Shown here piece after piece: positions 1 to 64,000 of a stretch of 64,000 bases of DNA. The translations under genes were made by a program, and so were the position numbers. The DNA lies in assembly GCA_047495785.1 (NCBI GenBank), contig JBLDXI010000034.1, forward strand, positions 248,001 through 312,000, read 5' to 3'. Source of the stretch: Lepidodermella squamata (lineage: Eukaryota; Animalia; Gastrotricha). Within the stretch, counting starts at the first letter, position 1; each line of letters opens with the position of its first letter. Under the pieces are notes generated by a model that searched no databases, was not told the DNA's origin, and was given only the letters and a program-made list of their open reading frames with translations.

Positions 1-1287
1 CCGTTGCGGAACAGCTAGCGACATAAAAGAACAATGGGTTGGGTCGCGTCTCAAGGGTGAAAATCGCATAATTTGGGCGCAACATCACGGCAAGGGGGCG
101 ACAATGGAGTGTTAAAGGTAAGATCATTTAGCAGTATTATGTAAATTTCAGTTTTTTCAGCCCGGAATTTATCTGACCAGATGGTCGCTGTGGGTTTTGG
201 GGATTTTCTTGCCTCTCGTGCCCCTGTAACCTCGGTCTTCACACGCTGGGAACTGCGACAATGCTCCCTCATCACCAAGGCGATGATTCACTGTTTTAGT
301 CTTCGTTGCAAATTATGGCTTGTTTGTATGTAAGACACTTCATACAGGGCCCTGCCTATTTATTTACCCTCTGTCCTTTACACAGGTTCTGCCCTATTTT
401 TTCGTCCTGCCTAATAATTCGTAGAATTCGGTAGAAGGATTCTGTAAATTGCGCTGAACTCAGCGTGGTCAATAGGTTGGAAAAATCGACTTTTTGCCTT
501 TAGATTCCCTATAGGGGAGATCTTAGGATTATCTAGTTGAGCTCTTTGGATCTCTAACCGTAACACCTGGATGCTTTAAAAAATTATTTTCAAATTCTCC
601 GAAATTGATTTAGTAAAGAAATTATCTTTCAGATAGTTCCATTTCAAAGAGTGAGTCCAAAGAGTGAGGTCAGTCAACTTGAGTTAGGGTTGGTTAGGGT
701 TAGGTGTCATCTTGACCCACAACCCCATTTATATCGAATGACCTTTGGCGGTCATGATCACTCTAAAAGATCTTTTCTTTGCTTAATTAAGTGCGGATAA
801 TTTGAAAATCAAAATTATAACGCAATACTAAATGATAATCTGAAGCAGCTTGGGTGTTGATTATGAAGCAATGCTTTTCATGGTTCTTTTCAACCTCAAT
901 CAAAGGTTATAACGCTTGAAAATTCGCGAATCTTGCCTTTCCTCTATTGAATTCGCCGATTCTTAGGAGGTTTTCATTTTGGGATTAGCCTCGGAGAACT
1001 GCTCGAGGTTTGTTAAGACTATTATATGTCGGGCCTCTTTCTGCTCGTCGACCAGAATATACACAAGCGTCTCCTTCTTAATGCCCACTATAACAGTGAA
1101 TATGCATCTTCAAATGCCGGCTCTAATAACTCGCTGTCAAAACAAAACAAGCTCTCGTAAGGAAGCTGAACATCCACTAAGGCACTCGTAAATTACTTGC
1201 TCAAACAACAACTAAGCACGAAAAGCCACACGTAAAGACCTTCTCCACTAGTAATATATTGCGTCAAATTTTAATAGACCCCAACAA

Positions 1288-2259
1288 ATGTCATCACTTG
1301 TAGCAATTCTCGCCACAATATCGCTGATTTCAACTTATGGTATGAATTTTGATTAAATTAGCCCCATCAGCAGCTTTGTTCTTACAGGTGAATGTCAGAC
1401 CCCATGGCCGCGCCCTGAGTCACTGGTTTTCCAACTACCCCTCGACCTTAATTATCAACTCAACGACACAATTTGCAATCTTCTGCCTTTCGCCGCTTCA
1501 TCCAGCATCATTGTCTCGCCGAGCCCGGGACCGTTCGGTAACGCCTCAACCTCGGTCGAGATTCGCGACTTCCCAGACCAGATCGGGGTTTCCTTGGCCG
1601 AATACCGTAATATCCCCCTTAAAAATGGTTTCACCATCGCGTTTTACTACTACCAAAGTGGCAAAAGTGCGAGCGGAGTTCTCGAGTCCGAATTTGAGGA
1701 TGGAATTCTAACGATTGTCATCACAACCGATGGCGTTGTGATGGTTCAACTTTTCGACAAAATTCAGGGACAATACACGACGAAAATCGAACTGGCTGTA
1801 TTCAACAAAAGTCAGACCTGGGGATTCGCAGCATTGTCCTATGACATGCTCAGCCAAAAACTGCGTCTATTCGCCCCTGGCGCGGATTTGAAGCCTGTTG
1901 AAGCCGACTCTACGTTTCAATTCATCAAAACATCTCTCGTGACGTGGGCGAGGTTCAAAATTGGAGGGGCAGCGATTCGAGGCGTTCCTCCCCGGGTTTA
2001 CGGCATGAGTTGGCAGGACAGCATTGCTTGTTTCTCGGTCTATGACACAGCGATTTCGGAGGCTGATATTGGGTTGGTTAGACTGGCTTGTCGCGATGCG
2101 CCTAAGCGGAGCTCGAATTGCCAGAGAAGTGGCCCGGTCACAGCGGCTCCTATTACGACAACCTTAGCGTTCGCCGGGAAGAAGAATGCCGGGGTCGTGG
2201 TTTCTTTCTCGGAGGAACTTACTCTAGCTGCACTTTTTGTGATGCTCTTCCTCTACTAA
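1288..2259 (+). CDS. Secreted, probably GPI-anchored LamG/concanavalin-A-like domain protein, 307 aa; join(1288..1339,1388..2259)
   Basis: Exon 1 MSSLVAILATISLISTYG is signal-like. A 48-nt GT-AG intron joins it in frame to the 1594 ORF. Motifs PGPFG, FTIAFY, IACFSVYDTAISEADI are LamG-like. A Thr-rich spacer precedes a terminal hydrophobic tail. Confidence 0.7.
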
Positions 2260-2622
2260 ATTGAAAATTGGGAAATCGTAATAAAATCGCTTTGATGGCA
2301 GTTCTAATGCGATACAATCATTTTTATCTCCAGTTTTTGTTTTCTCAAAGACAATGAGAAGCAGCAGGAAAAATTGACCATTCAAGAAGTTTTGCCAGGA
2401 GTCGTTTTCGTTTAACGAACTTTCCGTCATAACATGTTTGTTATATCAGCCTTCATATATTCTCCATCAGAATCTTAGCATCGACGTGTTTATCTAGTGT
2501 CTAGACGCCGCTACCAACCTTGATGAGTGCTTTTCGATTATCTAACCCACGGCTAATTCATTCTCTGCGTTTTAAACAAAAAGGAATTATCTTTTCACTT
2601 TTCAACATTTCACCAAGTTATC

Positions 2623-2923
2623 ATGGCAAAGCTTGTTGTTTTTATGATCCTTTTCGTAAGATCGAATGCCCATGCGTTTTTCTTCACGACTTTTGTCATT
2701 TTAACAGGCCTTTGCTGCTGCTTCTATGGCAGGCACCGCGCCAATAAAACAACCTTGTGTCTGGAAGATCGTCGATAGCGAATGGCAGTGTTTGGCTCTT
2801 GAGAAGCGTGAAGCAGCTGCACCAGAAGAAGAGGCGCGTGCAACGTGCAAAACCAAAGACGGCAGAGATGGCGTTCGCGTGAGAGATAACAACGGAAAGC
2901 CTGCTTGTAGGGCTAATAACTAG
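2623..2923 (+). CDS. Small secreted prepropeptide P1, 82 aa; join(2623..2655,2708..2923)
   Basis: MAKLVVFMILF|AFAAASMA signal split by a 52-nt gtaaga..aacag intron, then a 2-Cys peptide, KR, acidic spacer EAAAPEEEAR and a second 2-Cys peptide. Confidence 0.8.
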
Positions 2924-3445
2924 AACTCCAACTGCTGAGGCCGGCGAAATGATTTGATGAGATGAACTGAATGATGATTATATTGCTGCTATACTTGAAA
3001 TCCCAACCGGCGGTAAACAAGATTGGAAGGATAAATAATACCTAATTTCAATCGCTTAATCAATGCAAGCAGTTTTGAATAAAGTGTTGTGGAAAGTGGG
3101 AAATCGATATGCCAAAATTGTTGCAGCCCTGTGGGATCGCAAATCTGGGATTTCATTTTATTAAAAACATACGAAATATTAACCAGTTTAATTAGCTTGA
3201 AACACCAAGAACAAACTGCTGTATCGCAGATCACCGAAGTACATAAAAAAATGTACGTTGAAATTCCAGTATTTTAGCTTCAATGAATTAATAAGCGTTT
3301 GGTGAAAGAGAATAGTTAGCTCCAGGTTAATTGTAAATTAAAAAAAAAACAAGAGGATACCAGATACCAATGAATTGTAAGCAAACCAGGTTAGCTAGTA
3401 CCTCATTTTTTGCATGCAACTAGTATTTAGAAAAAACGCCACGAA

Positions 3446-5087
3446 ATGCACGCTGCTCGAAGCATTTCACTAGCTATCCTAATTTTCTCCTGTAGCCTGA
3501 TACCACTTATTGATTGTTGCTTGAAATCAAGCGAAAAAGCCGCAACAACGACTACAACGATAAAGCCCACTGTCTACACGAGTAAATATACTACTCATCA
3601 ATATTCTTCTGGATATTTCGAAAGATACTCAGAAGTTCTCCACAATGCATTGGCAGACAGCGTGGACAAGGCTGACGTATACCAAACCAGCGATCTCATC
3701 GCCAAAATCTACGCCGAGATTCAACTCGATGCAAACTGGCGAGTAACAGATGAGATACTGCGTTGCGGGAGTTTCATCAAAAAGCCAACCCTTCTTCACC
3801 GAGCTTCGATTTGCCCGGACCGCAGCAAAGAACGTGCGGAAATTATACAACTTCTCATCAAATACGAGGCTGATGTCAACGCAAGGGATGGTGCAAATAA
3901 CACCGCCTTGATCTTCGTAGCCAAGAATGGAAACCTAATCGCAGCCAGTGAGCTTTTGAAGGCTGGTGCTAACGCCAATTATGTGGATCAGTTCCAACAA
4001 GGAGCGTTGTATTTCGCAGCTGATGAAGGCGATAAAGATATGGTGAACCTTTTGTTACAAAACGGGGCAGATATCAAGTTGCGTGATTTCAAAGGACATT
4101 CGCCGTTCATGAGAGCGGCCTACAATGGCCATCTTGAGATTGGGAAGATTTTGCTCGAGAAAGGAGCGGATGTTAACGAGATTGCTATCAACGGGCAATC
4201 TGTCCTAATGATGGCGATAAGGTACAACCACTTTGAAGTGATCCGATGGCTGGTTGAGAATGGCGCAGACGAGAATTGCGGCAAATGTGATGAAAACTAC
4301 GGTAATTTTTTTGCATCCTGAAATTTTAGAGAATTTCAATTTTTTCATGTCTTATAAATTCAAAAAAATGAACGATAGTATCAATTGAATTTCAGAGAGA
4401 TTTTCTCAAAATATCGGAAAAAATCCCCAAGTAAAAATCCTTTGCTGAATGTTCAGGCTACGTCAGAGAACTGTTTCATTCCTTTTATTCTATCCAGTTT
4501 TGGGTTTACATTTGGGCGGGTCACCTCTGATAAGTGCCGCTGCTTATGGCGCTGAGAAAACCGTGAAATTCCTCATCGAGAAAGGAGCGAAAGTTAACTA
4601 TGTTGACAAGCTGGGTTCAACGGCTTTGTTGTATGCCAGTTCGAAAGGAAATGTCAAGACTCTAGTTGATAATGGCGCCGACTTGCGATTCACGGATAAA
4701 GCTGGGCGGAACCTACTACACCACTCTGCTATCAATCGCAACACTGAGGTAGCGAGATTTGCCGTTGAAAATAGGTTCGATGTGAATGGGGAGGATAGCG
4801 AAGGTTGGACAGCGCTGATGTACGCCGCCAAGGAAAAGATGCCTGAAATTGTTGAGCTGCTGCTAGACAATAAAGCTCAGATCGATCAAACGAACAACGA
4901 TGGTATGACGGCTCTGATGATTGCGGCGAAAAATGATCACCTGAACGTGGCGAAAGCTTTGGTGAATAGGGGCGCTGATGTGAATTTCGAGAACAAGCTT
5001 AATGGGAAAACTGCGTTAGATTATGCTGAGTATTCTATTTTCGTTGCTGACTTTCTTAGACCTATCACGAATCGGAAGTATCGCTAA
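3446..5087 (+). CDS. Signal-peptide ankyrin-repeat protein A1, 481 aa; join(3446..4301,4498..5087)
   Basis: Hydrophobic N-terminus ending LIDCC, Thr-rich linker, ~10 ANK repeats. A phase-1 GT-AG intron joins the two ORFs in frame. Confidence 0.9.
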
Positions 5088-5611
5088 TCCTCATGAAAAT
5101 TAAAATGAAAATTAAATTAAAAAAATGAATGTGAATTAATGTTATATACTGCGAAAGCTCAGAGAAAGAAAACCTTCCACCCGAAAATTCCTCGTCCATT
5201 TGGTAGTTTTAGAATCAATTCGCGATACTTAAGGTGGTCTTGTAAAGGTCATGCCGATTGAGCTTAGCATTGGTTTTCTGCTAGAAGCTGTGAAGTTCCT
5301 AGTTGCTAGAAGCTCATAATATCAATCATCTCTAAATTCTGACTCCAAGGCACGAAAAAAGCCATTTTACGATGAAAAACGTTGTTATTTATTCTCAGTG
5401 TAAAATTCCTCTGTAAAAACGGCGGTCACGCGCTAACATTTTCGCCACTTATAAGTTGTTAAAGCAAATAGATTGCCGTTAAGCTGAAGTAAAATATTAT
5501 TGTTTTTCGAACTATTGCGATCTATCGCGAAGCTGTGTGAACAGCAGGCTGAAAACTGCTCATCTCTTCTTTCACTTTTCCAAGTAAAAATTAAAATAAA
5601 AGCTCATAGCC

Positions 5612-5862
5612 ATGGCACGGCTTTTTCTAATTCTCTTGGTTTTGGTAAGAATGCCTGCTTTGTCAGTCTAAACCTATGTATTATTGCTTTACAGGCCGCA
5701 GTTGCTGCAATTTCAGTATCAGCAGCAATGGATCTGAGTTCAGAGGCTCACCTCGATGAAGCTGCGCGACAAGCTGATTGCCGGACCGATGAAGGCAAGC
5801 CAGGCATCTTGACTTCTAGCAGCTATGGATAGCGCCACCAAATGCAACGCGTACCGCTTTGA
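5612..5862 (+). pseudogene. P1-family peptide gene P2, join(5612..5644,5695..5832), probably truncated by a nonsense codon
   Basis: Same 33-nt first exon and gtaaga donor as P1; EAAR then CRTDEGKPG aligns with P1 EEAR-ATCKTKDGRDG. TAG at 5830 is TCG in the 43.5 kb copy, which reads on to CVPL*. Confidence 0.6.
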
Positions 5863-6290
5863 TGAATCTTGGATTCGAAATGAAGCGAGGAGAGGCGACC
5901 TGGGCTGCTAACTGTGCCATTTCATTATGACGATGCCTCGTTTTTGGAGAGAGAAGTGTGTCACGGCGCATTTCAGTTTCGTCATTAAAATGGACTTTTA
6001 ATTGAGCTTAAAGCTTCCAATGGCTGAACGGCCTTGATGATCAATGTAAGGGGCATGACAAATCAGTTGTGTTGGTGGTTGAAGTTAGGATACTGATCTC
6101 ATTTCTAAAGCCTCATTGAAACGCTAATAGTCAATTATTCAGCGGGCGGCAATTCAGTGCAGTTTAACTTCCATAAACGTGAATATTGAATAATTAGGAT
6201 TGAAGCCAAGCGAGATGAGGTAATTCGAGCATTGAAACCAGTAGCAATGCCTCATTTCACGAATTCCAGTTTCATTACAAACCAAATACT

Positions 6291-8154
6291 ATGAAACACG
6301 CTGTTAGCACAAGGCTTATCATTGTAGCGATCCTAATTGGAACCTGGACCCTTGCAAGTGAATGCTGTTTCAAAACTAGCGATCACCCGTCAGCAAAGGA
6401 AGAGGTCAGAACAGTGGAAAAAGTAGAATCCTCGAGATGGGGTGGGGTTGGTGCGTTTGAGTTTTTTCAGCCCCGGAATTATCGGACCAAAGGGTCCCCT
6501 GTGGTTTTTTGGTTTTTCTTGCAAGGTCTTTAGAGCCCCCCTCTCTCTCCTGTACCCCCGGTACTTCGCGCATTGGGTCAGAATTTTCGAACAGAGACTC
6601 TTTTGTCTTTTCATGTCTCAATGCGCGAAGTATCGTAGCCGCCCGTTCGCAAGGCAAAGAAAACACTCCCCTAAAACACAGGGGGTGTAAAAACCATTTG
6701 GTCATGGAATTCGGGCCGGGACATACCCGGGATCTTTTGAGTATCCTACTTCGGGCACTGTCATGCCTCATTACTGAAAGATTTATTGCAGGGTGAGACT
6801 GAAGCATTATTGGATGAAAACAGCCCATTTGCAGCATACAAGCGATTGGCTTCCGCCTTAGAGGAGGCCGATGTGAATCGAGTTCGCGAGCTGATCGTCG
6901 AGATCAAGGCTCAAAACAATGGCGAGTTCAACGCAAACTGGCGGGATGAAGACTATCATCGACCATCCTGTAAGCTGAATGCTGACAATTCAACCCTACT
7001 CCACCGCGTTTCGTACTGCGAAGGCCTAGCTGAACAACGGGCTGAACTCGCTCAACTTCTCATCGATAACGGGGCTGATGTTAACGCCAGGGAAAACATG
7101 AATCGAACAGCTTTGATCTTCGCAGCAGGCGCTGGTCATATGCCTGTCGTTAAGGTTCTAGTTAACGCTGGTGCTGATGTCAATGCTGTGAATAAATTCG
7201 AGCAAGGAGCGTTATGGCAGGCCTCATTCAAAGACGATAAGGAAATGCTGAATTATCTGCTCGATCAGGGCGCTGATTGGAGGGTGCGCGACTACAAGGG
7301 TCATTCGGCTTTTACAACGGCTGCGTCTTATGGGCATTACGAAATTGCGAAGATTTTGCTAGCTAAGGGGGTAGACATCAACGAGGTGGATGACTTTGCT
7401 AGGTCTGTTATAATGAATGCGGGTGAGCAGAATCAGTTTGATATCATTAAGCTGTTGGTGGAAAATGGAGCTGATGTTAACTTTGACAACAAAGACGTTC
7501 AAGTTAAATCAGGTAAGAAACTCTACCGGGTTTACTTCAAGAAACGAGAATTATTTAATTTTTTCAACAGGCCCTCACTTGGGTAGCTCGCCTTTGATGA
7601 TCGCCTCTCGTTTCGGAGACGCTGCAACCGTGAAGTACTTGATCGAGAAAGGTGCCAATGTGAGATACGTCGATAAACACGGCCTTTCAGCGATTTTGGA
7701 CGCAAATTCAGCTGAGACCGCTAAACTGCTCGTTGACAATGGTGCCGATATTCAATTCAAGAATAAATACGGGCAAACCCTTCTTCACCAGGCTGCGACT
7801 AAGGGTAAAGCCGAAGTCGTGAAGTTTGTTATTGAAAACGGGGTCGATGTCAACCAGAGAGATAAGGAAGATTGGACAGCTTTAATGTACGCGGCTAGGG
7901 AAGGTTACACCGATGTTGTCCGACTTTTACTGGACAATAAGGCGGAAGTTGATCTGTTCAACAATTATGGCTGGACTGCTTTGATGGTTTCAGCCAGAAA
8001 TGGGAATATCGATGTGGTCAAATTGCTGGTTGAAAGAGGCGCGAATGTCAATTTGAAAGGACGCATCGACAAACTAAGGCCATTGGATTTAGCAGTTGAA
8101 AATGGGAGATCAGATGTCGTCCAATTTCTGAGGCCAATTACGGCCAAAAATTGA
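6291..8154 (+). CDS. Signal-peptide ankyrin-repeat protein A2, 472 aa; join(6291..6404,6792..7512,7571..8154)
   Basis: Exon 1 MKHAVS..ASECCFKTS; phase-0 and phase-1 GT-AG introns give a continuous frame; ANK repeats. Confidence 0.9.
6412..6525 (+). repeat. Dispersed repeat in A2 intron 1
   Basis: gttttttcagcc(c)ggaatt..gacca..ggtc..ctgtgg..ttttcttgc recurs at ~151-213 and inverted at ~51495-51580. It is absent from the short paralogous intron at 44069. Confidence 0.6.
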
Positions 8155-9944
8155 CATGTTATTTGACCTTAGTTAGAAAACAATGCAAATGCTGTAAAAG
8201 TTAATTTAATAATTTATTCAAAAATAAAAACAGTTTTACCTAGTGACTACTTAAGAGCCGCATTTTCTGGTGTTCTATCAAATCTTGGAGGCTGGAAAAT
8301 GATCGTAGTTTCTACTCCAGGATTCTACGTCGCGCAATGAATGCAATTGAGCCACTTTGTTCATGGAGCATGGTGCCGGTCTGGAACCATGCTCCAGGAG
8401 CTGGTCAATTTCTCTGAAATATAAGTTTCTGAGTTCTTGAGCCTCTGCACCTTGGAGGCTATTTCTCTCTGCATGTTTATTACGCTATCCGAATGCTACT
8501 TTACAATGGATTTATTTGTTTAATGCTAGCAATCAGTCCTGTTTGATATAATGCAAGCAGTAACCACATCTTTCAGTCTATCTCGCCATATCCATCATCT
8601 GCTGTCCTCGGCTGGTTTCAGTTCAGCAGTGTGCGAATTAGCATCCTTGAGCTAATGGTTACGTTCAGCGAAGTTGAATCTAGGCGGGGCGTCACGCGTC
8701 ATAAAATCTGCGCGGCCTGTAGGTAAATGGATAGGGAAACATTGATATTGACCATTTATGAGGACTTTTTCGCCGAGCCTATTATCGCTGGTCATGCACT
8801 GTTTGTCACTGCTAACAGGACGACCTTTCCCGAAAGCAACAGCAGCAATAACAGCCTACTCAGCGAATCGTCATAAAGGATAAAAGAAACGATACGGAAT
8901 TCGAGCTTACCAATAGAGTGATAACCAAAACAAGCCTTGCCATGATAACTCGAACAATTAAACAGATAATTTCTTTGTGTTAATCAAATTTGAAACGAAG
9001 AGAATGAAATGGTCTTCAGGACGATACTCGAAAAGCATTGGCGGCTCTTAGGTAAACAAAGCGATGAATAGATGAAACTGTCTAGACGCTATCTAAAAGC
9101 GACTGAATCAACAAGTTTGTAATGACTCGATGGCCGCATCAAAAAATTGTCTATCAAAAACGCTGAGCCGCAAGATTGACCATTTTGTTTTCGAAATATG
9201 TAAGGAAAAAATCTGAATATCGAACCTCATTATTGGTCCCTAATGATCAAATCTGCGGGGGTCAATTTTACGTCATATGAATTCTAGCTTGCCGTGACCT
9301 CATTTTGGGACATACCTGGCTAAAAATGTACACACCTGTAAGAGGTTTGTTGATAATCGCCCCCATAAGTCATTTCAAATCTTGGCCCTTGGCCTTGTAG
9401 TTTCCAAGCCATCAAGAAAATAATGTGAATTAGCCCCAAAGTATTATTTTACCCATAATGACGGTACGCTGTTTTAGAACTGGTGTACAGTTTTACTGCT
9501 AAAATACATATAATGCACCTGGTTAGCGCAATAACACCGATCCTCGTCAATTTTATCGATGTTGCCGCAGGCCGACAGTGGTAATCTCAAGCGAGACATA
9601 CAGGCACTTGAATTTGCAACTGGTCCCCTTTCATAATTAAATTTCATGCTATTTTTGTCTGAGTTGTCAGTAATAGAGCTGTAAGCTTTATTAACGTAAT
9701 TTGTGATGAAAACCTGGCGGCTGGCAATGAATGCGTTTTTTATTCGAGTTCTGCTAACGGGAAGGGTTGACTCACAGCACATAGGAAAACAAAATATGCA
9801 ACACGGGGAATTGTAAAACTTGAATAATTAGCAAAAAATGTCAATATGATACGTTGAATTCACTCAGGTAAGCCTCATAGTCCGTGAGTTTCATAAAATA
9901 ATGACATATGATGTATTCCTTTTATCCTTTTGGTTCAGCTTCCA

Positions 9945-10170
9945 GTATATCGGTGCCGCAATTTTGCTGGGTTGCGTGCTTGCATGCCTCAAATTCTGAT
10001 TTAAATCCAGCAATAAGGGGCCTGCACTGCAAGAGGTCAGTTGATGAGTAAAATGTTTGAAATCACTAATAAAAGTTCTAATGCTGAATTTTCAGGATCC
10101 GATCGAAGAACCTGTCCAAAACATGAGACGTAGCTAGGACGCCGAAGCTTGAATCCCGCCATACAAAGTG
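9945..10170 (+). pseudogene. Decayed 5' remnant of an ankyrin-family gene
   Basis: Hydrophobic stretch then F*FKSSNKGPALQE|gtcagt and ttttcag|GATCCG, matching the CCFKxS..QE|gtcag..|DP exon 1/2 pattern; multiple stops. Confidence 0.45.
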
Positions 10171-10428
10171 ACACGTTGGCGTTATGCATGCTTGAATATT
10201 CTGAATAATTTCCCTTTTGTAAAAATTAAGTTTTCAGGGTTTAATAAAAATAATTATTTAATTAACTGAAATTAAAAAATATCAAGTTGAAGTTTCGAAA
10301 GATTTAAACATCGTAGGCGTCGATAGTTACGAAGCTATATAATCAGGTTCCCCTCGGAACTCTAAGATCGAGAGAGCTCAAAAACATGACATGTAGAGCT
10401 CAGCGAACTACTTTCTTCAGAGAAAAGT

Positions 10429-10531
10429 ATTGGGAGTCGTTTGATAACCGCCTTCATTCGTAGCCTTCATTCGTAGGGCTACGACGTATCGATACAAGCT
10501 GAATGAAGGCGGTTATCAAACGACTCCCAAT
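10429..10531. repeat. Perfect 31-bp inverted repeat
   Basis: attgggagtcgtttgataaccgccttcattc at 10429-10459 and its reverse complement at 10501-10531. Confidence 0.9.
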
Positions 10532-11940
10532 GGTCAATGTAGGATCAGCTCGATAGTGTCGATAGGAAGGTTGCGTTCAGCCTCAAATATTGGATTTTAG
10601 CCCGAAACAATTAATAGAAAGAAGTTTTACGCGCACTGAGTAATTATAGTGGGCCTCACACGAGCCTCACACGAGCGCACCGTCACTTCGGCGTGCTAAA
10701 AATGCGCCCCGTAAAACATTGGAAATACGAAGGATGTCACCAGTCTTCAGTTGCGTCATTAGTGAGTCAGTTCATGGTTCATGCCGAAGTGTAAATGTTT
10801 TCAATCGAATTGCTTTCAATGCAAGTAACGAAGACGACTTGGATCTTTTTAGTCTATTCAATGTTTGTGACAGGGAACTCCCGTTGTCGTAGGCCGTGTT
10901 CGGCCGGTCCGTCTGTCGGTCTGTCGGTCGTCAAGGAGGATAGTGGGGTACCTATAAAGAATAGCGGTGTAGTCACAGTTACCCCATGCAGGCTGTATTC
11001 CGTTGTTAGGTGTATCGTGAAGGAGGATAGTGGTGTATGTAAAAAAAAACAGACTGTTCAACTGTCTCACAACCATCGACTATTGCTTATTGTTATTACT
11101 GAAGAAGGATGTAAAAGGCGTGTTCCTTTATGAGCTTCAAAATAAATAAATAAATAATAAATAAATAAATGTTCAAGATTGCCACACGGCGACGTGCGAA
11201 AATCTTCACGCCATCTTCACGCTCTCCATGTAACGTGCTATTCGTATAGCACAAACATCAGACGACGAATCTACACGGTAAAATACTACAGCCCTGTGCA
11301 GTCGCCAACCGTGCGCTGTGCCGCTGTCGATAACCGCGTTGTGCGCACGACATCAACGCGCAGCATCCGATGACATGCTGACTCTCGTGACATGGCGTCA
11401 TAAATCGTCCTGTTTTCAATCCTCCAATGAAAAGTTCCCGTACATTTCGTGCATTCGTACTATTTTAGCATGTACGACTGGCAACTTTTGACCTGAGACT
11501 AACGGCAATAGCACATTCCCAGACCCGCTCACGTTTTCGTACAAACTTTTACGCTATGCGCTATGCATGTGCGCTATTTTTACCGAATAACAAGCAAATG
11601 TTACTACCACGTAGATATTCAAATTTGTGATTTGCAGCTCGAATTGAAGCCCACCTGAGCAACGATACATTAACTTGCAACCCATCTCGAATAACAGCTC
11701 GGCCTGCGTGATATGGACCCTGATGCCAATAAGTGTAGGTGGCGCTTACGGAATGACTCTCAAATGAATGATCATCTCCATCCCGTCGTCGCCGTCGTCG
11801 CCGTCGTCGCGCATGGGTGACACGATACGTGGTTATGCGCAAAGCTGGGCAGCAAGTCACGGATGTGCAAGAAAGTTATACTTAGGTCTTAGGTTAGGCA
11901 TGTTCAAGGTCACACGTGCCCACGCGTTCGAGAAAGCCAC

Positions 11941-12040
11941 GGAGTTCCCCGTCAACTGTCAAAGGCCGCAGGCCGACAGTGGTAATTCATGAAAAGGGAG
12001 TTCCCCGTCAACTGTCAAAGCCGCAGGCCGACAGTGGTAA
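11941..12040. repeat. Tandem duplication of a ~45-bp unit
   Basis: ggagttccccgtcaactgtcaaa(g)gccgcaggccgacagtggtaa occurs twice; its 3' part also occurs at ~9565. Confidence 0.75.
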
Positions 12041-13094
12041 AAAGTGCGTTGCAATACATTGTAAAAAGTGAAATCAAAACCCTTAATTTTCAAAATCTAA
12101 TAAAAATGGATGAAACTAAATCAATGGATGTAATGAAGAAGCTGGAGAAGAAGAAGAATGAATGATTTAACTTGAACTGGAGAATAACTGAAAATAATTG
12201 ATCAACAATTTAGCTGTTTATTCTAAGTATGTAGTTCGACCTTAAAACACGGAATCATTATTCAGGATAGGATAACTGAGAACTAAGAAACTGATAATTA
12301 AAAATGTCAAAAATTGAGATCACGTCCAGCAAACCGATTTTCATTCCAGTTTGAACCGCCAGGAATTTATTAGACCGGAAATGAGAAATTAAGATTCCGG
12401 TGCAAGTTCTCCAGCCGAAAACGTTGAAAATATCGACTGAAAAACATTTCCTGCTCGATTGTGTAAGAGATGAAATCAATATGCCAGATATGCAGCATAT
12501 TCGCGGCATGAAAAATAAAACTCAATAGAATAATTAACATATACGTCTTGTATGACTTGCTTTTTCTGTCCAAACAGAGTCCAAACATGTGCCAAACAGA
12601 GCACCGAATACACTCTTGTCCCGCCTTCAGTTTCTTCTTCCATTCAGTTTGAGTCAGCTATAATCATTATTAGGTCATAATTATTGCCAAACCGTGCCGT
12701 CGAATTTTCGATAGGTTTTGCCGTGTGAAACTATTATATTTTCACACGTGTAGCTTTCACACGGTCCCGGCCGTCTGGAACTCAAGCATGTGGCGGAAAT
12801 GGCTTTAGCAGAAAAGTCACTTGGCGGAAATGGAATTCGCGGAAATGATTGCCAGCGGAAACTTTTTCGCGGAAGTGCTTTAGCGGAAATGCAAAAGTGG
12901 AAAGTAGGGCACACGTTTTTCTCTTTTTGTTCTTTGCGTATGATCGTATTTATTTACATCATGTCACCAGATAAGATAAGATAAGAAGGATATAAACCGT
13001 GATTTCCCTCATTTTTTCATATTTCTAAATCACTTTATTAGGGTAAGAAATATTTCTTATTATTACTTTTATCTTTCATCACATTCTACAAATA

Positions 13095-13875
13095 CAGTGT
13101 GTCCGCGAAATAATACGCACCTAAAAATAGACGAGTCACCATGTGGCATCTGTGTCGTGTGCCCTAAAATCTTAGCTAGTGCGAGCTGTGCGATCTTTGC
13201 GATCTTTGCGATCTACGCGATCTCTGCGATCTAAAATCTCCACCATTTTTGTGATGACAAAAAACAAATTTAAATCAGAATCTTAAGAAACGGAACGGAT
13301 ATTGCTTGGGAAAAAATGCCTTTGTTTACCTATTTATGTGAGAAATGTGAAATTAAAAGTTGAGGTCTTCCAAACAAAGCATAAACCATGGAATCGGTTA
13401 AAAAAATTCAAATAGGGGTTCAGTAGCAGAAAACACGTTCCAGCTGCTATGTTTTCCACAAAAAAGCTTAAATTCAATTTAAATTCAATTCAATTCATCT
13501 CAGCGCTCAGGCTGCTTTTCATCACCGTTGTTTTTCTTTTTTTGATATGAAAATTAAATCGAATATCGTCAACAACAGGACATTTGAAAACTGGACGCAT
13601 CGAGGAAATGGAACTTTTAATTGATTTGTATATTCCACTTTTAGTGTAGTTCTGTTTGTTAAACACCGTCGATAATAATTTGGAAAAAAATGATTTGATA
13701 ATTTAACTTCTTATATTCACTGTGTGTGCATTCATAAAAAATATCCTTCTATTTTCAAAGTGGCACGTGGGAGTTTCATTTGAAAACTAGCCTAAGGAGT
13801 CACGCGCCTTGAGCAACATCTGCGACTCGCCTTACAAGTCTAAAAATAGGTGCGTATTATTTCGCGGACACACTG
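13095..13875. mobile_element. Tc1/mariner-type MITE, 781 bp
   Basis: 29-bp perfect TIR cagtgtgtccgcgaaataatacgcaccta with TA on both flanks; no ORF. Confidence 0.9.
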
Positions 13876-14104
13876 TAGAAACGACTACTTAAGCAGCCTT
13901 ATCTAAAAATAAACAGTATACTGGAGTCTACCTTTCTGAAAATAGAAACGAGTACTTGAGTGCCTTTTATTTTTTAACTTCGTTCGTTGTAGTAATTGAA
14001 TTAAGATTGTGTAATAATTGAATAATTGAATATTACTTATATAATAAGCGTATAATTAGTACATTATAACTTTGTTCTTCAAAACAATTCCAGCTCATAT
14101 CACA

Positions 14105-14480
14105 ATGTCTCTGATGTTGACTGTTGTCTTGGCTGGGGTGCTGCTGCTTGTTTCATCGTCGTCCGTAGACGGGTAAGTTATTTAAAATCAATGGGAAAGT
14201 TGGTAACAAAATTATATTTTTTTTGAAACAAAGGGCACCCCCTGGTTTGAGTATCTGCGGCAGCGTTTTTAATAATCAACCATCTCCTGGAAATTGACAC
14301 GATTGTAACGGTCAATGCATATGCAAGGGATTTACTGGTGGATATTGTTCCAATGGCGTCTGCAAGTGCGAATCGGGATATACGTGCCGGCATAATACTT
14401 GTTGGTGGGCGGACTGTTCTGCTGGTGATTATTGCAGAGGTGAGAACGCTGAACGTGATAGAAAGTATGGGTGCAGATGA
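14105..14480 (+). pseudogene. Defensin-like (CS-alpha-beta) 12-Cys secreted peptide gene with in-frame TGA at 14295; join(14105..14172,14234..14480)
   Basis: Signal MSLMLTVVLAGVLLLVSSSSVDG, 61-nt gtaagt..aag intron, then APPGLSICGSVFNNQPSPGN*HDCNGQCICKGFTGGYCSNGVCKCESGYTCRHNTCWWADCSAGDYCRGENAERDRKYGCR*. Confidence 0.75.
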
Positions 14481-14989
14481 TCATGATTGGTGACTACTCA
14501 CAAACGACAGAATGATGAAAAAGGCAACTGTCAAAACAAAACCTTTATTTGCTTGCTAACCTTCTTGCTAGGCTTGCTGATGAGGCTGCCTTGTTAAATG
14601 AGAAAAGCCTTTACAACCCCTAACATTCACCATCTACCCATGCTATCCTAGTAGTAGGAGAACGGTGATGGACGACAAATATCACCAGACACAAAGCTAT
14701 CCAAAGAAATCAATAAAAAATCAATGAAAATAAGAACGATTTTGTTGGCGCGTTCAATTATATTCATCATTTTTCAAGCGGCCTTTGATTTTTCTAACAG
14801 CTACCAAGTTTCCTCAAGCCTCAATAATAATATTCCTGAATTTGACTTGGTCAAGTGTCAAGTTTCCAACGTGAGAAGAATAATAATACCGGCACTCGGG
14901 GCTATTTGTTTGCTATTTGGGGCTATGACTTATAAGTCATATAATCTAACAATATAAGGCGAAATAACTTGACAGCAATGTTGCTTGTG

Positions 14990-15440
14990 GGTTTCCGGAA
15001 TGCCAGTTACTTCTTCCTTGAGTATCTTATCAGGAACGTCGAACACCTCCGGCCTCCGGCTCGCACCGATCAACAGCGGCACTGCTCACAAAGAAGCAAT
15101 GGACATTTTCCAGAGCAGCATCTGCGACAGTGGCGAGAGTTTCGGCATCGTTAACCAAAACTTGCCGGCTGGAAACCTTTGACCCGACTTTGTTCTTCAC
15201 CAGGCCCCCGACGCCGTCAACAGCTCCTTTCCCGTGATGACTTGCACACTAATTCCAGTTGAGCGAGAAGAGTTAGCGATGCAATAAAATAACGCTGTTT
15301 GAGCTGGCTTGCAGCTCCGTCACTCCAGCCTTCGACGTGGCGAACAGATGGGTTTGCAGAGAGGATACGGTTCAATATCTCCAAAAGAAAGCAATAGGCT
15401 GACGCGTGATTATGCATTAGCCTGTTCTATGCAACTGCGA
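14990..15440 (-). mobile_element. Degenerate DDE transposase fragment (Sola2-like motifs)
   Basis: Minus-strand WSDGAASQLKQRY and, after a frameshift, HGKGAVDGVGGLVKNKV. Boundaries approximate. Confidence 0.65.
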
Positions 15441-16067
15441 AGCAAGACGGCTTTACTTCTCCCGGTTCTCCTGATGGTTTGCCGTTGAGGCTCTCGATCA
15501 GCTCACTCAGCGAAACATTCTTCTGCACTTTCTTCGTCTTCGCACCTTTTTTAACACAACCTTATAAAACATCACAAGGTTGAACGAAAAACAAGTGCAG
15601 TAACAGTTATTCTTACCAGTTTTGTCAACATACTCTTCGGAGATTGTTTTCCATTCTGTGTAGGTAACTTGCGTAAATAAACAAAATGCGAAATTTAATG
15701 TAAATGCGCATCAAAAACACACTTGCGATTCGACCTTTTTGCATAAACCTCCGTTTCTTGAGATTGGAAGAGCTGATTTTCTTTATCGGCGAACATTAGC
15801 TTGATCTCCTCGATAACCGGGGCATAACATGGTGCCGAGCAAAACACACCGTTGGACTATGAGACACTGCAAGTCGATATTGAAATGTTTATAGGTGGAA
15901 AATTACTGCTGGGTAATTAAATACATTCATGTCACGTGACCACGCGAAATTTGATCCTGCGATACGGAAGCATAATTTATTCAACATATCGGTTAACACT
16001 CAGCGCTCAGCGCTATGCTGTTTTGAAACTAGTGCACCGTTTTTTCTCTCATCAAACAGTTATCGGA

Positions 16068-17775
16068 ATGCACCTGGCTAACTTAAGTTCGCCGAGACTC
16101 GTCATTTGTATCAGCGTTTTGTTACCTGCAATCGATTGTTGCCTCTCATCTATCGAGAAGGAATCTGAAGAGGTCCTCGAAAAAGAGGTTGCCACGATAA
16201 ATGTGACAACAGATGATCCCAACCAAGGTCTTTATCAGAAATTAGCTTTGACCTCGCAGAAAGCCGACATCAATCGAGTTCGCGAACTAATCAGAGAAAT
16301 CAAAAGTAGAAGCAACGGATCTTTCAATGCGGATTGGCGCGAACAGGAGCATGCAATCTTTTGCGAATACGTCAATTTTCAAAATTCAAGTTTACTACAC
16401 CATGTTTCAGCCTGCTTCAATGAAGACGAGAGACGGGCAGAAATCGCTCGAATTCTTGTTGATCAAGGCGCAGATGTTAATGCAAAAGACTCCGCTGGAG
16501 GGAGCCCTTTGCTCTTCGCAGCCAAGCTTGGCCATTTCGAGCTGACAAAAACGTTAGTAAAAGCGGGTGCTGATGTCAATGCTGCAACTCAATACTACCG
16601 TCGGACGCCGCTCATGGCAGCGGCAAGAAACGGCGACACGAAAATCGTGACATATTTGCTCGAAAATGGGGCAGAGGTCAATTGGCGTGATAGAAGCGGA
16701 GAATCGGCGTTGTTCAAAGCTACGCCATACCTCTCGACGGCAAGAATTCTGATTGCGCATGGCGCCGATGTAAACGCGATGGATAACGAAGCCGATTCGG
16801 TGCTTATGGAGGCTGCACGGAGTTGTAATTTTGAAGTGATAAAATTGTTGGTCGAGCATGGGGCGGATGTCAATTTCGACAACAGAGAATTTCAAGCTGA
16901 AACCCACGATTTTATAATTCGAGGTAAACTAGTTTTCGAGCTGAAATTCGTAAATGACCGTTAACAAGTGAAAAAAGGAATTACCTTGGAATTTTCGAGG
17001 AAATCTTGAAATGTGTGCTGACTTGAAGAGGGACAATTCTTAGATTCCAAGATGCTCCTACGCAGTTTGTCTGTACAATTTGGATCTTTCTCATTTCAGA
17101 TCTCTAAGGGGCTTCCACCTTTCCACCTTTCCACCTTTCTTGCAAGAGACGAGCCCTTTAGTCATCGCGTGGTAGGTTCAGAAAATCTCAAAACGTTTTA
17201 ACTCTGAAAAATGTTCTTGAGCTGGATATTATTTTCACATGGATTTTTCAGAAAATTATTCTTCATTTTCAGATCCACATTTTGGTGGCTCCCCTTTGAT
17301 GCGCGCTGCTCAGCATTGTACTTTGGAAGCAGTTAAATATCTGATCGAAAAAGGAGCTAACGTGAACTTTGTCGATACGGATGGCTTGCCAGCTCTTATC
17401 TACGCGTTGTTCCACAACTCGCCGTCTCGTGCTATGATAGAGTTACTCGTTGAAAATGGCGCCGATGTACGATTTACGGATAAGGACGGGCGAACTATCC
17501 TCCACCGCTCTGCTTTCATGGGTAATGCTGAAATAGCTGACTTCGCCATTGAAAGAGGGCTGGATATCAATCAGAAAGACAACACTGGATCAACACCTCT
17601 GATGATTGGGGCTGAATACGGCCGTCTCAATTTCGTTAAACTGCTGGTTAAAAAGGGTGCTGACGTCAATTTGAAGAGCAGCGATCTAGGAAAAACGGCT
17701 TTGGATTTTGCCATCGAAAAAAATGAAACTGAAATTGCTGACCATCTTAGGCCTCTCACTAATGGAACTAAATAA
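16068..17775 (+). CDS. Signal-peptide ankyrin-repeat protein A3, 452 aa; join(16068..16923,17273..17775)
   Basis: MHLAN..AIDCCLSS start, FNADWR cap, ANK repeats, conserved phase-1 intron. Confidence 0.9.
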
Positions 17776-17866
17776 AGCAGCTTAACTGTGGCGCGCCCTT
17801 CCACACGCGTCCCTCTTCTCGCCATTAAACTGGTTCTTGCGTTGTTCAGTATTCCTTATATCTTTA

Positions 17867-18610
17867 TGGTGCTTTCACTAATGCGCCCGACGTTTAAAAC
17901 TTCGGCTAGCATCTCGTAAACTTCGGCAGAGTGAAGCGAAACGTCGGAGAGCGTTATCAGTGGCACTTCGGACGCGCGCGCGAGTCTCTATTGTTTAGTC
18001 GCGGTAGTCACGCACTTGAGCGCGCGTGCATGCGAGTGGCAGGCAAGATACCGGGGTCGCGCAAAGATTTTTTTATTTCAGCGTAAATGCTGAATTCAAC
18101 TATATAATGGGACGTAAAATGCAATGCGGATCATAAAAATCTAAATTTCATCGACAAATTATGTGCAATTTTTCTTGCCGCGCCGAGCGCGGTTTCGCCG
18201 GCCTTCGTTTTTCGGCGTGCGCGGCTTTACAACAAATTGAAAATTGGTACATTTCGATCTAATTTTCACCACACATCGTAATTTAGTGTTTTACGGCCAG
18301 TCAAGCAATCAAATGGCCGCGCGCGCGCGCATATGTCTATTGGTGCGCGTGTAATACCTAATAGTGCGCGCTACAAACTTCGGTTCGGACGCACTTCGGA
18401 CGGTAGTTTTGGGGGCCTCCGATCCGACGTTCTTTGTTGTGCGTGCGCGCGCCGCTTCGGACGCGCTATTGTTTAAACTTCGGGCGCGCAGGCCGAAGTG
18501 CGCGCGTTTGTGAAAGGAAATCTAAACGTCGGACAACTATTACGCTACTTCGGGCGCCTATTGCGCAACTTCGGGCGCCGAAAACGTCGTACGCATTTGT
18601 GAAAGCACCA
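17867..18610. mobile_element. PIF/Harbinger-type MITE, 744 bp
   Basis: ~29-bp imperfect TIR tggtgctttcac(t/a)aatgcg, TTA on both flanks, internal cttcgg and gcgcgc repeats. Confidence 0.8.
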
Positions 18611-19442
18611 TTAGGTCGACCTCGCCCTTCGACATTATCCTCACATTTCGCCATTTTCGACATTTTCTCATTCACATTCCCACTTTGAAGACTTCGCCTT
18701 TTTGATTGGTCTCACTGCAACATTCAATAAATCCCGTAGGACCTTTCCGGTTTTTATTTTTATGGGGTGCGGATATCAAGTATTGCAATTTTTCTGGCAG
18801 TTGTCAAACAAAGTTTGGTAAACGTTTCTTGATGAGAACATCCGCCCATAGTCATCTTTCAAAAAGTTAGTATGAGTATTCCGATTAAATGTAAGGATTT
18901 TTCGATAAAACCCTTTATGATTGGCACATTTCGGGCTCAAAAATGCTCCCACTGAAAGCGGGACCAAGTCGGACAACTGCTTATTCCTACATCTCAGAGA
19001 GCGAAGTAGGGCAGCAGAAGAGCTAATTGGGATAAGGAAAATCGACATTAGGGTCATCCCCCCTTTGGTCTTTGGTTGAGTTCACCTTGCGGATCGATAG
19101 CACAGGTAGGGATGATCCCTACCATCCCTGGCGGTACTGCACTCTCTGCTACATCCTATTTGAGAAACCTATTCCGGCAGTCTAAGCATAGTATTGCGCA
19201 AGAATTATCAGACATTCGTTAGAGGTTTCATGTTTGAGCATCCTAGAATGTTGCTGCTTGCTGATGTTCCAATGTTTTCAACGTAGGATTGATATAGACC
19301 TATGTGGATTTTTCTGAATAATAGAGAGAAAATGAGCCCATGATTAATTTTAAATTCAACACTGCGGTTAACGCTGAGCGCTATACTATTGTAATACTAG
19401 TGCGCCGTTTTTATTTCAAGTTTTACAGCAAATATTACCGTA

Positions 19443-20829
19443 ATGCACTTAACTGCTAGCATAAAATCCCTGTACCTCGTAATTTGCATCGGTATTTTGT
19501 TACCAGCATTCAATTGTTGCCTCTCGTCTAGCGAAAAGCAATCTGATGGGTTTGTTTTCGTCCCGGAAAAGGATGTTGGTTCAATCAAGGTGCCATCGAA
19601 CCCTCATCAAGCCCTTTACCAGCAATTAGCTCTGGCCGCAGAGAAAGCCGACATCTATCGAGTTCGCGAGCTAATCAGAGAAATCAAATATCGAAACAAC
19701 GGACATTTCAATGCCAATTGGCGCGAGAAGGGCAATGTGCTATCCTGCGAATACGACATCAAAAACTCCAATTTACTGCACCGTGTGTCTGCCTGCCCTG
19801 GTCAGGGAGAGAAACGGGCTGAAATCGCTCAAATTCTTGTCAATCACGGGGCTGATGCTAATGCGAAAGACTCGAATGAAGCAACTCCTCTTCACTTCGC
19901 GGCTCGGGTTGGGCATTTGACAATAGCAAAGGTCCTATTAAAAGCCGGGGCTGATGTCAATGCTGCTTTTGGCTTTTACAGGCAAACACCGCTGTTGCTT
20001 GCTGCAAATAGAGGCGATAGGGAACTCTTGAAATATTTCCTAGAAAATGGGGCTAATTTGAAACACCGTGGTAACGACGGACATTCACCGTTGATGAGAG
20101 CTGCGCTATACAACCACATTGAGACGGTGAGGATTCTGCTTGGGAAAGGGGCTGACGCGAACGAGATGGACAACAACGCCCAATCGGTGTTGATGAATGC
20201 GGCGCGGAATAATAATTTTGAACTTATCAAATTGCTGGTCGAGAAAGGGGCCGATGTTAATTTCGACAACAGAAATGTTCAAACGAAAGGTAAATTGGAA
20301 ATTGGGTAGATGGAAGCTGATTTTTCTTTTATTTTCAGCTCCACATTACGGCGGCTCGCCATTGGCCCGCGCTGCTACTTATTGCGATGTTAAAATAATC
20401 AAATATCTAATTGAAAAAGGAGCAAACGTGAACTTTGTCGACTCAGATGGCTCAACAGCTCTCTTCTACACTATGTACTTTGCAAATTCACGCGCTAAGG
20501 CCGAGTTACTCGTTGAAAATGGAGCCGATGTGCGATTTACGGATAGCAACGGGCGAAATCTCCTCCACCGAACTGCAATCAACGGTAACGCTGAAATAGC
20601 AGAGTTCGGCATTGAAAAAGGGCTTGATGTTAATCTGAAAGACAATCATGGATTCACGGCTCTGATGATGGCGGCTGAATGTGGCCGTCTCGAATTTGTT
20701 AAACTGCTGGTCGAAAGAGGCGCTGATGTCAATTTGAAGAGCACTGATGAAGGCAAAACAGCTTTGGATTTAGCCGTCGAAAACAATAGAAATGCTGTTA
20801 CTGACTACCTTAGGCCTTATACTAAATAA
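19443..20829 (+). CDS. Signal-peptide ankyrin-repeat protein A4, 445 aa; join(19443..20289,20339..20829)
   Basis: AFNCCLSSS leader; a 49-nt phase-1 intron joins the ORFs; ANK repeats. Confidence 0.9.
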
Positions 20830-21057
20830 ATTAGCTGCATTGAAACTCGTGAGACCTCATTGCTACATTCAATTTTGCTTATCAACGTTTATTTTAAATA
20901 CAACGCGCTTCTGAAAGTTTTCACCCCACTTATCTTGCATCATCATGCGGCTGAAAATTTACTGAGTTTGCTTTTTAGCGTAGTTCTCAAGGTGATCGTG
21001 GATTCTCGAGCTGTTAGGGATGGAAGACTTCGTTTGCTATATTTCCCAAAACATTAA

Positions 21058-21610
21058 CCCTTTCACGGCGGGAAGGACGATTTCGGAATTTCGACTTTGC
21101 TAATTCACAGTTCCATCAATTTATCGAATTTTCCCATCAAAATTGGCAAAATACTACTTTCGGATGTTATCTACAAGAATCCGAAAGTTAAATTAGTTAT
21201 CTCTTCCCCTCTTGGAATACGAACAATTTTAAAATTTCAAACCGATGCACGTTTTTCTTATTTTCAATCTAGGAAAACGATGTATTGGGTATTTTTCCTG
21301 GTCTATCTGACTTCACAGGCGTGTCCGGCATGGTCTAATTGACTACCCACTTTGTTTTTTCGAAAATCCATGAAAAACTGACAGCACAAAAGCCTGGCTG
21401 ACGATTGCTATGAATTCATCCGGATGAATCTATATTTGAAAAAATAGCGGGATTGAAAATTTCAATGAAATCAGTAACTGATGGGAAATATGCGCATTAG
21501 GCCTTAGAATAGCATGTGGTTGCCGATTTTCCGATTCCTTCCTTAATTTGCTAGAAATTAAAAAATTCGATATTTTTGCTTGGCTGAAAATAAATTCCGC
21601 CGTGAAAGGG
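21058..21610. mobile_element. piggyBac-type MITE, 553 bp
   Basis: TTAA-ccctttcacggcgg ... ccgccgtgaaaggg-TTAA. Confidence 0.85.
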
Positions 21611-22020
21611 TTAAAGTGTTCACTGGGGCGGATTACTTACACATGTTAAATGAACGAGGTACTTTGGAAGCTTCGAACTTCGAGTTAAAAGTTTAGAAGC
21701 GAAATCAAGAAACAAATTCAGCTTCGGCATCTGAATTCTGTTTTTGGTAATTAAAGTGTTGGTAGACGAATTAGGGTGATTTTTTATCGTGAATTCAGAT
21801 CGGTGAATTAGGTTACTCCCAGAGCCCTAATTGAGGGGAATTTACAAGCCAATTCGGGCGATTTCCTTTCTGGTGATGCGCATCTCAGGTTGGCTGAAAC
21901 CAAAGTATATTTAAATTTTAAATACTGAATACTAAAAAGTATCACGTTTCTCTCGGATCTCGGAAAGTCATTTACATAATGAATGGAATACGAAACAGAG
22001 TTGTTTTGTACCCACTGGTT

Positions 22021-22135
22021 GGGCCACGGGTCGGGCACGGCGCTATCTATCTACTCTGTGTGCGTTGACTGAGCAAAACTGAATTAATTAAAAAATGCTT
22101 TGGATTCAGCATTTTAATGATCCTACTGAATCAGC
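22021..22135 (+). promoter_or_regulatory. Conserved upstream module of MKP-type ankyrin genes
   Basis: ggccacggg..ctctgtgtg..ttgactga..aattaattaaaa..ttcagcatt..ctgaatcagc recurs ~50-170 nt before the ATG at ~25211, 28345, 36903, 39280, 43255 and 53995. Confidence 0.55.
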
Positions 22136-22181
22136 AAATTTAATATAAACTCAGCGTCATCATTCCCATATTTCTAAAAAC

Positions 22182-23706
22182 ATGAAACCGATCAACAGCC
22201 CCAGTTCATTTCCAATAATCTTAGTTTTGATCGGTTGTTCAATACCAGCTATCGAATGTTGCTGCAAGCAATTTGCATTTCAAGAGGTGAGTCTTGTAAA
22301 TTGCAGGGAGATAAATTTCCATGCTAAAGGTTATTCCTAATCTGAAGGATTCGTCTCTAGCACCCAAAGTTGATGCGAAGGACATGCCCTACAAGAATCT
22401 GGGCTTGGCAATTGAAAAGGCCGACGTCAACAAGGTTCGGAAGCTCATCGCCGGCATCAAGGCTGAAAACAATGGCAAATTCAACGCGAACTGGCGGAAT
22501 GAAGGGATCGAACCAATGAAGGGTTATTTGGCGAATCCCACCCTACTGCACATGGTCGCAGCCCGGCCAGGCCAGAGTGAGCAACGGGCGGAGATCGCTC
22601 AACTTCTCATCGATAATAGGGCTGACGTTAACGCTAGAGAAGCGTCTGAACTCCATTCCTCAGTGTTACAGATAGCGGTTAAAAATGGCCTCTTGCCGGT
22701 TATCAAGATACTAGTAAAATCCGGAGCCGATGTCAATGCTTTGAACAGTTACGGAGTTTCGTTGTTTAAGGCTGATACCGACGATAACATCGAAATCGTC
22801 GAGTTTTTGCTTGATAACGGCGCTGATTTGAAGCTCCTTGTTTACCATGACCATTCGCCATTTACGGAAGCCGCTGTGAATGGCAACCTGCGACTGGCGA
22901 AGATTTTGCATGCGAGGGGCGCCGATGTCAACGAGGTTGATGACAATGGCCGATCTGTGTTGCTGAAAGTGGCGCAGCGAAATGATTTAGAAATAATTAA
23001 GTGGCTGGTGGAGAATGGGGCGGATGTTAATTTTCACAAACGGGAGTTAACTAGCTTTGGTAGTTGATAATTTTTCATCTTGAAGAAAATCTCGCAGAAA
23101 TTTAATCGTATATTTTTCTCAGGCTCTATTTTTGGTGAAACGGCGTTGCTGATCGCTGCTCAAAGTGGGGACGCGACTACCGTGAAGTACCTGATCGAAA
23201 AAGGTGCCAATGTGAATTACATTAATTCACTCGGCCTTACAGCCATCTTCGACGCGAATTCGGCCGAGACGGCTAAGCTGCTCGTTGACAATGGAGCCGA
23301 CATCCTAAGCAAGAATATCGTGGGACAAACCGTTCTTCACCAGGCTGCCCATACGGGAAAATTTGAAGTCGCTAAATTTGCTATTGAAAAGGGGGTCGAT
23401 GTCAACCAGAGAGATAAGGAAGACTGGACTGCTTTGATGCACGCGGTTCTCGACAATCACGCCGATGTTGTTAGACTTTTACTTGACAATAAGGCAGACA
23501 TAAATCTGCCAAACAATTATGGCTGCACGGCTTTGATAATTGCGGTTCAAAATGAAAGATATCATGTCGTTAAATTGCTGGTCGAACGAGGCGCCGATGT
23601 CAACTTCATAAACCCTTTAACCAGAGGGAAAGCTCTGGATTACGCGATTGCGCACTCTAATGATCGATTAGTCGACGTTCTTAGACCCCTGACAAATCAA
23701 ACATGA
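22182..23706 (+). CDS. Signal-peptide ankyrin-repeat protein A5, ~467 aa; join(22182..22286,22348..23062,23123..23706)
   Basis: Exon 1 MKPINSPSSFPIILVLIGCSIPAIECCCKQFAFQE is missed by the ORF track. Splice sites inferred from A6; the second donor could be 3 nt earlier. Confidence 0.85.
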
Positions 23707-23947
23707 TATTGTGAGTGGACAAATTAATCGCCGCTTATCGCTTGTCAACAACCCGAAGAATGCGCATAAAAACACTGTAATTACTATTACTACTCTACTG
23801 TCATATGAAATTGGGTTTTTTCCTATAGCTTATGAGAATTCGGTCCTCCGTTCAAGGAAAAATATTAAGTATTATATAACTATAGTACCTATATGGAAGT
23901 TCCTAGCTGCAAATTGAACAATGTGGTTCTTACAGACAGAACTCGCT

Positions 23948-24525
23948 CATTATACTCCCGTTTTGCAGGTCAAAGGTCATACGTGCACACGTGATCAAAA
24001 CGTGTGATCAAAACACTAAACTTTTAGGTTGTTGCTAGTGTGGTAGTTTCGTCATTTCGTCATTTCGTCATCTCGTCACTATGAAAAACAAATATTAAAA
24101 AAAAATGTTGTGAGCTGGAGTCGAACTATCAACCTCTGGTTTCCTGAGCTATAGCTTGAACCACTAAACCACACAGGAGACACATGGGACCCGTCTTAGA
24201 ATCAATTGATATAGGCCACAGTTCAAGCATACTTCAACAAGAAAGATGCACACGATTTTAAGACAACTTGCTTGCTTAGTGGTTCCAGCACTAGCACTCC
24301 AAGCCAGAGGTTGATAGTTCGACTCCAGCTCATATCATTTTTTTTATTTTTTCCAAGTTTTTTCGGCCTTTTGGAAGTTTTTAAAAGTGACGAATTGACG
24401 AAATGACGAAATGACGAAACCACCACCAACTTAGCAACAAGCAACAACCTAAAAGTTTAGTGTTTTGATCACACGTTTTGATCACGTGTGCACGTGTGAC
24501 CTTTGACCTGCAAAACGGTATAATG
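23948..24525. mobile_element. Foldback (palindromic) non-autonomous element with tRNA-like segments in both arms
   Basis: ccgttttgcaggtcaaaggtca.. mirrored at ~24450-24518. Inner arms 24110-24175 and 24266-24332 carry A-box (tagtggt) and B-box (gttcgactcc). Confidence 0.85.
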
Positions 24526-25385
24526 CCTATAGTACACTTTCACGGGGGACAAGAAAAGTGTGCACCTAGGCTTTAAGTTTACACTTGCGAGTCACCTTGT
24601 TACTTGTTAGCTCAGAATTGGGAAAGGCCAAAAGTGTGCTATACCGAAGTATACTATGGCGAGGTCTGTCGTTCTCAAGGGACAATACGACGCAGGTACA
24701 TTTTCGCAAAGACTGGCTGGCTAAGACGGAAACACATTTAACCCTTCGCAAGGAATTTTGGCCTTGAAAGTGATTCGTAAATTCACCCCAAATTTGGTGT
24801 CAAAAGAACCGCCAGGTCATGGCCTACACTTTGCCGTCAGGCATTTTGCCCCTCGACGCATCGTTGACCCGAAAAAAATGACTTTTTGACAGACCCAGGA
24901 ATTAGACCCAAATATCGGATCAGTCTATTTTTGGCATTTAAAGTGTTAACAAGTTGGAGCCTTTCAAAGAATCAGACAGCGAAATGAGCATCACAATCAA
25001 ACGGTTGAAAATAATGAGGTATGCTAAACTCATGCTAAACTCCTAATCTAGCGCCGAATGAAGGCGAAAGCGAATCTTGCTGCGCTTTTTCGTACACTAC
25101 CTAATTTCATGGTGCTGCATCCGAGGATGGCGACAGAAAAACGTCAATATTAATTTGAAGATTCAATTAATTTGCCAGAATTAATGATACAGAAATTTGG
25201 TTAACGCCAAGGCCACGGGTCGGTTACTGCGTTAACTATCTACTCTGTGAGCGTTGACTGATTAAAAACGGAGTTAATTAAAAAAATACGTTTTACTCAG
25301 CATTTAATTATCTCACTGTATCAGCCAGTCTAAACAATCCAAACTCGCCTGATTATCACAATATATTTCACATACAAGCTAAAAC

Positions 25386-26893
25386 ATGAAACCGATCATC
25401 AGTGGCAGTTCATTTGCAATCTTAATAGTTTTGATTTGTTGCTTGGTACCAGTCATTGAATGTTGCTGCCAAATAGTAGTTCTTCAAAAGGTCAGTGGTA
25501 GCAAATGCAAGTAGAAATTTGTTGTATGTTATTCCAAATTAAAAGGATCCGTTGCTAGAACGTGAAGTTCCGAAGTATCATCCAGAAGACATATCCTACG
25601 TGAAACTGGGGTGGGCAGTTAGAAATGCTGATGTCATCGAGGTCCGCAAGCTCATTGCAGACATCAAATCTGAAAACAATGGCAAATTCAACGCAAACTG
25701 GCTGGATAGAAGGAACTTCCACACAAATTTCACTCTACTGCACATGGTCGCAGACTACTCAGGCTACAGCGAGAATAGGGCGGTGATCGCTCAACTTCTC
25801 ATCGATAATGGGGCTGATGTTAACGCTAGAGAGGGGTCAAGACGCGCTTCATCAGTCTTACACTTAGCGGTTATCAATGGCCACCTGCCAGTTATCAAGG
25901 TACTGGTCAAATCTGGAGCCCATGTCCCTGCCTTGAGTAGTTTCGGACCTTTGTTATTAATGCATTTTAAAGCCCCCAACATCGAAATGGTCACATATTT
26001 GCTTGAAAACGGGTCGGATATGAAGCTGCGTGATTCCAAGGGCCATTCGCCGTTTACGGCAGTAGTTCTCAATGGCAACCTACGGCTGGCAATGATAATG
26101 TTAGCGAGGGGCGCCGATGTCAACGAGGTTGATGACAAGGGCCGGTCTGTGTTGCTGAAAGTGGTCGAGCAAAATTATTTCAAAATGATCAGGTGGCTAG
26201 TGGAGATTGGGGCGGATGTTAATTTTAACAAAAGAGAATTAACACACGTTGGAGGTTGATAATAATTGTTTAGTCTCGTAAAAATTTCTTTGTATCTTTT
26301 ACTCAGGCTCCTTTGTTGGTGAGACAGCGTTAATGATCGCTGCTCATTCCGGCAATGCTGCAACTGTAAAATACCTGATCGAAAAAGGCGCCAACGTGAA
26401 CTACATCGACACACGCGGCCTTACAGCCATTTTCGACGCAAATTCAGCCGAGACTGCTCGTCTGCTCGTTGACAAAGGAGCCGACATCCTAATCAAGAAT
26501 AAATTTGGACAAACCGTTCTCCACAACGCTGCTATTAAGGGTGATCCCGGAGAGATAGCGAAATTTGCTATTGAAAAGGGAGTCGATGTCAACCAGAGAG
26601 ATAAGGAAGATTGGACAGCTCTAATGTACGCAGCTCGCAAGGGTTACCCCCGTACTTGTAGCCTTTTACTTGACAACAAGGCGGAAATAGATCTGCTGAA
26701 CAATTACGGTTGCACGGCTTTGATAATTGCGGTTCAAAATGAAAACTATCGTGTCGTTAAATTGCTGGTCGAACGAGGCGCTAATGTCAACATCATAAAC
26801 CCTGTCTCGAAAGCAAAAGCCCTGGATTACGCGATTGCGTACTCTAATAATCTATTAGTGAACATTCTTAGGCCCCTGACAAATGAAAAATGA
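25386..26893 (+). CDS. Signal-peptide ankyrin-repeat protein A6, 466 aa; join(25386..25490,25546..26254,26307..26893)
   Basis: MKPIISG..VIECCCQ exon 1; 55- and 52-nt introns give a continuous frame. Confidence 0.88.
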
Positions 26894-27700
26894 TATTTGT
26901 GAATGAGGAAAAGCTAATCACTGCTTATCACATGTCAACAAACCGAAAAATTCGCAAAAAAACACTGTAATTCCCACCCTATTGTCAGGTGAAATTGGGT
27001 TATTTCCATGAAAAACTAAAAACTGTTAACTTGTGACTCCATTTAAGGAAATAAATGAAGTAGATGTTAAGGAAGGATTGGCAATGATCAAGGCCGAATT
27101 GCATATTATGAAACTTGCCTTCTGCCCCATCAGAGATTCACTGAAATGTTCTGATACATTGTGACGCCGAAATTGCGTCTCAAGAAAAATCTGAACATCA
27201 GAACTTGCCGTTCCTGCAGCAAAACCGGCTCATTTTTCTCCTACTGTCCTCATTTACCAAACCATCCTCGAATACAAAAATTCAGCCTATAAGACCTATA
27301 TTCCTGCAGGCTGTTCTATTGTTACTTGTTAGATATTGTCTTACGACGCAATTTCGGCGTCACTATGTAGCCATATTACAATGGAAAGGAGACGCTCGTT
27401 AAACAGCTTGTTGTAGTTGATGTTTTACGCATAGCGTGATTACCACGGGGATGGGAGGTATCGTCCCCCTAGCTCGGCCAGACTGTTTCGCCGATTTTAT
27501 ACGAGGAAATCCCTAGTTTTTCTTTGGGAAATGCAGGAAGCAATTTTTTCCACATCCGTGACAGCTCTAAGATCAATCATGATCGCACTCTAACTGCAAA
27601 AGCTCGGTTTTTTCATGGAGCCATTTCGGTACCCCTTCGACTGACCACTAACTCAAATCAGCCGATTCGTACTTGTAGAAATATAGTATTCTAATATAAG

Positions 27701-27858
27701 CAGTGCTCCGAGTACGGGAGTTAGGGGGTAAACAAACCCCCTTCACGTTGGAAAATTTCTGAAAAACGTAAGGGTCCTCCCTGTTGATTTGCAAATGTTG
27801 GGCTCAAAATGCTCGATTTAACCCCCTCAGAGCCATGTGACGCCGCACTCAGAGCATG
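27701..27858. mobile_element. Possible short hAT-like MITE
   Basis: Imperfect TIR cagtgctccgagtacgg / ccgcactcagagcatg. Confidence 0.4.
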
Positions 27859-28519
27859 CCGGCTTCACTTTTTAGCTCATCAATATTCCAATTATTTCGC
27901 AACCTGAAAAAATAATATGTCGGGGCTCAATTCGAATTTGTTTAATAATTTAAATTAAAAATTTTAAAATTAATTAGTTCAAGTTTTAAAGATCGCAAAA
28001 AGTAGAGTTTTGGCGCGGTTTCCGAGATGCTATCAAGAATCAAGAGGAGATGCATCTTTAGAGATGAATTTAGCTGATAAAACGGCAGCGTCTGCCCAAA
28101 ATTACACAGAAATAGCAGAAGAAATATTGGGGTTGAAAATAATGACATGATTCATCTCATTAAATTTAAACCGGTGAACTTTGCTCCCCATTAGTCTGAC
28201 TTCAGTTTTTCGTGTCTTAGTGCGGCGTCCTATCTACGTCACATGCTCAGAGCTGGACTTTATTGCTATACTTATCTAGTTTTCGTTTGCTCATTTGTAT
28301 CATTAATTAGACGAGAAACAGTTGTTCTGTTGCTTCGAGTGCGAGCTCTGGTCTCGGTATTCGCTATCGTCTCTGAACTAACGGTATATTTTTTTTAACT
28401 AAAATTCATTTAATTCATTAAAAATTCAGCATTTTAACGATCCTACTGAATCAGCAATGCTGTAAAATCCAAAGCGGGCAGTGGGAGACACATTTTTCCT
28501 GTGTCAAGCAAGCCAAAAC

Positions 28520-28858
28520 ATGAAACCGATTTTCAGCACCTGTTCATTTGCTATCGTAGTTTCGATAAGTTGCTTGGTACCAGCTGCTCAATGCTGCCTA
28601 CCAGCCATCTTCCACAGATAAAGAGGTCAGTCTTCTAAAAACCTGGAGAAACTTAGCCTTTTCCTAACATGATTCATTACGGAAAGGCTCCGATCGTAGT
28701 AAAAACTATCGATGCAAACGATACCTTGTATGAGGAATTGCGATTTGCTGTTGATGAGGCGGATGTCGATCAAGTTCGCCACCTGATTGGCGTCATAAGA
28801 ACACGAGACGGAGGTGCATTTAACGCGAACTGGCGAGATGAGAAAGCGTATAAAACTT
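28520..28858 (+). pseudogene. Truncated, frameshifted copy (A7) of the 5' end of ankyrin gene A11
   Basis: Near-identical to 39457-39808. A net 11-nt loss after the CC codons gives an early TAA, and homology ends at a LINE 3' end. Confidence 0.9.
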
Positions 28859-30065
28859 AAACTTAATGAAAGGTTAAACGGGGTCCTGCTAGGCCCAAAA
28901 AGACAACCAGTATTTCATCGGATGATGATTCAGATTCAGAAGCGGCAGCCCCGGGTTGTTCAGCTACGTCTGCCGGGCCGGCCAAGACTCAGCGATTACG
29001 CTCGGCGAGTGAGGCGAGTTCGTCTACGATTTCAACTCGGAGCAGAGCTAGGCAGCAAAAACTTTATTGAACTTGATTACGCTGGGATTCTTATAGAGAT
29101 TTGAAAAAGAAGATAATTTGCAATAGGTAGTAAATAAAATGGGTTATTTCAGTAGTCATTGTAATTTTCAAATTTTGATGGAAATCGGACTTCAACTGCT
29201 AGAAGTCAACACTTGGAAAACTTGAAAAACTACGTTCATATTATCACGATGTTGCTAAGGTGCCGTATATAAGTATGCAATTTCAGAGTAAGTCGGTAAT
29301 TATAAGCTATAGTTAAGATATGCGACAGTGATATATTGTTGACGGATTTGCACGTTAATATGGTTGGAATAGTGTTTGCAACATTGCTGGCGCTTGTTGA
29401 TGTAGACAGTTCCAGATGAATGTAGCAAGGTGGATCGCGTGTTTTTGATTCACGTCGACCCAACCTAGACGGCGTCTTAATGGTTCGGGATCAGCCAAGG
29501 GATGTGCACCGCAAATGACACGAATGGCCCGATCTTGAGTTGATTGCAATTTGGCTAGCGAACTCGGCGCTGCCTGACCCAGCGTGATGTCACCGTAATT
29601 CAAATGACTAAACACAAGCCCGTTAGCCATCATAATCGCCGTCTTTCTATCGACAAACTTGACGGCCAAGCGAAGGGCGTAGAGCTCTCTTCTCGCCTTG
29701 CTCTTGGCACTCCTTATTTGTTTCTTGAATGTGAGTTTGTTGTCGATGATAAATCCGAGAGTTGAACAACCGCATCGCCGATAGTGATAGCGAAGTTTGG
29801 AGCCGAAGGAACGGCGCACTTGAGTATCATAAATTGAGACTTCTTACCATTGACAAGTAGAGAATTGTTTGCCAACTACTTGCAGACCCGGTTCATTTCA
29901 TTTTGTAGGACGGAGCGTAATTCATTGATATAACGGCTTGCAAAGTAGATCGTGATGTCGTCGGGGTATTGTTTTATTTTGCAATGCGCAACAACCGACG
30001 GTAGCTCGTTTACGTAAACAGTGAACATCAACGGGCCGAGAACGGATCCCTGCGGCACTCAGCGT
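28859..30065 (-). mobile_element. 5'-truncated LINE (CR1/L2-like) reverse transcriptase fragment
   Basis: PQGSVLGPLMFTVYVN, YPDD (degenerate YADD), LGFIIDNKLTF and SHLNYG motifs; frameshifted. Confidence 0.85.
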
Positions 30066-30449
30066 TCAGTCGGACTTTTTCCGAAGTGTGAGTTCTTTCG
30101 CGACGTGAACGAAATGATACACCTTATTTCAATCGCTTAATCACGTTGCAGCATGCAGTTTTGAGTATAAAGTGTTGTGGGAAATTGATTATTTGCAAGA
30201 ATTATTTGAAATCTTTGATATTTCTTTAATGCGGGCTACAACAGGGTTTCTCAAACTGGGGGTCGCAGGGTTCACATAAAAAATCTACAAAAATTGCTTT
30301 AGCGGCATTGTTTCTATTTTATTTGACTGAAAACCAGCTGAAAATGAGGTTGTCCGTCGAGTTCATGAAAGGTTTGAAGAAATTATGGGAAAAATTAAGT
30401 AAATTGGGCAGGGTATTCGGTTTAAACTCAAACAGATTCAGGTTATCCG

Positions 30450-31152
30450 AAATCGAGCACGCCGAGGCCTCTACGCGCTAAAATTGGCTGCGAAGCACTT
30501 GGACAGAAACACACTAAAGATGATGGCCAATGGGATTGTCTTCAGCCACCTTGGGTACGCTGACAATGTGCTGGCGCAATCGGCCGATACAAATCTGCTG
30601 CCACTTCAGGCAGTCCAGGATAATGCTGTGCGTGTTATCATGAAAGTGCAAAGTCGTTCGGATCCCGAACCTCTACGAAAACAACTGCAATGGCTCTACT
30701 CTCTAAGCAACAAACGTAAGGTTCACATCGCTACTTTGGTCTGGCGAGCGATCAACGGAGAAGCGCCAGAGGCAATAAATAACCTCTTTAGTCTGAAGAC
30801 GCTCGGCGCTAATAAACGGCTTACACGCAGTTTCTTTAGCAATGCGCTTGAGGTTCCGGCTTTCTCCTCATTCCAAGGACAAAAAACACTTGCCTACAGA
30901 GGTGCGGTTCTTTTTAACCTTCTGCCACATGAGGCTCAAAACTGCTCATGCTTGTCAGCAAGCCACCTACAAGTTCTTACTGACGAGCGGGCCCTTCGAA
31001 TTCAGTAGCAAATAAACCTCGGAACATTGAAATGGAACTGAACTTATAACGAGATTCTGAACGGACAATTGTGATATGCCCATCTTTTATCTCCAACTTT
31101 GCTCGAGCTTCCTCACTGGATTCAGACTCGCTAAATAAATAAATAAATAAAT
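30450..31152 (+). mobile_element. LINE 3' fragment with (TAAA)n tail
   Basis: MMANGIVFSHLGY..DPEPLRKQLQWL is homologous to the 29355 ORF; (taaa)5 at 31132. Confidence 0.8.
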
Positions 31153-31600
31153 ACACCGGTGCCAGTATAAAACCGCTTTTTGCAAGATCGATAAAAACCG
31201 CGGTTTTAAGTATACAGACAAATCCGACGGTTAGATAGTAAGACATCACAAAGAATACGTCGTCCTAGCTAAAGGTGTTGGCACAAAATTCAGCGACAAG
31301 ATCAGGAGTTGCATTAGTTATGATAATCAGCTTTGATTCTTAGCGTGAAGGATTATTTGCCAAGTAAGATTCTTACAAATTCGAACAAAAATCAATCATT
31401 CACAGTATAATCGATAATCGGTATTCGATAACCGACACTCCCAGTATAAAAGCTGATGCGCTCATCGTGTTCAGCGCCTCAGATCTCAAATATCTCTACA
31501 AAATTCGTAAAAATAACGAAAATATCGCAAAATCAAAATTCACTTCCGGTTTTTTTAATTGTTGAGCGGAAAATTGTAAAGAAAAATGTTTTTCGAAGGA

Positions 31601-32687
31601 ATCGGCAATTTGCCACGACACAGTTGGCGTTTGCCGTTCTATTTTTAGCACGAACTTGTTCACGTGAATGGTGGCTGTTATTTTTTGCGTCTTCTTCGTC
31701 GTCGTATTCCACTTCTATGGCAATGTTGGTAATGAATGAATTTTATTGCTCTTGGCACTGGGTAGAGGCAAAAAATACGGAACGCGCCAACACTTTATTA
31801 CACTGATGTCGCTAAATTCGATCTCAAATTAAGTATTATTGAATTTTTGATCGAATTTCTCGAAGGCTGGTTTATTGAATCACTCAGAAATAATTATATT
31901 AATTTCTGATTTATCTGATATCATCAAATTTCAACTCCTGCTGTGCAAACGCGCCAGCTTGAATTTTTTGACAAATATTTCTAGTTTTGAAACGCTTCCG
32001 ATTGGCAGTTTTTTACCCGTACAAAAGCCTCTAAATACTGAGGTTTGAAAGGGTTGAAAGTGAGACTCGAAGTATTGAGTGTTCAAACAATAAAAACCAT
32101 CTGACACTTGGCTAGTTTTATTATTCATTAGTGGAAATTCAAGGCGGGTTAACAAGAAAAATGAAGTATTTGTTTGTACTTGTGGGATGCAATAGTTTTT
32201 AATGAAATTCTTTCGAGATTTCAAAAATATCCCCATTATATTGCCCAACAATTTTTAATTTTTCGGTACTCAGATGGAATCAGCAGATGTTCTTTGTCTA
32301 AAAAATAATCGCTATTTAGCTGACTGAAATTAATTTGTAAATTTATAAAATTTGAAGTGAAATTCTGTCATCTGGTAATAAATTACGTTTGCTCTTTAAA
32401 TTTTACCCCGTCTATTGTTTCATTCAAATACAAATCGCAAATTTCTGCGCAAATTACATAATGAAATCAGCGCAACCGATATCGGCGTAATAAAAATGTG
32501 TCGCGTGCCCTATATTTAGCTACTGATCAGTGCCAAAAGCCATAAAATTCATTCATTACCAACATCGCCATAGAAGTGGAATACGACGACGAAGAAGACG
32601 CAAAAAATAACAGCCATCATTCACGTGAACAAGTTCGTGCTAAAAATAGAACGGCAAACGCCAACTGTGCCGTAGCAAATTGCTGAT
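31601..32687. mobile_element. Element with ~160-bp inverted repeats
   Basis: 31601-31760 is the reverse complement of 32528-32687 with few mismatches. Confidence 0.85.
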
Positions 32688-33230
32688 GGAAAAGGTGTAT
32701 TGCTTTATTGCATTTAATCGAATTTTCATGAAAATAGCCGAGTAACACGTCAAACTATGCAGTTTTTTGCGTCGATTAACGTGGTCCACTGCAAAATTGA
32801 ATGGAAGCTAAGGTATTTGAGTTGTTCGACTCTCCATTGGTCAGATCCTTTGATTATTGAAATACATTAAACACCGGTGTTTATTACCGGTATTGGTTTA
32901 AACTGGTGGGCGGTTTTTTCAGAATAAAAACCGGTCGGTTTAATACCCTGAAATTGGGTGATATTTTATAGCTTGGACGCATAGTTGTTGAGCATCCTTT
33001 CCCACAGTGAAGGCCAAAAGGGAAAGAAAATCGCTAGGGGTCGCAGCCTGGTTAAGAAATTTGATTTTGAGGTCGCCAAGGGTTTGGGGGTTGAGAAGCC
33101 CTGAGCTAAATTTAAGAAAAAACTCATTCACCCATTTTTTCTTCTCAAAACAAAATTTACAGAAACTTTTCCTCAAAAGAAACAGATCAGTTTTAGAAAT
33201 CAAATTGACCCAATACACATAGTATCTTTA

Positions 33231-33568
33231 CATTGCGTGACCACTTGAAAGTCCAATCCAATGCTCACGCTGATTGGTCAATCGATCGTTGCTATGACTC
33301 CCGGATGAAACGTTCTGTCGTGCGATCCATAAGATTTTTTGCAACAAGTGTTTTTTGCCGCAGCAATTTACCACATTTAATATGGAGTTTACGCTCGTGA
33401 TCAATGGAAACCGGGCAGAGGGTGTGGCAAGGTCATTTTTTACATAAATGTAAAATAATTTATTAGTGGATCGCACGACGGAAACGTTTCATTCCGGAGT
33501 CATTAGCAACGATAAATTGACCAATCAGCGTGCGCGCCAAGGTTCAACTTACCAGTGGCTCCACAATG
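33231..33568. mobile_element. Palindromic MITE with TTA flanks (Harbinger-like)
   Basis: cattg..caatg termini; inner inverted repeat cacgctgattggtcaat..gtcgtgcgatcca mirrored at 33468-33532. Confidence 0.7.
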
Positions 33569-34002
33569 TTACTTAACCAGAATTCTTCATTAAAAATCTT
33601 CAAAAAATCTAAAAATTCTTCGCAATGCAACCACCTATTGCGAGCGAATCCAGCTTTAGCCTACAGTTCTTAGGTCTGGAAATGGCCACCCTTAACATTA
33701 GGATCTCGAATGAGAAAAAATGTTTAGGAAATTGAAAGTTCTCATAAGTACACGTATTGACACAGTTTGGGTGACGATGAACAAGCTGAAGTATCACATA
33801 TTGCCGAAGTAAATCAAATGGGAATTTCAGCCGGTATCAGGTTCCAGGTTGGCTTCAATTAAATTAAGCTTTTTAATGAGAATAGTTCCCCGAGCGCCAG
33901 GTTAATTGTACATTCAAAAAACCAGAGGAAACCGCTAAACTGTAAGCTCATCAGGTTAGCTAGTTCTCGCATGCAGCTAGTATCGAGAAACAACGTTAGG
34001 AA

Positions 34003-35884
34003 ATGCACACTGCTAGAAGCGTTTCACTCTCCATATTGTTCTGTAGCTTGGTATCAGTAATTGATTGTTGCTTGAGATCGAGCGAAAAAGCATCAACAAC
34101 TACAACAACAACGATAACGCCTATCGTCTATACTAGTCAGTACTATACTACTCAGTATACTACTCGATATTCTGGATATTTCGAAAGATACGCAGAAATT
34201 CTTCACAATGAATTGGCCGACAACGTGGACAAGGCTGACGTATATAGAACTCACGAACTGATCGGCAAAATCTATGCCGAGATTCAACTCGATGCAAACT
34301 GGCGCGAAACCGATGAGATACAGCGTTGCGGGAATTTTATCAGGAAGGCAACCCTTCTTCACCGGGCTTCGATTTGCCCTGACCGAAGCAAAGAACGTGC
34401 GGAAATTATTCAACTTCTCATTAAATACGGGGCTGATGTCAACGCAAGGGATGGTGCAAATAACACCGCCTTGATCTTCGTAGCAAAGACCGGGAACCTC
34501 ATCGCAGCCAGTGAGCTTTTGAAGGCTGGTGCTAACGCCAATTATGTGAATCAGTTGCGGCAAGGAGCGTTGTACTTCGCAGCTGATAAAGGCGATAAAG
34601 ATATGGCGTTGCTTCTGCTGCAAAATGGGGCGGACATCAAGCTGCGGGATGTCAAAGGACATTCGCCGTTTATGTGGGCGGCCTTCAAGGGCCATCTTGA
34701 GATTGCGAAGATTTTGCTCGAGAATGGTGGGGATGTTAACGAGATGGATGATAGGGGCGAATATGTGCTAATGATGGTGACGAGGTACAACCACTTTGAA
34801 ATGATCCAATGGCTGGTGGAGAATGGTGCAGACGTGAATTGCGACAAATGTGATGAAAACTACGGTATATTTTTGGGTCATTTCAGAATTTTCAAGTCTT
34901 TCATTAAGAAAATAAGTGAACGCCTATAAATTGAAATTTCGCGTTTTTCTGCATGTTTTTTACTTCAAATGAAATCTGTATTTGAAACAAATTAAAAATT
35001 GAAATAAGAAAGAAATTAGAAATAGGTAGTTTAAAAAATATTTTGTTTACATTGGCAACGGGGTTTTGCTCGTTCGTTGGGCAACAAGAGCGCGAGAGGC
35101 CGCGGCGTCGGCCTGGGCTTCCCTATAGCTAAGAAATATAACAACTCTGCAATTCTTCGCTAGCTCATCGCAAATTATAGAATCGATGATCTGTCCCTCA
35201 TAGTTTTTGAGCTGAAGCCCAGGATCCTTCCCCAGCCTCAAAGATCCTACTTCATCCACTAATCCGAACTGACAATTATTGTATTCATTTTTCTATCCAG
35301 TATTGGGTCCAGACTGCGATGAGAAGCCTCTAAGTCGTGCCGCTGCTTACGGTACTGAGAAAACTGTGAAATTTCTCATTGAGAAAGGCGCGAAAGTTAA
35401 CCATGTCAGCAGGCGGGGATTAACGGCTTTGTTTTACGCCAGCTCAATGGGAAACATCAAGACTCTGGTTGAAAATGGCGCCGACTTGCGGTTCACGGAT
35501 AAAGCTGGGCGGGACCTACTACATCATGCTGCTATCAATCGCAAAATGGATATAGCGAGATTTGCCGTTGAAAACAGGTTCGATGTGAATCGGAAGGATA
35601 TCGAAGGTTGGACAGCGTTGATGTATGCTGCCAAGGAAAAAATGTCAGATATTGTTGAGCTGCTGCTAGACAATAAGGCTAAGATCGATCTAACGAACAA
35701 TGACGGCATGACGGCTCTAATGATTGCGGCAAATTATGACCACTTAAACGGGGCGAAAGCCTTGGTGAAAAGAGGCGCTGATGTGCATTTCAAGAACAAG
35801 ATTAACGGAAAAACGGCGCTAGATTACGCCAAGTATTCCATTTTCGTCGGTGATTTTCTTAGATCTATCACGAACCGAAAGTAA
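34003..35884 (+). CDS. Signal-peptide ankyrin-repeat protein A8, 481 aa, paralog of A1; join(34003..34864,35301..35884)
   Basis: VIDCCLRSS leader; same intron position as A1; frame continuous. Confidence 0.9.
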
Positions 35885-36286
35885 TAAGAGCCATAGTCAT
35901 CTGTCAAAAAGTTAGTATTAGTATTCCGATTATATTCAAGGATTTTTCGATAAAACCCTTTATGATTGGCTCATTTCGGGCTCTCTCTGTTGTACTGCAC
36001 TCTCTGCTACATCCTATTTGAGAAACATATTCCGGCAGTCCAGGCATAGTATTGTGCAAGAATTATCAGAGATTCGTTAGAGGTTTCGTGTTTGAGCATC
36101 CTAGAATGTTGCTGATTGCTGCTCCAATGTTTTCAATGTAGGATTGATATAGATCTATGAGGATTTTTCTGGCTAATAGAGAGAAAATTAGCGCAGGATT
36201 AATTTTAAATTCAACACTGCGGTTAACGTTGAGCTATGCACTAGTGCACCGTATTTATTTCAAGTTTTTCAGCAAATATTACCGTA

Positions 36287-36830
36287 ATGCACTTAACTAG
36301 CATAAAATTCCTGTACCTCGTAATTTGCATCGCTATCTTATTACCAGCAATCGATTGTTGTCTGACCTCTAGCGAAAAGCGATCGTTCTTGTCTTCGTTT
36401 TTGTCCCGGGAAGAGATGCTGCTTCAATCAAGGTGCCGACGAACCCCCACCAAGCCCTTTACCAGCAATTAGCTCTAGCCTCAGAGAAAGCCGACATCTA
36501 TTGAGTTCGCGAACTTATCAGAGAAATCAAATATCGAAACAACGGACATTTCAATGCGAATTGGCGCGAGAAGGGCAATGTGCTATTCTGCGAGTACGGC
36601 ATCAAAAACTCGACCTTACTACACGTGTTTCAGCCTGCCCTGGTCAAGGTGAGAAGCGATCGGAAATCGCTCAAATTCTCGTCAATCACGAAGCAACTCC
36701 TCTTCACTTCGCGGCTAGAGTCGGGCATTTGGCTATAGCAATGGTCCTAGTGAAAGCCGGAGTCGACGTCAATGCGGCAAGCCCTTACCGTCAAATACCA
36801 CTGTTGCTTGCTGCAAATAGGGGCGACAGA
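36287..36830 (+). pseudogene. Ankyrin pseudogene A9 (A4-like)
   Basis: Frameshifts, CGA>TGA, a 30-nt deletion, and truncation where the sequence switches to an A5-like upstream region. Confidence 0.9.
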
Positions 36831-37069
36831 GAATCGTGTTTCCATCGGAAGCTCATTTACATAATGAATGCAACAGGAAACAGAGTTTTGTTACCGCGGG
36901 TTTGGCCACGGGACGGTCACGGCGCTGTCTAGCTGCTCTGTGTGTCTGAGTGAAACGGAAAAATTAAAAAAAATGCTTTGGATTCAGTATATTAATGATC
37001 CCACCTAATTATCTATGCTTAAAAATCCGAACCGGTAGCCGAGGCCTCATTATTCCTATTTCTGAAAAC

Positions 37070-38594
37070 ATGAAACCGAACAGTTCATTTGCCATCTTTT
37101 TGTTGATCGTTTGCTTGGTACCAGCTATTGAATGTTGCTGCAATCCATTCGAATCTCAAGAGGTCAGTCTTGTTAGCAGTCTTTAAAACTGCTGGAACAA
37201 ACTATTTTTTGTTTGCTAAAAGTTACTCTAAAATTGAAGAAACCGAAACAATTACCTGTGGTTGATACGAAAGACTTGCCCTATACAGTAAACTGGGGTT
37301 GGCAGTTGAAAAGGCTGATGTGAGCCAGGCTCATTGCCGATATCAAAGCTGAAAACAATGGCACCTTCAATGCGAACTGGCGGAAATAAGGAACTTACCG
37401 AACCCGAACAAGTTCGGAATATTTCGTGAACCTCACCCTACTGCACCAGCTCGCAGCCTGACCCGGCCACAGTGAGCAACGGGCGGAGATCGCCCAGCTT
37501 CTCATCGATAATGGGGCTGATGTTAACGCTAGAGAAGCGTCTGAACTCGAATCATCAGTTTTGAACATAGCAGCTAACAATGGCCACCTGCCGGTTATCA
37601 AGCTACTCGTAAAATCTGGAGCCGATGTCAATGCTGTGAATGGTTACGGAACTTCGCTCTTTATGGCTGATACCGACAAAAACATCGAAATCGTCACTTT
37701 TTTGCTTGACAACAGGGCTGATGTAAAGCGGCGTCATTTCATGGGCTTTTCGTGGCTCATGGCAGCCGCTACAAATGGATGCCTGAGGCTGGCGAAGATT
37801 CTGCTGGCGAGGGGCGCCAATGCTAACGACGTGGATATCGACGGCCGGTCTGTGTTACTGAGAGTGATGGAGGGGAACGAAATTGGAATGATCAAGTTGC
37901 TAGTCGAGAATGGGGCAAATGTTAATTTCAACAAAAGGCATTTAACTGACTTTGAAGGTTGATAATCTTTCCGATCTTGCAGAAATTACTTCGGTTTTAT
38001 TTCTTAGCCTCCTATTTCGGCGAAACAGCGTTGCTGTTCGCTGCACGTTTTCGCGATGTTACAATCGTTAGATACCTGATCGAAAAAGGCGCCAATGTGA
38101 ACTACATCGACAGCCGCGGCCTTACAGCTATTTTCGACGCAAATTCAGCCGAGACTGCTAAGCTGCTCGTTGACAATGGAGCCGACATCCTAATCAAGAA
38201 TAACATGGGACAAACCGTTCTTCATGCTGCTGCATTAGGCGGTAAAATCGAAATTGCGAAATTTGCTATTGAAAATGGGGTTGATGTCAACCAGAGAGAT
38301 AAGACAGACTGGACAGCTTTGATGTACGCGGCTCGCGAGGGTCGCACCGATATTGTTGAACTCTTACTGGACTACAAGGCTGATATAGATCTGCTGAACA
38401 ATTACGGCTGCACGGTTTTGATAATTGCTGTTCAAAATGAAATGATTGATGTCGTTGAATTGTTGGTGAAACGAGGCGCAGATGTCAATTTCATAAACCC
38501 TCTCTCAAAAGCAAAGGCCCTGGACTACGCGATTGCGTACTCAAATGATCGATTATTAGTCGACTTCCTTAAACCCCTGACACATGTAAAATGA
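37070..38594 (+). pseudogene. Ankyrin pseudogene A10 (A5/A6-like)
   Basis: Exons 1 and 3 are intact. Exon 2 has indels near 37285-37330 and TGA stops at 37321 and 37459. Confidence 0.85.
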
Positions 38595-39456
38595 TATTCG
38601 CGAGTGGAAAAATGAATCACCGCTTTCCACTTGTCAACGTACCGAAGAATGCGCATAAAATACTGAAAGAACTACCCCATTGTCAAGTGAAATTGGGTTA
38701 TTTCTATGAAATGAGAGAAAACTGATAATCTATTCACGCAAAAAATAAAGAACTATTTAATCATAGCATGGAATGTCCTAGTCGCAAATGGAACCATTTC
38801 TTTCCTAATAAGCCGACGTTCAAGAGGTATAATGCAACACAGGTGAGACGGTTCGTGACGGCATCTAAGGAAAACGGAATAAAAATCAAAACCTGCCCCA
38901 TAAGAGATTCACTGAAATTTTCTGTTGGCCTACGACAAGGACTGAATGGATTGATTGGACCTGATTTATTGTTATTAGGTTGTTACGTTGGTATAAGGTA
39001 TGACATCTTTTTTGTTGAGCTCTCAACTTTGAGACATATGCTCTATGCCCGTAATAATTTAATAAATTATTGAATATAGCAACTCAACCCACCGTCACAA
39101 TTTAGCTACCCACCCGCAAATTATTGACATTTCGGCTATTTTTGAGCTTTTGAGGTCCATTCATACCCTATTTCGTGACAACTCACCCCTAATTTAGCTT
39201 ATTGCTATACTTATCTAGTTTACGTTTGCTCATTTGCATCATTAATTAGACGAGAAACAGTTGTTCTGTTGCTTCGAGTGCGAGCTCTGGTCTCGGTATT
39301 CGCTATCATCTCTGAACTAACGGTATATTTGTTAATTAAAATTCATTCAATTCATTAAAAATTCAGCATTATAGCGATCCCACTGAATCAGCAATGCTAT
39401 AAAATCTAAAGCGGGCAGTGGGAGACACATTTTTCCTGTGTTAAGCAAGCCAAAAC

Positions 39457-42263
39457 ATGAAACCGATATTCAGCACCTGTTCATTTGCTATCGTAGTTTC
39501 GATAAGTTGCTTGGTACCAGCTGCTCAATGCTGCCGACGATTCGTCGACGAGCCATCTTCCACAGATAAAGAGGTCAGTTTTCTAAAAACCTGGAGAAAC
39601 TTAGCCTTTTCCTAACCTGATTCATTACGGAAAGGCTCCGATCGTAGTAAAAACTATCGATGCAAACGATACCTTGTATGAGGAATTGCGATTCGCTGTT
39701 GATGAGGCGGATGTCGATCAAGTTCGCCACCTGATTGGCGTCATAAGAACACGAGACGGAGGTGCATTTAACGCCAACTGGCGAGATGAGAAAGCGTATA
39801 AAACTTGTCAAACGTCCAGGCCGAAAATCTTCAATACAACTCTACTAATCCGGGTCGAAGCCTTAGATTGTGATGGCCAACTTGAGAAGCGTGCGCAGAT
39901 TGCTAAAGTTCTCATCGATAATGGCGCTGATGTTAACGCTACAGTTGCAACAGATCAAACTGCGCTGTACTTCGCAGTAGCCTATAATCACTTGCCTGTT
40001 GTCAAGGTACTGGTCGAATCTGGAGCCGATGTTAACGCTCTTTTTGGTCCTTGGAAAAAATCATTAGTGGCCATGGCTCTTGACGGCGTCCACACTGAAA
40101 TTGTCGAGTTTTTGATTGATAACGGGGCTCATTGGAACGTATATAATGTATTCGGCTATTCGCCTTTCATGAGAGCTACTAGTTCTGACTACGCCCGGTT
40201 AGCGAAGTTCCTACTGGCGAGGGGTGCGGATATCAACGAGGTGGATGAAGGTTGCAAGTCTGTGTTGATGAATGCTCGGCCGCATTTAGAAATGATGAAG
40301 TGGCTGGTCGAGATGGGGGCGGATGTTAATTTCGACACAAGAAGCTTACAACGTTGTAAGTTCATAGTTTTATCGAAAAAAGTGCTGCTGGCAAAGTTTG
40401 CGAAATACAGGAGATCCCAAACCCCAGCTGGAAAGGTCCAGGCAAGAAAACCTTTGGGAGAAGGGACAAAATTTTTTCGAAAAAGCTCAAAAATTCACTT
40501 GCTAATCATCTGAAAGCTTATTCGCTGCCATATTTAGATTGGACATTGTTTGCATTTTGTTATTTTTCTTTGGACTTCCAGGCTCCGAATCTGGTGGCTC
40601 GGCTTTGATTGAGGCGACTAGATATTGCGACGTGACCCTCGTAGAATACCTGATCGAAAAAGGTGCGGCAGTTGGAAACATCGCCGAAAACAATGCATTG
40701 ATGCATGCGGCTTGCTGCAGGAAACCTGATATTGCGAGACTTTTACTGGACAATAAGGCCGATATAGATATGATGGACAAGAACGGCATGACGGCGCTTA
40801 TCTTTGCGGCTCAAGATGGAGGCATTGAGGTCGTTAAATTTCTGGTCGAACGAGGTGCTGATGTCAATTTGTCTCTGCATGGGAAAACGGCCCTGGCTCA
40901 AGCGATTGAGTACAAACAACGTGAAGTAGTCGAGTATCTTAGACGTATTCTAAATCTTGAGGATTCAGCTGAAACTATTGCTACGAAAGCGAAAGACATG
41001 GTGTACGAGAAATTGGCATTCGCTGTCGAAAAGGCGGATGTCGACCGGGTTCGCGAGCTGATTGCGGAAATCAAAGCCATTTACAAAGGTGAATTCGACG
41101 CTAACCGGGTTCTGCACCGTGTTGCAGCCAGTGGAGACCGCAGCGATTTAAGGGCGGTGATCGCTCAAATTCTCATCGATAATGGGGCTGATGTTAACGC
41201 TACAGATGAAAGTGATGAAACGGCGTTGAACTACGCGGCAGCTCATAATCACTTGCCTGTTGTCAAATTATTAGTTAAATCTGGAGCCGCTGTCAATCCT
41301 GTCCTGCCATCGGCTATAGCGCCTTTGGAGAAAGCTGTCTTTTTCAATAATATCGAAATCGTTGAGTTTTTGCTCGATAACGGGGCTGATGTGAAGCGGC
41401 GTGGTCGTTTAATGCGGCGATCGCCTTTAGCGACAGCTGTTATAAAGGGAACATTGCGAATGGTGAAGATTTTGCTGGCGAGGGGCGCCGATGTTAACGC
41501 GGTGGATGACTATAACCGGTCTGTGTTGATGAATGCGGCGGTTTATAATCGATTCGAAATGATCGAGTTGCTGGTGGAGAATGGGGCGGATGTTAATGAC
41601 GGCGGTAGTGATTCTCCATCCGACACAGTTATGGATGAATCGTTTGATAATTGGAAGTCCTTTGTTATTTTTCCAGGCGTGGCCCAATGTTGCTTGACGT
41701 TGAGTTTTGCTGTTAAAAATGGAAACGCAACTACGGTAAAATACCTGATCGAAAAAGGCGCCAATGTGAAATTCATCGAAAAATGTGGCTATTCAGCCAT
41801 TTCCGCCGCAAAATCATACGAGATTGCAAAACTGCTCTTTGATAATGGAGCCGACATGCTGCTGAAGGATAGCATGGGCAATTCCATTCTCAACTCTGCT
41901 GCATTGGATGGAAGAGAAGGTGTTGCAAAATTTGCTATTGAAAAAGGAGTTGATATCAACGCCATAGATAATGATGAAATGACAGCCTTAATGTACGCGG
42001 CTGTCCGTGGTCACGTCGGAATGGTTAGACTTCTATTGGACAATGGGGCAAGCATGACTCTGCTGAACCGCGATATGAACACGGTTTTAATGATTGCCGT
42101 GAAACGTGAACAAATTGAAGTCGTCAAATTGCTGGTGAAACGAGGCGCCGATGTCAATTTCAAAAACCCTCTCACCAAAGTAACGGCCTTGCATTATGCA
42201 ATTGTTAACGACATAACAGAGATCATTGACTTTCTTAAACCTCTGACTACAACTCAAAAATGA
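39457..42263 (+). CDS. Double-length signal-peptide ankyrin protein A11, ~815-839 aa; join(39457..39573,39635..40355,40582..42263), optional intron 41605..41676
   Basis: AAQCCRR leader. A second YEKLAFAVEKADVDRVRELI cap occurs mid-ORF, followed by another full ANK set. Confidence 0.85.
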
Positions 42264-43375
42264 CTTTTTTGAATTGAACAATTAATCACTCCTTAATTGC
42301 CCATCTTGCGCACGCAACAATGTTGTAAATATTTCCCTAGAATAGCTACTTGCCACTAGTTAGCGTTGTTATTTTTAAACCTTAATAAATTCAATCCTGT
42401 AATTAATGTTTCTTTTATGGATAAAATGTGGGCGAAAATAAAATGTAGGCGAAAATGTGAAAATAGCAACATTTCTGTCACTCAATGGCTATGCGTCATT
42501 GTGAGGGACGTAGTGGCTACTTGAACACATTATGGCATTACCGAACCCGGTAACAAGTGGTTTTTCATCAGATTTTCTTTACCAAATGTTGCTGAAGCGG
42601 AAAGTAATTTGCATGATGCATAACCTAATTTTTCGAACATTTCAATCATAACCTCCCTAAAAGTTTTGAAAAGGGGTTTTAGGCCAATTGAAAACTCTAA
42701 AATTCACTTCCGCAAAACGTAAGATGCATTTTTCATTCAATCGGTGATTAGTGAAACTTAATTTAAAGTCGATAAAACAAACAAGTCTCATTGCAAAGGC
42801 TAAGAAGCAGGTAAAAAAAGAGTCGCAGATGTTTCCCAGGATATCAGCGGTGGGCGACCTGTTTCAATCATGTCACGACCTGGTTTATAAACACTCGATT
42901 ACTTTTCGTAACGCAGTCCGCGAGCTGCCGCGGCTTCGGCACCAACTGATTCAAATACTATCCGCATACACGGCTACCGGCACCAAGGAGAACAAAAACC
43001 CCAAATCAGCATTGACTGTCTGGTAAAAATCGAAATGATTTATTGAAAGGTTGGCTAAGAGTTCTGAAAGCTACTTTTACCATATCTCCGAGTTTTGCCA
43101 ATGTTCTACCTTTAGAAAATTAGCAAGATTCGAGCCTGATTCTTTGCATCAAAATGTCATAACGAAAGTCAGAGGTTGCTATGTACTCTGTAGGGCGGAT
43201 GGCTTACAGATGCAAGCAGAAATGGCCTTCGATACAGCAAATGAGAATATGAAGCGTTAACTATCTACCCTGTGTGCATTGACTGAGTAAAACGGAATTA
43301 ATTAAAAAATACGTGTGTTATCTAGCTTTTAATTACCTCACTGAATCAGCCATTCTATTTCATACCAGCTAAAAC

Positions 43376-43545
43376 ATGAAACCGATCATTCGTGCCAGCT
43401 TATCGTAGTTCTGATTGGTTGCTCGATAACAGCCATTGTCAGTGTAGCCAACTGAGAACTTTGCTACTTCATCGTCAAACTATGAACTATGGCATGCAAA
43501 GCAGCTATGGATCGCGCCAGCTGGAGCTATGCGTGCCGCTTTGAA
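43376..43545 (+). pseudogene. Ankyrin exon-1 remnant fused to a P2-like peptide gene remnant (P3)
   Basis: atgaaaccgatc..ccatt leader, then QSSYGSRQLELCVPL* and downstream sequence matching 5818-6290. Confidence 0.65.
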
Positions 43546-43951
43546 TCTACGATCTAGATTCGAACTGAAGCGAGGAAACGCGACATGAGCTGCTGAATGT
43601 GCCATTTCGTTCTGACGATGCCTAATTTGTAGAGCGAGAATTGTGTCTGGGTGCTTATCAGTTTTCGTCATTAAAATGGACTTTTAATAGCTGGACAGCC
43701 TCGATGCAAGAGGCATACCAAAGCAGTTTGTTGGTGGCTGAAGTTAGGATGCCGAAGCTCATTTCTAAAGCTTCATCGAAACGCTAACCGGCCATGATAA
43801 CAGTGTAGTTAAATTTCCATTGAAGAATAATTAGAATATTGAATAATTAGGATTAATTGAAGCGCGGTTGAAGGCTGTTGGTATTTGAAGCACTGAAACC
43901 ATTAACAATGCCTCATTTCACACATTCCAGTTTCATTACAAACCGTACACT

Positions 43952-45041
43952 ATGAAACACGCTGTTATTAGCACAAGGCTCATCACTGTAGCGATCCTAA
44001 TAGGTACCTTGACCCTTGGAAGTGAATGCTGTTTCAAAACTAGCGATCGCCCGTCAGCAAAGGAAGAGGTCAGAAATTTTGAAGAAAGGCTCAATTCATG
44101 CCTTATTGATGAAAGATTTTGCATTTTGCAGGGCCATGAAGCACTATGGGTTGAAAACAGCCCATCAGAAGCATACAAGCATACAAGCATTCGGCGCTTA
44201 CAGCAGCTGTTACTTATGGGCACTTCGAAATTGCGAAGATTTTGCTAGCTAAGGGGCAGATGTTAACGAGGTTGATGACTTTTCTTGGTCTGTCATGAAT
44301 GCGTGCGAGCAGAATCAGTATGATATCATCAAGCTTTTGGTGGAAAATGGGGCTGATGTTAACTTCGATAACAAAGATGTTAGAGTTAAATTAGGTAAGA
44401 TATTAAAGCGGGTTAATCTTGATTAAACGGACATTACTTAGTTTTTTTTTAAACAGGCCCTCACTTGGGTAGCTCGCCTTTGATGATCGCTTCTCGTTTT
44501 GGAGACGCTGCAACCGTGAAGTACTTGATCGAAAAAGGCGCCAATGTAAGATACGTCGACAAACACGGCCTTTCGGCGATTTTGGATGCTAACTCACCCG
44601 ATACCGTCAAGCTGCTCGTTGAAAATGGAGCTGATATTCAATTCAAGAACAAATACGGGAAAACCCTTCTCCATCAGGCTGCTATTAAGGGTAGGAGGCG
44701 CAGTCGTGAGATTTGTTATTGAAAACGGGATCGATGTCAACCAGAGAGATAAAGAAGACTGGACAGCTTTAATGTTCGCGGCCAAGGAAGGTCACGCCGA
44801 AATTGTCTGGCTTTTGCTGGACAATAAGGCTGAAGTCGATCTGTTCAACAATTATGGCTGGACTGCTTTGATGGTTGCAGCCCAAAATGGAAATATTAAT
44901 GCCGTCAAATTCCTGGTTGAAGGAGGTGCGAATGTCAATTTGAAAGGACGCGTCCGCAAACTAAGGCCCCTGGATTTCGCAGTTGAAAATCAAAGAACTG
45001 ATGTCGTCGAATTTCTGTGGCCAATCACGGCCAAAAATTGA
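43952..45041 (+). pseudogene. Ankyrin pseudogene A13 (A2 paralog)
   Basis: ~460-nt deletion in exon 2 at ~44185 and a frameshift near 44695. Confidence 0.9.
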
Positions 45042-45712
45042 CCCAATATTTGACCGTATCAGAAAAACTTCATTTAATTTGTTCATCGAGTATGGTGTCG
45101 GTCAGAAATGTGGGGCTCCAGCACTAAAGTTTTCCGAAATATGGTTTCTCGAGTTATCCAGTCTTTGTTAGAATCTCAATATTCTGGCACCATGACTATC
45201 AGATAGATAGATCTCCATATTGTCTCCAAAAGGATCATCTGTATCTTGGGAGGTACTGAATTTGATAGCGAACAATGACAAATTTGATGACATGTGAAAA
45301 TAGGGATCGACATACGATGCTTCAATAGGCAGCAATGCTTTCCTGGTTTCAGTTCAACAGTGAGCGAGCTAGGATCCTTGAGCAAGGAGTTACTTTCGGG
45401 TATTTCGCGGGGCCTCTTCACGCGCCGCAGAACCTTCGCGTCCAGGTTAATGGACAGGGAAACATCGACTTTGACCATTAATGAAGACTTTTTCGCCGAG
45501 CCTATTATCGCTGGTCAGGCACTGTTTGTCATTGCTAACAGGACGACCTTTCCCGAACGCAGCAGCAGCAATAACAGCCTATTAACAGGTTGCGAAGTAC
45601 AGGGGTGCAGTCGCAACACCCCAGCTCCGGGACTCCAACCAGAAGTAGGCAGAAATGCTGAAGAAACCACATGGGTGACCCGTTGTTACTGCTAAACTTC
45701 TTTTTTTGATAA

Positions 45713-46139
45713 GCCCCAATTTGGGTGGCTCGACATTCGATTCAAGAATAAAAATGGACAAACCGACCTTCACCAGGCTGCTACAAGTGGTAAAATCGAA
45801 GTCGCGAAATTTGCTATAGAAAAGGGGGTCAATGTCAACCACATGGATCAGGAAGATTGAACAGCTTCAATGTACGCGGCACGGGAAGGTTACGCGGATG
45901 TTGTTCGACTTTGCTGGACAATAAGGTCGATAAATCGATCTGATCAACAATTATGACTGGACAGCTCTGATGGTCGCAGCGAGAAATGGAAATTTTGAAG
46001 TGGTCGAATGGATGGTAGAAAGAAGCGCGAATGTCAATATGGAAGGGCGTATTGACAAGAAACGAGCCCTGGATTTCGCCGTTCAACATCAAAACACTGA
46101 GGTCGCCGACTATCTCAAGCCGATTACGACCAAAAATTA
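45713..46139 (+). pseudogene. Decayed ankyrin last exon
   Basis: Frameshifted GQT.LHQAA..EVAKFAIEKG..ALDFAV..YLKPITTKN*. Confidence 0.8.
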
Positions 46140-46343
46140 ACCTGTTTTCTCACGTAGTAGAGTTTTCTTTGCCCTTATCATTGTGCAAAATGTGAAGTTC
46201 CGTTGAACCTTTGTGGAATTTTCTGGTGAATGGAAAGATACTTGGTACAGGGTTAATTTTATATTCAACAAAGCGGCTGTGATGCTGGATGTTTTGTGTG
46301 ATACTTGGTTTTTTTTCAAGTTTTACAGCAAATATCAATTGTA

Positions 46344-47726
46344 ATGCACTCAACTAGCGTGAAATTACTATACCTAGTCAGTTCTATCGGCTATTTGATA
46401 ACTGCAATAGATTGTTGTTTCACCTCCAGCGAAAAGCGATCCGATGACTTCTTTTTTGTCCCTGAAAGAGATGTTGCTTCAATCAAGGTGCCAACTGATC
46501 CCCATCAAGCCCTTTACCAGCAATTAGCTCTGGCCGCAGAGAAAGCCGACATCTATCGAGTTCGCGAGCTAATCAGAGAAATCAAGTATCGAAACAACGG
46601 AATTTTCAACGCGAATTGGCGCGAGAAGGGAAATGTGCTATCCTGCGAGTACGACATCAAAAACTCGGCCCTATTACACCGTGTATCAGCCTGCCTTGAT
46701 CATCGTGAGAAACGGAAGGAAATCGCTCAAATTCTCGTCGATCACGGGGCTAATGCGAATTCGGAAGAGTCGGATGGAGCAACTCCCCTTCACTTCGCGG
46801 CTAGGATTGGGCATTTGGCAATAGCAAAGGTCCTATTAAAAGCCGGGGCCGATGTCAATGCTGCTTATGGTTTTTACAGGCAAACACCGCTGATGTTTGC
46901 TGCAAGTAGAGGCGATAGGGAACTCGCAAAATATTTGCTGGAAAATGGGGCTGATTTGAAATGGCGTGATAACTACGGACATTCTCCATTGATAAAAGCT
47001 GCACTTTTCAACCACCTTGAGACGGTGAGGATTCTGCTTGAGAATGGCGCTGATGTTAACGACATGGATAACAATGCCCAATCGGTGTTGATGAATGCGG
47101 CTAGGCATAATGATTTCGAATTGATCAAGTTGCTGGTCGAGCATGGTGCAGATGTTAATTTCGACAACAGAAATATTCGAACAAAAGGTAAATTGAGAAT
47201 TGTGTGGTTGAAAGCTGATTTTCTTATATTTTCAGGCCCGCACTATCGTGGCTCGCCATTGATCAAAGCTGCTACTTATTGCGACGTGAAAATAATCAAA
47301 TACCTGATTGAAAAAGGAGCAAACGTGAACTTTGTCGAGTCAAATGGCTTGCCAGCTCTTATCTACACATTGTTTTTTGCAAGCTCACGTGCTAAGGTTG
47401 AGTTACTCGTTGAAAACGGCGCCGACGTGCGATTTACGGATAGCAATGGGCGCAATCTCCTTCACGAAACTGCAACCTACGGTAACGCGGAAATAGCAGA
47501 GTTCGCCATTGAAAAAGGGCTTGATGTTAATATGAAAGACAAGCTGGGATTTACGCCGCTGATGATAGCGGCTGAAAGTGGCCGTCTCGAAGTTGTTAAA
47601 TTGTTGGTCGAAAGAGGCGCTGATGCCAATTTGAAGAGCACTGATGAAGGCAAAACAGCTTTGGATCTTGCGGTCGAATGCAATAGAAATGCTGTTGCTG
47701 ACTACCTTAGGCCCTATACTAAATAA
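46344..47726 (+). CDS. Signal-peptide ankyrin-repeat protein A14, 444 aa, paralog of A4; join(46344..47187,47236..47726)
   Basis: AIDCCFTSS leader; 48-nt stop-free intron at the conserved position. Confidence 0.9.
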   Translation: MHSTSVKLLYLVSSIGYLITAIDCCFTSSEKRSDDFFFVPERDVASIKVPTDPHQALYQQLALAAEKADIYRVRELIREIKYRNNGIFNANWREKGNVLSCEYDIKNSALLHRVSACLDHREKRKEIAQILVDHGANANSEESDGATPLHFAARIGHLAIAKVLLKAGADVNAAYGFYRQTPLMFAASRGDRELAKYLLENGADLKWRDNYGHSPLIKAALFNHLETVRILLENGADVNDMDNNAQSVLMNAARHNDFELIKLLVEHGADVNFDNRNIRTKGKLRIVWLKADFLIFSGPHYRGSPLIKAATYCDVKIIKYLIEKGANVNFVESNGLPALIYTLFFASSRAKVELLVENGADVRFTDSNGRNLLHETATYGNAEIAEFAIEKGLDVNMKDKLGFTPLMIAAESGRLEVVKLLVERGADANLKSTDEGKTALDLAVECNRNAVADYLRPYTK

Positions 47727-47879
47727 AGTAGCTGCATTGAAACTCGTGAGACCTCATTGCTACGATTCATTTCGCTAAGTAACGTTTATTTGTATACAAA
47801 GCTCTTCCAAAAGTTATCACTCCATTAGCCAAGTTTGAAGTTTAGCGTAGTTCTCAGGGTGATCGTGGATTCAAGAGCT

Positions 47880-48248
47880 ATGGCCACTTGCCGGTTATCA
47901 AGACAGTAGTAAAATCCGGAGCCGATGTGCATCCTTTGAATAGTTACGGAGTTTCGTTGTTTATGGCTGCTACCGACAAGCATCGAAATCATCACATTTT
48001 TGCTTGACAACGGGGCTGATATGAAGCTGCGTGGTTACATGGGCCGTTCTCCGTTTATGACAGCCGCTGTGAAAGGCAATCTTCGGCTGGCACAGACGTT
48101 GTTTGCGAGGGGCGCCGATGCTAACGACCTGGATGACGAAGGCCGGTCTGTTGCAGAGTTGAATGATTTTAGAATGATCAAGTGGCTAGTCGAAAATGGG
48201 GCGCATGTTACTTATAACAAACGAGATTTAAAACACCTTGGAGGTTGA
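47880..48248 (+). pseudogene. A5-like exon-2 fragment
   Basis: GHLPVIK..KSGADV..GNLRLA with a stop; no leader and no last exon. Confidence 0.8.
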
Positions 48249-49218
48249 ATATTGCTTAATCCGGCAGATTAACTGCTTATCACTTGTCAGCAATCCGAAA
48301 ACTGCGCGAAAAACCCAGTAATTACTACCCCATTGTCAAGTGAAATTGGGTTATATTGGGTTATATTGGGTCTATAAAAAAATGGTACTTTGTGAATCAG
48401 AATTAGGTACTCCATTCAAGGGAAGAAATAATGTTTTATTAAATCATGGTATGAAAGTTCCCAGTTGCAAATTAAAAAGTAAACGATGCCATTTCTAACT
48501 AGCCGACGTTCCGGATGTACAAATGAAGTTTCGCGTCGACGGCTGACCAAGACGGAATTGCATTCAAAACCTACCTGCAGTATTATATGTCTCAACTGAG
48601 ATTGACTGAAATTTTCTGATAGCTATGACATTGGAAACTAGACGCCTAAATTTTGTTAACAAGAAGCGTCTCGTTAAACAACTTTTTGGGGTTTTGAACA
48701 GGTTGCCCTTATCACGGGGTATCATCCCTCTTTGCTTAGCAAGACAGGACTAGAAAAACGAAAATGTAGCCAGTAGATTAACATAGTCAAAATGCGAAAC
48801 GCTCGATCCTCTAATATTGAAACAACCTCGCGGTGTAATTTTTAAGTGACATTTTCGATAATCGATAACTCAAGTTTGAAGAGATATCCGTCACCACTCA
48901 GCCAGTCGTAATACGCGTGGGCGAAACAGAGAATGGTCTGACAATGTTCACGGGAGATGCGTGTTTCTACGATCCTACGCAGTCACTTTTCTCGATGCAC
49001 TCTGAAGCTAATAGAAGGATCTGCAACTTCTATTTTCCAAGGTTTTGAACATTACATACTTTCAATAAAGACTAGGCCTGAAATTGCCATTAGCTTCCAC
49101 GTCATTATCAGCCACTTAACGTTTGAGTGTAATGAATAATTCAACAAAAATGGCCTCGCACGCATTGAAATGACAATATTTGAAGGGCAAAACATTAACT
49201 CAGATTTTTTAAGGCACC

Positions 49219-52200
49219 ATGTTAGAATTTGCTTGTGCTGTTTTCTTGCTAAGCATTTTGAGTCTCGCTGATGCTCAAGGCGTATCTCGCTGCGGGACAC
49301 TGGTCCCACAGTTGTCGCTGTTCAACCACGCCGATGCCGACCGATCTACCAACTGGGAATTGAACCAAATGCCGGGTTTGAATGCAAGCATCTCGCCGGT
49401 GAATGCAACTCGCCTCTCCCTGGACACCATCTCAAAGACAAATGGTGCCATATGGGCGAAAAACGTTAGCGATTTCTTGGCATTAAAAAAACTTCGATAA
49501 CTGTCTTTCTTACTTATACCTAGCCTTTCCCGCTGACCAATTTCTACATCGAACTATGGGCTTACATTGACTCACACTCTCCAGGCGGTGCAAGCGATGG
49601 TGTAATGATCGTGATTGGCAATAATGCATTTTCCACCCCGTTCAATTCTAGTAAGTACACTCTAGGTGAAAATAACTATTTTCGAAATGTTCATCGTTCT
49701 ACTGTTAAATTATGGAAGGATTCAATGATAGTAGACATTCTCCTCGGATTTCTTCCCACAATCGCACCGAATTAAGGAGAATGTTAAGCTTCGAAGATAG
49801 ATGAGCCGTGCATTACAGTAGTCAAAACTAAACGCTGAATATTTCCGTAATGGCGGGGTATTTTATTTCTGACCATGCCGAATCTGACCATGCCGGGTGT
49901 GAAATACGATGGGGAATGAGGGATGAGGAGTATCGTACCCTCAGTTCGGCAGGCCAAGTTAGAAAACATCAAAAAGGCCTCTTCAATTGTAACATTTGCG
50001 CCCGGAAATATCGCCTAGTTCGAACATCCTACTTCGCACACTAGTCCCAAAAATTGTATGAGACGGTGCGGCTCGCAGAGCATCAGTATTGACGTGATAT
50101 TTTTTTAAAAGGCGCAAGGTCCAACTGATTTTTTGCAATATAAAAGTGTGAATATTCACACTTCTAGCTCACTTTTTTCGAATAAATATTTTTGAAGCTA
50201 TTTTTGAAGTTTGTTGATTTGAAACTTTTTTAGGAATTGAACCTACCAATTTTTTTAATTGAACCCACCGAGAGAATTAAAATTCAACGGGAAACCCGGA
50301 ATACCCCGATGGTAACTGATTTGATCATTTTCGGTATTTAACCAGGTTGCACAGAATTCCCCCGGACTTATTTTTGCAAAAAAAAGATATTATTATTTGA
50401 TGACTATTTTTTTAATTTTTTAGAAGTTAATTTTACTGGCTATTAGATGTTAATTCATCGCTCATTCTTAGAGTTTCCGTACCTTTGTGCAGATTCGTTG
50501 CTAGCATCACGCTGTGTAAATATTTAAATCTGTGTAAATAACCCGATTTGCGATATGCGCAGCTATTTTTGTACGAGTGGTAAATTCCGATACAAGTAAT
50601 TACCTGCTTTACCAGGCAATCCTTTTGGGATAAGCTGGCCGTCTTTCACTGGCATGGCGATCCATTTTTTTCCTTTTTATGGGACCTTCTTTTCGTGGAT
50701 GAGCACAGCGCCTAACGGCAACAACGAGCCCTACTGTGGCTGGGGTGGCACAATCTACTGCAAAAATAACATAAACGCGACGTCATGGATGATCAACATG
50801 CCTGTCAAGATTCAAATTCGCGTGGAAAACGGCAACAAAGTAGCGATTGGATCATGCCTTTCAGATGGCGCATGCATAGGACCTTTCACCGGTTCATCTA
50901 GCTATTCCCTGGCTAGCTCCTTCACTGACAAGCAAATGACGTTCGGCATTGGTGTTAAATCCGGGTGGAATACTCAAACCGTCGACATCCTTAGCTTAGG
51001 TGTCTACGACTGCTCGATTGCAGCGTCGCCGAACAAGTAATGTGTAGGAATAACGAGATTTTCACACTTAATCAATCAAATTTATTGAAGAGTTCAATCG
51101 TGCGGAACTTTGATGCCGCAATTTTCGCTGATTAACCCAGCGGCCGATCGAGCAGCTAACTGGGACTATTACCCACACTTGGGTATGAGCCTGGCTGGCC
51201 AACCTGCAAACACAACACGCCTCGCATCCGAAGGCTCAACAAATGTCGAATCAGGCCTGTGGAACCGAAGCGTAAGAAACAACTGATTTTAAATGAGAAC
51301 ACCCTGCCTTGTTGGAAAAAACGGTTTAAAGCCGAAATTGCGATTCTATAAAATACTCTCACTATGCGGCATTCTGACGGCTAAAATGAGGAAATAATCA
51401 TAAAGCAAACTCGAAACTCGCAAATTCAAAGCCGAAATTAGCAACGAGGATAAGGGACAAAAGTGAACTCGAAGGGTCACCCTTTATCCTTAGGAAGAAA
51501 TCCCCAAAAAAAACCACAGTGGGACCCTTTGGTCACATAAATTCTGGGCGGGAAAAATACCTCGAGGATCCTACTTCCCCAAAATAGCAACCCAGGCCGA
51601 AATTTCGAGCTTTTTGGCTATTTTTGAGCTTTTGAGGTCTTTTGAGGTTTTTCACCCCATTTCGCGATTACCCACCCCCAAATTCGGTTGATTGCTTCAG
51701 AATGTTTGTATTTTTTTGCGCAGCCATTCAGCAAATCGAGCTTCTACATCGAGCTGTCCGTAAGTGTGACCGACCTGGACAACGCACCATCGCCAGGAAT
51801 CGCCCTCCTTATCGCTAGTAACCAATCGATCGGGCGACCATCTAACCTGCGTAATTTTCCCTGCGTACTCTAACACTCACAGCAGCGTTTTCAATTGCAG
51901 AAAATGGCTTCGGCCTGGATTCAAGCAAATTCATAGGATTTTCGGTCGCATCCAACTTTTTATCGGGTTTTCTAAGTTCGAAAATTACACCAACTCCTCC
52001 TGGCGGCTCTCTGTTCCCTGGCACTTGTAGTACCCCAGATAGCACGGTCTGCACAGCTCTCAATTCAACAACAAAAAACAACACGGTTCAATACCAGATT
52101 AGGCTTGACAATGGCGTGTCATTATCGGTAAGAATTCATCAGATTTAATTTGTAGCAATGAATGCTGTCTTTAACAGATTTCAGCTTGTTTGTTTGATGG

Positions 52201-53548
52201 CACGTGTTTCGGACCTTTCACAGGAACCTTGCCAACCTCTCTAGCAACCTTGATGGCCACTCAAGGTATGATGCTGGGCTTGGCAACCTCAAGTGGCAGC
52301 ACATCAGACACAATCGATGTGATCAGCCTTGCAGTCTACAATTGCTCGCAACAAACTACAAGTAGTCCGATTTCGACGTCAACTTACAAGCCGCCCAAAA
52401 CTACGACAGGTTTAACTCATTTTGCGACCGATTCAGAGTCGGAGAGCGCGTTCCCAATTCCTGGGTTGGAGAGAGGCAATCACATGCCTACTGTAGATAT
52501 CCAGGATTTGCTTCCGTGTAGAACCATCGCCGCAGACCTCCGTTCACCAGACCCGAATACGAAGGTCTACGCTACGCTAACGGTTGAGCGGTTGTCTTAC
52601 GTTGACCAGGCTGAGCAGCAAGTTTCGCTGTGGGGCGGTCTGCTGCTTCAGTGGATGGTCAGCACGTGCGGAGCTAATTACACGGCTCCCGAGGCAGACG
52701 ACAAAGAACGACTGACTTCGACACGCCGGACCGACATATGGCGACCTTCGATGGTTTTCGCTAACGAAACACCCGAATTCGACCTCGCGAACCCTGCTTG
52801 CGGCGAGTCTATGGACATTGCCTACTACCCTACCACGCCGAACCGCACGTTGTTTTTCCACTGGAACCGCGTTGGAACTTTCCCAGCGAGTTGCGAAATT
52901 GACTTGACCAAGTTCCCATTCGACACGCAAACTTGTGAAATGACAATGCTAATGTTTGAATCTGCCTATTTCATCCGAATCGGTGGAATGAATGTCGTTC
53001 CCAGGGGAGACCTAAAATACGGTGTCTGGGCTTTCGATTCGTTGAAGGTCACCAGAGGAAATGTTACCAGTCCTATTAGAACTTCTGATCAAGTTTCCTT
53101 TGCAAAAGTGAAATTCATATTCAAACGTAGCCCTGGTTACTACATCGTGAATATGATTGTGCCCTGCTACGTCCTGATAATTCTTGCATTCGCAACATTC
53201 TTCATGGACGCAGCCGCACCCGATCGGCCTGCAATTTGTTGCACCATCATGTTATCGCTAATTGTAGCTCAGTCAGATGTACTCTCAAGCGTGCCGGCAA
53301 CAAATCAGGAGATTTTGTACGCTAATTACATCCTTGGTCTCACTGGAACTATCGCTTGCATCGCCTTCTACCAGATCGTCATGTCTCGGCTCGTTTCGAA
53401 AGACGAAGCTAAATTTGAGACGCCTGTCAAAGTAGCCGGCGGATTTTCGTCCAGTATAGCCAATCTCCTCGATATCCTTGCCGGTATGGCAGCATTTCAA
53501 GGCGTTCTTGCGATTAACCTGTACTTTATAAAGACGATCGTTATTTAA
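49219..53548 (+). CDS. Tandem lectin-like domains fused to a Cys-loop ligand-gated ion channel subunit, 899 aa; join(49219..49464,49524..49650,50616..51036,51091..51271,51724..51850,51901..52127,52178..53548)
   Basis: Signal peptide; six GT-AG introns, all phase-compatible; two copies of CGTL.PQ.SL..NW..N.TRL..G.W..PF...FYIEL..C..DG.C.GPFTG..T.D..SL.VY.CS; then DIWRPS, Cys-loop CEIDLTKFPFDTQTC and four TM helices. Confidence 0.8.
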
Positions 53549-54139
53549 CGGCCTAATTTCTGACAGAATCTCAGGAAGAACACTGGATCGTATCTCGAGA
53601 ATTTGTTGCAATTTGAAGTTGTCTATAAAATCGGTATTTTTTGGACGGTCTCAGACTTCATGTATTAGAATTTCAAGAGTGGATGATGGACGTATCGCTT
53701 CTGATTACATATGATTCATCTTGAAAGATTGAGGAATAATAAAAAAAAATTGGAATCGATTGGTTCAAGAGAACTGTAAATAAAGCTGCTTTTTGTGTCT
53801 ATTGTTTTGTATCTTTGAGAGGTGTCTGTTTTTTGAGCCGAAAATAAAAAACGAACTGCTAGGATGACGCCTCGATCTGCCAATATTGCTCGTCTGAAAT
53901 TCAGCTGAATGGCAATATTCTCCGCGATTTGCTAATTTGCATGATTAATCATAAGTACAGGAATCAGTTATTTTGTTCTTTCGAGTGCGAGACGAACTCT
54001 GGTCACGGTGTTCTCTATCAACTCTGTGTGCGTTGGCTGTGTAAATGTTTGTTAAATAAAATGCATTTGATTCATTAAAAATGCTGAATTATTAATGATC
54101 CCATTGAATCCAAAACGGCCAGCCGAAGATTCATTTTTA

Positions 54140-54640
54140 CTGATGCTTTGTATCTGTTCATTTGCTATCGTAGTTTCGATCAGTTGCTCGATACCAACTA
54201 TTAAATGCAGCCTAAAATCTAATGACGAGTCATCGACTGATCAAGAGGTCAGTTTTGTAAAATGCATCAGGTTGATACCATCGACACATTGTGCGAGAAA
54301 GTGGGATTCGCTGTTGATACAGCGGACGTCGATCTAGTTCGCGCGCTGACTGCCGTCATCAAAGCTCGAAACAACGGTAAATTCAACGCGGATTTTCGGC
54401 TGGAGAAAACACGCCTAATTAATTCATCTCTTCAATGCCACCCTGCTACACCGTATCGCAGCTTGGGACTGTTTACGCCCAAGTGAGAATCGCTCGGAGA
54501 TCGCTCAAGTTGTCATCGATAATGGGGCTGATGTTGACGCTAGAGAATCGTTCCATCGAACAGCGTTATACCTCGCGGCTATCAGTGGCCACCTTCCTGT
54601 TGTCAAGGTACTAGTCAAATCTGGATCAGATGCGAAGCTC
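54140..54640 (+). pseudogene. Ankyrin gene remnant A16
   Basis: Leader CSFAIVVSISC..DQE|gtcag, then EKVGFAVDTADVDLVR..NNGKFNA, frameshifted and truncated; a further scrap at ~55115-55165. Confidence 0.8.
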
Positions 54641-55044
54641 AAATCTGATCAGGTGAGAATGAATAATGAATGCCTGATAGTTGAGATGAGGTGTCATCAT
54701 TCCCAGTCAGCAAAATGCCCCGGCGTGGTTGAGGAGAATGAAAAAATGAAAACGAGCTCTACGAAGAGGAAATTTGGCTGTTGTTTCATTTTTAAACTCA
54801 TTTAAACTCTTTTTAAAATTCATTTTAATCTCATGACGATAGATTCAATTAAATAATACCACAGCCTACAATTGTACCTTGCCTGTAATACCCTCACTTT
54901 TTTCTTGGTTTGAAACTATAAAAACACGGCACCCAATTTCGGTTTTTACGGTATATTGCAATCGTCGAGTTTTCGATTGTTAACGGGGCTCATTGGCGAA
55001 CGCAGCGTGAAGTCAGGGGACGTTCGCTCTTTATTACAATGTGA

Positions 55045-55071
55045 CCCTAACCCTAACCCTAACCCTAACCC
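55045..55071. repeat. (CCCTAA)4 interstitial telomeric repeat
   Basis: ccctaaccctaaccctaaccctaaccc. Confidence 0.9.
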
Positions 55072-55692
55072 AATGAGAACTACATCGACTCGGCGATGCA
55101 GCCATTATAAAAGCTAATTCAACAGAAACTGCAAAGCTGCTCGTTGAAAATGGAGCCGACATTCAATTACCCCTTATCATTTGGCACCAACGCGAAACAC
55201 GCGACTGAAACACTGTAATTATTACACTATTGTCAAATGAAAGTGGGTTTTTAACCAAAATAAGGATTTTTTCCTCTAATCACGCAATAAAAATCAAATT
55301 GATTAAACGTAATTCTTTTTTTTTTATTTCAAACTTCTCATCTCGAATCCTTGAAAAATATTTTTTCACGATGCACACATCAAATTTTCAACGACTTAAT
55401 TCACCGTATTTTTGTTCTCATCATCGCAGAAACATGGCGGCAAAATGTTTTCCACTCGGGCGTTGCGTTATTATTGTCGTAAAAATTCAACATTGAAATG
55501 AAAGAACGCATGTTTCGAGTTTCGATTTTTCCGCTATGAAAATTTACATTTTACATACATAACTGAGGTAAATTAAGCAATTTTTGTTTTACATGACACT
55601 TATTTTCTTGAAGGTAATTATTAGTTAATGAGGACTGTGATTGTTTTATATATAGAACGAGTATATAATTAACGAGGATAATTTGAATCAGT

Positions 55693-55914
55693 CTAAGTCG
55701 CAATTTGCCATACGAAGAAATCAGACCAGCTTTCTTGATTTTGATTCCGCTCATCGTCGTCGATTTCGTTCAGCCACCACGACGAAGAATCGCCCGCGTC
55801 TTTATTGCCACCAGACCGGGATGAAGAATTTGATGCTTGCTTTGAAGTAGTTTGGTCGGAAAAATTTTCCTGAGAATTTTCCGCCGCCACCGATTTGCCA
55901 CGTTGTTCAGCCAT
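55693..55914 (-). CDS. Hypothetical 73-aa acidic peptide
   Basis: ATG-initiated, GC-richer island in AT-rich flanks; no motif recognised. Confidence 0.3.
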   Translation of the reverse strand: MAEQRGKSVAAENSQENFSDQTTSKQASNSSSRSGGNKDAGDSSSWWLNEIDDDERNQNQESWSDFFVWQIAT

Positions 55915-56084
55915 ATCAAACAGCTTTTTTGAAAATAAAATTAAAAATAATTTCTAAACAATATTGAAAAATTATAAAATTCAAAATAAAAACTATAGGA
56001 ATTATTGGAACTCAGGGAATTATTCAAATTATTCAAATTATCAAGGAAACAATGAAGGGAATTATAAGACAAGACAAATGAGAC

Positions 56085-56520
56085 TCACTCTGATCCTTTC
56101 TCTGATCCTAACCTTCACCTCAACCATGAGCTCAACCCTGATCCTAACCCTGATCCTAAACTTAACCCTAACCCTTTATCCTTACCCTGATTCCAACCCT
56201 GATCCTAACCTTCACCTCAACCATGAGCTCAACCATGAGCTCAACCCTGATCCTAACCTTAATCCTTACCCTGATTCCAACCCTGATCCTAACTCTTATC
56301 CTAACCCTGATCCTAACCTTAACCCTAACCCTGATCCTAACCCTTTATCCTTACCCTGATTCCAACCCTGATCCTATATCCTAACTCTTTCCCTAACCAT
56401 AACCTACCATTATCCTAACTCTAACCTTAACCCTAACCCTGATCCTAACCCTTTATCCTTACCCTGATTCCAACCCTTTTCCTAACTTTAGCGTAACCCT
56501 AACCCTAACCATAACCCCAA
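56085..56520. repeat. Degenerate telomere-like hexamer satellite (CCCTAA/CCCTGA/TCCTAA)
   Basis: Six-bp periodicity with a higher-order unit such as ccctttatccttaccctgattccaaccctgatcctaa. Confidence 0.85.
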
Positions 56521-58144
56521 AAATTGCAGTCGTTTTTATCCATTCCTATTTGTCTTGCCATTATTGTCCAGTCGTAGTAGCCGCCTTCAAAAAAATTACT
56601 AATATTCTTTAATAAAAAACAAATTAATAATAAATAATAATATTAATTTTTATTGGAATTTCCCAACTGATAGATTTTTATCAATGAATAAATTTCAGCC
56701 ACCGAGATTAAATCAGAAAAAATTGGAATAAATGAACGAAGATAGGTGATGAATTGCCACTGACAATTTGACCGGCATGCCCGAAAAAATGGGGTATGGA
56801 AGGGTCAAATATTGCGCTCTCAAGTACAACATGCTGATAAAATTGGTGTTATCTAATAAAACTATCAGATTAATAAGAAAAAATGATGCTCTCATTTAGA
56901 TAATTGCATCAGCCGAACTCGCGGTGTTAGACAGGATCCTCTCTCAGGGTGACTAAAGTAATTTTAAAATAAAATAATTGATTGCGGTAAAAAAATTGAT
57001 AAAATTTGGTAGAATTCTTATATAAAAGTTGCAATATATTATAATCAAGGCCCCTTATCGCTAATTTCTCTGAAAAATCGAAGTGGAAAAATTAATTTTC
57101 CCTGGGCAGCAGATGTTTTCCCGAAATATTGAAAATTAAGGCCTAATAGATTGGTGTATGATTAAGCCTTGGTTTAAACGAAAAATGCCTAGCAGGAAGC
57201 CAAGATAATTCTGGCGAAAATAAGGCGAAAAAATTATAGCTGGCAAACGTCGGGTGTTCCAATCTAAATACCGACATGGACTTTGGCCTTCGATCTTCGC
57301 CTCTGACGTCTGCAGCCAAGGTACATTTCGCTTTTTCTATGAAAAAAAGAAATCAAAACAAAACAGCGGCAGTTTGCCGTATGTACTTTCTATCCCACCG
57401 GGCCACGCGTGTATAAGCGGTCTAGTATCATGAAAAGGGGGAGCGGCGAATAAAAAACCGGTGGCGGCGCGGATTCTCTTCACTTCATCGGCCATTTATT
57501 ACGCGATGCGTATATAAATATTACAGCCCGCTTGGGCTTTCACATATACTTAATAGTGTTATATGTATACCTCTATTCACTAGCGGCACGAGCTGTAAAT
57601 CGTGACGTAGAACGAGCGCGTACTTCAATCATCGAAAAACGGGGCTTCTTCTGCGTAATAACGCGCACATTCGCAATGACCCAATTTCACTTGTCAAGTG
57701 CGCGTGAAATTACGCATTAAAGTGCGCGCGTTAATCAAATGAAAATGGGGCGCTAATAAAAAATCGAAGTGGCGCGTGCGCGAGTGCTTCCGGCCTACAC
57801 AAAATTCGAAAAAAAAAATATTTGTTCACATGATAATTGCTACTACACTCAATCGATGAAAGTCGACTCCTACGCGGGACAAAAATTAATGAATAAAATC
57901 CGGACGATTTCGAAGGATAAAATACCGATTTTTACTTGATAATCCCGATTTTTCGTGCGCATCTTGGCACGCCGATTGTTCCATAATGAAAAAAACGGGT
58001 ATGGTAATAAAGTATATTTGCACAGGGCGTGTTCTCATATTTCCATTAGCCATACCCGGTGGTTAAGACAGCCCGGCCCTCTCGGCGAAAAATATCAAAA
58101 AATGATATATCCGGAAAAATAAAGCAATTTTATTTGTATATATT

Positions 58145-59009
58145 TTAATCAATCGAATATGTAAAGCTGATTTCAGTCAATTGAGGCAAATTGCCGGCTG
58201 AAATGATGACAAGGTACGTCTCAGGTCCCATTTTTGGGACAAGCACCCAAAGTGGGACACCCTGGCTCGCCTTGAATTGGTACTGATCGAACGGTTTCAG
58301 GGCGAATTCGTTCTCAGGCATTGCTACAACATTCGCCATTTTACCGGCCTTTATTATCAGCAATTTTTCCGTCGAATATTGAGGCAGTATAATTTTGCAG
58401 ACAACGTTCCAGAATTTGCCAATCGTGATGTAGACTCCTGAAAAATAAAAATTAAATTAAATTGCTAATTAATCAATTATTTAAATTAAAATTAAAATTT
58501 TGAATTTTTTAAATTATTTTTCAATAATTTAGGAAATTAATTGAAAAATTGTAAAAAATATTCGGGCCCTACCGTCTGTTTTGCATTCTTGCATTGTGAG
58601 CTGAGGCAGGATGCGGATGCATAATTTCGAATTTCGAACTGGTTCAATGATTCGAAGTTGGAGATAGTAAGTACCCTCGGGTAAATAGGTCTGCAAAACT
58701 TCTCGTTTCCCATTCTGGCGTTCATAAGCCCCTATCGCCTGAAAAAACATGAATTTAAATACTTTTCATTAAAATTTGAAAGTTTGAAAAAATTTCCAAA
58801 AATTGTGGAAAAAACTCAAAAAATTATGAATTTGTTGACAAATGTTTTTACCATGTTTTGTGAAGTATCGGTCTGGGCTTGATCTTTGTCCGAATACATG
58901 TATAAGTCGCCATCGCCTTGGACAGCGTCGAAATAGACCTGAAGCAGGGCTGGACTGGGAAGACCAACCGGGTGAGCTTCCTTATACCCAGCCTTGAATT
59001 CATTTCGAA
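58145..59009 (-). CDS. Partial gene with PPC-like beta-sandwich domain; exons 59009..58852, 58738..58573, 58437..58145; 5' end unresolved
   Basis: Phase-compatible GT-AG introns; QGDGDLYMY..REVLQTYLPEGTYYLQL resembles the pre-peptidase C-terminal domain signature. Confidence 0.6.
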
Positions 59010-60058
59010 CTGAAATACAAAACGATAATGTTCGCCAACATCAAAAATCCAAAATCCGCACACAAACATACCCACATACTAAAATGTGAACATTTGAAAT
59101 TTCATGAAAAAATTTTGAATTTGATAAATTTAAAATTTCATGAAAATTTTCTTAAATATTCTATTTATCTTTTCTAATTTATCCACTGATTAATATTAAG
59201 TCGCTTATTTGCTTTTTCATTGTCTGGAATGTCCCCCCGTGAAGCTTGAATACTTAATTTTTTTAAGCGGAAAAAAATAGAAAAATATGAGTGAAATACT
59301 CCATTCAAGGCTTCAGAATTCCAAGCTTTGCCTTATAATTAATGGAACCGAAGACGTTTCAGTAATATCGCATCAGAAAGGTCAAAAGGTCGCGGCAATT
59401 TCCAATGGTCGAGACTGATTCTATTTATAAAATGACATGAATCCACTTTGAAAACTTGTCAACCAGAAAAAAATCCGAAGAATTCTAAGCTAGAACAGAA
59501 AAATAGAAAAATACTTTAACCCGCAGCAAATTCATACTCTTTTCCGCAGCAAATTTCTTTATTTTCTTTCCAGCATCTCCAATTTTTCTCCAAATCTTGG
59601 GATTCTCATAGATTCTGATAGAGGAGGATTAGGGCTGTCGAAAAAGCCCTAACTCATTAATAAAAGATTGACTAATTTGGGGATATGATGGAAAGTCCGA
59701 AGTCATCATACTTTTGTCTCACGAATCACACTATTGGTGAAACTTGAAAAGGGTTCGTTTGGCAACATTAGTGCCAATCGATAGCCCTCGAACCCCGCTA
59801 TCAACTGGCGTCGTGATTAGCTTCTTATCAAACGTAACCTGGCGTCCATGATTGAATAAATGGAAATTTGCTGCGGAAAAGAGTGAAAATTTGCTGCGGC
59901 CAAAAGTACCGTCCGAAAAATACCGAAAAATACCAATCGGGTAATTTCGGGTTTTCTCCGGTGCATTATCAATTTTCTCAAAAAAAAAGTTTAATTTTTT
60001 TTAAAAACTACAAAAATCAAATTGAAAAAGTTGAAAATGTTAGCGGATTTTAAATTTA

Positions 60059-60877
60059 CTAAATTAATTTAAACTCACACGAAAAACAAGACTGTTGCAC
60101 GGGCGATTGGGCCTGAGCGTCTCCGAGCGTGAAACGAATCCCGGTAAAACCGGAAAATCCTGAAAATCCGGGAAATAATCCGCTACTCGGCCTGGCGACC
60201 GTTGTAGGCGCGGCTGCCGTAGTCACTGCCCCAGCAGCTGTAGTTACTTTAACTGCTGCTGTAGTTACTAACCCAGGCGGAGTTGGCGCCTTAGACACAG
60301 TAACAATCAACGTATTTAGATCCATTGTTGTAGTCGTTGGGGTTGTAGTTGTAGTCGTTGTTGTCGTAGTTGTAGTTGTAGTTGAAGTCGAAGTTGAGGT
60401 CGAAGTCGAAGTCGAAGTTGCTTTAACAGGAAAAGTTGTCGTAATTCTCGGCAAACTGACGAAAACAACCGGCGCAATTTCATTCAGCTGATTATTCACA
60501 TTTTCATTGAAATTATCATCATCGATGTTGATGCCGCCTCGAAATCGCCGCCGCCGCCGTCGATTTCTTCTAGGCCGAATTTTGCGCCGACCTTCACTCC
60601 GGTCACGTGACCTATATCGAAGAACCTCCAGTGGGATATGAAGACTGTCCTCAGCCTCGAATGAATCGTCTTTTTTAACCGGCTGTTGAACTTGGTTCAA
60701 AGACGGGAATTTAACCCCAGGCGCTGTGATGGAGCTAACAATTTTTTGAACGTTATTAGCCAGCTTTTTAGCGTTAATATTGCCAACAACCGACTTGCGG
60801 CCTCGCCTCGCATCACCTGAGCAACACGGTGACACAAAAACCAGAACGAAAATTGTGACGAGATTTAAAAATTTCAT
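60059..60877 (-). CDS. Secreted mucin-like Thr/Ser-rich protein, 272 aa
   Basis: Signal MKFLNLVTIFVLVFVSPCCSG, polybasic sites, poly-Arg, poly-Thr, terminal CxxC. Confidence 0.75.
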   Translation of the reverse strand: MKFLNLVTIFVLVFVSPCCSGDARRGRKSVVGNINAKKLANNVQKIVSSITAPGVKFPSLNQVQQPVKKDDSFEAEDSLHIPLEVLRYRSRDRSEGRRKIRPRRNRRRRRRFRGGINIDDDNFNENVNNQLNEIAPVVFVSLPRITTTFPVKATSTSTSTSTSTSTTTTTTTTTTTTTTPTTTTMDLNTLIVTVSKAPTPPGLVTTAAVKVTTAAGAVTTAAAPTTVARPSSGLFPGFSGFSGFTGIRFTLGDAQAQSPVQQSCFSCEFKLI

Positions 60878-61048
60878 GGAAAAAATTTCACAATTTTCCC
60901 CATTCGAAAATAGCTGATATTACTAGACAATTTCAAATTTTAACGACGTAGTGTGACAAAAATTGTAATTTAATTGCCTATTAAAACGACTCGTATTGGC
61001 TTAATTGCGACTCGGCTCAGTTTTTCAATTTTTCGCCCTGATTTGAAG

Positions 61049-63257
61049 ATGATTTTTCAGTGGAAGATTGGCTTTTTTATAGCTTGTTTAGCGGCGACTG
61101 CCATTTCCGAGAAAAATCGAGCCGCTCAGCCGAAAAATCGACCGAGGCGAGACGTTGAACTTGGACTGCCCCAAGTCATCGATCCGCCACTGCCAACCTT
61201 TGCGCAATCAATAGGTAATCTGATAGAATTTGATCTTGAATTTTTGAAATTTCTTAAAATAAATTTAAGCTGTTTATTTTTCAAAATTCGAATTAAGAAT
61301 TTTCAATGAATTAATTTTTTTAATTTTTTCAAAAATTTTTGAAATGTTAGTTTTAAAGAAGGTAGTCCTAAAATTCTTTAATTTCCCATAAAATTCAAAA
61401 TATTTGAATTTTGTCATTATTTTTCATAATTCGATTTAAATTTCAAATTAATTTTTTTTATAAGATAATTTAAATGCTCACTCAACATTTAAATTAGTTC
61501 GAAATTCTGAAACATTCTAATTCATAATTATTTTCTTAATTTTTGTTATTTCTAATCGATATTTTGATTTAGATTTGGTTGCTGCTCCCAGATTCCCTAC
61601 TGGACCCCGTTCGCCACCTGACCCAAATAGTCCCGAACCCGTCCGCCCACCATTTCCGGGCTTCACCGGGCCTGAAACTGTGAGACCGGGAATTCCAGAA
61701 CGAGAACCACCGGCAAACGAGCCAGTCCCTGTAAGGCCGGCTCCCGAGCCAGTCAAGCCTGTTGTTGAACCTCAGCCTTTACCTGAAAACCCGAGACCGG
61801 TACTGGTTCCAGTACGAGACCCGGAACCTGTCAGACCGGTACTGGTTCCAGTACGAGACCCGGAACCTGTCAGACCGGCACCGGTTCCGGAAACCCCGGT
61901 TCCAGTGAGACCAGTTCCAGAAGCCCCAGTTCCAGTCAGACCGGCACCGGTTCCGGAAACCCCGGTTCCAGTCAGACCAGTTCCAGAAACCCCGGTTCCA
62001 GTCAGACCGGCACCGGTTCCGGAAACCCCGGTTCCAGTCAGACCGGCACCGGTTCCGGAAACCCCGGTTCCAGTCAGACCGGCACCGGTTCCGGAAACCC
62101 CGGTTCCAGTCAGACCGGCACCGGTTCCGGAAACCCCGGTTCCAGTCAGACCGGCACCGGTTCCGGAAACCCCGGTTCCAGTCAGACCGGTACCAGAAAC
62201 CCCGGTTCCAGTCAGACCGGTACCAGAAACCCCGGTTCCAGTTAGACCGGTTCCAGCGGAACCGCCAGTTTTTGTCCCGGTCAGACCAGTTCCGGATCCT
62301 CAATTACCCGAATGGCCGGTTCCTGAGTGGCCTTCACCAGTTAGACCGCCAGTGGATCCTCCAGCCCCAGTCAGACCAGTCATAGGTAAGATTCGGCAAG
62401 CTCAAATTAAATAACTAATTTTTTAATTTTTTTTTAATTGTAATTATTTTATTTTCTCAACAGTACTAGACCCGGAGCCGATTTCTGGTTCGATCCCAGT
62501 ACCAATCCGACCGCAGCCTGGTAATGAAAGAAAATTTATTAAATTGGAAAAAATACGATTAAAATTGTTAATATATTTATTTTAACTGATTAATTCAATT
62601 TTAATAGAAATTCCAACTGTTCCAATTCGTCCGCCGATTCCTGTACCAGCCGAGCCCCAACCTGTCCCACCTAAACCCGAAATCGGTATGTCCTACTTTT
62701 TTTTAGAAAATTATGTTACAATACCATTGAATTTAGAATTTCAATTCCCGGGAGAACAGGGTGGCCAAATCTGGTACATGTTCGACAGGCCCGAAGTTTC
62801 GGCGACAGATTTCCGACCGATTCAAACTTTCAATCCGAGACCGACCGGAATTTTCGATCGCCCGGTTCCAGTGCCAGAGTCACCCTGGTCCCAGCAGCCG
62901 AGCCCTGTTTGGCAACCCCATCAATGGGAGCCAGCTCCGCGCCCAACGATCACCCACATCCCGATCCCAGGGCCCCCGGGTCCTCCGGGCAAGCAAGGCC
63001 CGCCCGGTAAACCGGGTCGGCTCACCGAGAAGCACCTCGACTACCTCGCTGAGAAGGTGTTTGAAATGTTCAGCAGCGATGATGATGACGATGATGAGGA
63101 TGAGTCGAGCGAGGAGGAAGAAAAACCTCGTCGTCACCGCAATCGAAAATCAAGGAAGCACCGAAAACGGCGAGAGGAGTCGAGTGATGAAGAGGAAAAT
63201 CGCCGTCGTCATCAACGCAATCGAAAATCGAGAAAGCACCAGAAATTGCGCCATTGA
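61049..63257 (+). CDS. Secreted Pro-rich repeat protein with short collagen-like and acidic/basic blocks, 544 aa; join(61049..61214,61573..62385,62464..62520,62608..62685,62737..63257)
   Basis: Signal peptide, RPRR furin site, four phase-1 introns, RPAPVPETPVPV repeats, GPPGPPGKQGPPGKPGR, D/E and R/K/H blocks. Confidence 0.85.
61790..62255 (+). repeat. Coding minisatellite, 36/30-bp units
   Basis: (ccggca)ccggttccggaaaccccggttccagtcaga repeated about 12 times. Confidence 0.9.
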
Positions 63258-63357
63258 AGAAAATAACTGACAACGTTGAATTATTTAAATAATTATTTAT
63301 TTTGCGAATTTATGGAAATAAAATGTTTATTTGAAATTTTCGATTTTTTTAGGAAAA

Positions 63358-64000
63358 ATGAGTGATTTTTTTATTTCGCTCATTTTTTACGGTATTATTT
63401 TGATTTATTCAACAACATGCGAGGCGCCGAATGAAATTCTTATTGGTTGGTTCGTTAGATTTAAATTTTTCAATTTTAAATTTTTCAAATTCTTTTCAAT
63501 TTCAGGGAAAATCGAGAATGAGACTAGCACTGATTTCTTTGGCCTGGGACCTGAGGATAAGAATTTAGGCACTTTAAAATTTCTAATCATTTTCGACTTC
63601 TCAAAATTGGAAAATTGAAATTTTTAATAAATTTATTTATTCAATTTCACACAGAAATTTTCGAAATTTTAAATTTCAAAGTCCTAAAAATTCCCAATTC
63701 TCCCAAAAATTATATTTTTAACATTTATCGTTATTTTTTTTAATTTCAGGGAGAATCGATAACGAGACTAGCGTTGATTTCTTTGGCCTTGGACCTGAGG
63801 ATAAATCGCTGCTGACCAAATTATTGAGACCTGTGAGTTCGCGACGGAAACAGCCGCGAAAAACGCACCATAAACATCATAAACATCGCGATATGCCGCC
63901 AGGTAACTTAGCTTGGCCTTGTAAATTTTCGAATTTTATTCAAATTTCTTACCAGGTTACCAAGCAGCAGGCACCAACGGAATGCCGCGCAAAACAGGTG
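63358..64000 (+). CDS. Partial secreted His/Lys-rich protein; exons 63358..63445, 63750..63902, 63956..>64000
   Basis: Signal-like MSDFFISLIFYGIILIYSTTC, phase-1 introns, RRKQPRKTHHKHHKHR. Confidence 0.6.

What the first reader, a model, noticed from the sequence alone, without database searches (positions are those of the whole stretch)
3446..54640. Tandem repertoire of secreted ankyrin-repeat proteins (natural DARPin-like binders?)
Seen: 9 intact and ~9 decayed co-oriented paralogs, each with a hydrophobic leader, CC, a variable linker, a helical cap (LA.A.EKAD..RVRELI..FNANWR) and ~9-11 ANK repeats, with no catalytic or TM domain. Known: metazoan ANK domains are almost all cytosolic or nuclear; latrotoxins are an exception but have a large pore-forming N-domain absent here. 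Inference: a diversified extracellular recognition or effector system (immunity, symbiosis, venom or mucus).
Basis: partly seen in the sequence, partly recalled or inferred. Interest (0 to 1): 0.9.

Follow-up and report, generated by a model that had tools for sequence, protein, structure and literature searches.

The report
Tandem family of signal-peptide ankyrin-repeat proteins
An unidentified invertebrate-type genome carries a 50-kb head-to-tail cluster of genes for proteins made only of ankyrin repeats behind a secretion-type leader, an arrangement rare in animals but already known in bacteria and in some parasites, and their function is still untested.

Summary
All ankyrin (ANK) copies lie on the + strand between 3446 and 55238.

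**Inventory**
- Nine intact GT-AG gene models. One is a head-to-tail fusion of two units.
- One full-length pseudogene with 3 in-frame stops.
- Six fragments.

**Architecture of every intact gene**
- An N-terminal leader: positive n-region, a 12-17-residue hydrophobic core, then an invariant [D/E/N/Q]-C-C.
- A disordered linker of about 10-45 aa, Thr-rich in two copies.
- A family-specific helical N-cap (…FNANWR).
- One continuous solenoid of 11-12 ANK repeats ending in …LRPxT.
- No other Pfam domain and no second hydrophobic segment.

**Evolution**
- Whole-gene dN/dS is 0.22-0.54 at dS 0.37-1.4, so the genes are maintained.
- The canonical ANK binding-surface positions are the most variable, but dN/dS there never exceeds 1.

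**Searches**
- No relative of the leader or cap was found in protein, metagenome, prokaryote or viral collections. These searches had real limits.
- A neighbouring Cys-loop receptor argues for a metazoan. The species is unknown, and I do not take the contig for human.

**Reading**
- Most likely an ER-targeted, secreted family of ANK binders.
- Extracellular location, ligands and an immunity role are untested.
- Signal-peptide-plus-ANK families are already described in oomycetes, plasmodiophorids, phylloxera and bacteria.

The parts
3446..5087 (+). c1, intact 2-exon gene (3446-4301, 4498-5087; 481 aa). Leader MHAAR…LIDCC, Thr-rich linker, 12 ANK repeats. Subfamily A1.
6291..8154 (+). c2, intact 3-exon gene (6291-6404 leader exon, 6792-7512, 7571-8154; 472 aa).
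   Evidence: The leader exon and its upstream DNA co-duplicated with the c2-like remnant at 43500-44075.
16068..17775 (+). c3, intact 2-exon gene (16068-16923, 17273-17775; 452 aa). Subfamily A2, 11 repeats.
19443..20829 (+). c4, intact 2-exon gene (19443-20289, 20339-20829; 445 aa). The exon-1 product was modelled with AlphaFold2.
22182..23706 (+). c5, intact 3-exon gene (22182-22286, 22348-23059, 23123-23706; 466 aa). Type B leader MKP…AIECCC.
25386..26893 (+). c6, intact 3-exon gene (25386-25490, 25546-26254, 26307-26893; 466 aa). Type B.
28260..28858 (+). Fragment: a copy of the upstream region, leader and cap of c11 (94.8% DNA identity). It breaks off after the cap, next to retrotransposon remnants.
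34003..35884 (+). c8, intact 2-exon gene (34003-34864, 35301-35884; 481 aa). Sister of c1 (80% aa identity).
35992..36899 (+). c9f, decayed c4-like 5' part. The leader is intact, then the frame is lost, there is a stop in the cap, and the copy is truncated.
37070..38594 (+). c10, full-length type B pseudogene (37070-37162, 37240-37957, 38008-38594) with 3 in-frame stops. It was read only with X at the stops.
39457..42263 (+). c11_12, intact 815-aa model (39457-39573, 39635-40355, 40582-41604, 41677-42263). Unit c11 has lost two repeats and its stop codon, and it runs in frame into leaderless unit c12.
43500..45066 (+). f44, decayed c2-like copy (75-85% DNA identity to c2 upstream/leader and 3' half), frame-broken.
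45645..46146 (+). f45, C-terminal fragment (last repeats).
46344..47726 (+). c15, intact 2-exon gene (46344-47187, 47236-47726; 444 aa). Its 48-nt intron happens to read through in frame. Sister of c4 (81% aa identity).
47880..48266 (+). f47, internal c5-like fragment (about 78% DNA identity).
53928..54706 (+). f54, c11-like remnant beyond the Cys-loop receptor gene. The leader has decayed (…PTIKCSLKS, CC lost) and the cap is partial. A further trace lies at 55080-55238.

Best explanation
This is a lineage-specific multigene family in an unidentified, most likely invertebrate, metazoan genome. It encodes ER-targeted, probably secreted, soluble proteins that consist only of an ankyrin solenoid.

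Proposed mechanism:
- A cleavable signal peptide directs the protein into the secretory pathway (inferred).
- The (-3,-1) rule places cleavage between the two invariant cysteines ([I/S/A/F]-[D/E/N/Q]-C|C), leaving an N-terminal Cys. That Cys could form intermolecular disulfides or carry a lipid (speculative).
- A flexible stalk of about 10-45 aa follows. In c1 and c8 it is Thr-rich and mucin-like.
- The stalk presents a rigid solenoid of 11-12 ANK repeats. Its concave face, at the positions randomised in DARPins, differs between paralogs and binds protein targets (inferred from the fold).

The family grew by tandem and segmental duplication, including a repeated two-gene A2+B block. It turns over by birth and death.

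The evidence does not say whether the targets are the animal's own extracellular molecules, microbes, or the cells of a host or prey.
For: **Gene models**
- Nine intact GT-AG models share a phase-1 intron at the same repeat junction.
- Five copies share a phase-0 leader intron.

**Leader**
- It starts at a conserved Met (MH… or MKP…).
- The n-region has net charge +2/+3, the hydrophobic core is 12-17 residues, and Pro lies 4-6 residues before the CC.
- [DENQ]-C-C is present in all 11 leaders that can still be read.
- No other hydrophobic segment, no KDEL motif and no GPI-like tail are present.

**Structure**
- In the AlphaFold2 model, residues 1-51 are disordered and residues 54-280 have pLDDT above 90, with two cap helices followed by regular ANK repeats.
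- The full-length read-through model shows 11 helix pairs. The intron-encoded stretch falls in a low-confidence segment.
- The best PDB matches are DARPins.

**Selection**
- Whole-gene dN/dS is 0.22-0.54 with dS 0.37-1.4.
- Surface positions have higher entropy (1.25-2.3 bits against 0.8-1.5 bits) and relatively more nonsynonymous change (odds ratio 3.1, p = 5e-7 in deep pairs; odds ratio 1.6, p = 0.08 in young pairs).

**Other**
- A TTTTT(T) linker in c1 and c8 is typical of O-glycosylated stalks.
- Duplication blocks and fragments were mapped by self-BLASTN.
Against: - No signal-peptide predictor, transcript, proteomic or localisation data were available. The leader call rests on rules applied by hand.
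- Several copies carry scattered, unpaired-looking cysteines inside ANK helices. This is unusual for extracellular proteins.
- The co-occurring Cys pair (C102/C118 in c4) could not be checked for proximity. The predicted topology, a hairpin tip against the end of helix 1, does not obviously favour a disulfide.
- Surface dN/dS never exceeds 1, so an arms-race style repertoire is not shown.
- The species and tissue are unknown.
Confidence: 0.5

Rival explanations
1. These are inter-organism effectors or venom-type proteins. They are secreted from a gland into a host, prey or symbiont, and they act on or inside foreign cells. This would parallel the signal-peptide ANK effectors of oomycetes, plasmodiophorids and phylloxera, and the ANK effectors of bacteria.
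For: - The array has the same hallmarks as those families: signal peptide plus ANK-only proteins, tandem clusters with transposable-element remnants and pseudogenes, and lineage restriction (PMC11139960; bioRxiv 10.64898/2026.10.14.759018; PMC7376646).
- The neighbouring receptor gene is very divergent, which would fit a fast-evolving, possibly parasitic lineage.
- Subfamily-specific conserved promoter elements suggest co-regulated, tissue-specific expression.
Against: - The organism is unknown and no lifestyle evidence is available.
- No translocation motif was recognised.
- The duplicates are old (dS at least 0.37) and under purifying selection, not fast-evolving.
Confidence: 0.2
2. The leader is an uncleaved type II signal anchor. 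The ANK solenoid would then be displayed on the cell surface or in an organelle lumen, tethered by its N-terminus.
For: - The positive n-region gives an N-in orientation.
- The leader is predicted helical in the single-sequence model.
- Type B leaders have longer apolar stretches if the polar PINSPSS part is counted.
Against: - The hydrophobic cores are only 12-17 residues and contain Pro.
- The c-region satisfies the (-3,-1) rule in 10 of 11 leaders.
Confidence: 0.12
3. These are cytosolic ANK adaptors held on membranes by a short N-terminal hydrophobic segment plus S-palmitoylated juxtamembrane cysteines (N-out/C-in, synaptotagmin-like logic). The ANK domains would then be in their usual compartment.
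For: - An invariant CC directly after a hydrophobic stretch is a typical palmitoylation context.
- Free cysteines inside the repeats suit a reducing compartment.
Against: - The positive charge lies on the N-terminal flank, and the C-terminal flank is neutral or acidic in most copies. This is the opposite of what N-out/C-in topology needs.
- The hydrophobic core is too short for a transmembrane helix.
- A Thr-rich mucin-like linker in c1 and c8 argues for a lumenal or extracellular location.
Confidence: 0.1
4. The family descends from a horizontally acquired bacterial signal-peptide ANK gene that later gained introns and expanded. This is a claim about origin and does not exclude the functional readings above.
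For: The best whole-protein hits are mostly proteins with no source name. Where a source names them, most are bacterial ANK proteins, and about half of all the best hits start with a Sec or lipoprotein-type leader directly followed by an ANK cap.
Against: - Identity is only 25-39% and confined to consensus ANK repeats.
- The cap is absent from all 269 fetched proteins (at most 9 bits, against 60-83 bits inside the family).
- The cap was not found in 185,579 prokaryote genomes by the pattern scan.
- There is no lipobox (D/E/N/Q at position -1).
- The database is dominated by bacteria, so top hits being bacterial is expected.
Confidence: 0.08

Closest known systems
Secreted ANK effector families of oomycetes (Phytophthora sojae and others; PMC11139960) and plasmodiophorids (Plasmodiophora brassicae; bioRxiv 10.64898/2026.10.14.759018)
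   Same: - N-terminal signal peptide followed by ANK repeats only.
- Many paralogs, clustered with transposable elements in dynamic regions.
- Variable number of repeats.
   Different: - They belong to different kingdoms. This window is metazoan-like: it holds a Cys-loop receptor and short spliceosomal introns.
- No sequence relation beyond generic ANK was shown.
- This family has its own CC leader end and FNANWR cap.
- No link to virulence or to a host is known here.
Predicted secreted effector candidates with ANK domains in grape phylloxera (PMC7376646)
   Same: An animal genome in which signal-peptide-bearing, lineage-specific candidate secreted proteins frequently carry ANK repeats.
   Different: - The comparison is with a domain statistic from the paper. 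No sequences were compared.
- The window's nearest neighbours did not identify an insect.
- In phylloxera the function is also unproven.
DARPins and consensus-designed ANK proteins
   Same: - Closest solved structures and sequences (TM about 0.65, 31-37% identity).
- N-cap, internal repeats and C-cap.
- Between-paralog variation peaks at the DARPin library positions 2, 3, 5, 13, 14 and 33.
   Different: - DARPins are synthetic, have 4-6 repeats and no leader.
- This family is natural, has 11-12 repeats, an unusual first repeat with an inserted beta-hairpin, and a leader plus stalk.
- Binding has not been shown here.
Latrotoxins (alpha-latrotoxin, latrocrustotoxin, latroinsectotoxin)
   Same: They are animal proteins with long ANK arrays that act outside the producing cell. 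Sequence matches exist over the ANK repeats (E about 1e-49).
   Different: - Latrotoxins are about 1200-1400 aa, with a large N-terminal pore-forming and connector region (own knowledge).
- This family has nothing but about 50 disordered residues before the ANK part.
- PDB matches start at query residue 124 or later.
Bacterial periplasmic or secreted ANK proteins (for example the Brachyspira ANK proteins; P. aeruginosa AnkB, own knowledge)
   Same: A signal peptide is followed directly by an ANK cap and a long ANK array. They are among the best-scoring database hits.
   Different: - They are prokaryotic genes without introns.
- Identity is only generic (25-39%).
- They lack the CC motif and the FNANWR cap.

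Membership tests
Ankyrin-repeat superfamily (Pfam Ank, Ank_2 to Ank_5) | Tandem 33-residue helix-turn-helix plus beta-hairpin repeats that match the Pfam ANK models above gathering score | tested here: met
   - Ank_2 E = 2e-70 and Ank E = 9e-60 for c15. All tested copies pass.
- G27 anchors are spaced 33 residues apart.
- AlphaFold2 shows helix pairs with pLDDT above 90.
Classical eukaryotic secretory signal peptide | Located at the extreme N-terminus, with a positively charged n-region and a hydrophobic h-region of about 7-15 residues | tested here: met
   - The start Met is conserved.
- The n-region has net charge +2/+3.
- The hydrophobic cores are 12-17 residues with Kyte-Doolittle mean 1.5-2.9.
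Classical eukaryotic secretory signal peptide | A c-region with small or neutral residues at -3 and -1, and a call from a trained predictor | tested here: inconclusive
   - Cleavage between the two Cys fits the (-3,-1) rule in 10 of 11 leaders (-3 = I/S/A, F in c4; -1 = C).
- No SignalP, DeepTMHMM or Phobius was available.
DARPin-like ANK binder | A capped consensus-like ANK solenoid, with variability focused on concave-face positions 2, 3, 5, 13, 14 and 33 | tested here: met
   - The top Foldseek and phmmer hits are DARPins.
- Entropy peaks at those positions.
- The nonsynonymous/synonymous ratio at surface positions against framework positions gives an odds ratio of 3.1, p = 5e-7.
DARPin-like ANK binder | Demonstrated specific ligand binding | not testable with these tools
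   This needs pull-down or display experiments.
Latrotoxin family | A large N-terminal helical pore-forming and connector domain ahead of about 20 ANK repeats | tested here: not met
   - Only about 50 disordered residues precede the ANK region.
- Matches to latrotoxin chains cover ANK repeats only.
- No non-ANK Pfam domain is present.
Oomycete/plasmodiophorid secreted ANK effectors | Sequence homology beyond generic ANK, and/or a role in a host interaction | not tested
   - Only the architecture was compared with the papers.
- No member sequences were fetched.
- The organism here is metazoan-like.
Transmembrane anchor with juxtamembrane palmitoylated cysteines (N-out/C-in) | A hydrophobic helix of at least about 18-20 residues, with net positive charge on the C-terminal (cytosolic) flank | tested here: not met
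   - The cores are 12-17 residues and contain Pro.
- The positive charge lies on the N-terminal flank.
- The C-terminal flank has net charge -4 to 0 in 8 of 10 leaders, the exceptions being c1 and c8 at +2 and +1.
Bacterial lipoprotein ANK proteins | A lipobox [LVI][ASTVI][GAS]C and a prokaryotic gene structure | tested here: not met
   - Position -1 to the first Cys is D, E, N or Q.
- The genes have 1-3 spliceosomal introns.

The most novel reading that the evidence does not exclude
An animal uses a germline-encoded, diversified set of secreted ankyrin solenoids as extracellular recognition molecules. This would be a natural DARPin-like counterpart to LRR-based receptors such as VLRs. The proteins would be oligomerised or tethered through the N-terminal cysteine that signal-peptide cleavage exposes.
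Probability: 0.15. Interest if true: 0.85.

Novelty: new variant of a known kind. Interest (0 to 1): 0.55.

Why it matters
ANK repeats are the textbook intracellular adaptor fold of animals. A maintained animal gene family that sends bare ANK solenoids into the secretory pathway would extend the fold to extracellular recognition or effector roles in metazoa. It would also supply natural, disulfide-poor binder scaffolds already adapted to extracellular conditions.

The family is easy to test, because the genes are short, have 1-2 introns (three in the fused c11_12 model), and show a clear leader and cap signature. The concept is not new, however. Bacteria, oomycetes, plasmodiophorids and probably phylloxera already have signal-peptide ANK families. 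With the species unknown, the biological context is missing.

Tried and rejected
**Searches for relatives of the leader or cap**
- A 5.8-billion-protein search with the leader-linker-cap region (residues 1-125 of c15) gave 0 hits. The search is limited to shared 5-mers and to proteins of 253-805 aa.
- The whole protein returned only generic ANK proteins at 39% identity or less.
- An exhaustive HMMER profile search with cap plus repeat 2 was swamped. All 150 listed hits are giant multi-repeat ANK proteins matching profile positions about 47-101 only. It therefore says nothing about cap relatives.
- Cap-pattern scans of JGI metagenomes, prokaryote genomes and IMG/VR found nothing.

**Identifying the species**
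- The Cys-loop receptor ORF gave no database hit.
- Rfam and tRNA scans were empty.

**Other dead ends**
- The disulfide idea for the co-occurring Cys pair could not be tested, because model coordinates are not exposed.
- The similarity I suspected between ORF 1594-2259 and the receptor-associated N-terminal module was not found.

**Rejected readings**
- Latrotoxin membership.
- A lipoprotein signal.
- A decaying, non-functional array. dN/dS well below 1 over dS up to 1.4 rules this out.

Full report
**Nature of the window**

The sequence is eukaryotic and I do not take it for human.
- GC content is about 42%.
- The genes have GT-AG introns of 48-436 nt.
- Remnants of non-LTR retrotransposon ORFs lie inside the array (judged by eye; no Pfam hit).
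- An uninterrupted 452-aa ORF at 52190-53548 is a divergent Cys-loop receptor. It matches Pfam Neur_chan_LBD and PDB nAChR and GlyR chains at E about 1e-13. It has a C-x13-C loop containing FPFD, which points to a cnidarian or bilaterian animal.
- Neither this receptor nor the ANK proteins have close relatives in a 5.8-billion-protein collection that includes the annotated human and model-animal proteomes.
- Rfam and tRNA scans were empty.

The species therefore remains unknown.

**Checking the observation**

tblastn with one paralog and then with all paralogs finds ANK-coding DNA only on the + strand, from 3446 to 55238. I built the gene models by hand from conserved splice sites.
- All copies share a phase-1 intron at the same place, after repeat 6 (…GADVNFDN…|…GGSPL…).
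- In c15 and c12 this intron happens to be stop-free and in frame. That explains the long ORFs at 46305-47726 and 40539-42263.
- Five copies (c2, c5, c6, c10, c11) carry the leader on a separate upstream exon that ends …(Q/K/E)E|GT(C/G)AG, with a phase-0 intron.

The result is nine intact gene models: c1, c2, c3, c4, c5, c6, c8, c11_12 and c15, of 444-481 aa except the 815-aa c11_12.
- c11_12 is a head-to-tail fusion. Unit c11 has lost two repeats and its stop codon, and it reads into the linker of leaderless unit c12.
- c10 is full length but has three in-frame stops.
- Six further pieces are fragments.

**Anatomy of the proteins**

The leader comes in two forms. Type A reads MH…, then a hydrophobic core, then (A/L/V)(I/F)(D/N)CC(L/F)xS(S/I)EK. 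Type B, in its clearest members c5, c6 and c10, reads MKP…, then a core, then (A/V)IECCC; c2 (MKHAV…SECC) and c11 (MKP…AAQCC) depart from it.
- The n-region is always positive (+2/+3) and the apolar core is 12-17 residues.
- A Pro usually lies 4-6 residues before the cysteines.
- The flank after the CC is neutral to acidic in most copies.
- Cleavage between the two cysteines satisfies the (-3,-1) rule in 10 of 11 leaders.
- These are the features of a cleavable signal peptide. They do not fit a transmembrane anchor, because the core is too short and the charge lies on the wrong side for N-out topology. They do not fit a bacterial lipobox either, because D, E, N or Q sits at position -1.

The remaining parts are as follows.
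- The linker runs about 10-45 aa. It is poorly conserved between subfamilies and Thr-rich (TTTTT…) in c1 and c8.
- In the AlphaFold2 model of c4 exon 1, built with the paralogs as alignment, residues 1-51 have pLDDT below 50. Residues 54-280 mostly have pLDDT above 90.
- The folded part starts with two cap helices (the LA.A.EKAD..RVRELI…FNANWR motif). A beta-hairpin insertion follows, and then regular ANK helix pairs.
- A single-sequence model of the c15 read-through shows 11 helix pairs across both exons. Its only internal collapses are one in the hairpin-insertion region at 104-120, a short one at 333-337, and one at 274-302 around the intron-encoded residues. The last one supports the splice model.
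- Subfamily A2 (c3, c4, c15) has 11 repeats. The other units have 12, except c11, which has lost two.
- All copies end a few residues after a conserved …L(R/K)(P/S)xT. There is no KDEL motif, no GPI-like tail and no second hydrophobic segment.
- Only ANK Pfam families match.

**Evolution of the family**
- Paralogs are 36-81% identical.
- The tree has a well-supported type A clade, made of c1/c8 and c3/c4/c15. It also has a type B core (c5/c6/c10), with c2, c11 and c12 more isolated.
- Self-BLASTN shows block duplications. The pair c4~c15 is 83% identical, c1~c8 is 82% and c5~c6~c10 are 73-76%. A 95% identical copy of the c11 5' end lies at 28260-28858.
- An adjacent A2+B pair recurs three times: (c4,c5), (c9f,c10) and (c15,f47).
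- By the Nei-Gojobori method, whole-gene dN/dS is 0.22-0.54 with dS of 0.37-0.47 in the youngest pairs and up to 1.4 in deeper ones. The duplicates are therefore old and have been kept under purifying selection.
- At the positions randomised in DARPin libraries (2, 3, 5, 13, 14, 33), column entropy is highest.
- At those positions nonsynonymous change is over-represented relative to the framework. The odds ratio is 3.1 with p = 5e-7 in deep pairs, and 1.6 with p = 0.08 in young pairs.
- These positions are enriched in R, K, Y, Q and S.
- dN/dS at these positions is 0.3-0.96 and never above 1. The data show functional divergence of the putative binding face, not demonstrated positive selection.
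- Linker dN/dS is low (0.15-0.21) in the young type A pairs, so the linker is not a free spacer.

**Relatives elsewhere**
- The ANK part is consensus-like. The best PDB matches by fold and by sequence are DARPins, ankyrin-1/2, NOMPC and, further down, latrotoxins. All of them match over query residues of about 124 onward only.
- The leader-linker-cap region found nothing in the word-indexed protein search.
- A cap-only HMM scores 60-83 bits on the intact family members and 36 on the pseudogene c10. It scores at most 9 bits per matched stretch on all 269 fetched ANK proteins.
- Pattern scans of metagenomes, prokaryote genomes and viral contigs were negative.
- The one exhaustive profile search was swamped by giant ANK proteins and is uninformative for the cap.
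- Absence from other animals is therefore not established.

**Comparison with what is known**

Signal peptide plus ANK-only architecture is common among the bacterial hits. About half of the best hits have leaders. It has also been described in several eukaryotes.
- It is an expanded effector class in Phytophthora sojae and other oomycetes (PMC11139960).
- It is the dominant effector family of gall-forming plasmodiophorids, with 92 putatively secreted ANK proteins in P. brassicae.
- It is among the three most numerous known domains in the secreted effector candidates of grape phylloxera (PMC7376646).

For animals, however, characterised cases remain rare, and this family has its own signature.

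**Interpretation**

The most likely reading (about 0.5) is a secreted, or at least secretory-pathway, family of ANK binders whose targets are unknown. Four rivals remain.
- Effector or venom-type use against another organism has probability about 0.2.
- An uncleaved type II anchor has probability about 0.12.
- A cytosolic, palmitoyl-anchored ANK protein has probability about 0.1. It is disfavoured by the charge distribution, the core length and the mucin-like linkers.
- A bacterial origin by horizontal transfer has probability about 0.08. It is a claim about origin and is not exclusive of the others.

**Handling note**

The family could be an effector or venom family. For that reason the pseudogene c10 and the fragments were only described and, where aligned, read with X at the stops. 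No repaired or consensus sequence was made.

Noticed in passing
window 52190-53548 (+) and 50654-51040 (+): An uninterrupted 452-aa ORF encodes a very divergent metazoan Cys-loop ligand-gated channel (nAChR/GlyR-like, E about 1e-13 against PDB). It has no hit in the 5.8-billion-protein search. Its first 55 or so residues share a 51-aa motif (45% identity, E = 1e-14) with an upstream ORF. This may be an extra N-terminal module or a further exon.
   Followed up: partly
window 60059-60877 (-): A 272-aa ORF has a signal-peptide-like leader that also ends in CC (…VFVSPCCSG). Long Ser/Thr-rich mucin-like tracts follow. It has no Pfam match. It may indicate that CC at leader ends is a habit of this genome.
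   Followed up: no
window 61575-62414 (+): A proline-rich ORF is built of about 12-aa tandem repeats (PETPVPVRPAPV; TRF period 36/66, about 10 copies). The next ORF, 62688-63257, has a short GPP collagen-like run and an acidic/basic tail.
   Followed up: no
window 29355-29819 (-) and 30484-31008 (+): Two ORFs resemble the C-terminal tails of non-LTR retrotransposon ORF2 proteins. This was judged by eye and there is no Pfam hit. They sit in the gap next to the truncated c11-like fragment.
   Followed up: no
about 60-95 nt upstream of the ATGs at 22182, 25386, 37070 and 39457 (shifted at 54140): A conserved element of about 35 nt, ATTCAGCAT(T)TTAATGATCCCACTGAATCAGC, with an internal inverted repeat, lies upstream of the type B copies. 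Type A2 copies share ATTCAACA…GCGGTTAAC…GAGCGC. c1 and c8 share CAGGTTAATTGTAAATT. These are probably subfamily-specific promoter elements.
   Followed up: partly
14 nt upstream of the ATGs at 19443, 46344 and 36305: An acceptor-like TTTTACAG lies just before the start codon in c4, c15 and the c9f remnant. It could be the end of a 5'UTR intron or a trans-splice acceptor.
   Followed up: no
c4 residues 102 and 118, and the equivalent positions in c1, c2, c3, c8, c11 and c15: Two cysteines in the cap/repeat-2 region are present together in 7 units. They are absent together in c5, c6, c10 and c12. This hints at a disulfide, but it rests on only one or two independent loss events. The distance could not be measured because model coordinates are not exposed.
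   Followed up: partly
directly after the CC in c1, c3, c4, c8, c9f and c15: Type A copies keep S-x-E (SSEK or SIEK) right after the CC, although these subfamilies are only 42-47% identical overall. It could be part of the cleavage region or a modification motif.
   Followed up: no
window 56090-56486: A 12-bp tandem repeat (CTGATCCTAACC, about 33 copies, 70% matches) is present.
   Followed up: no
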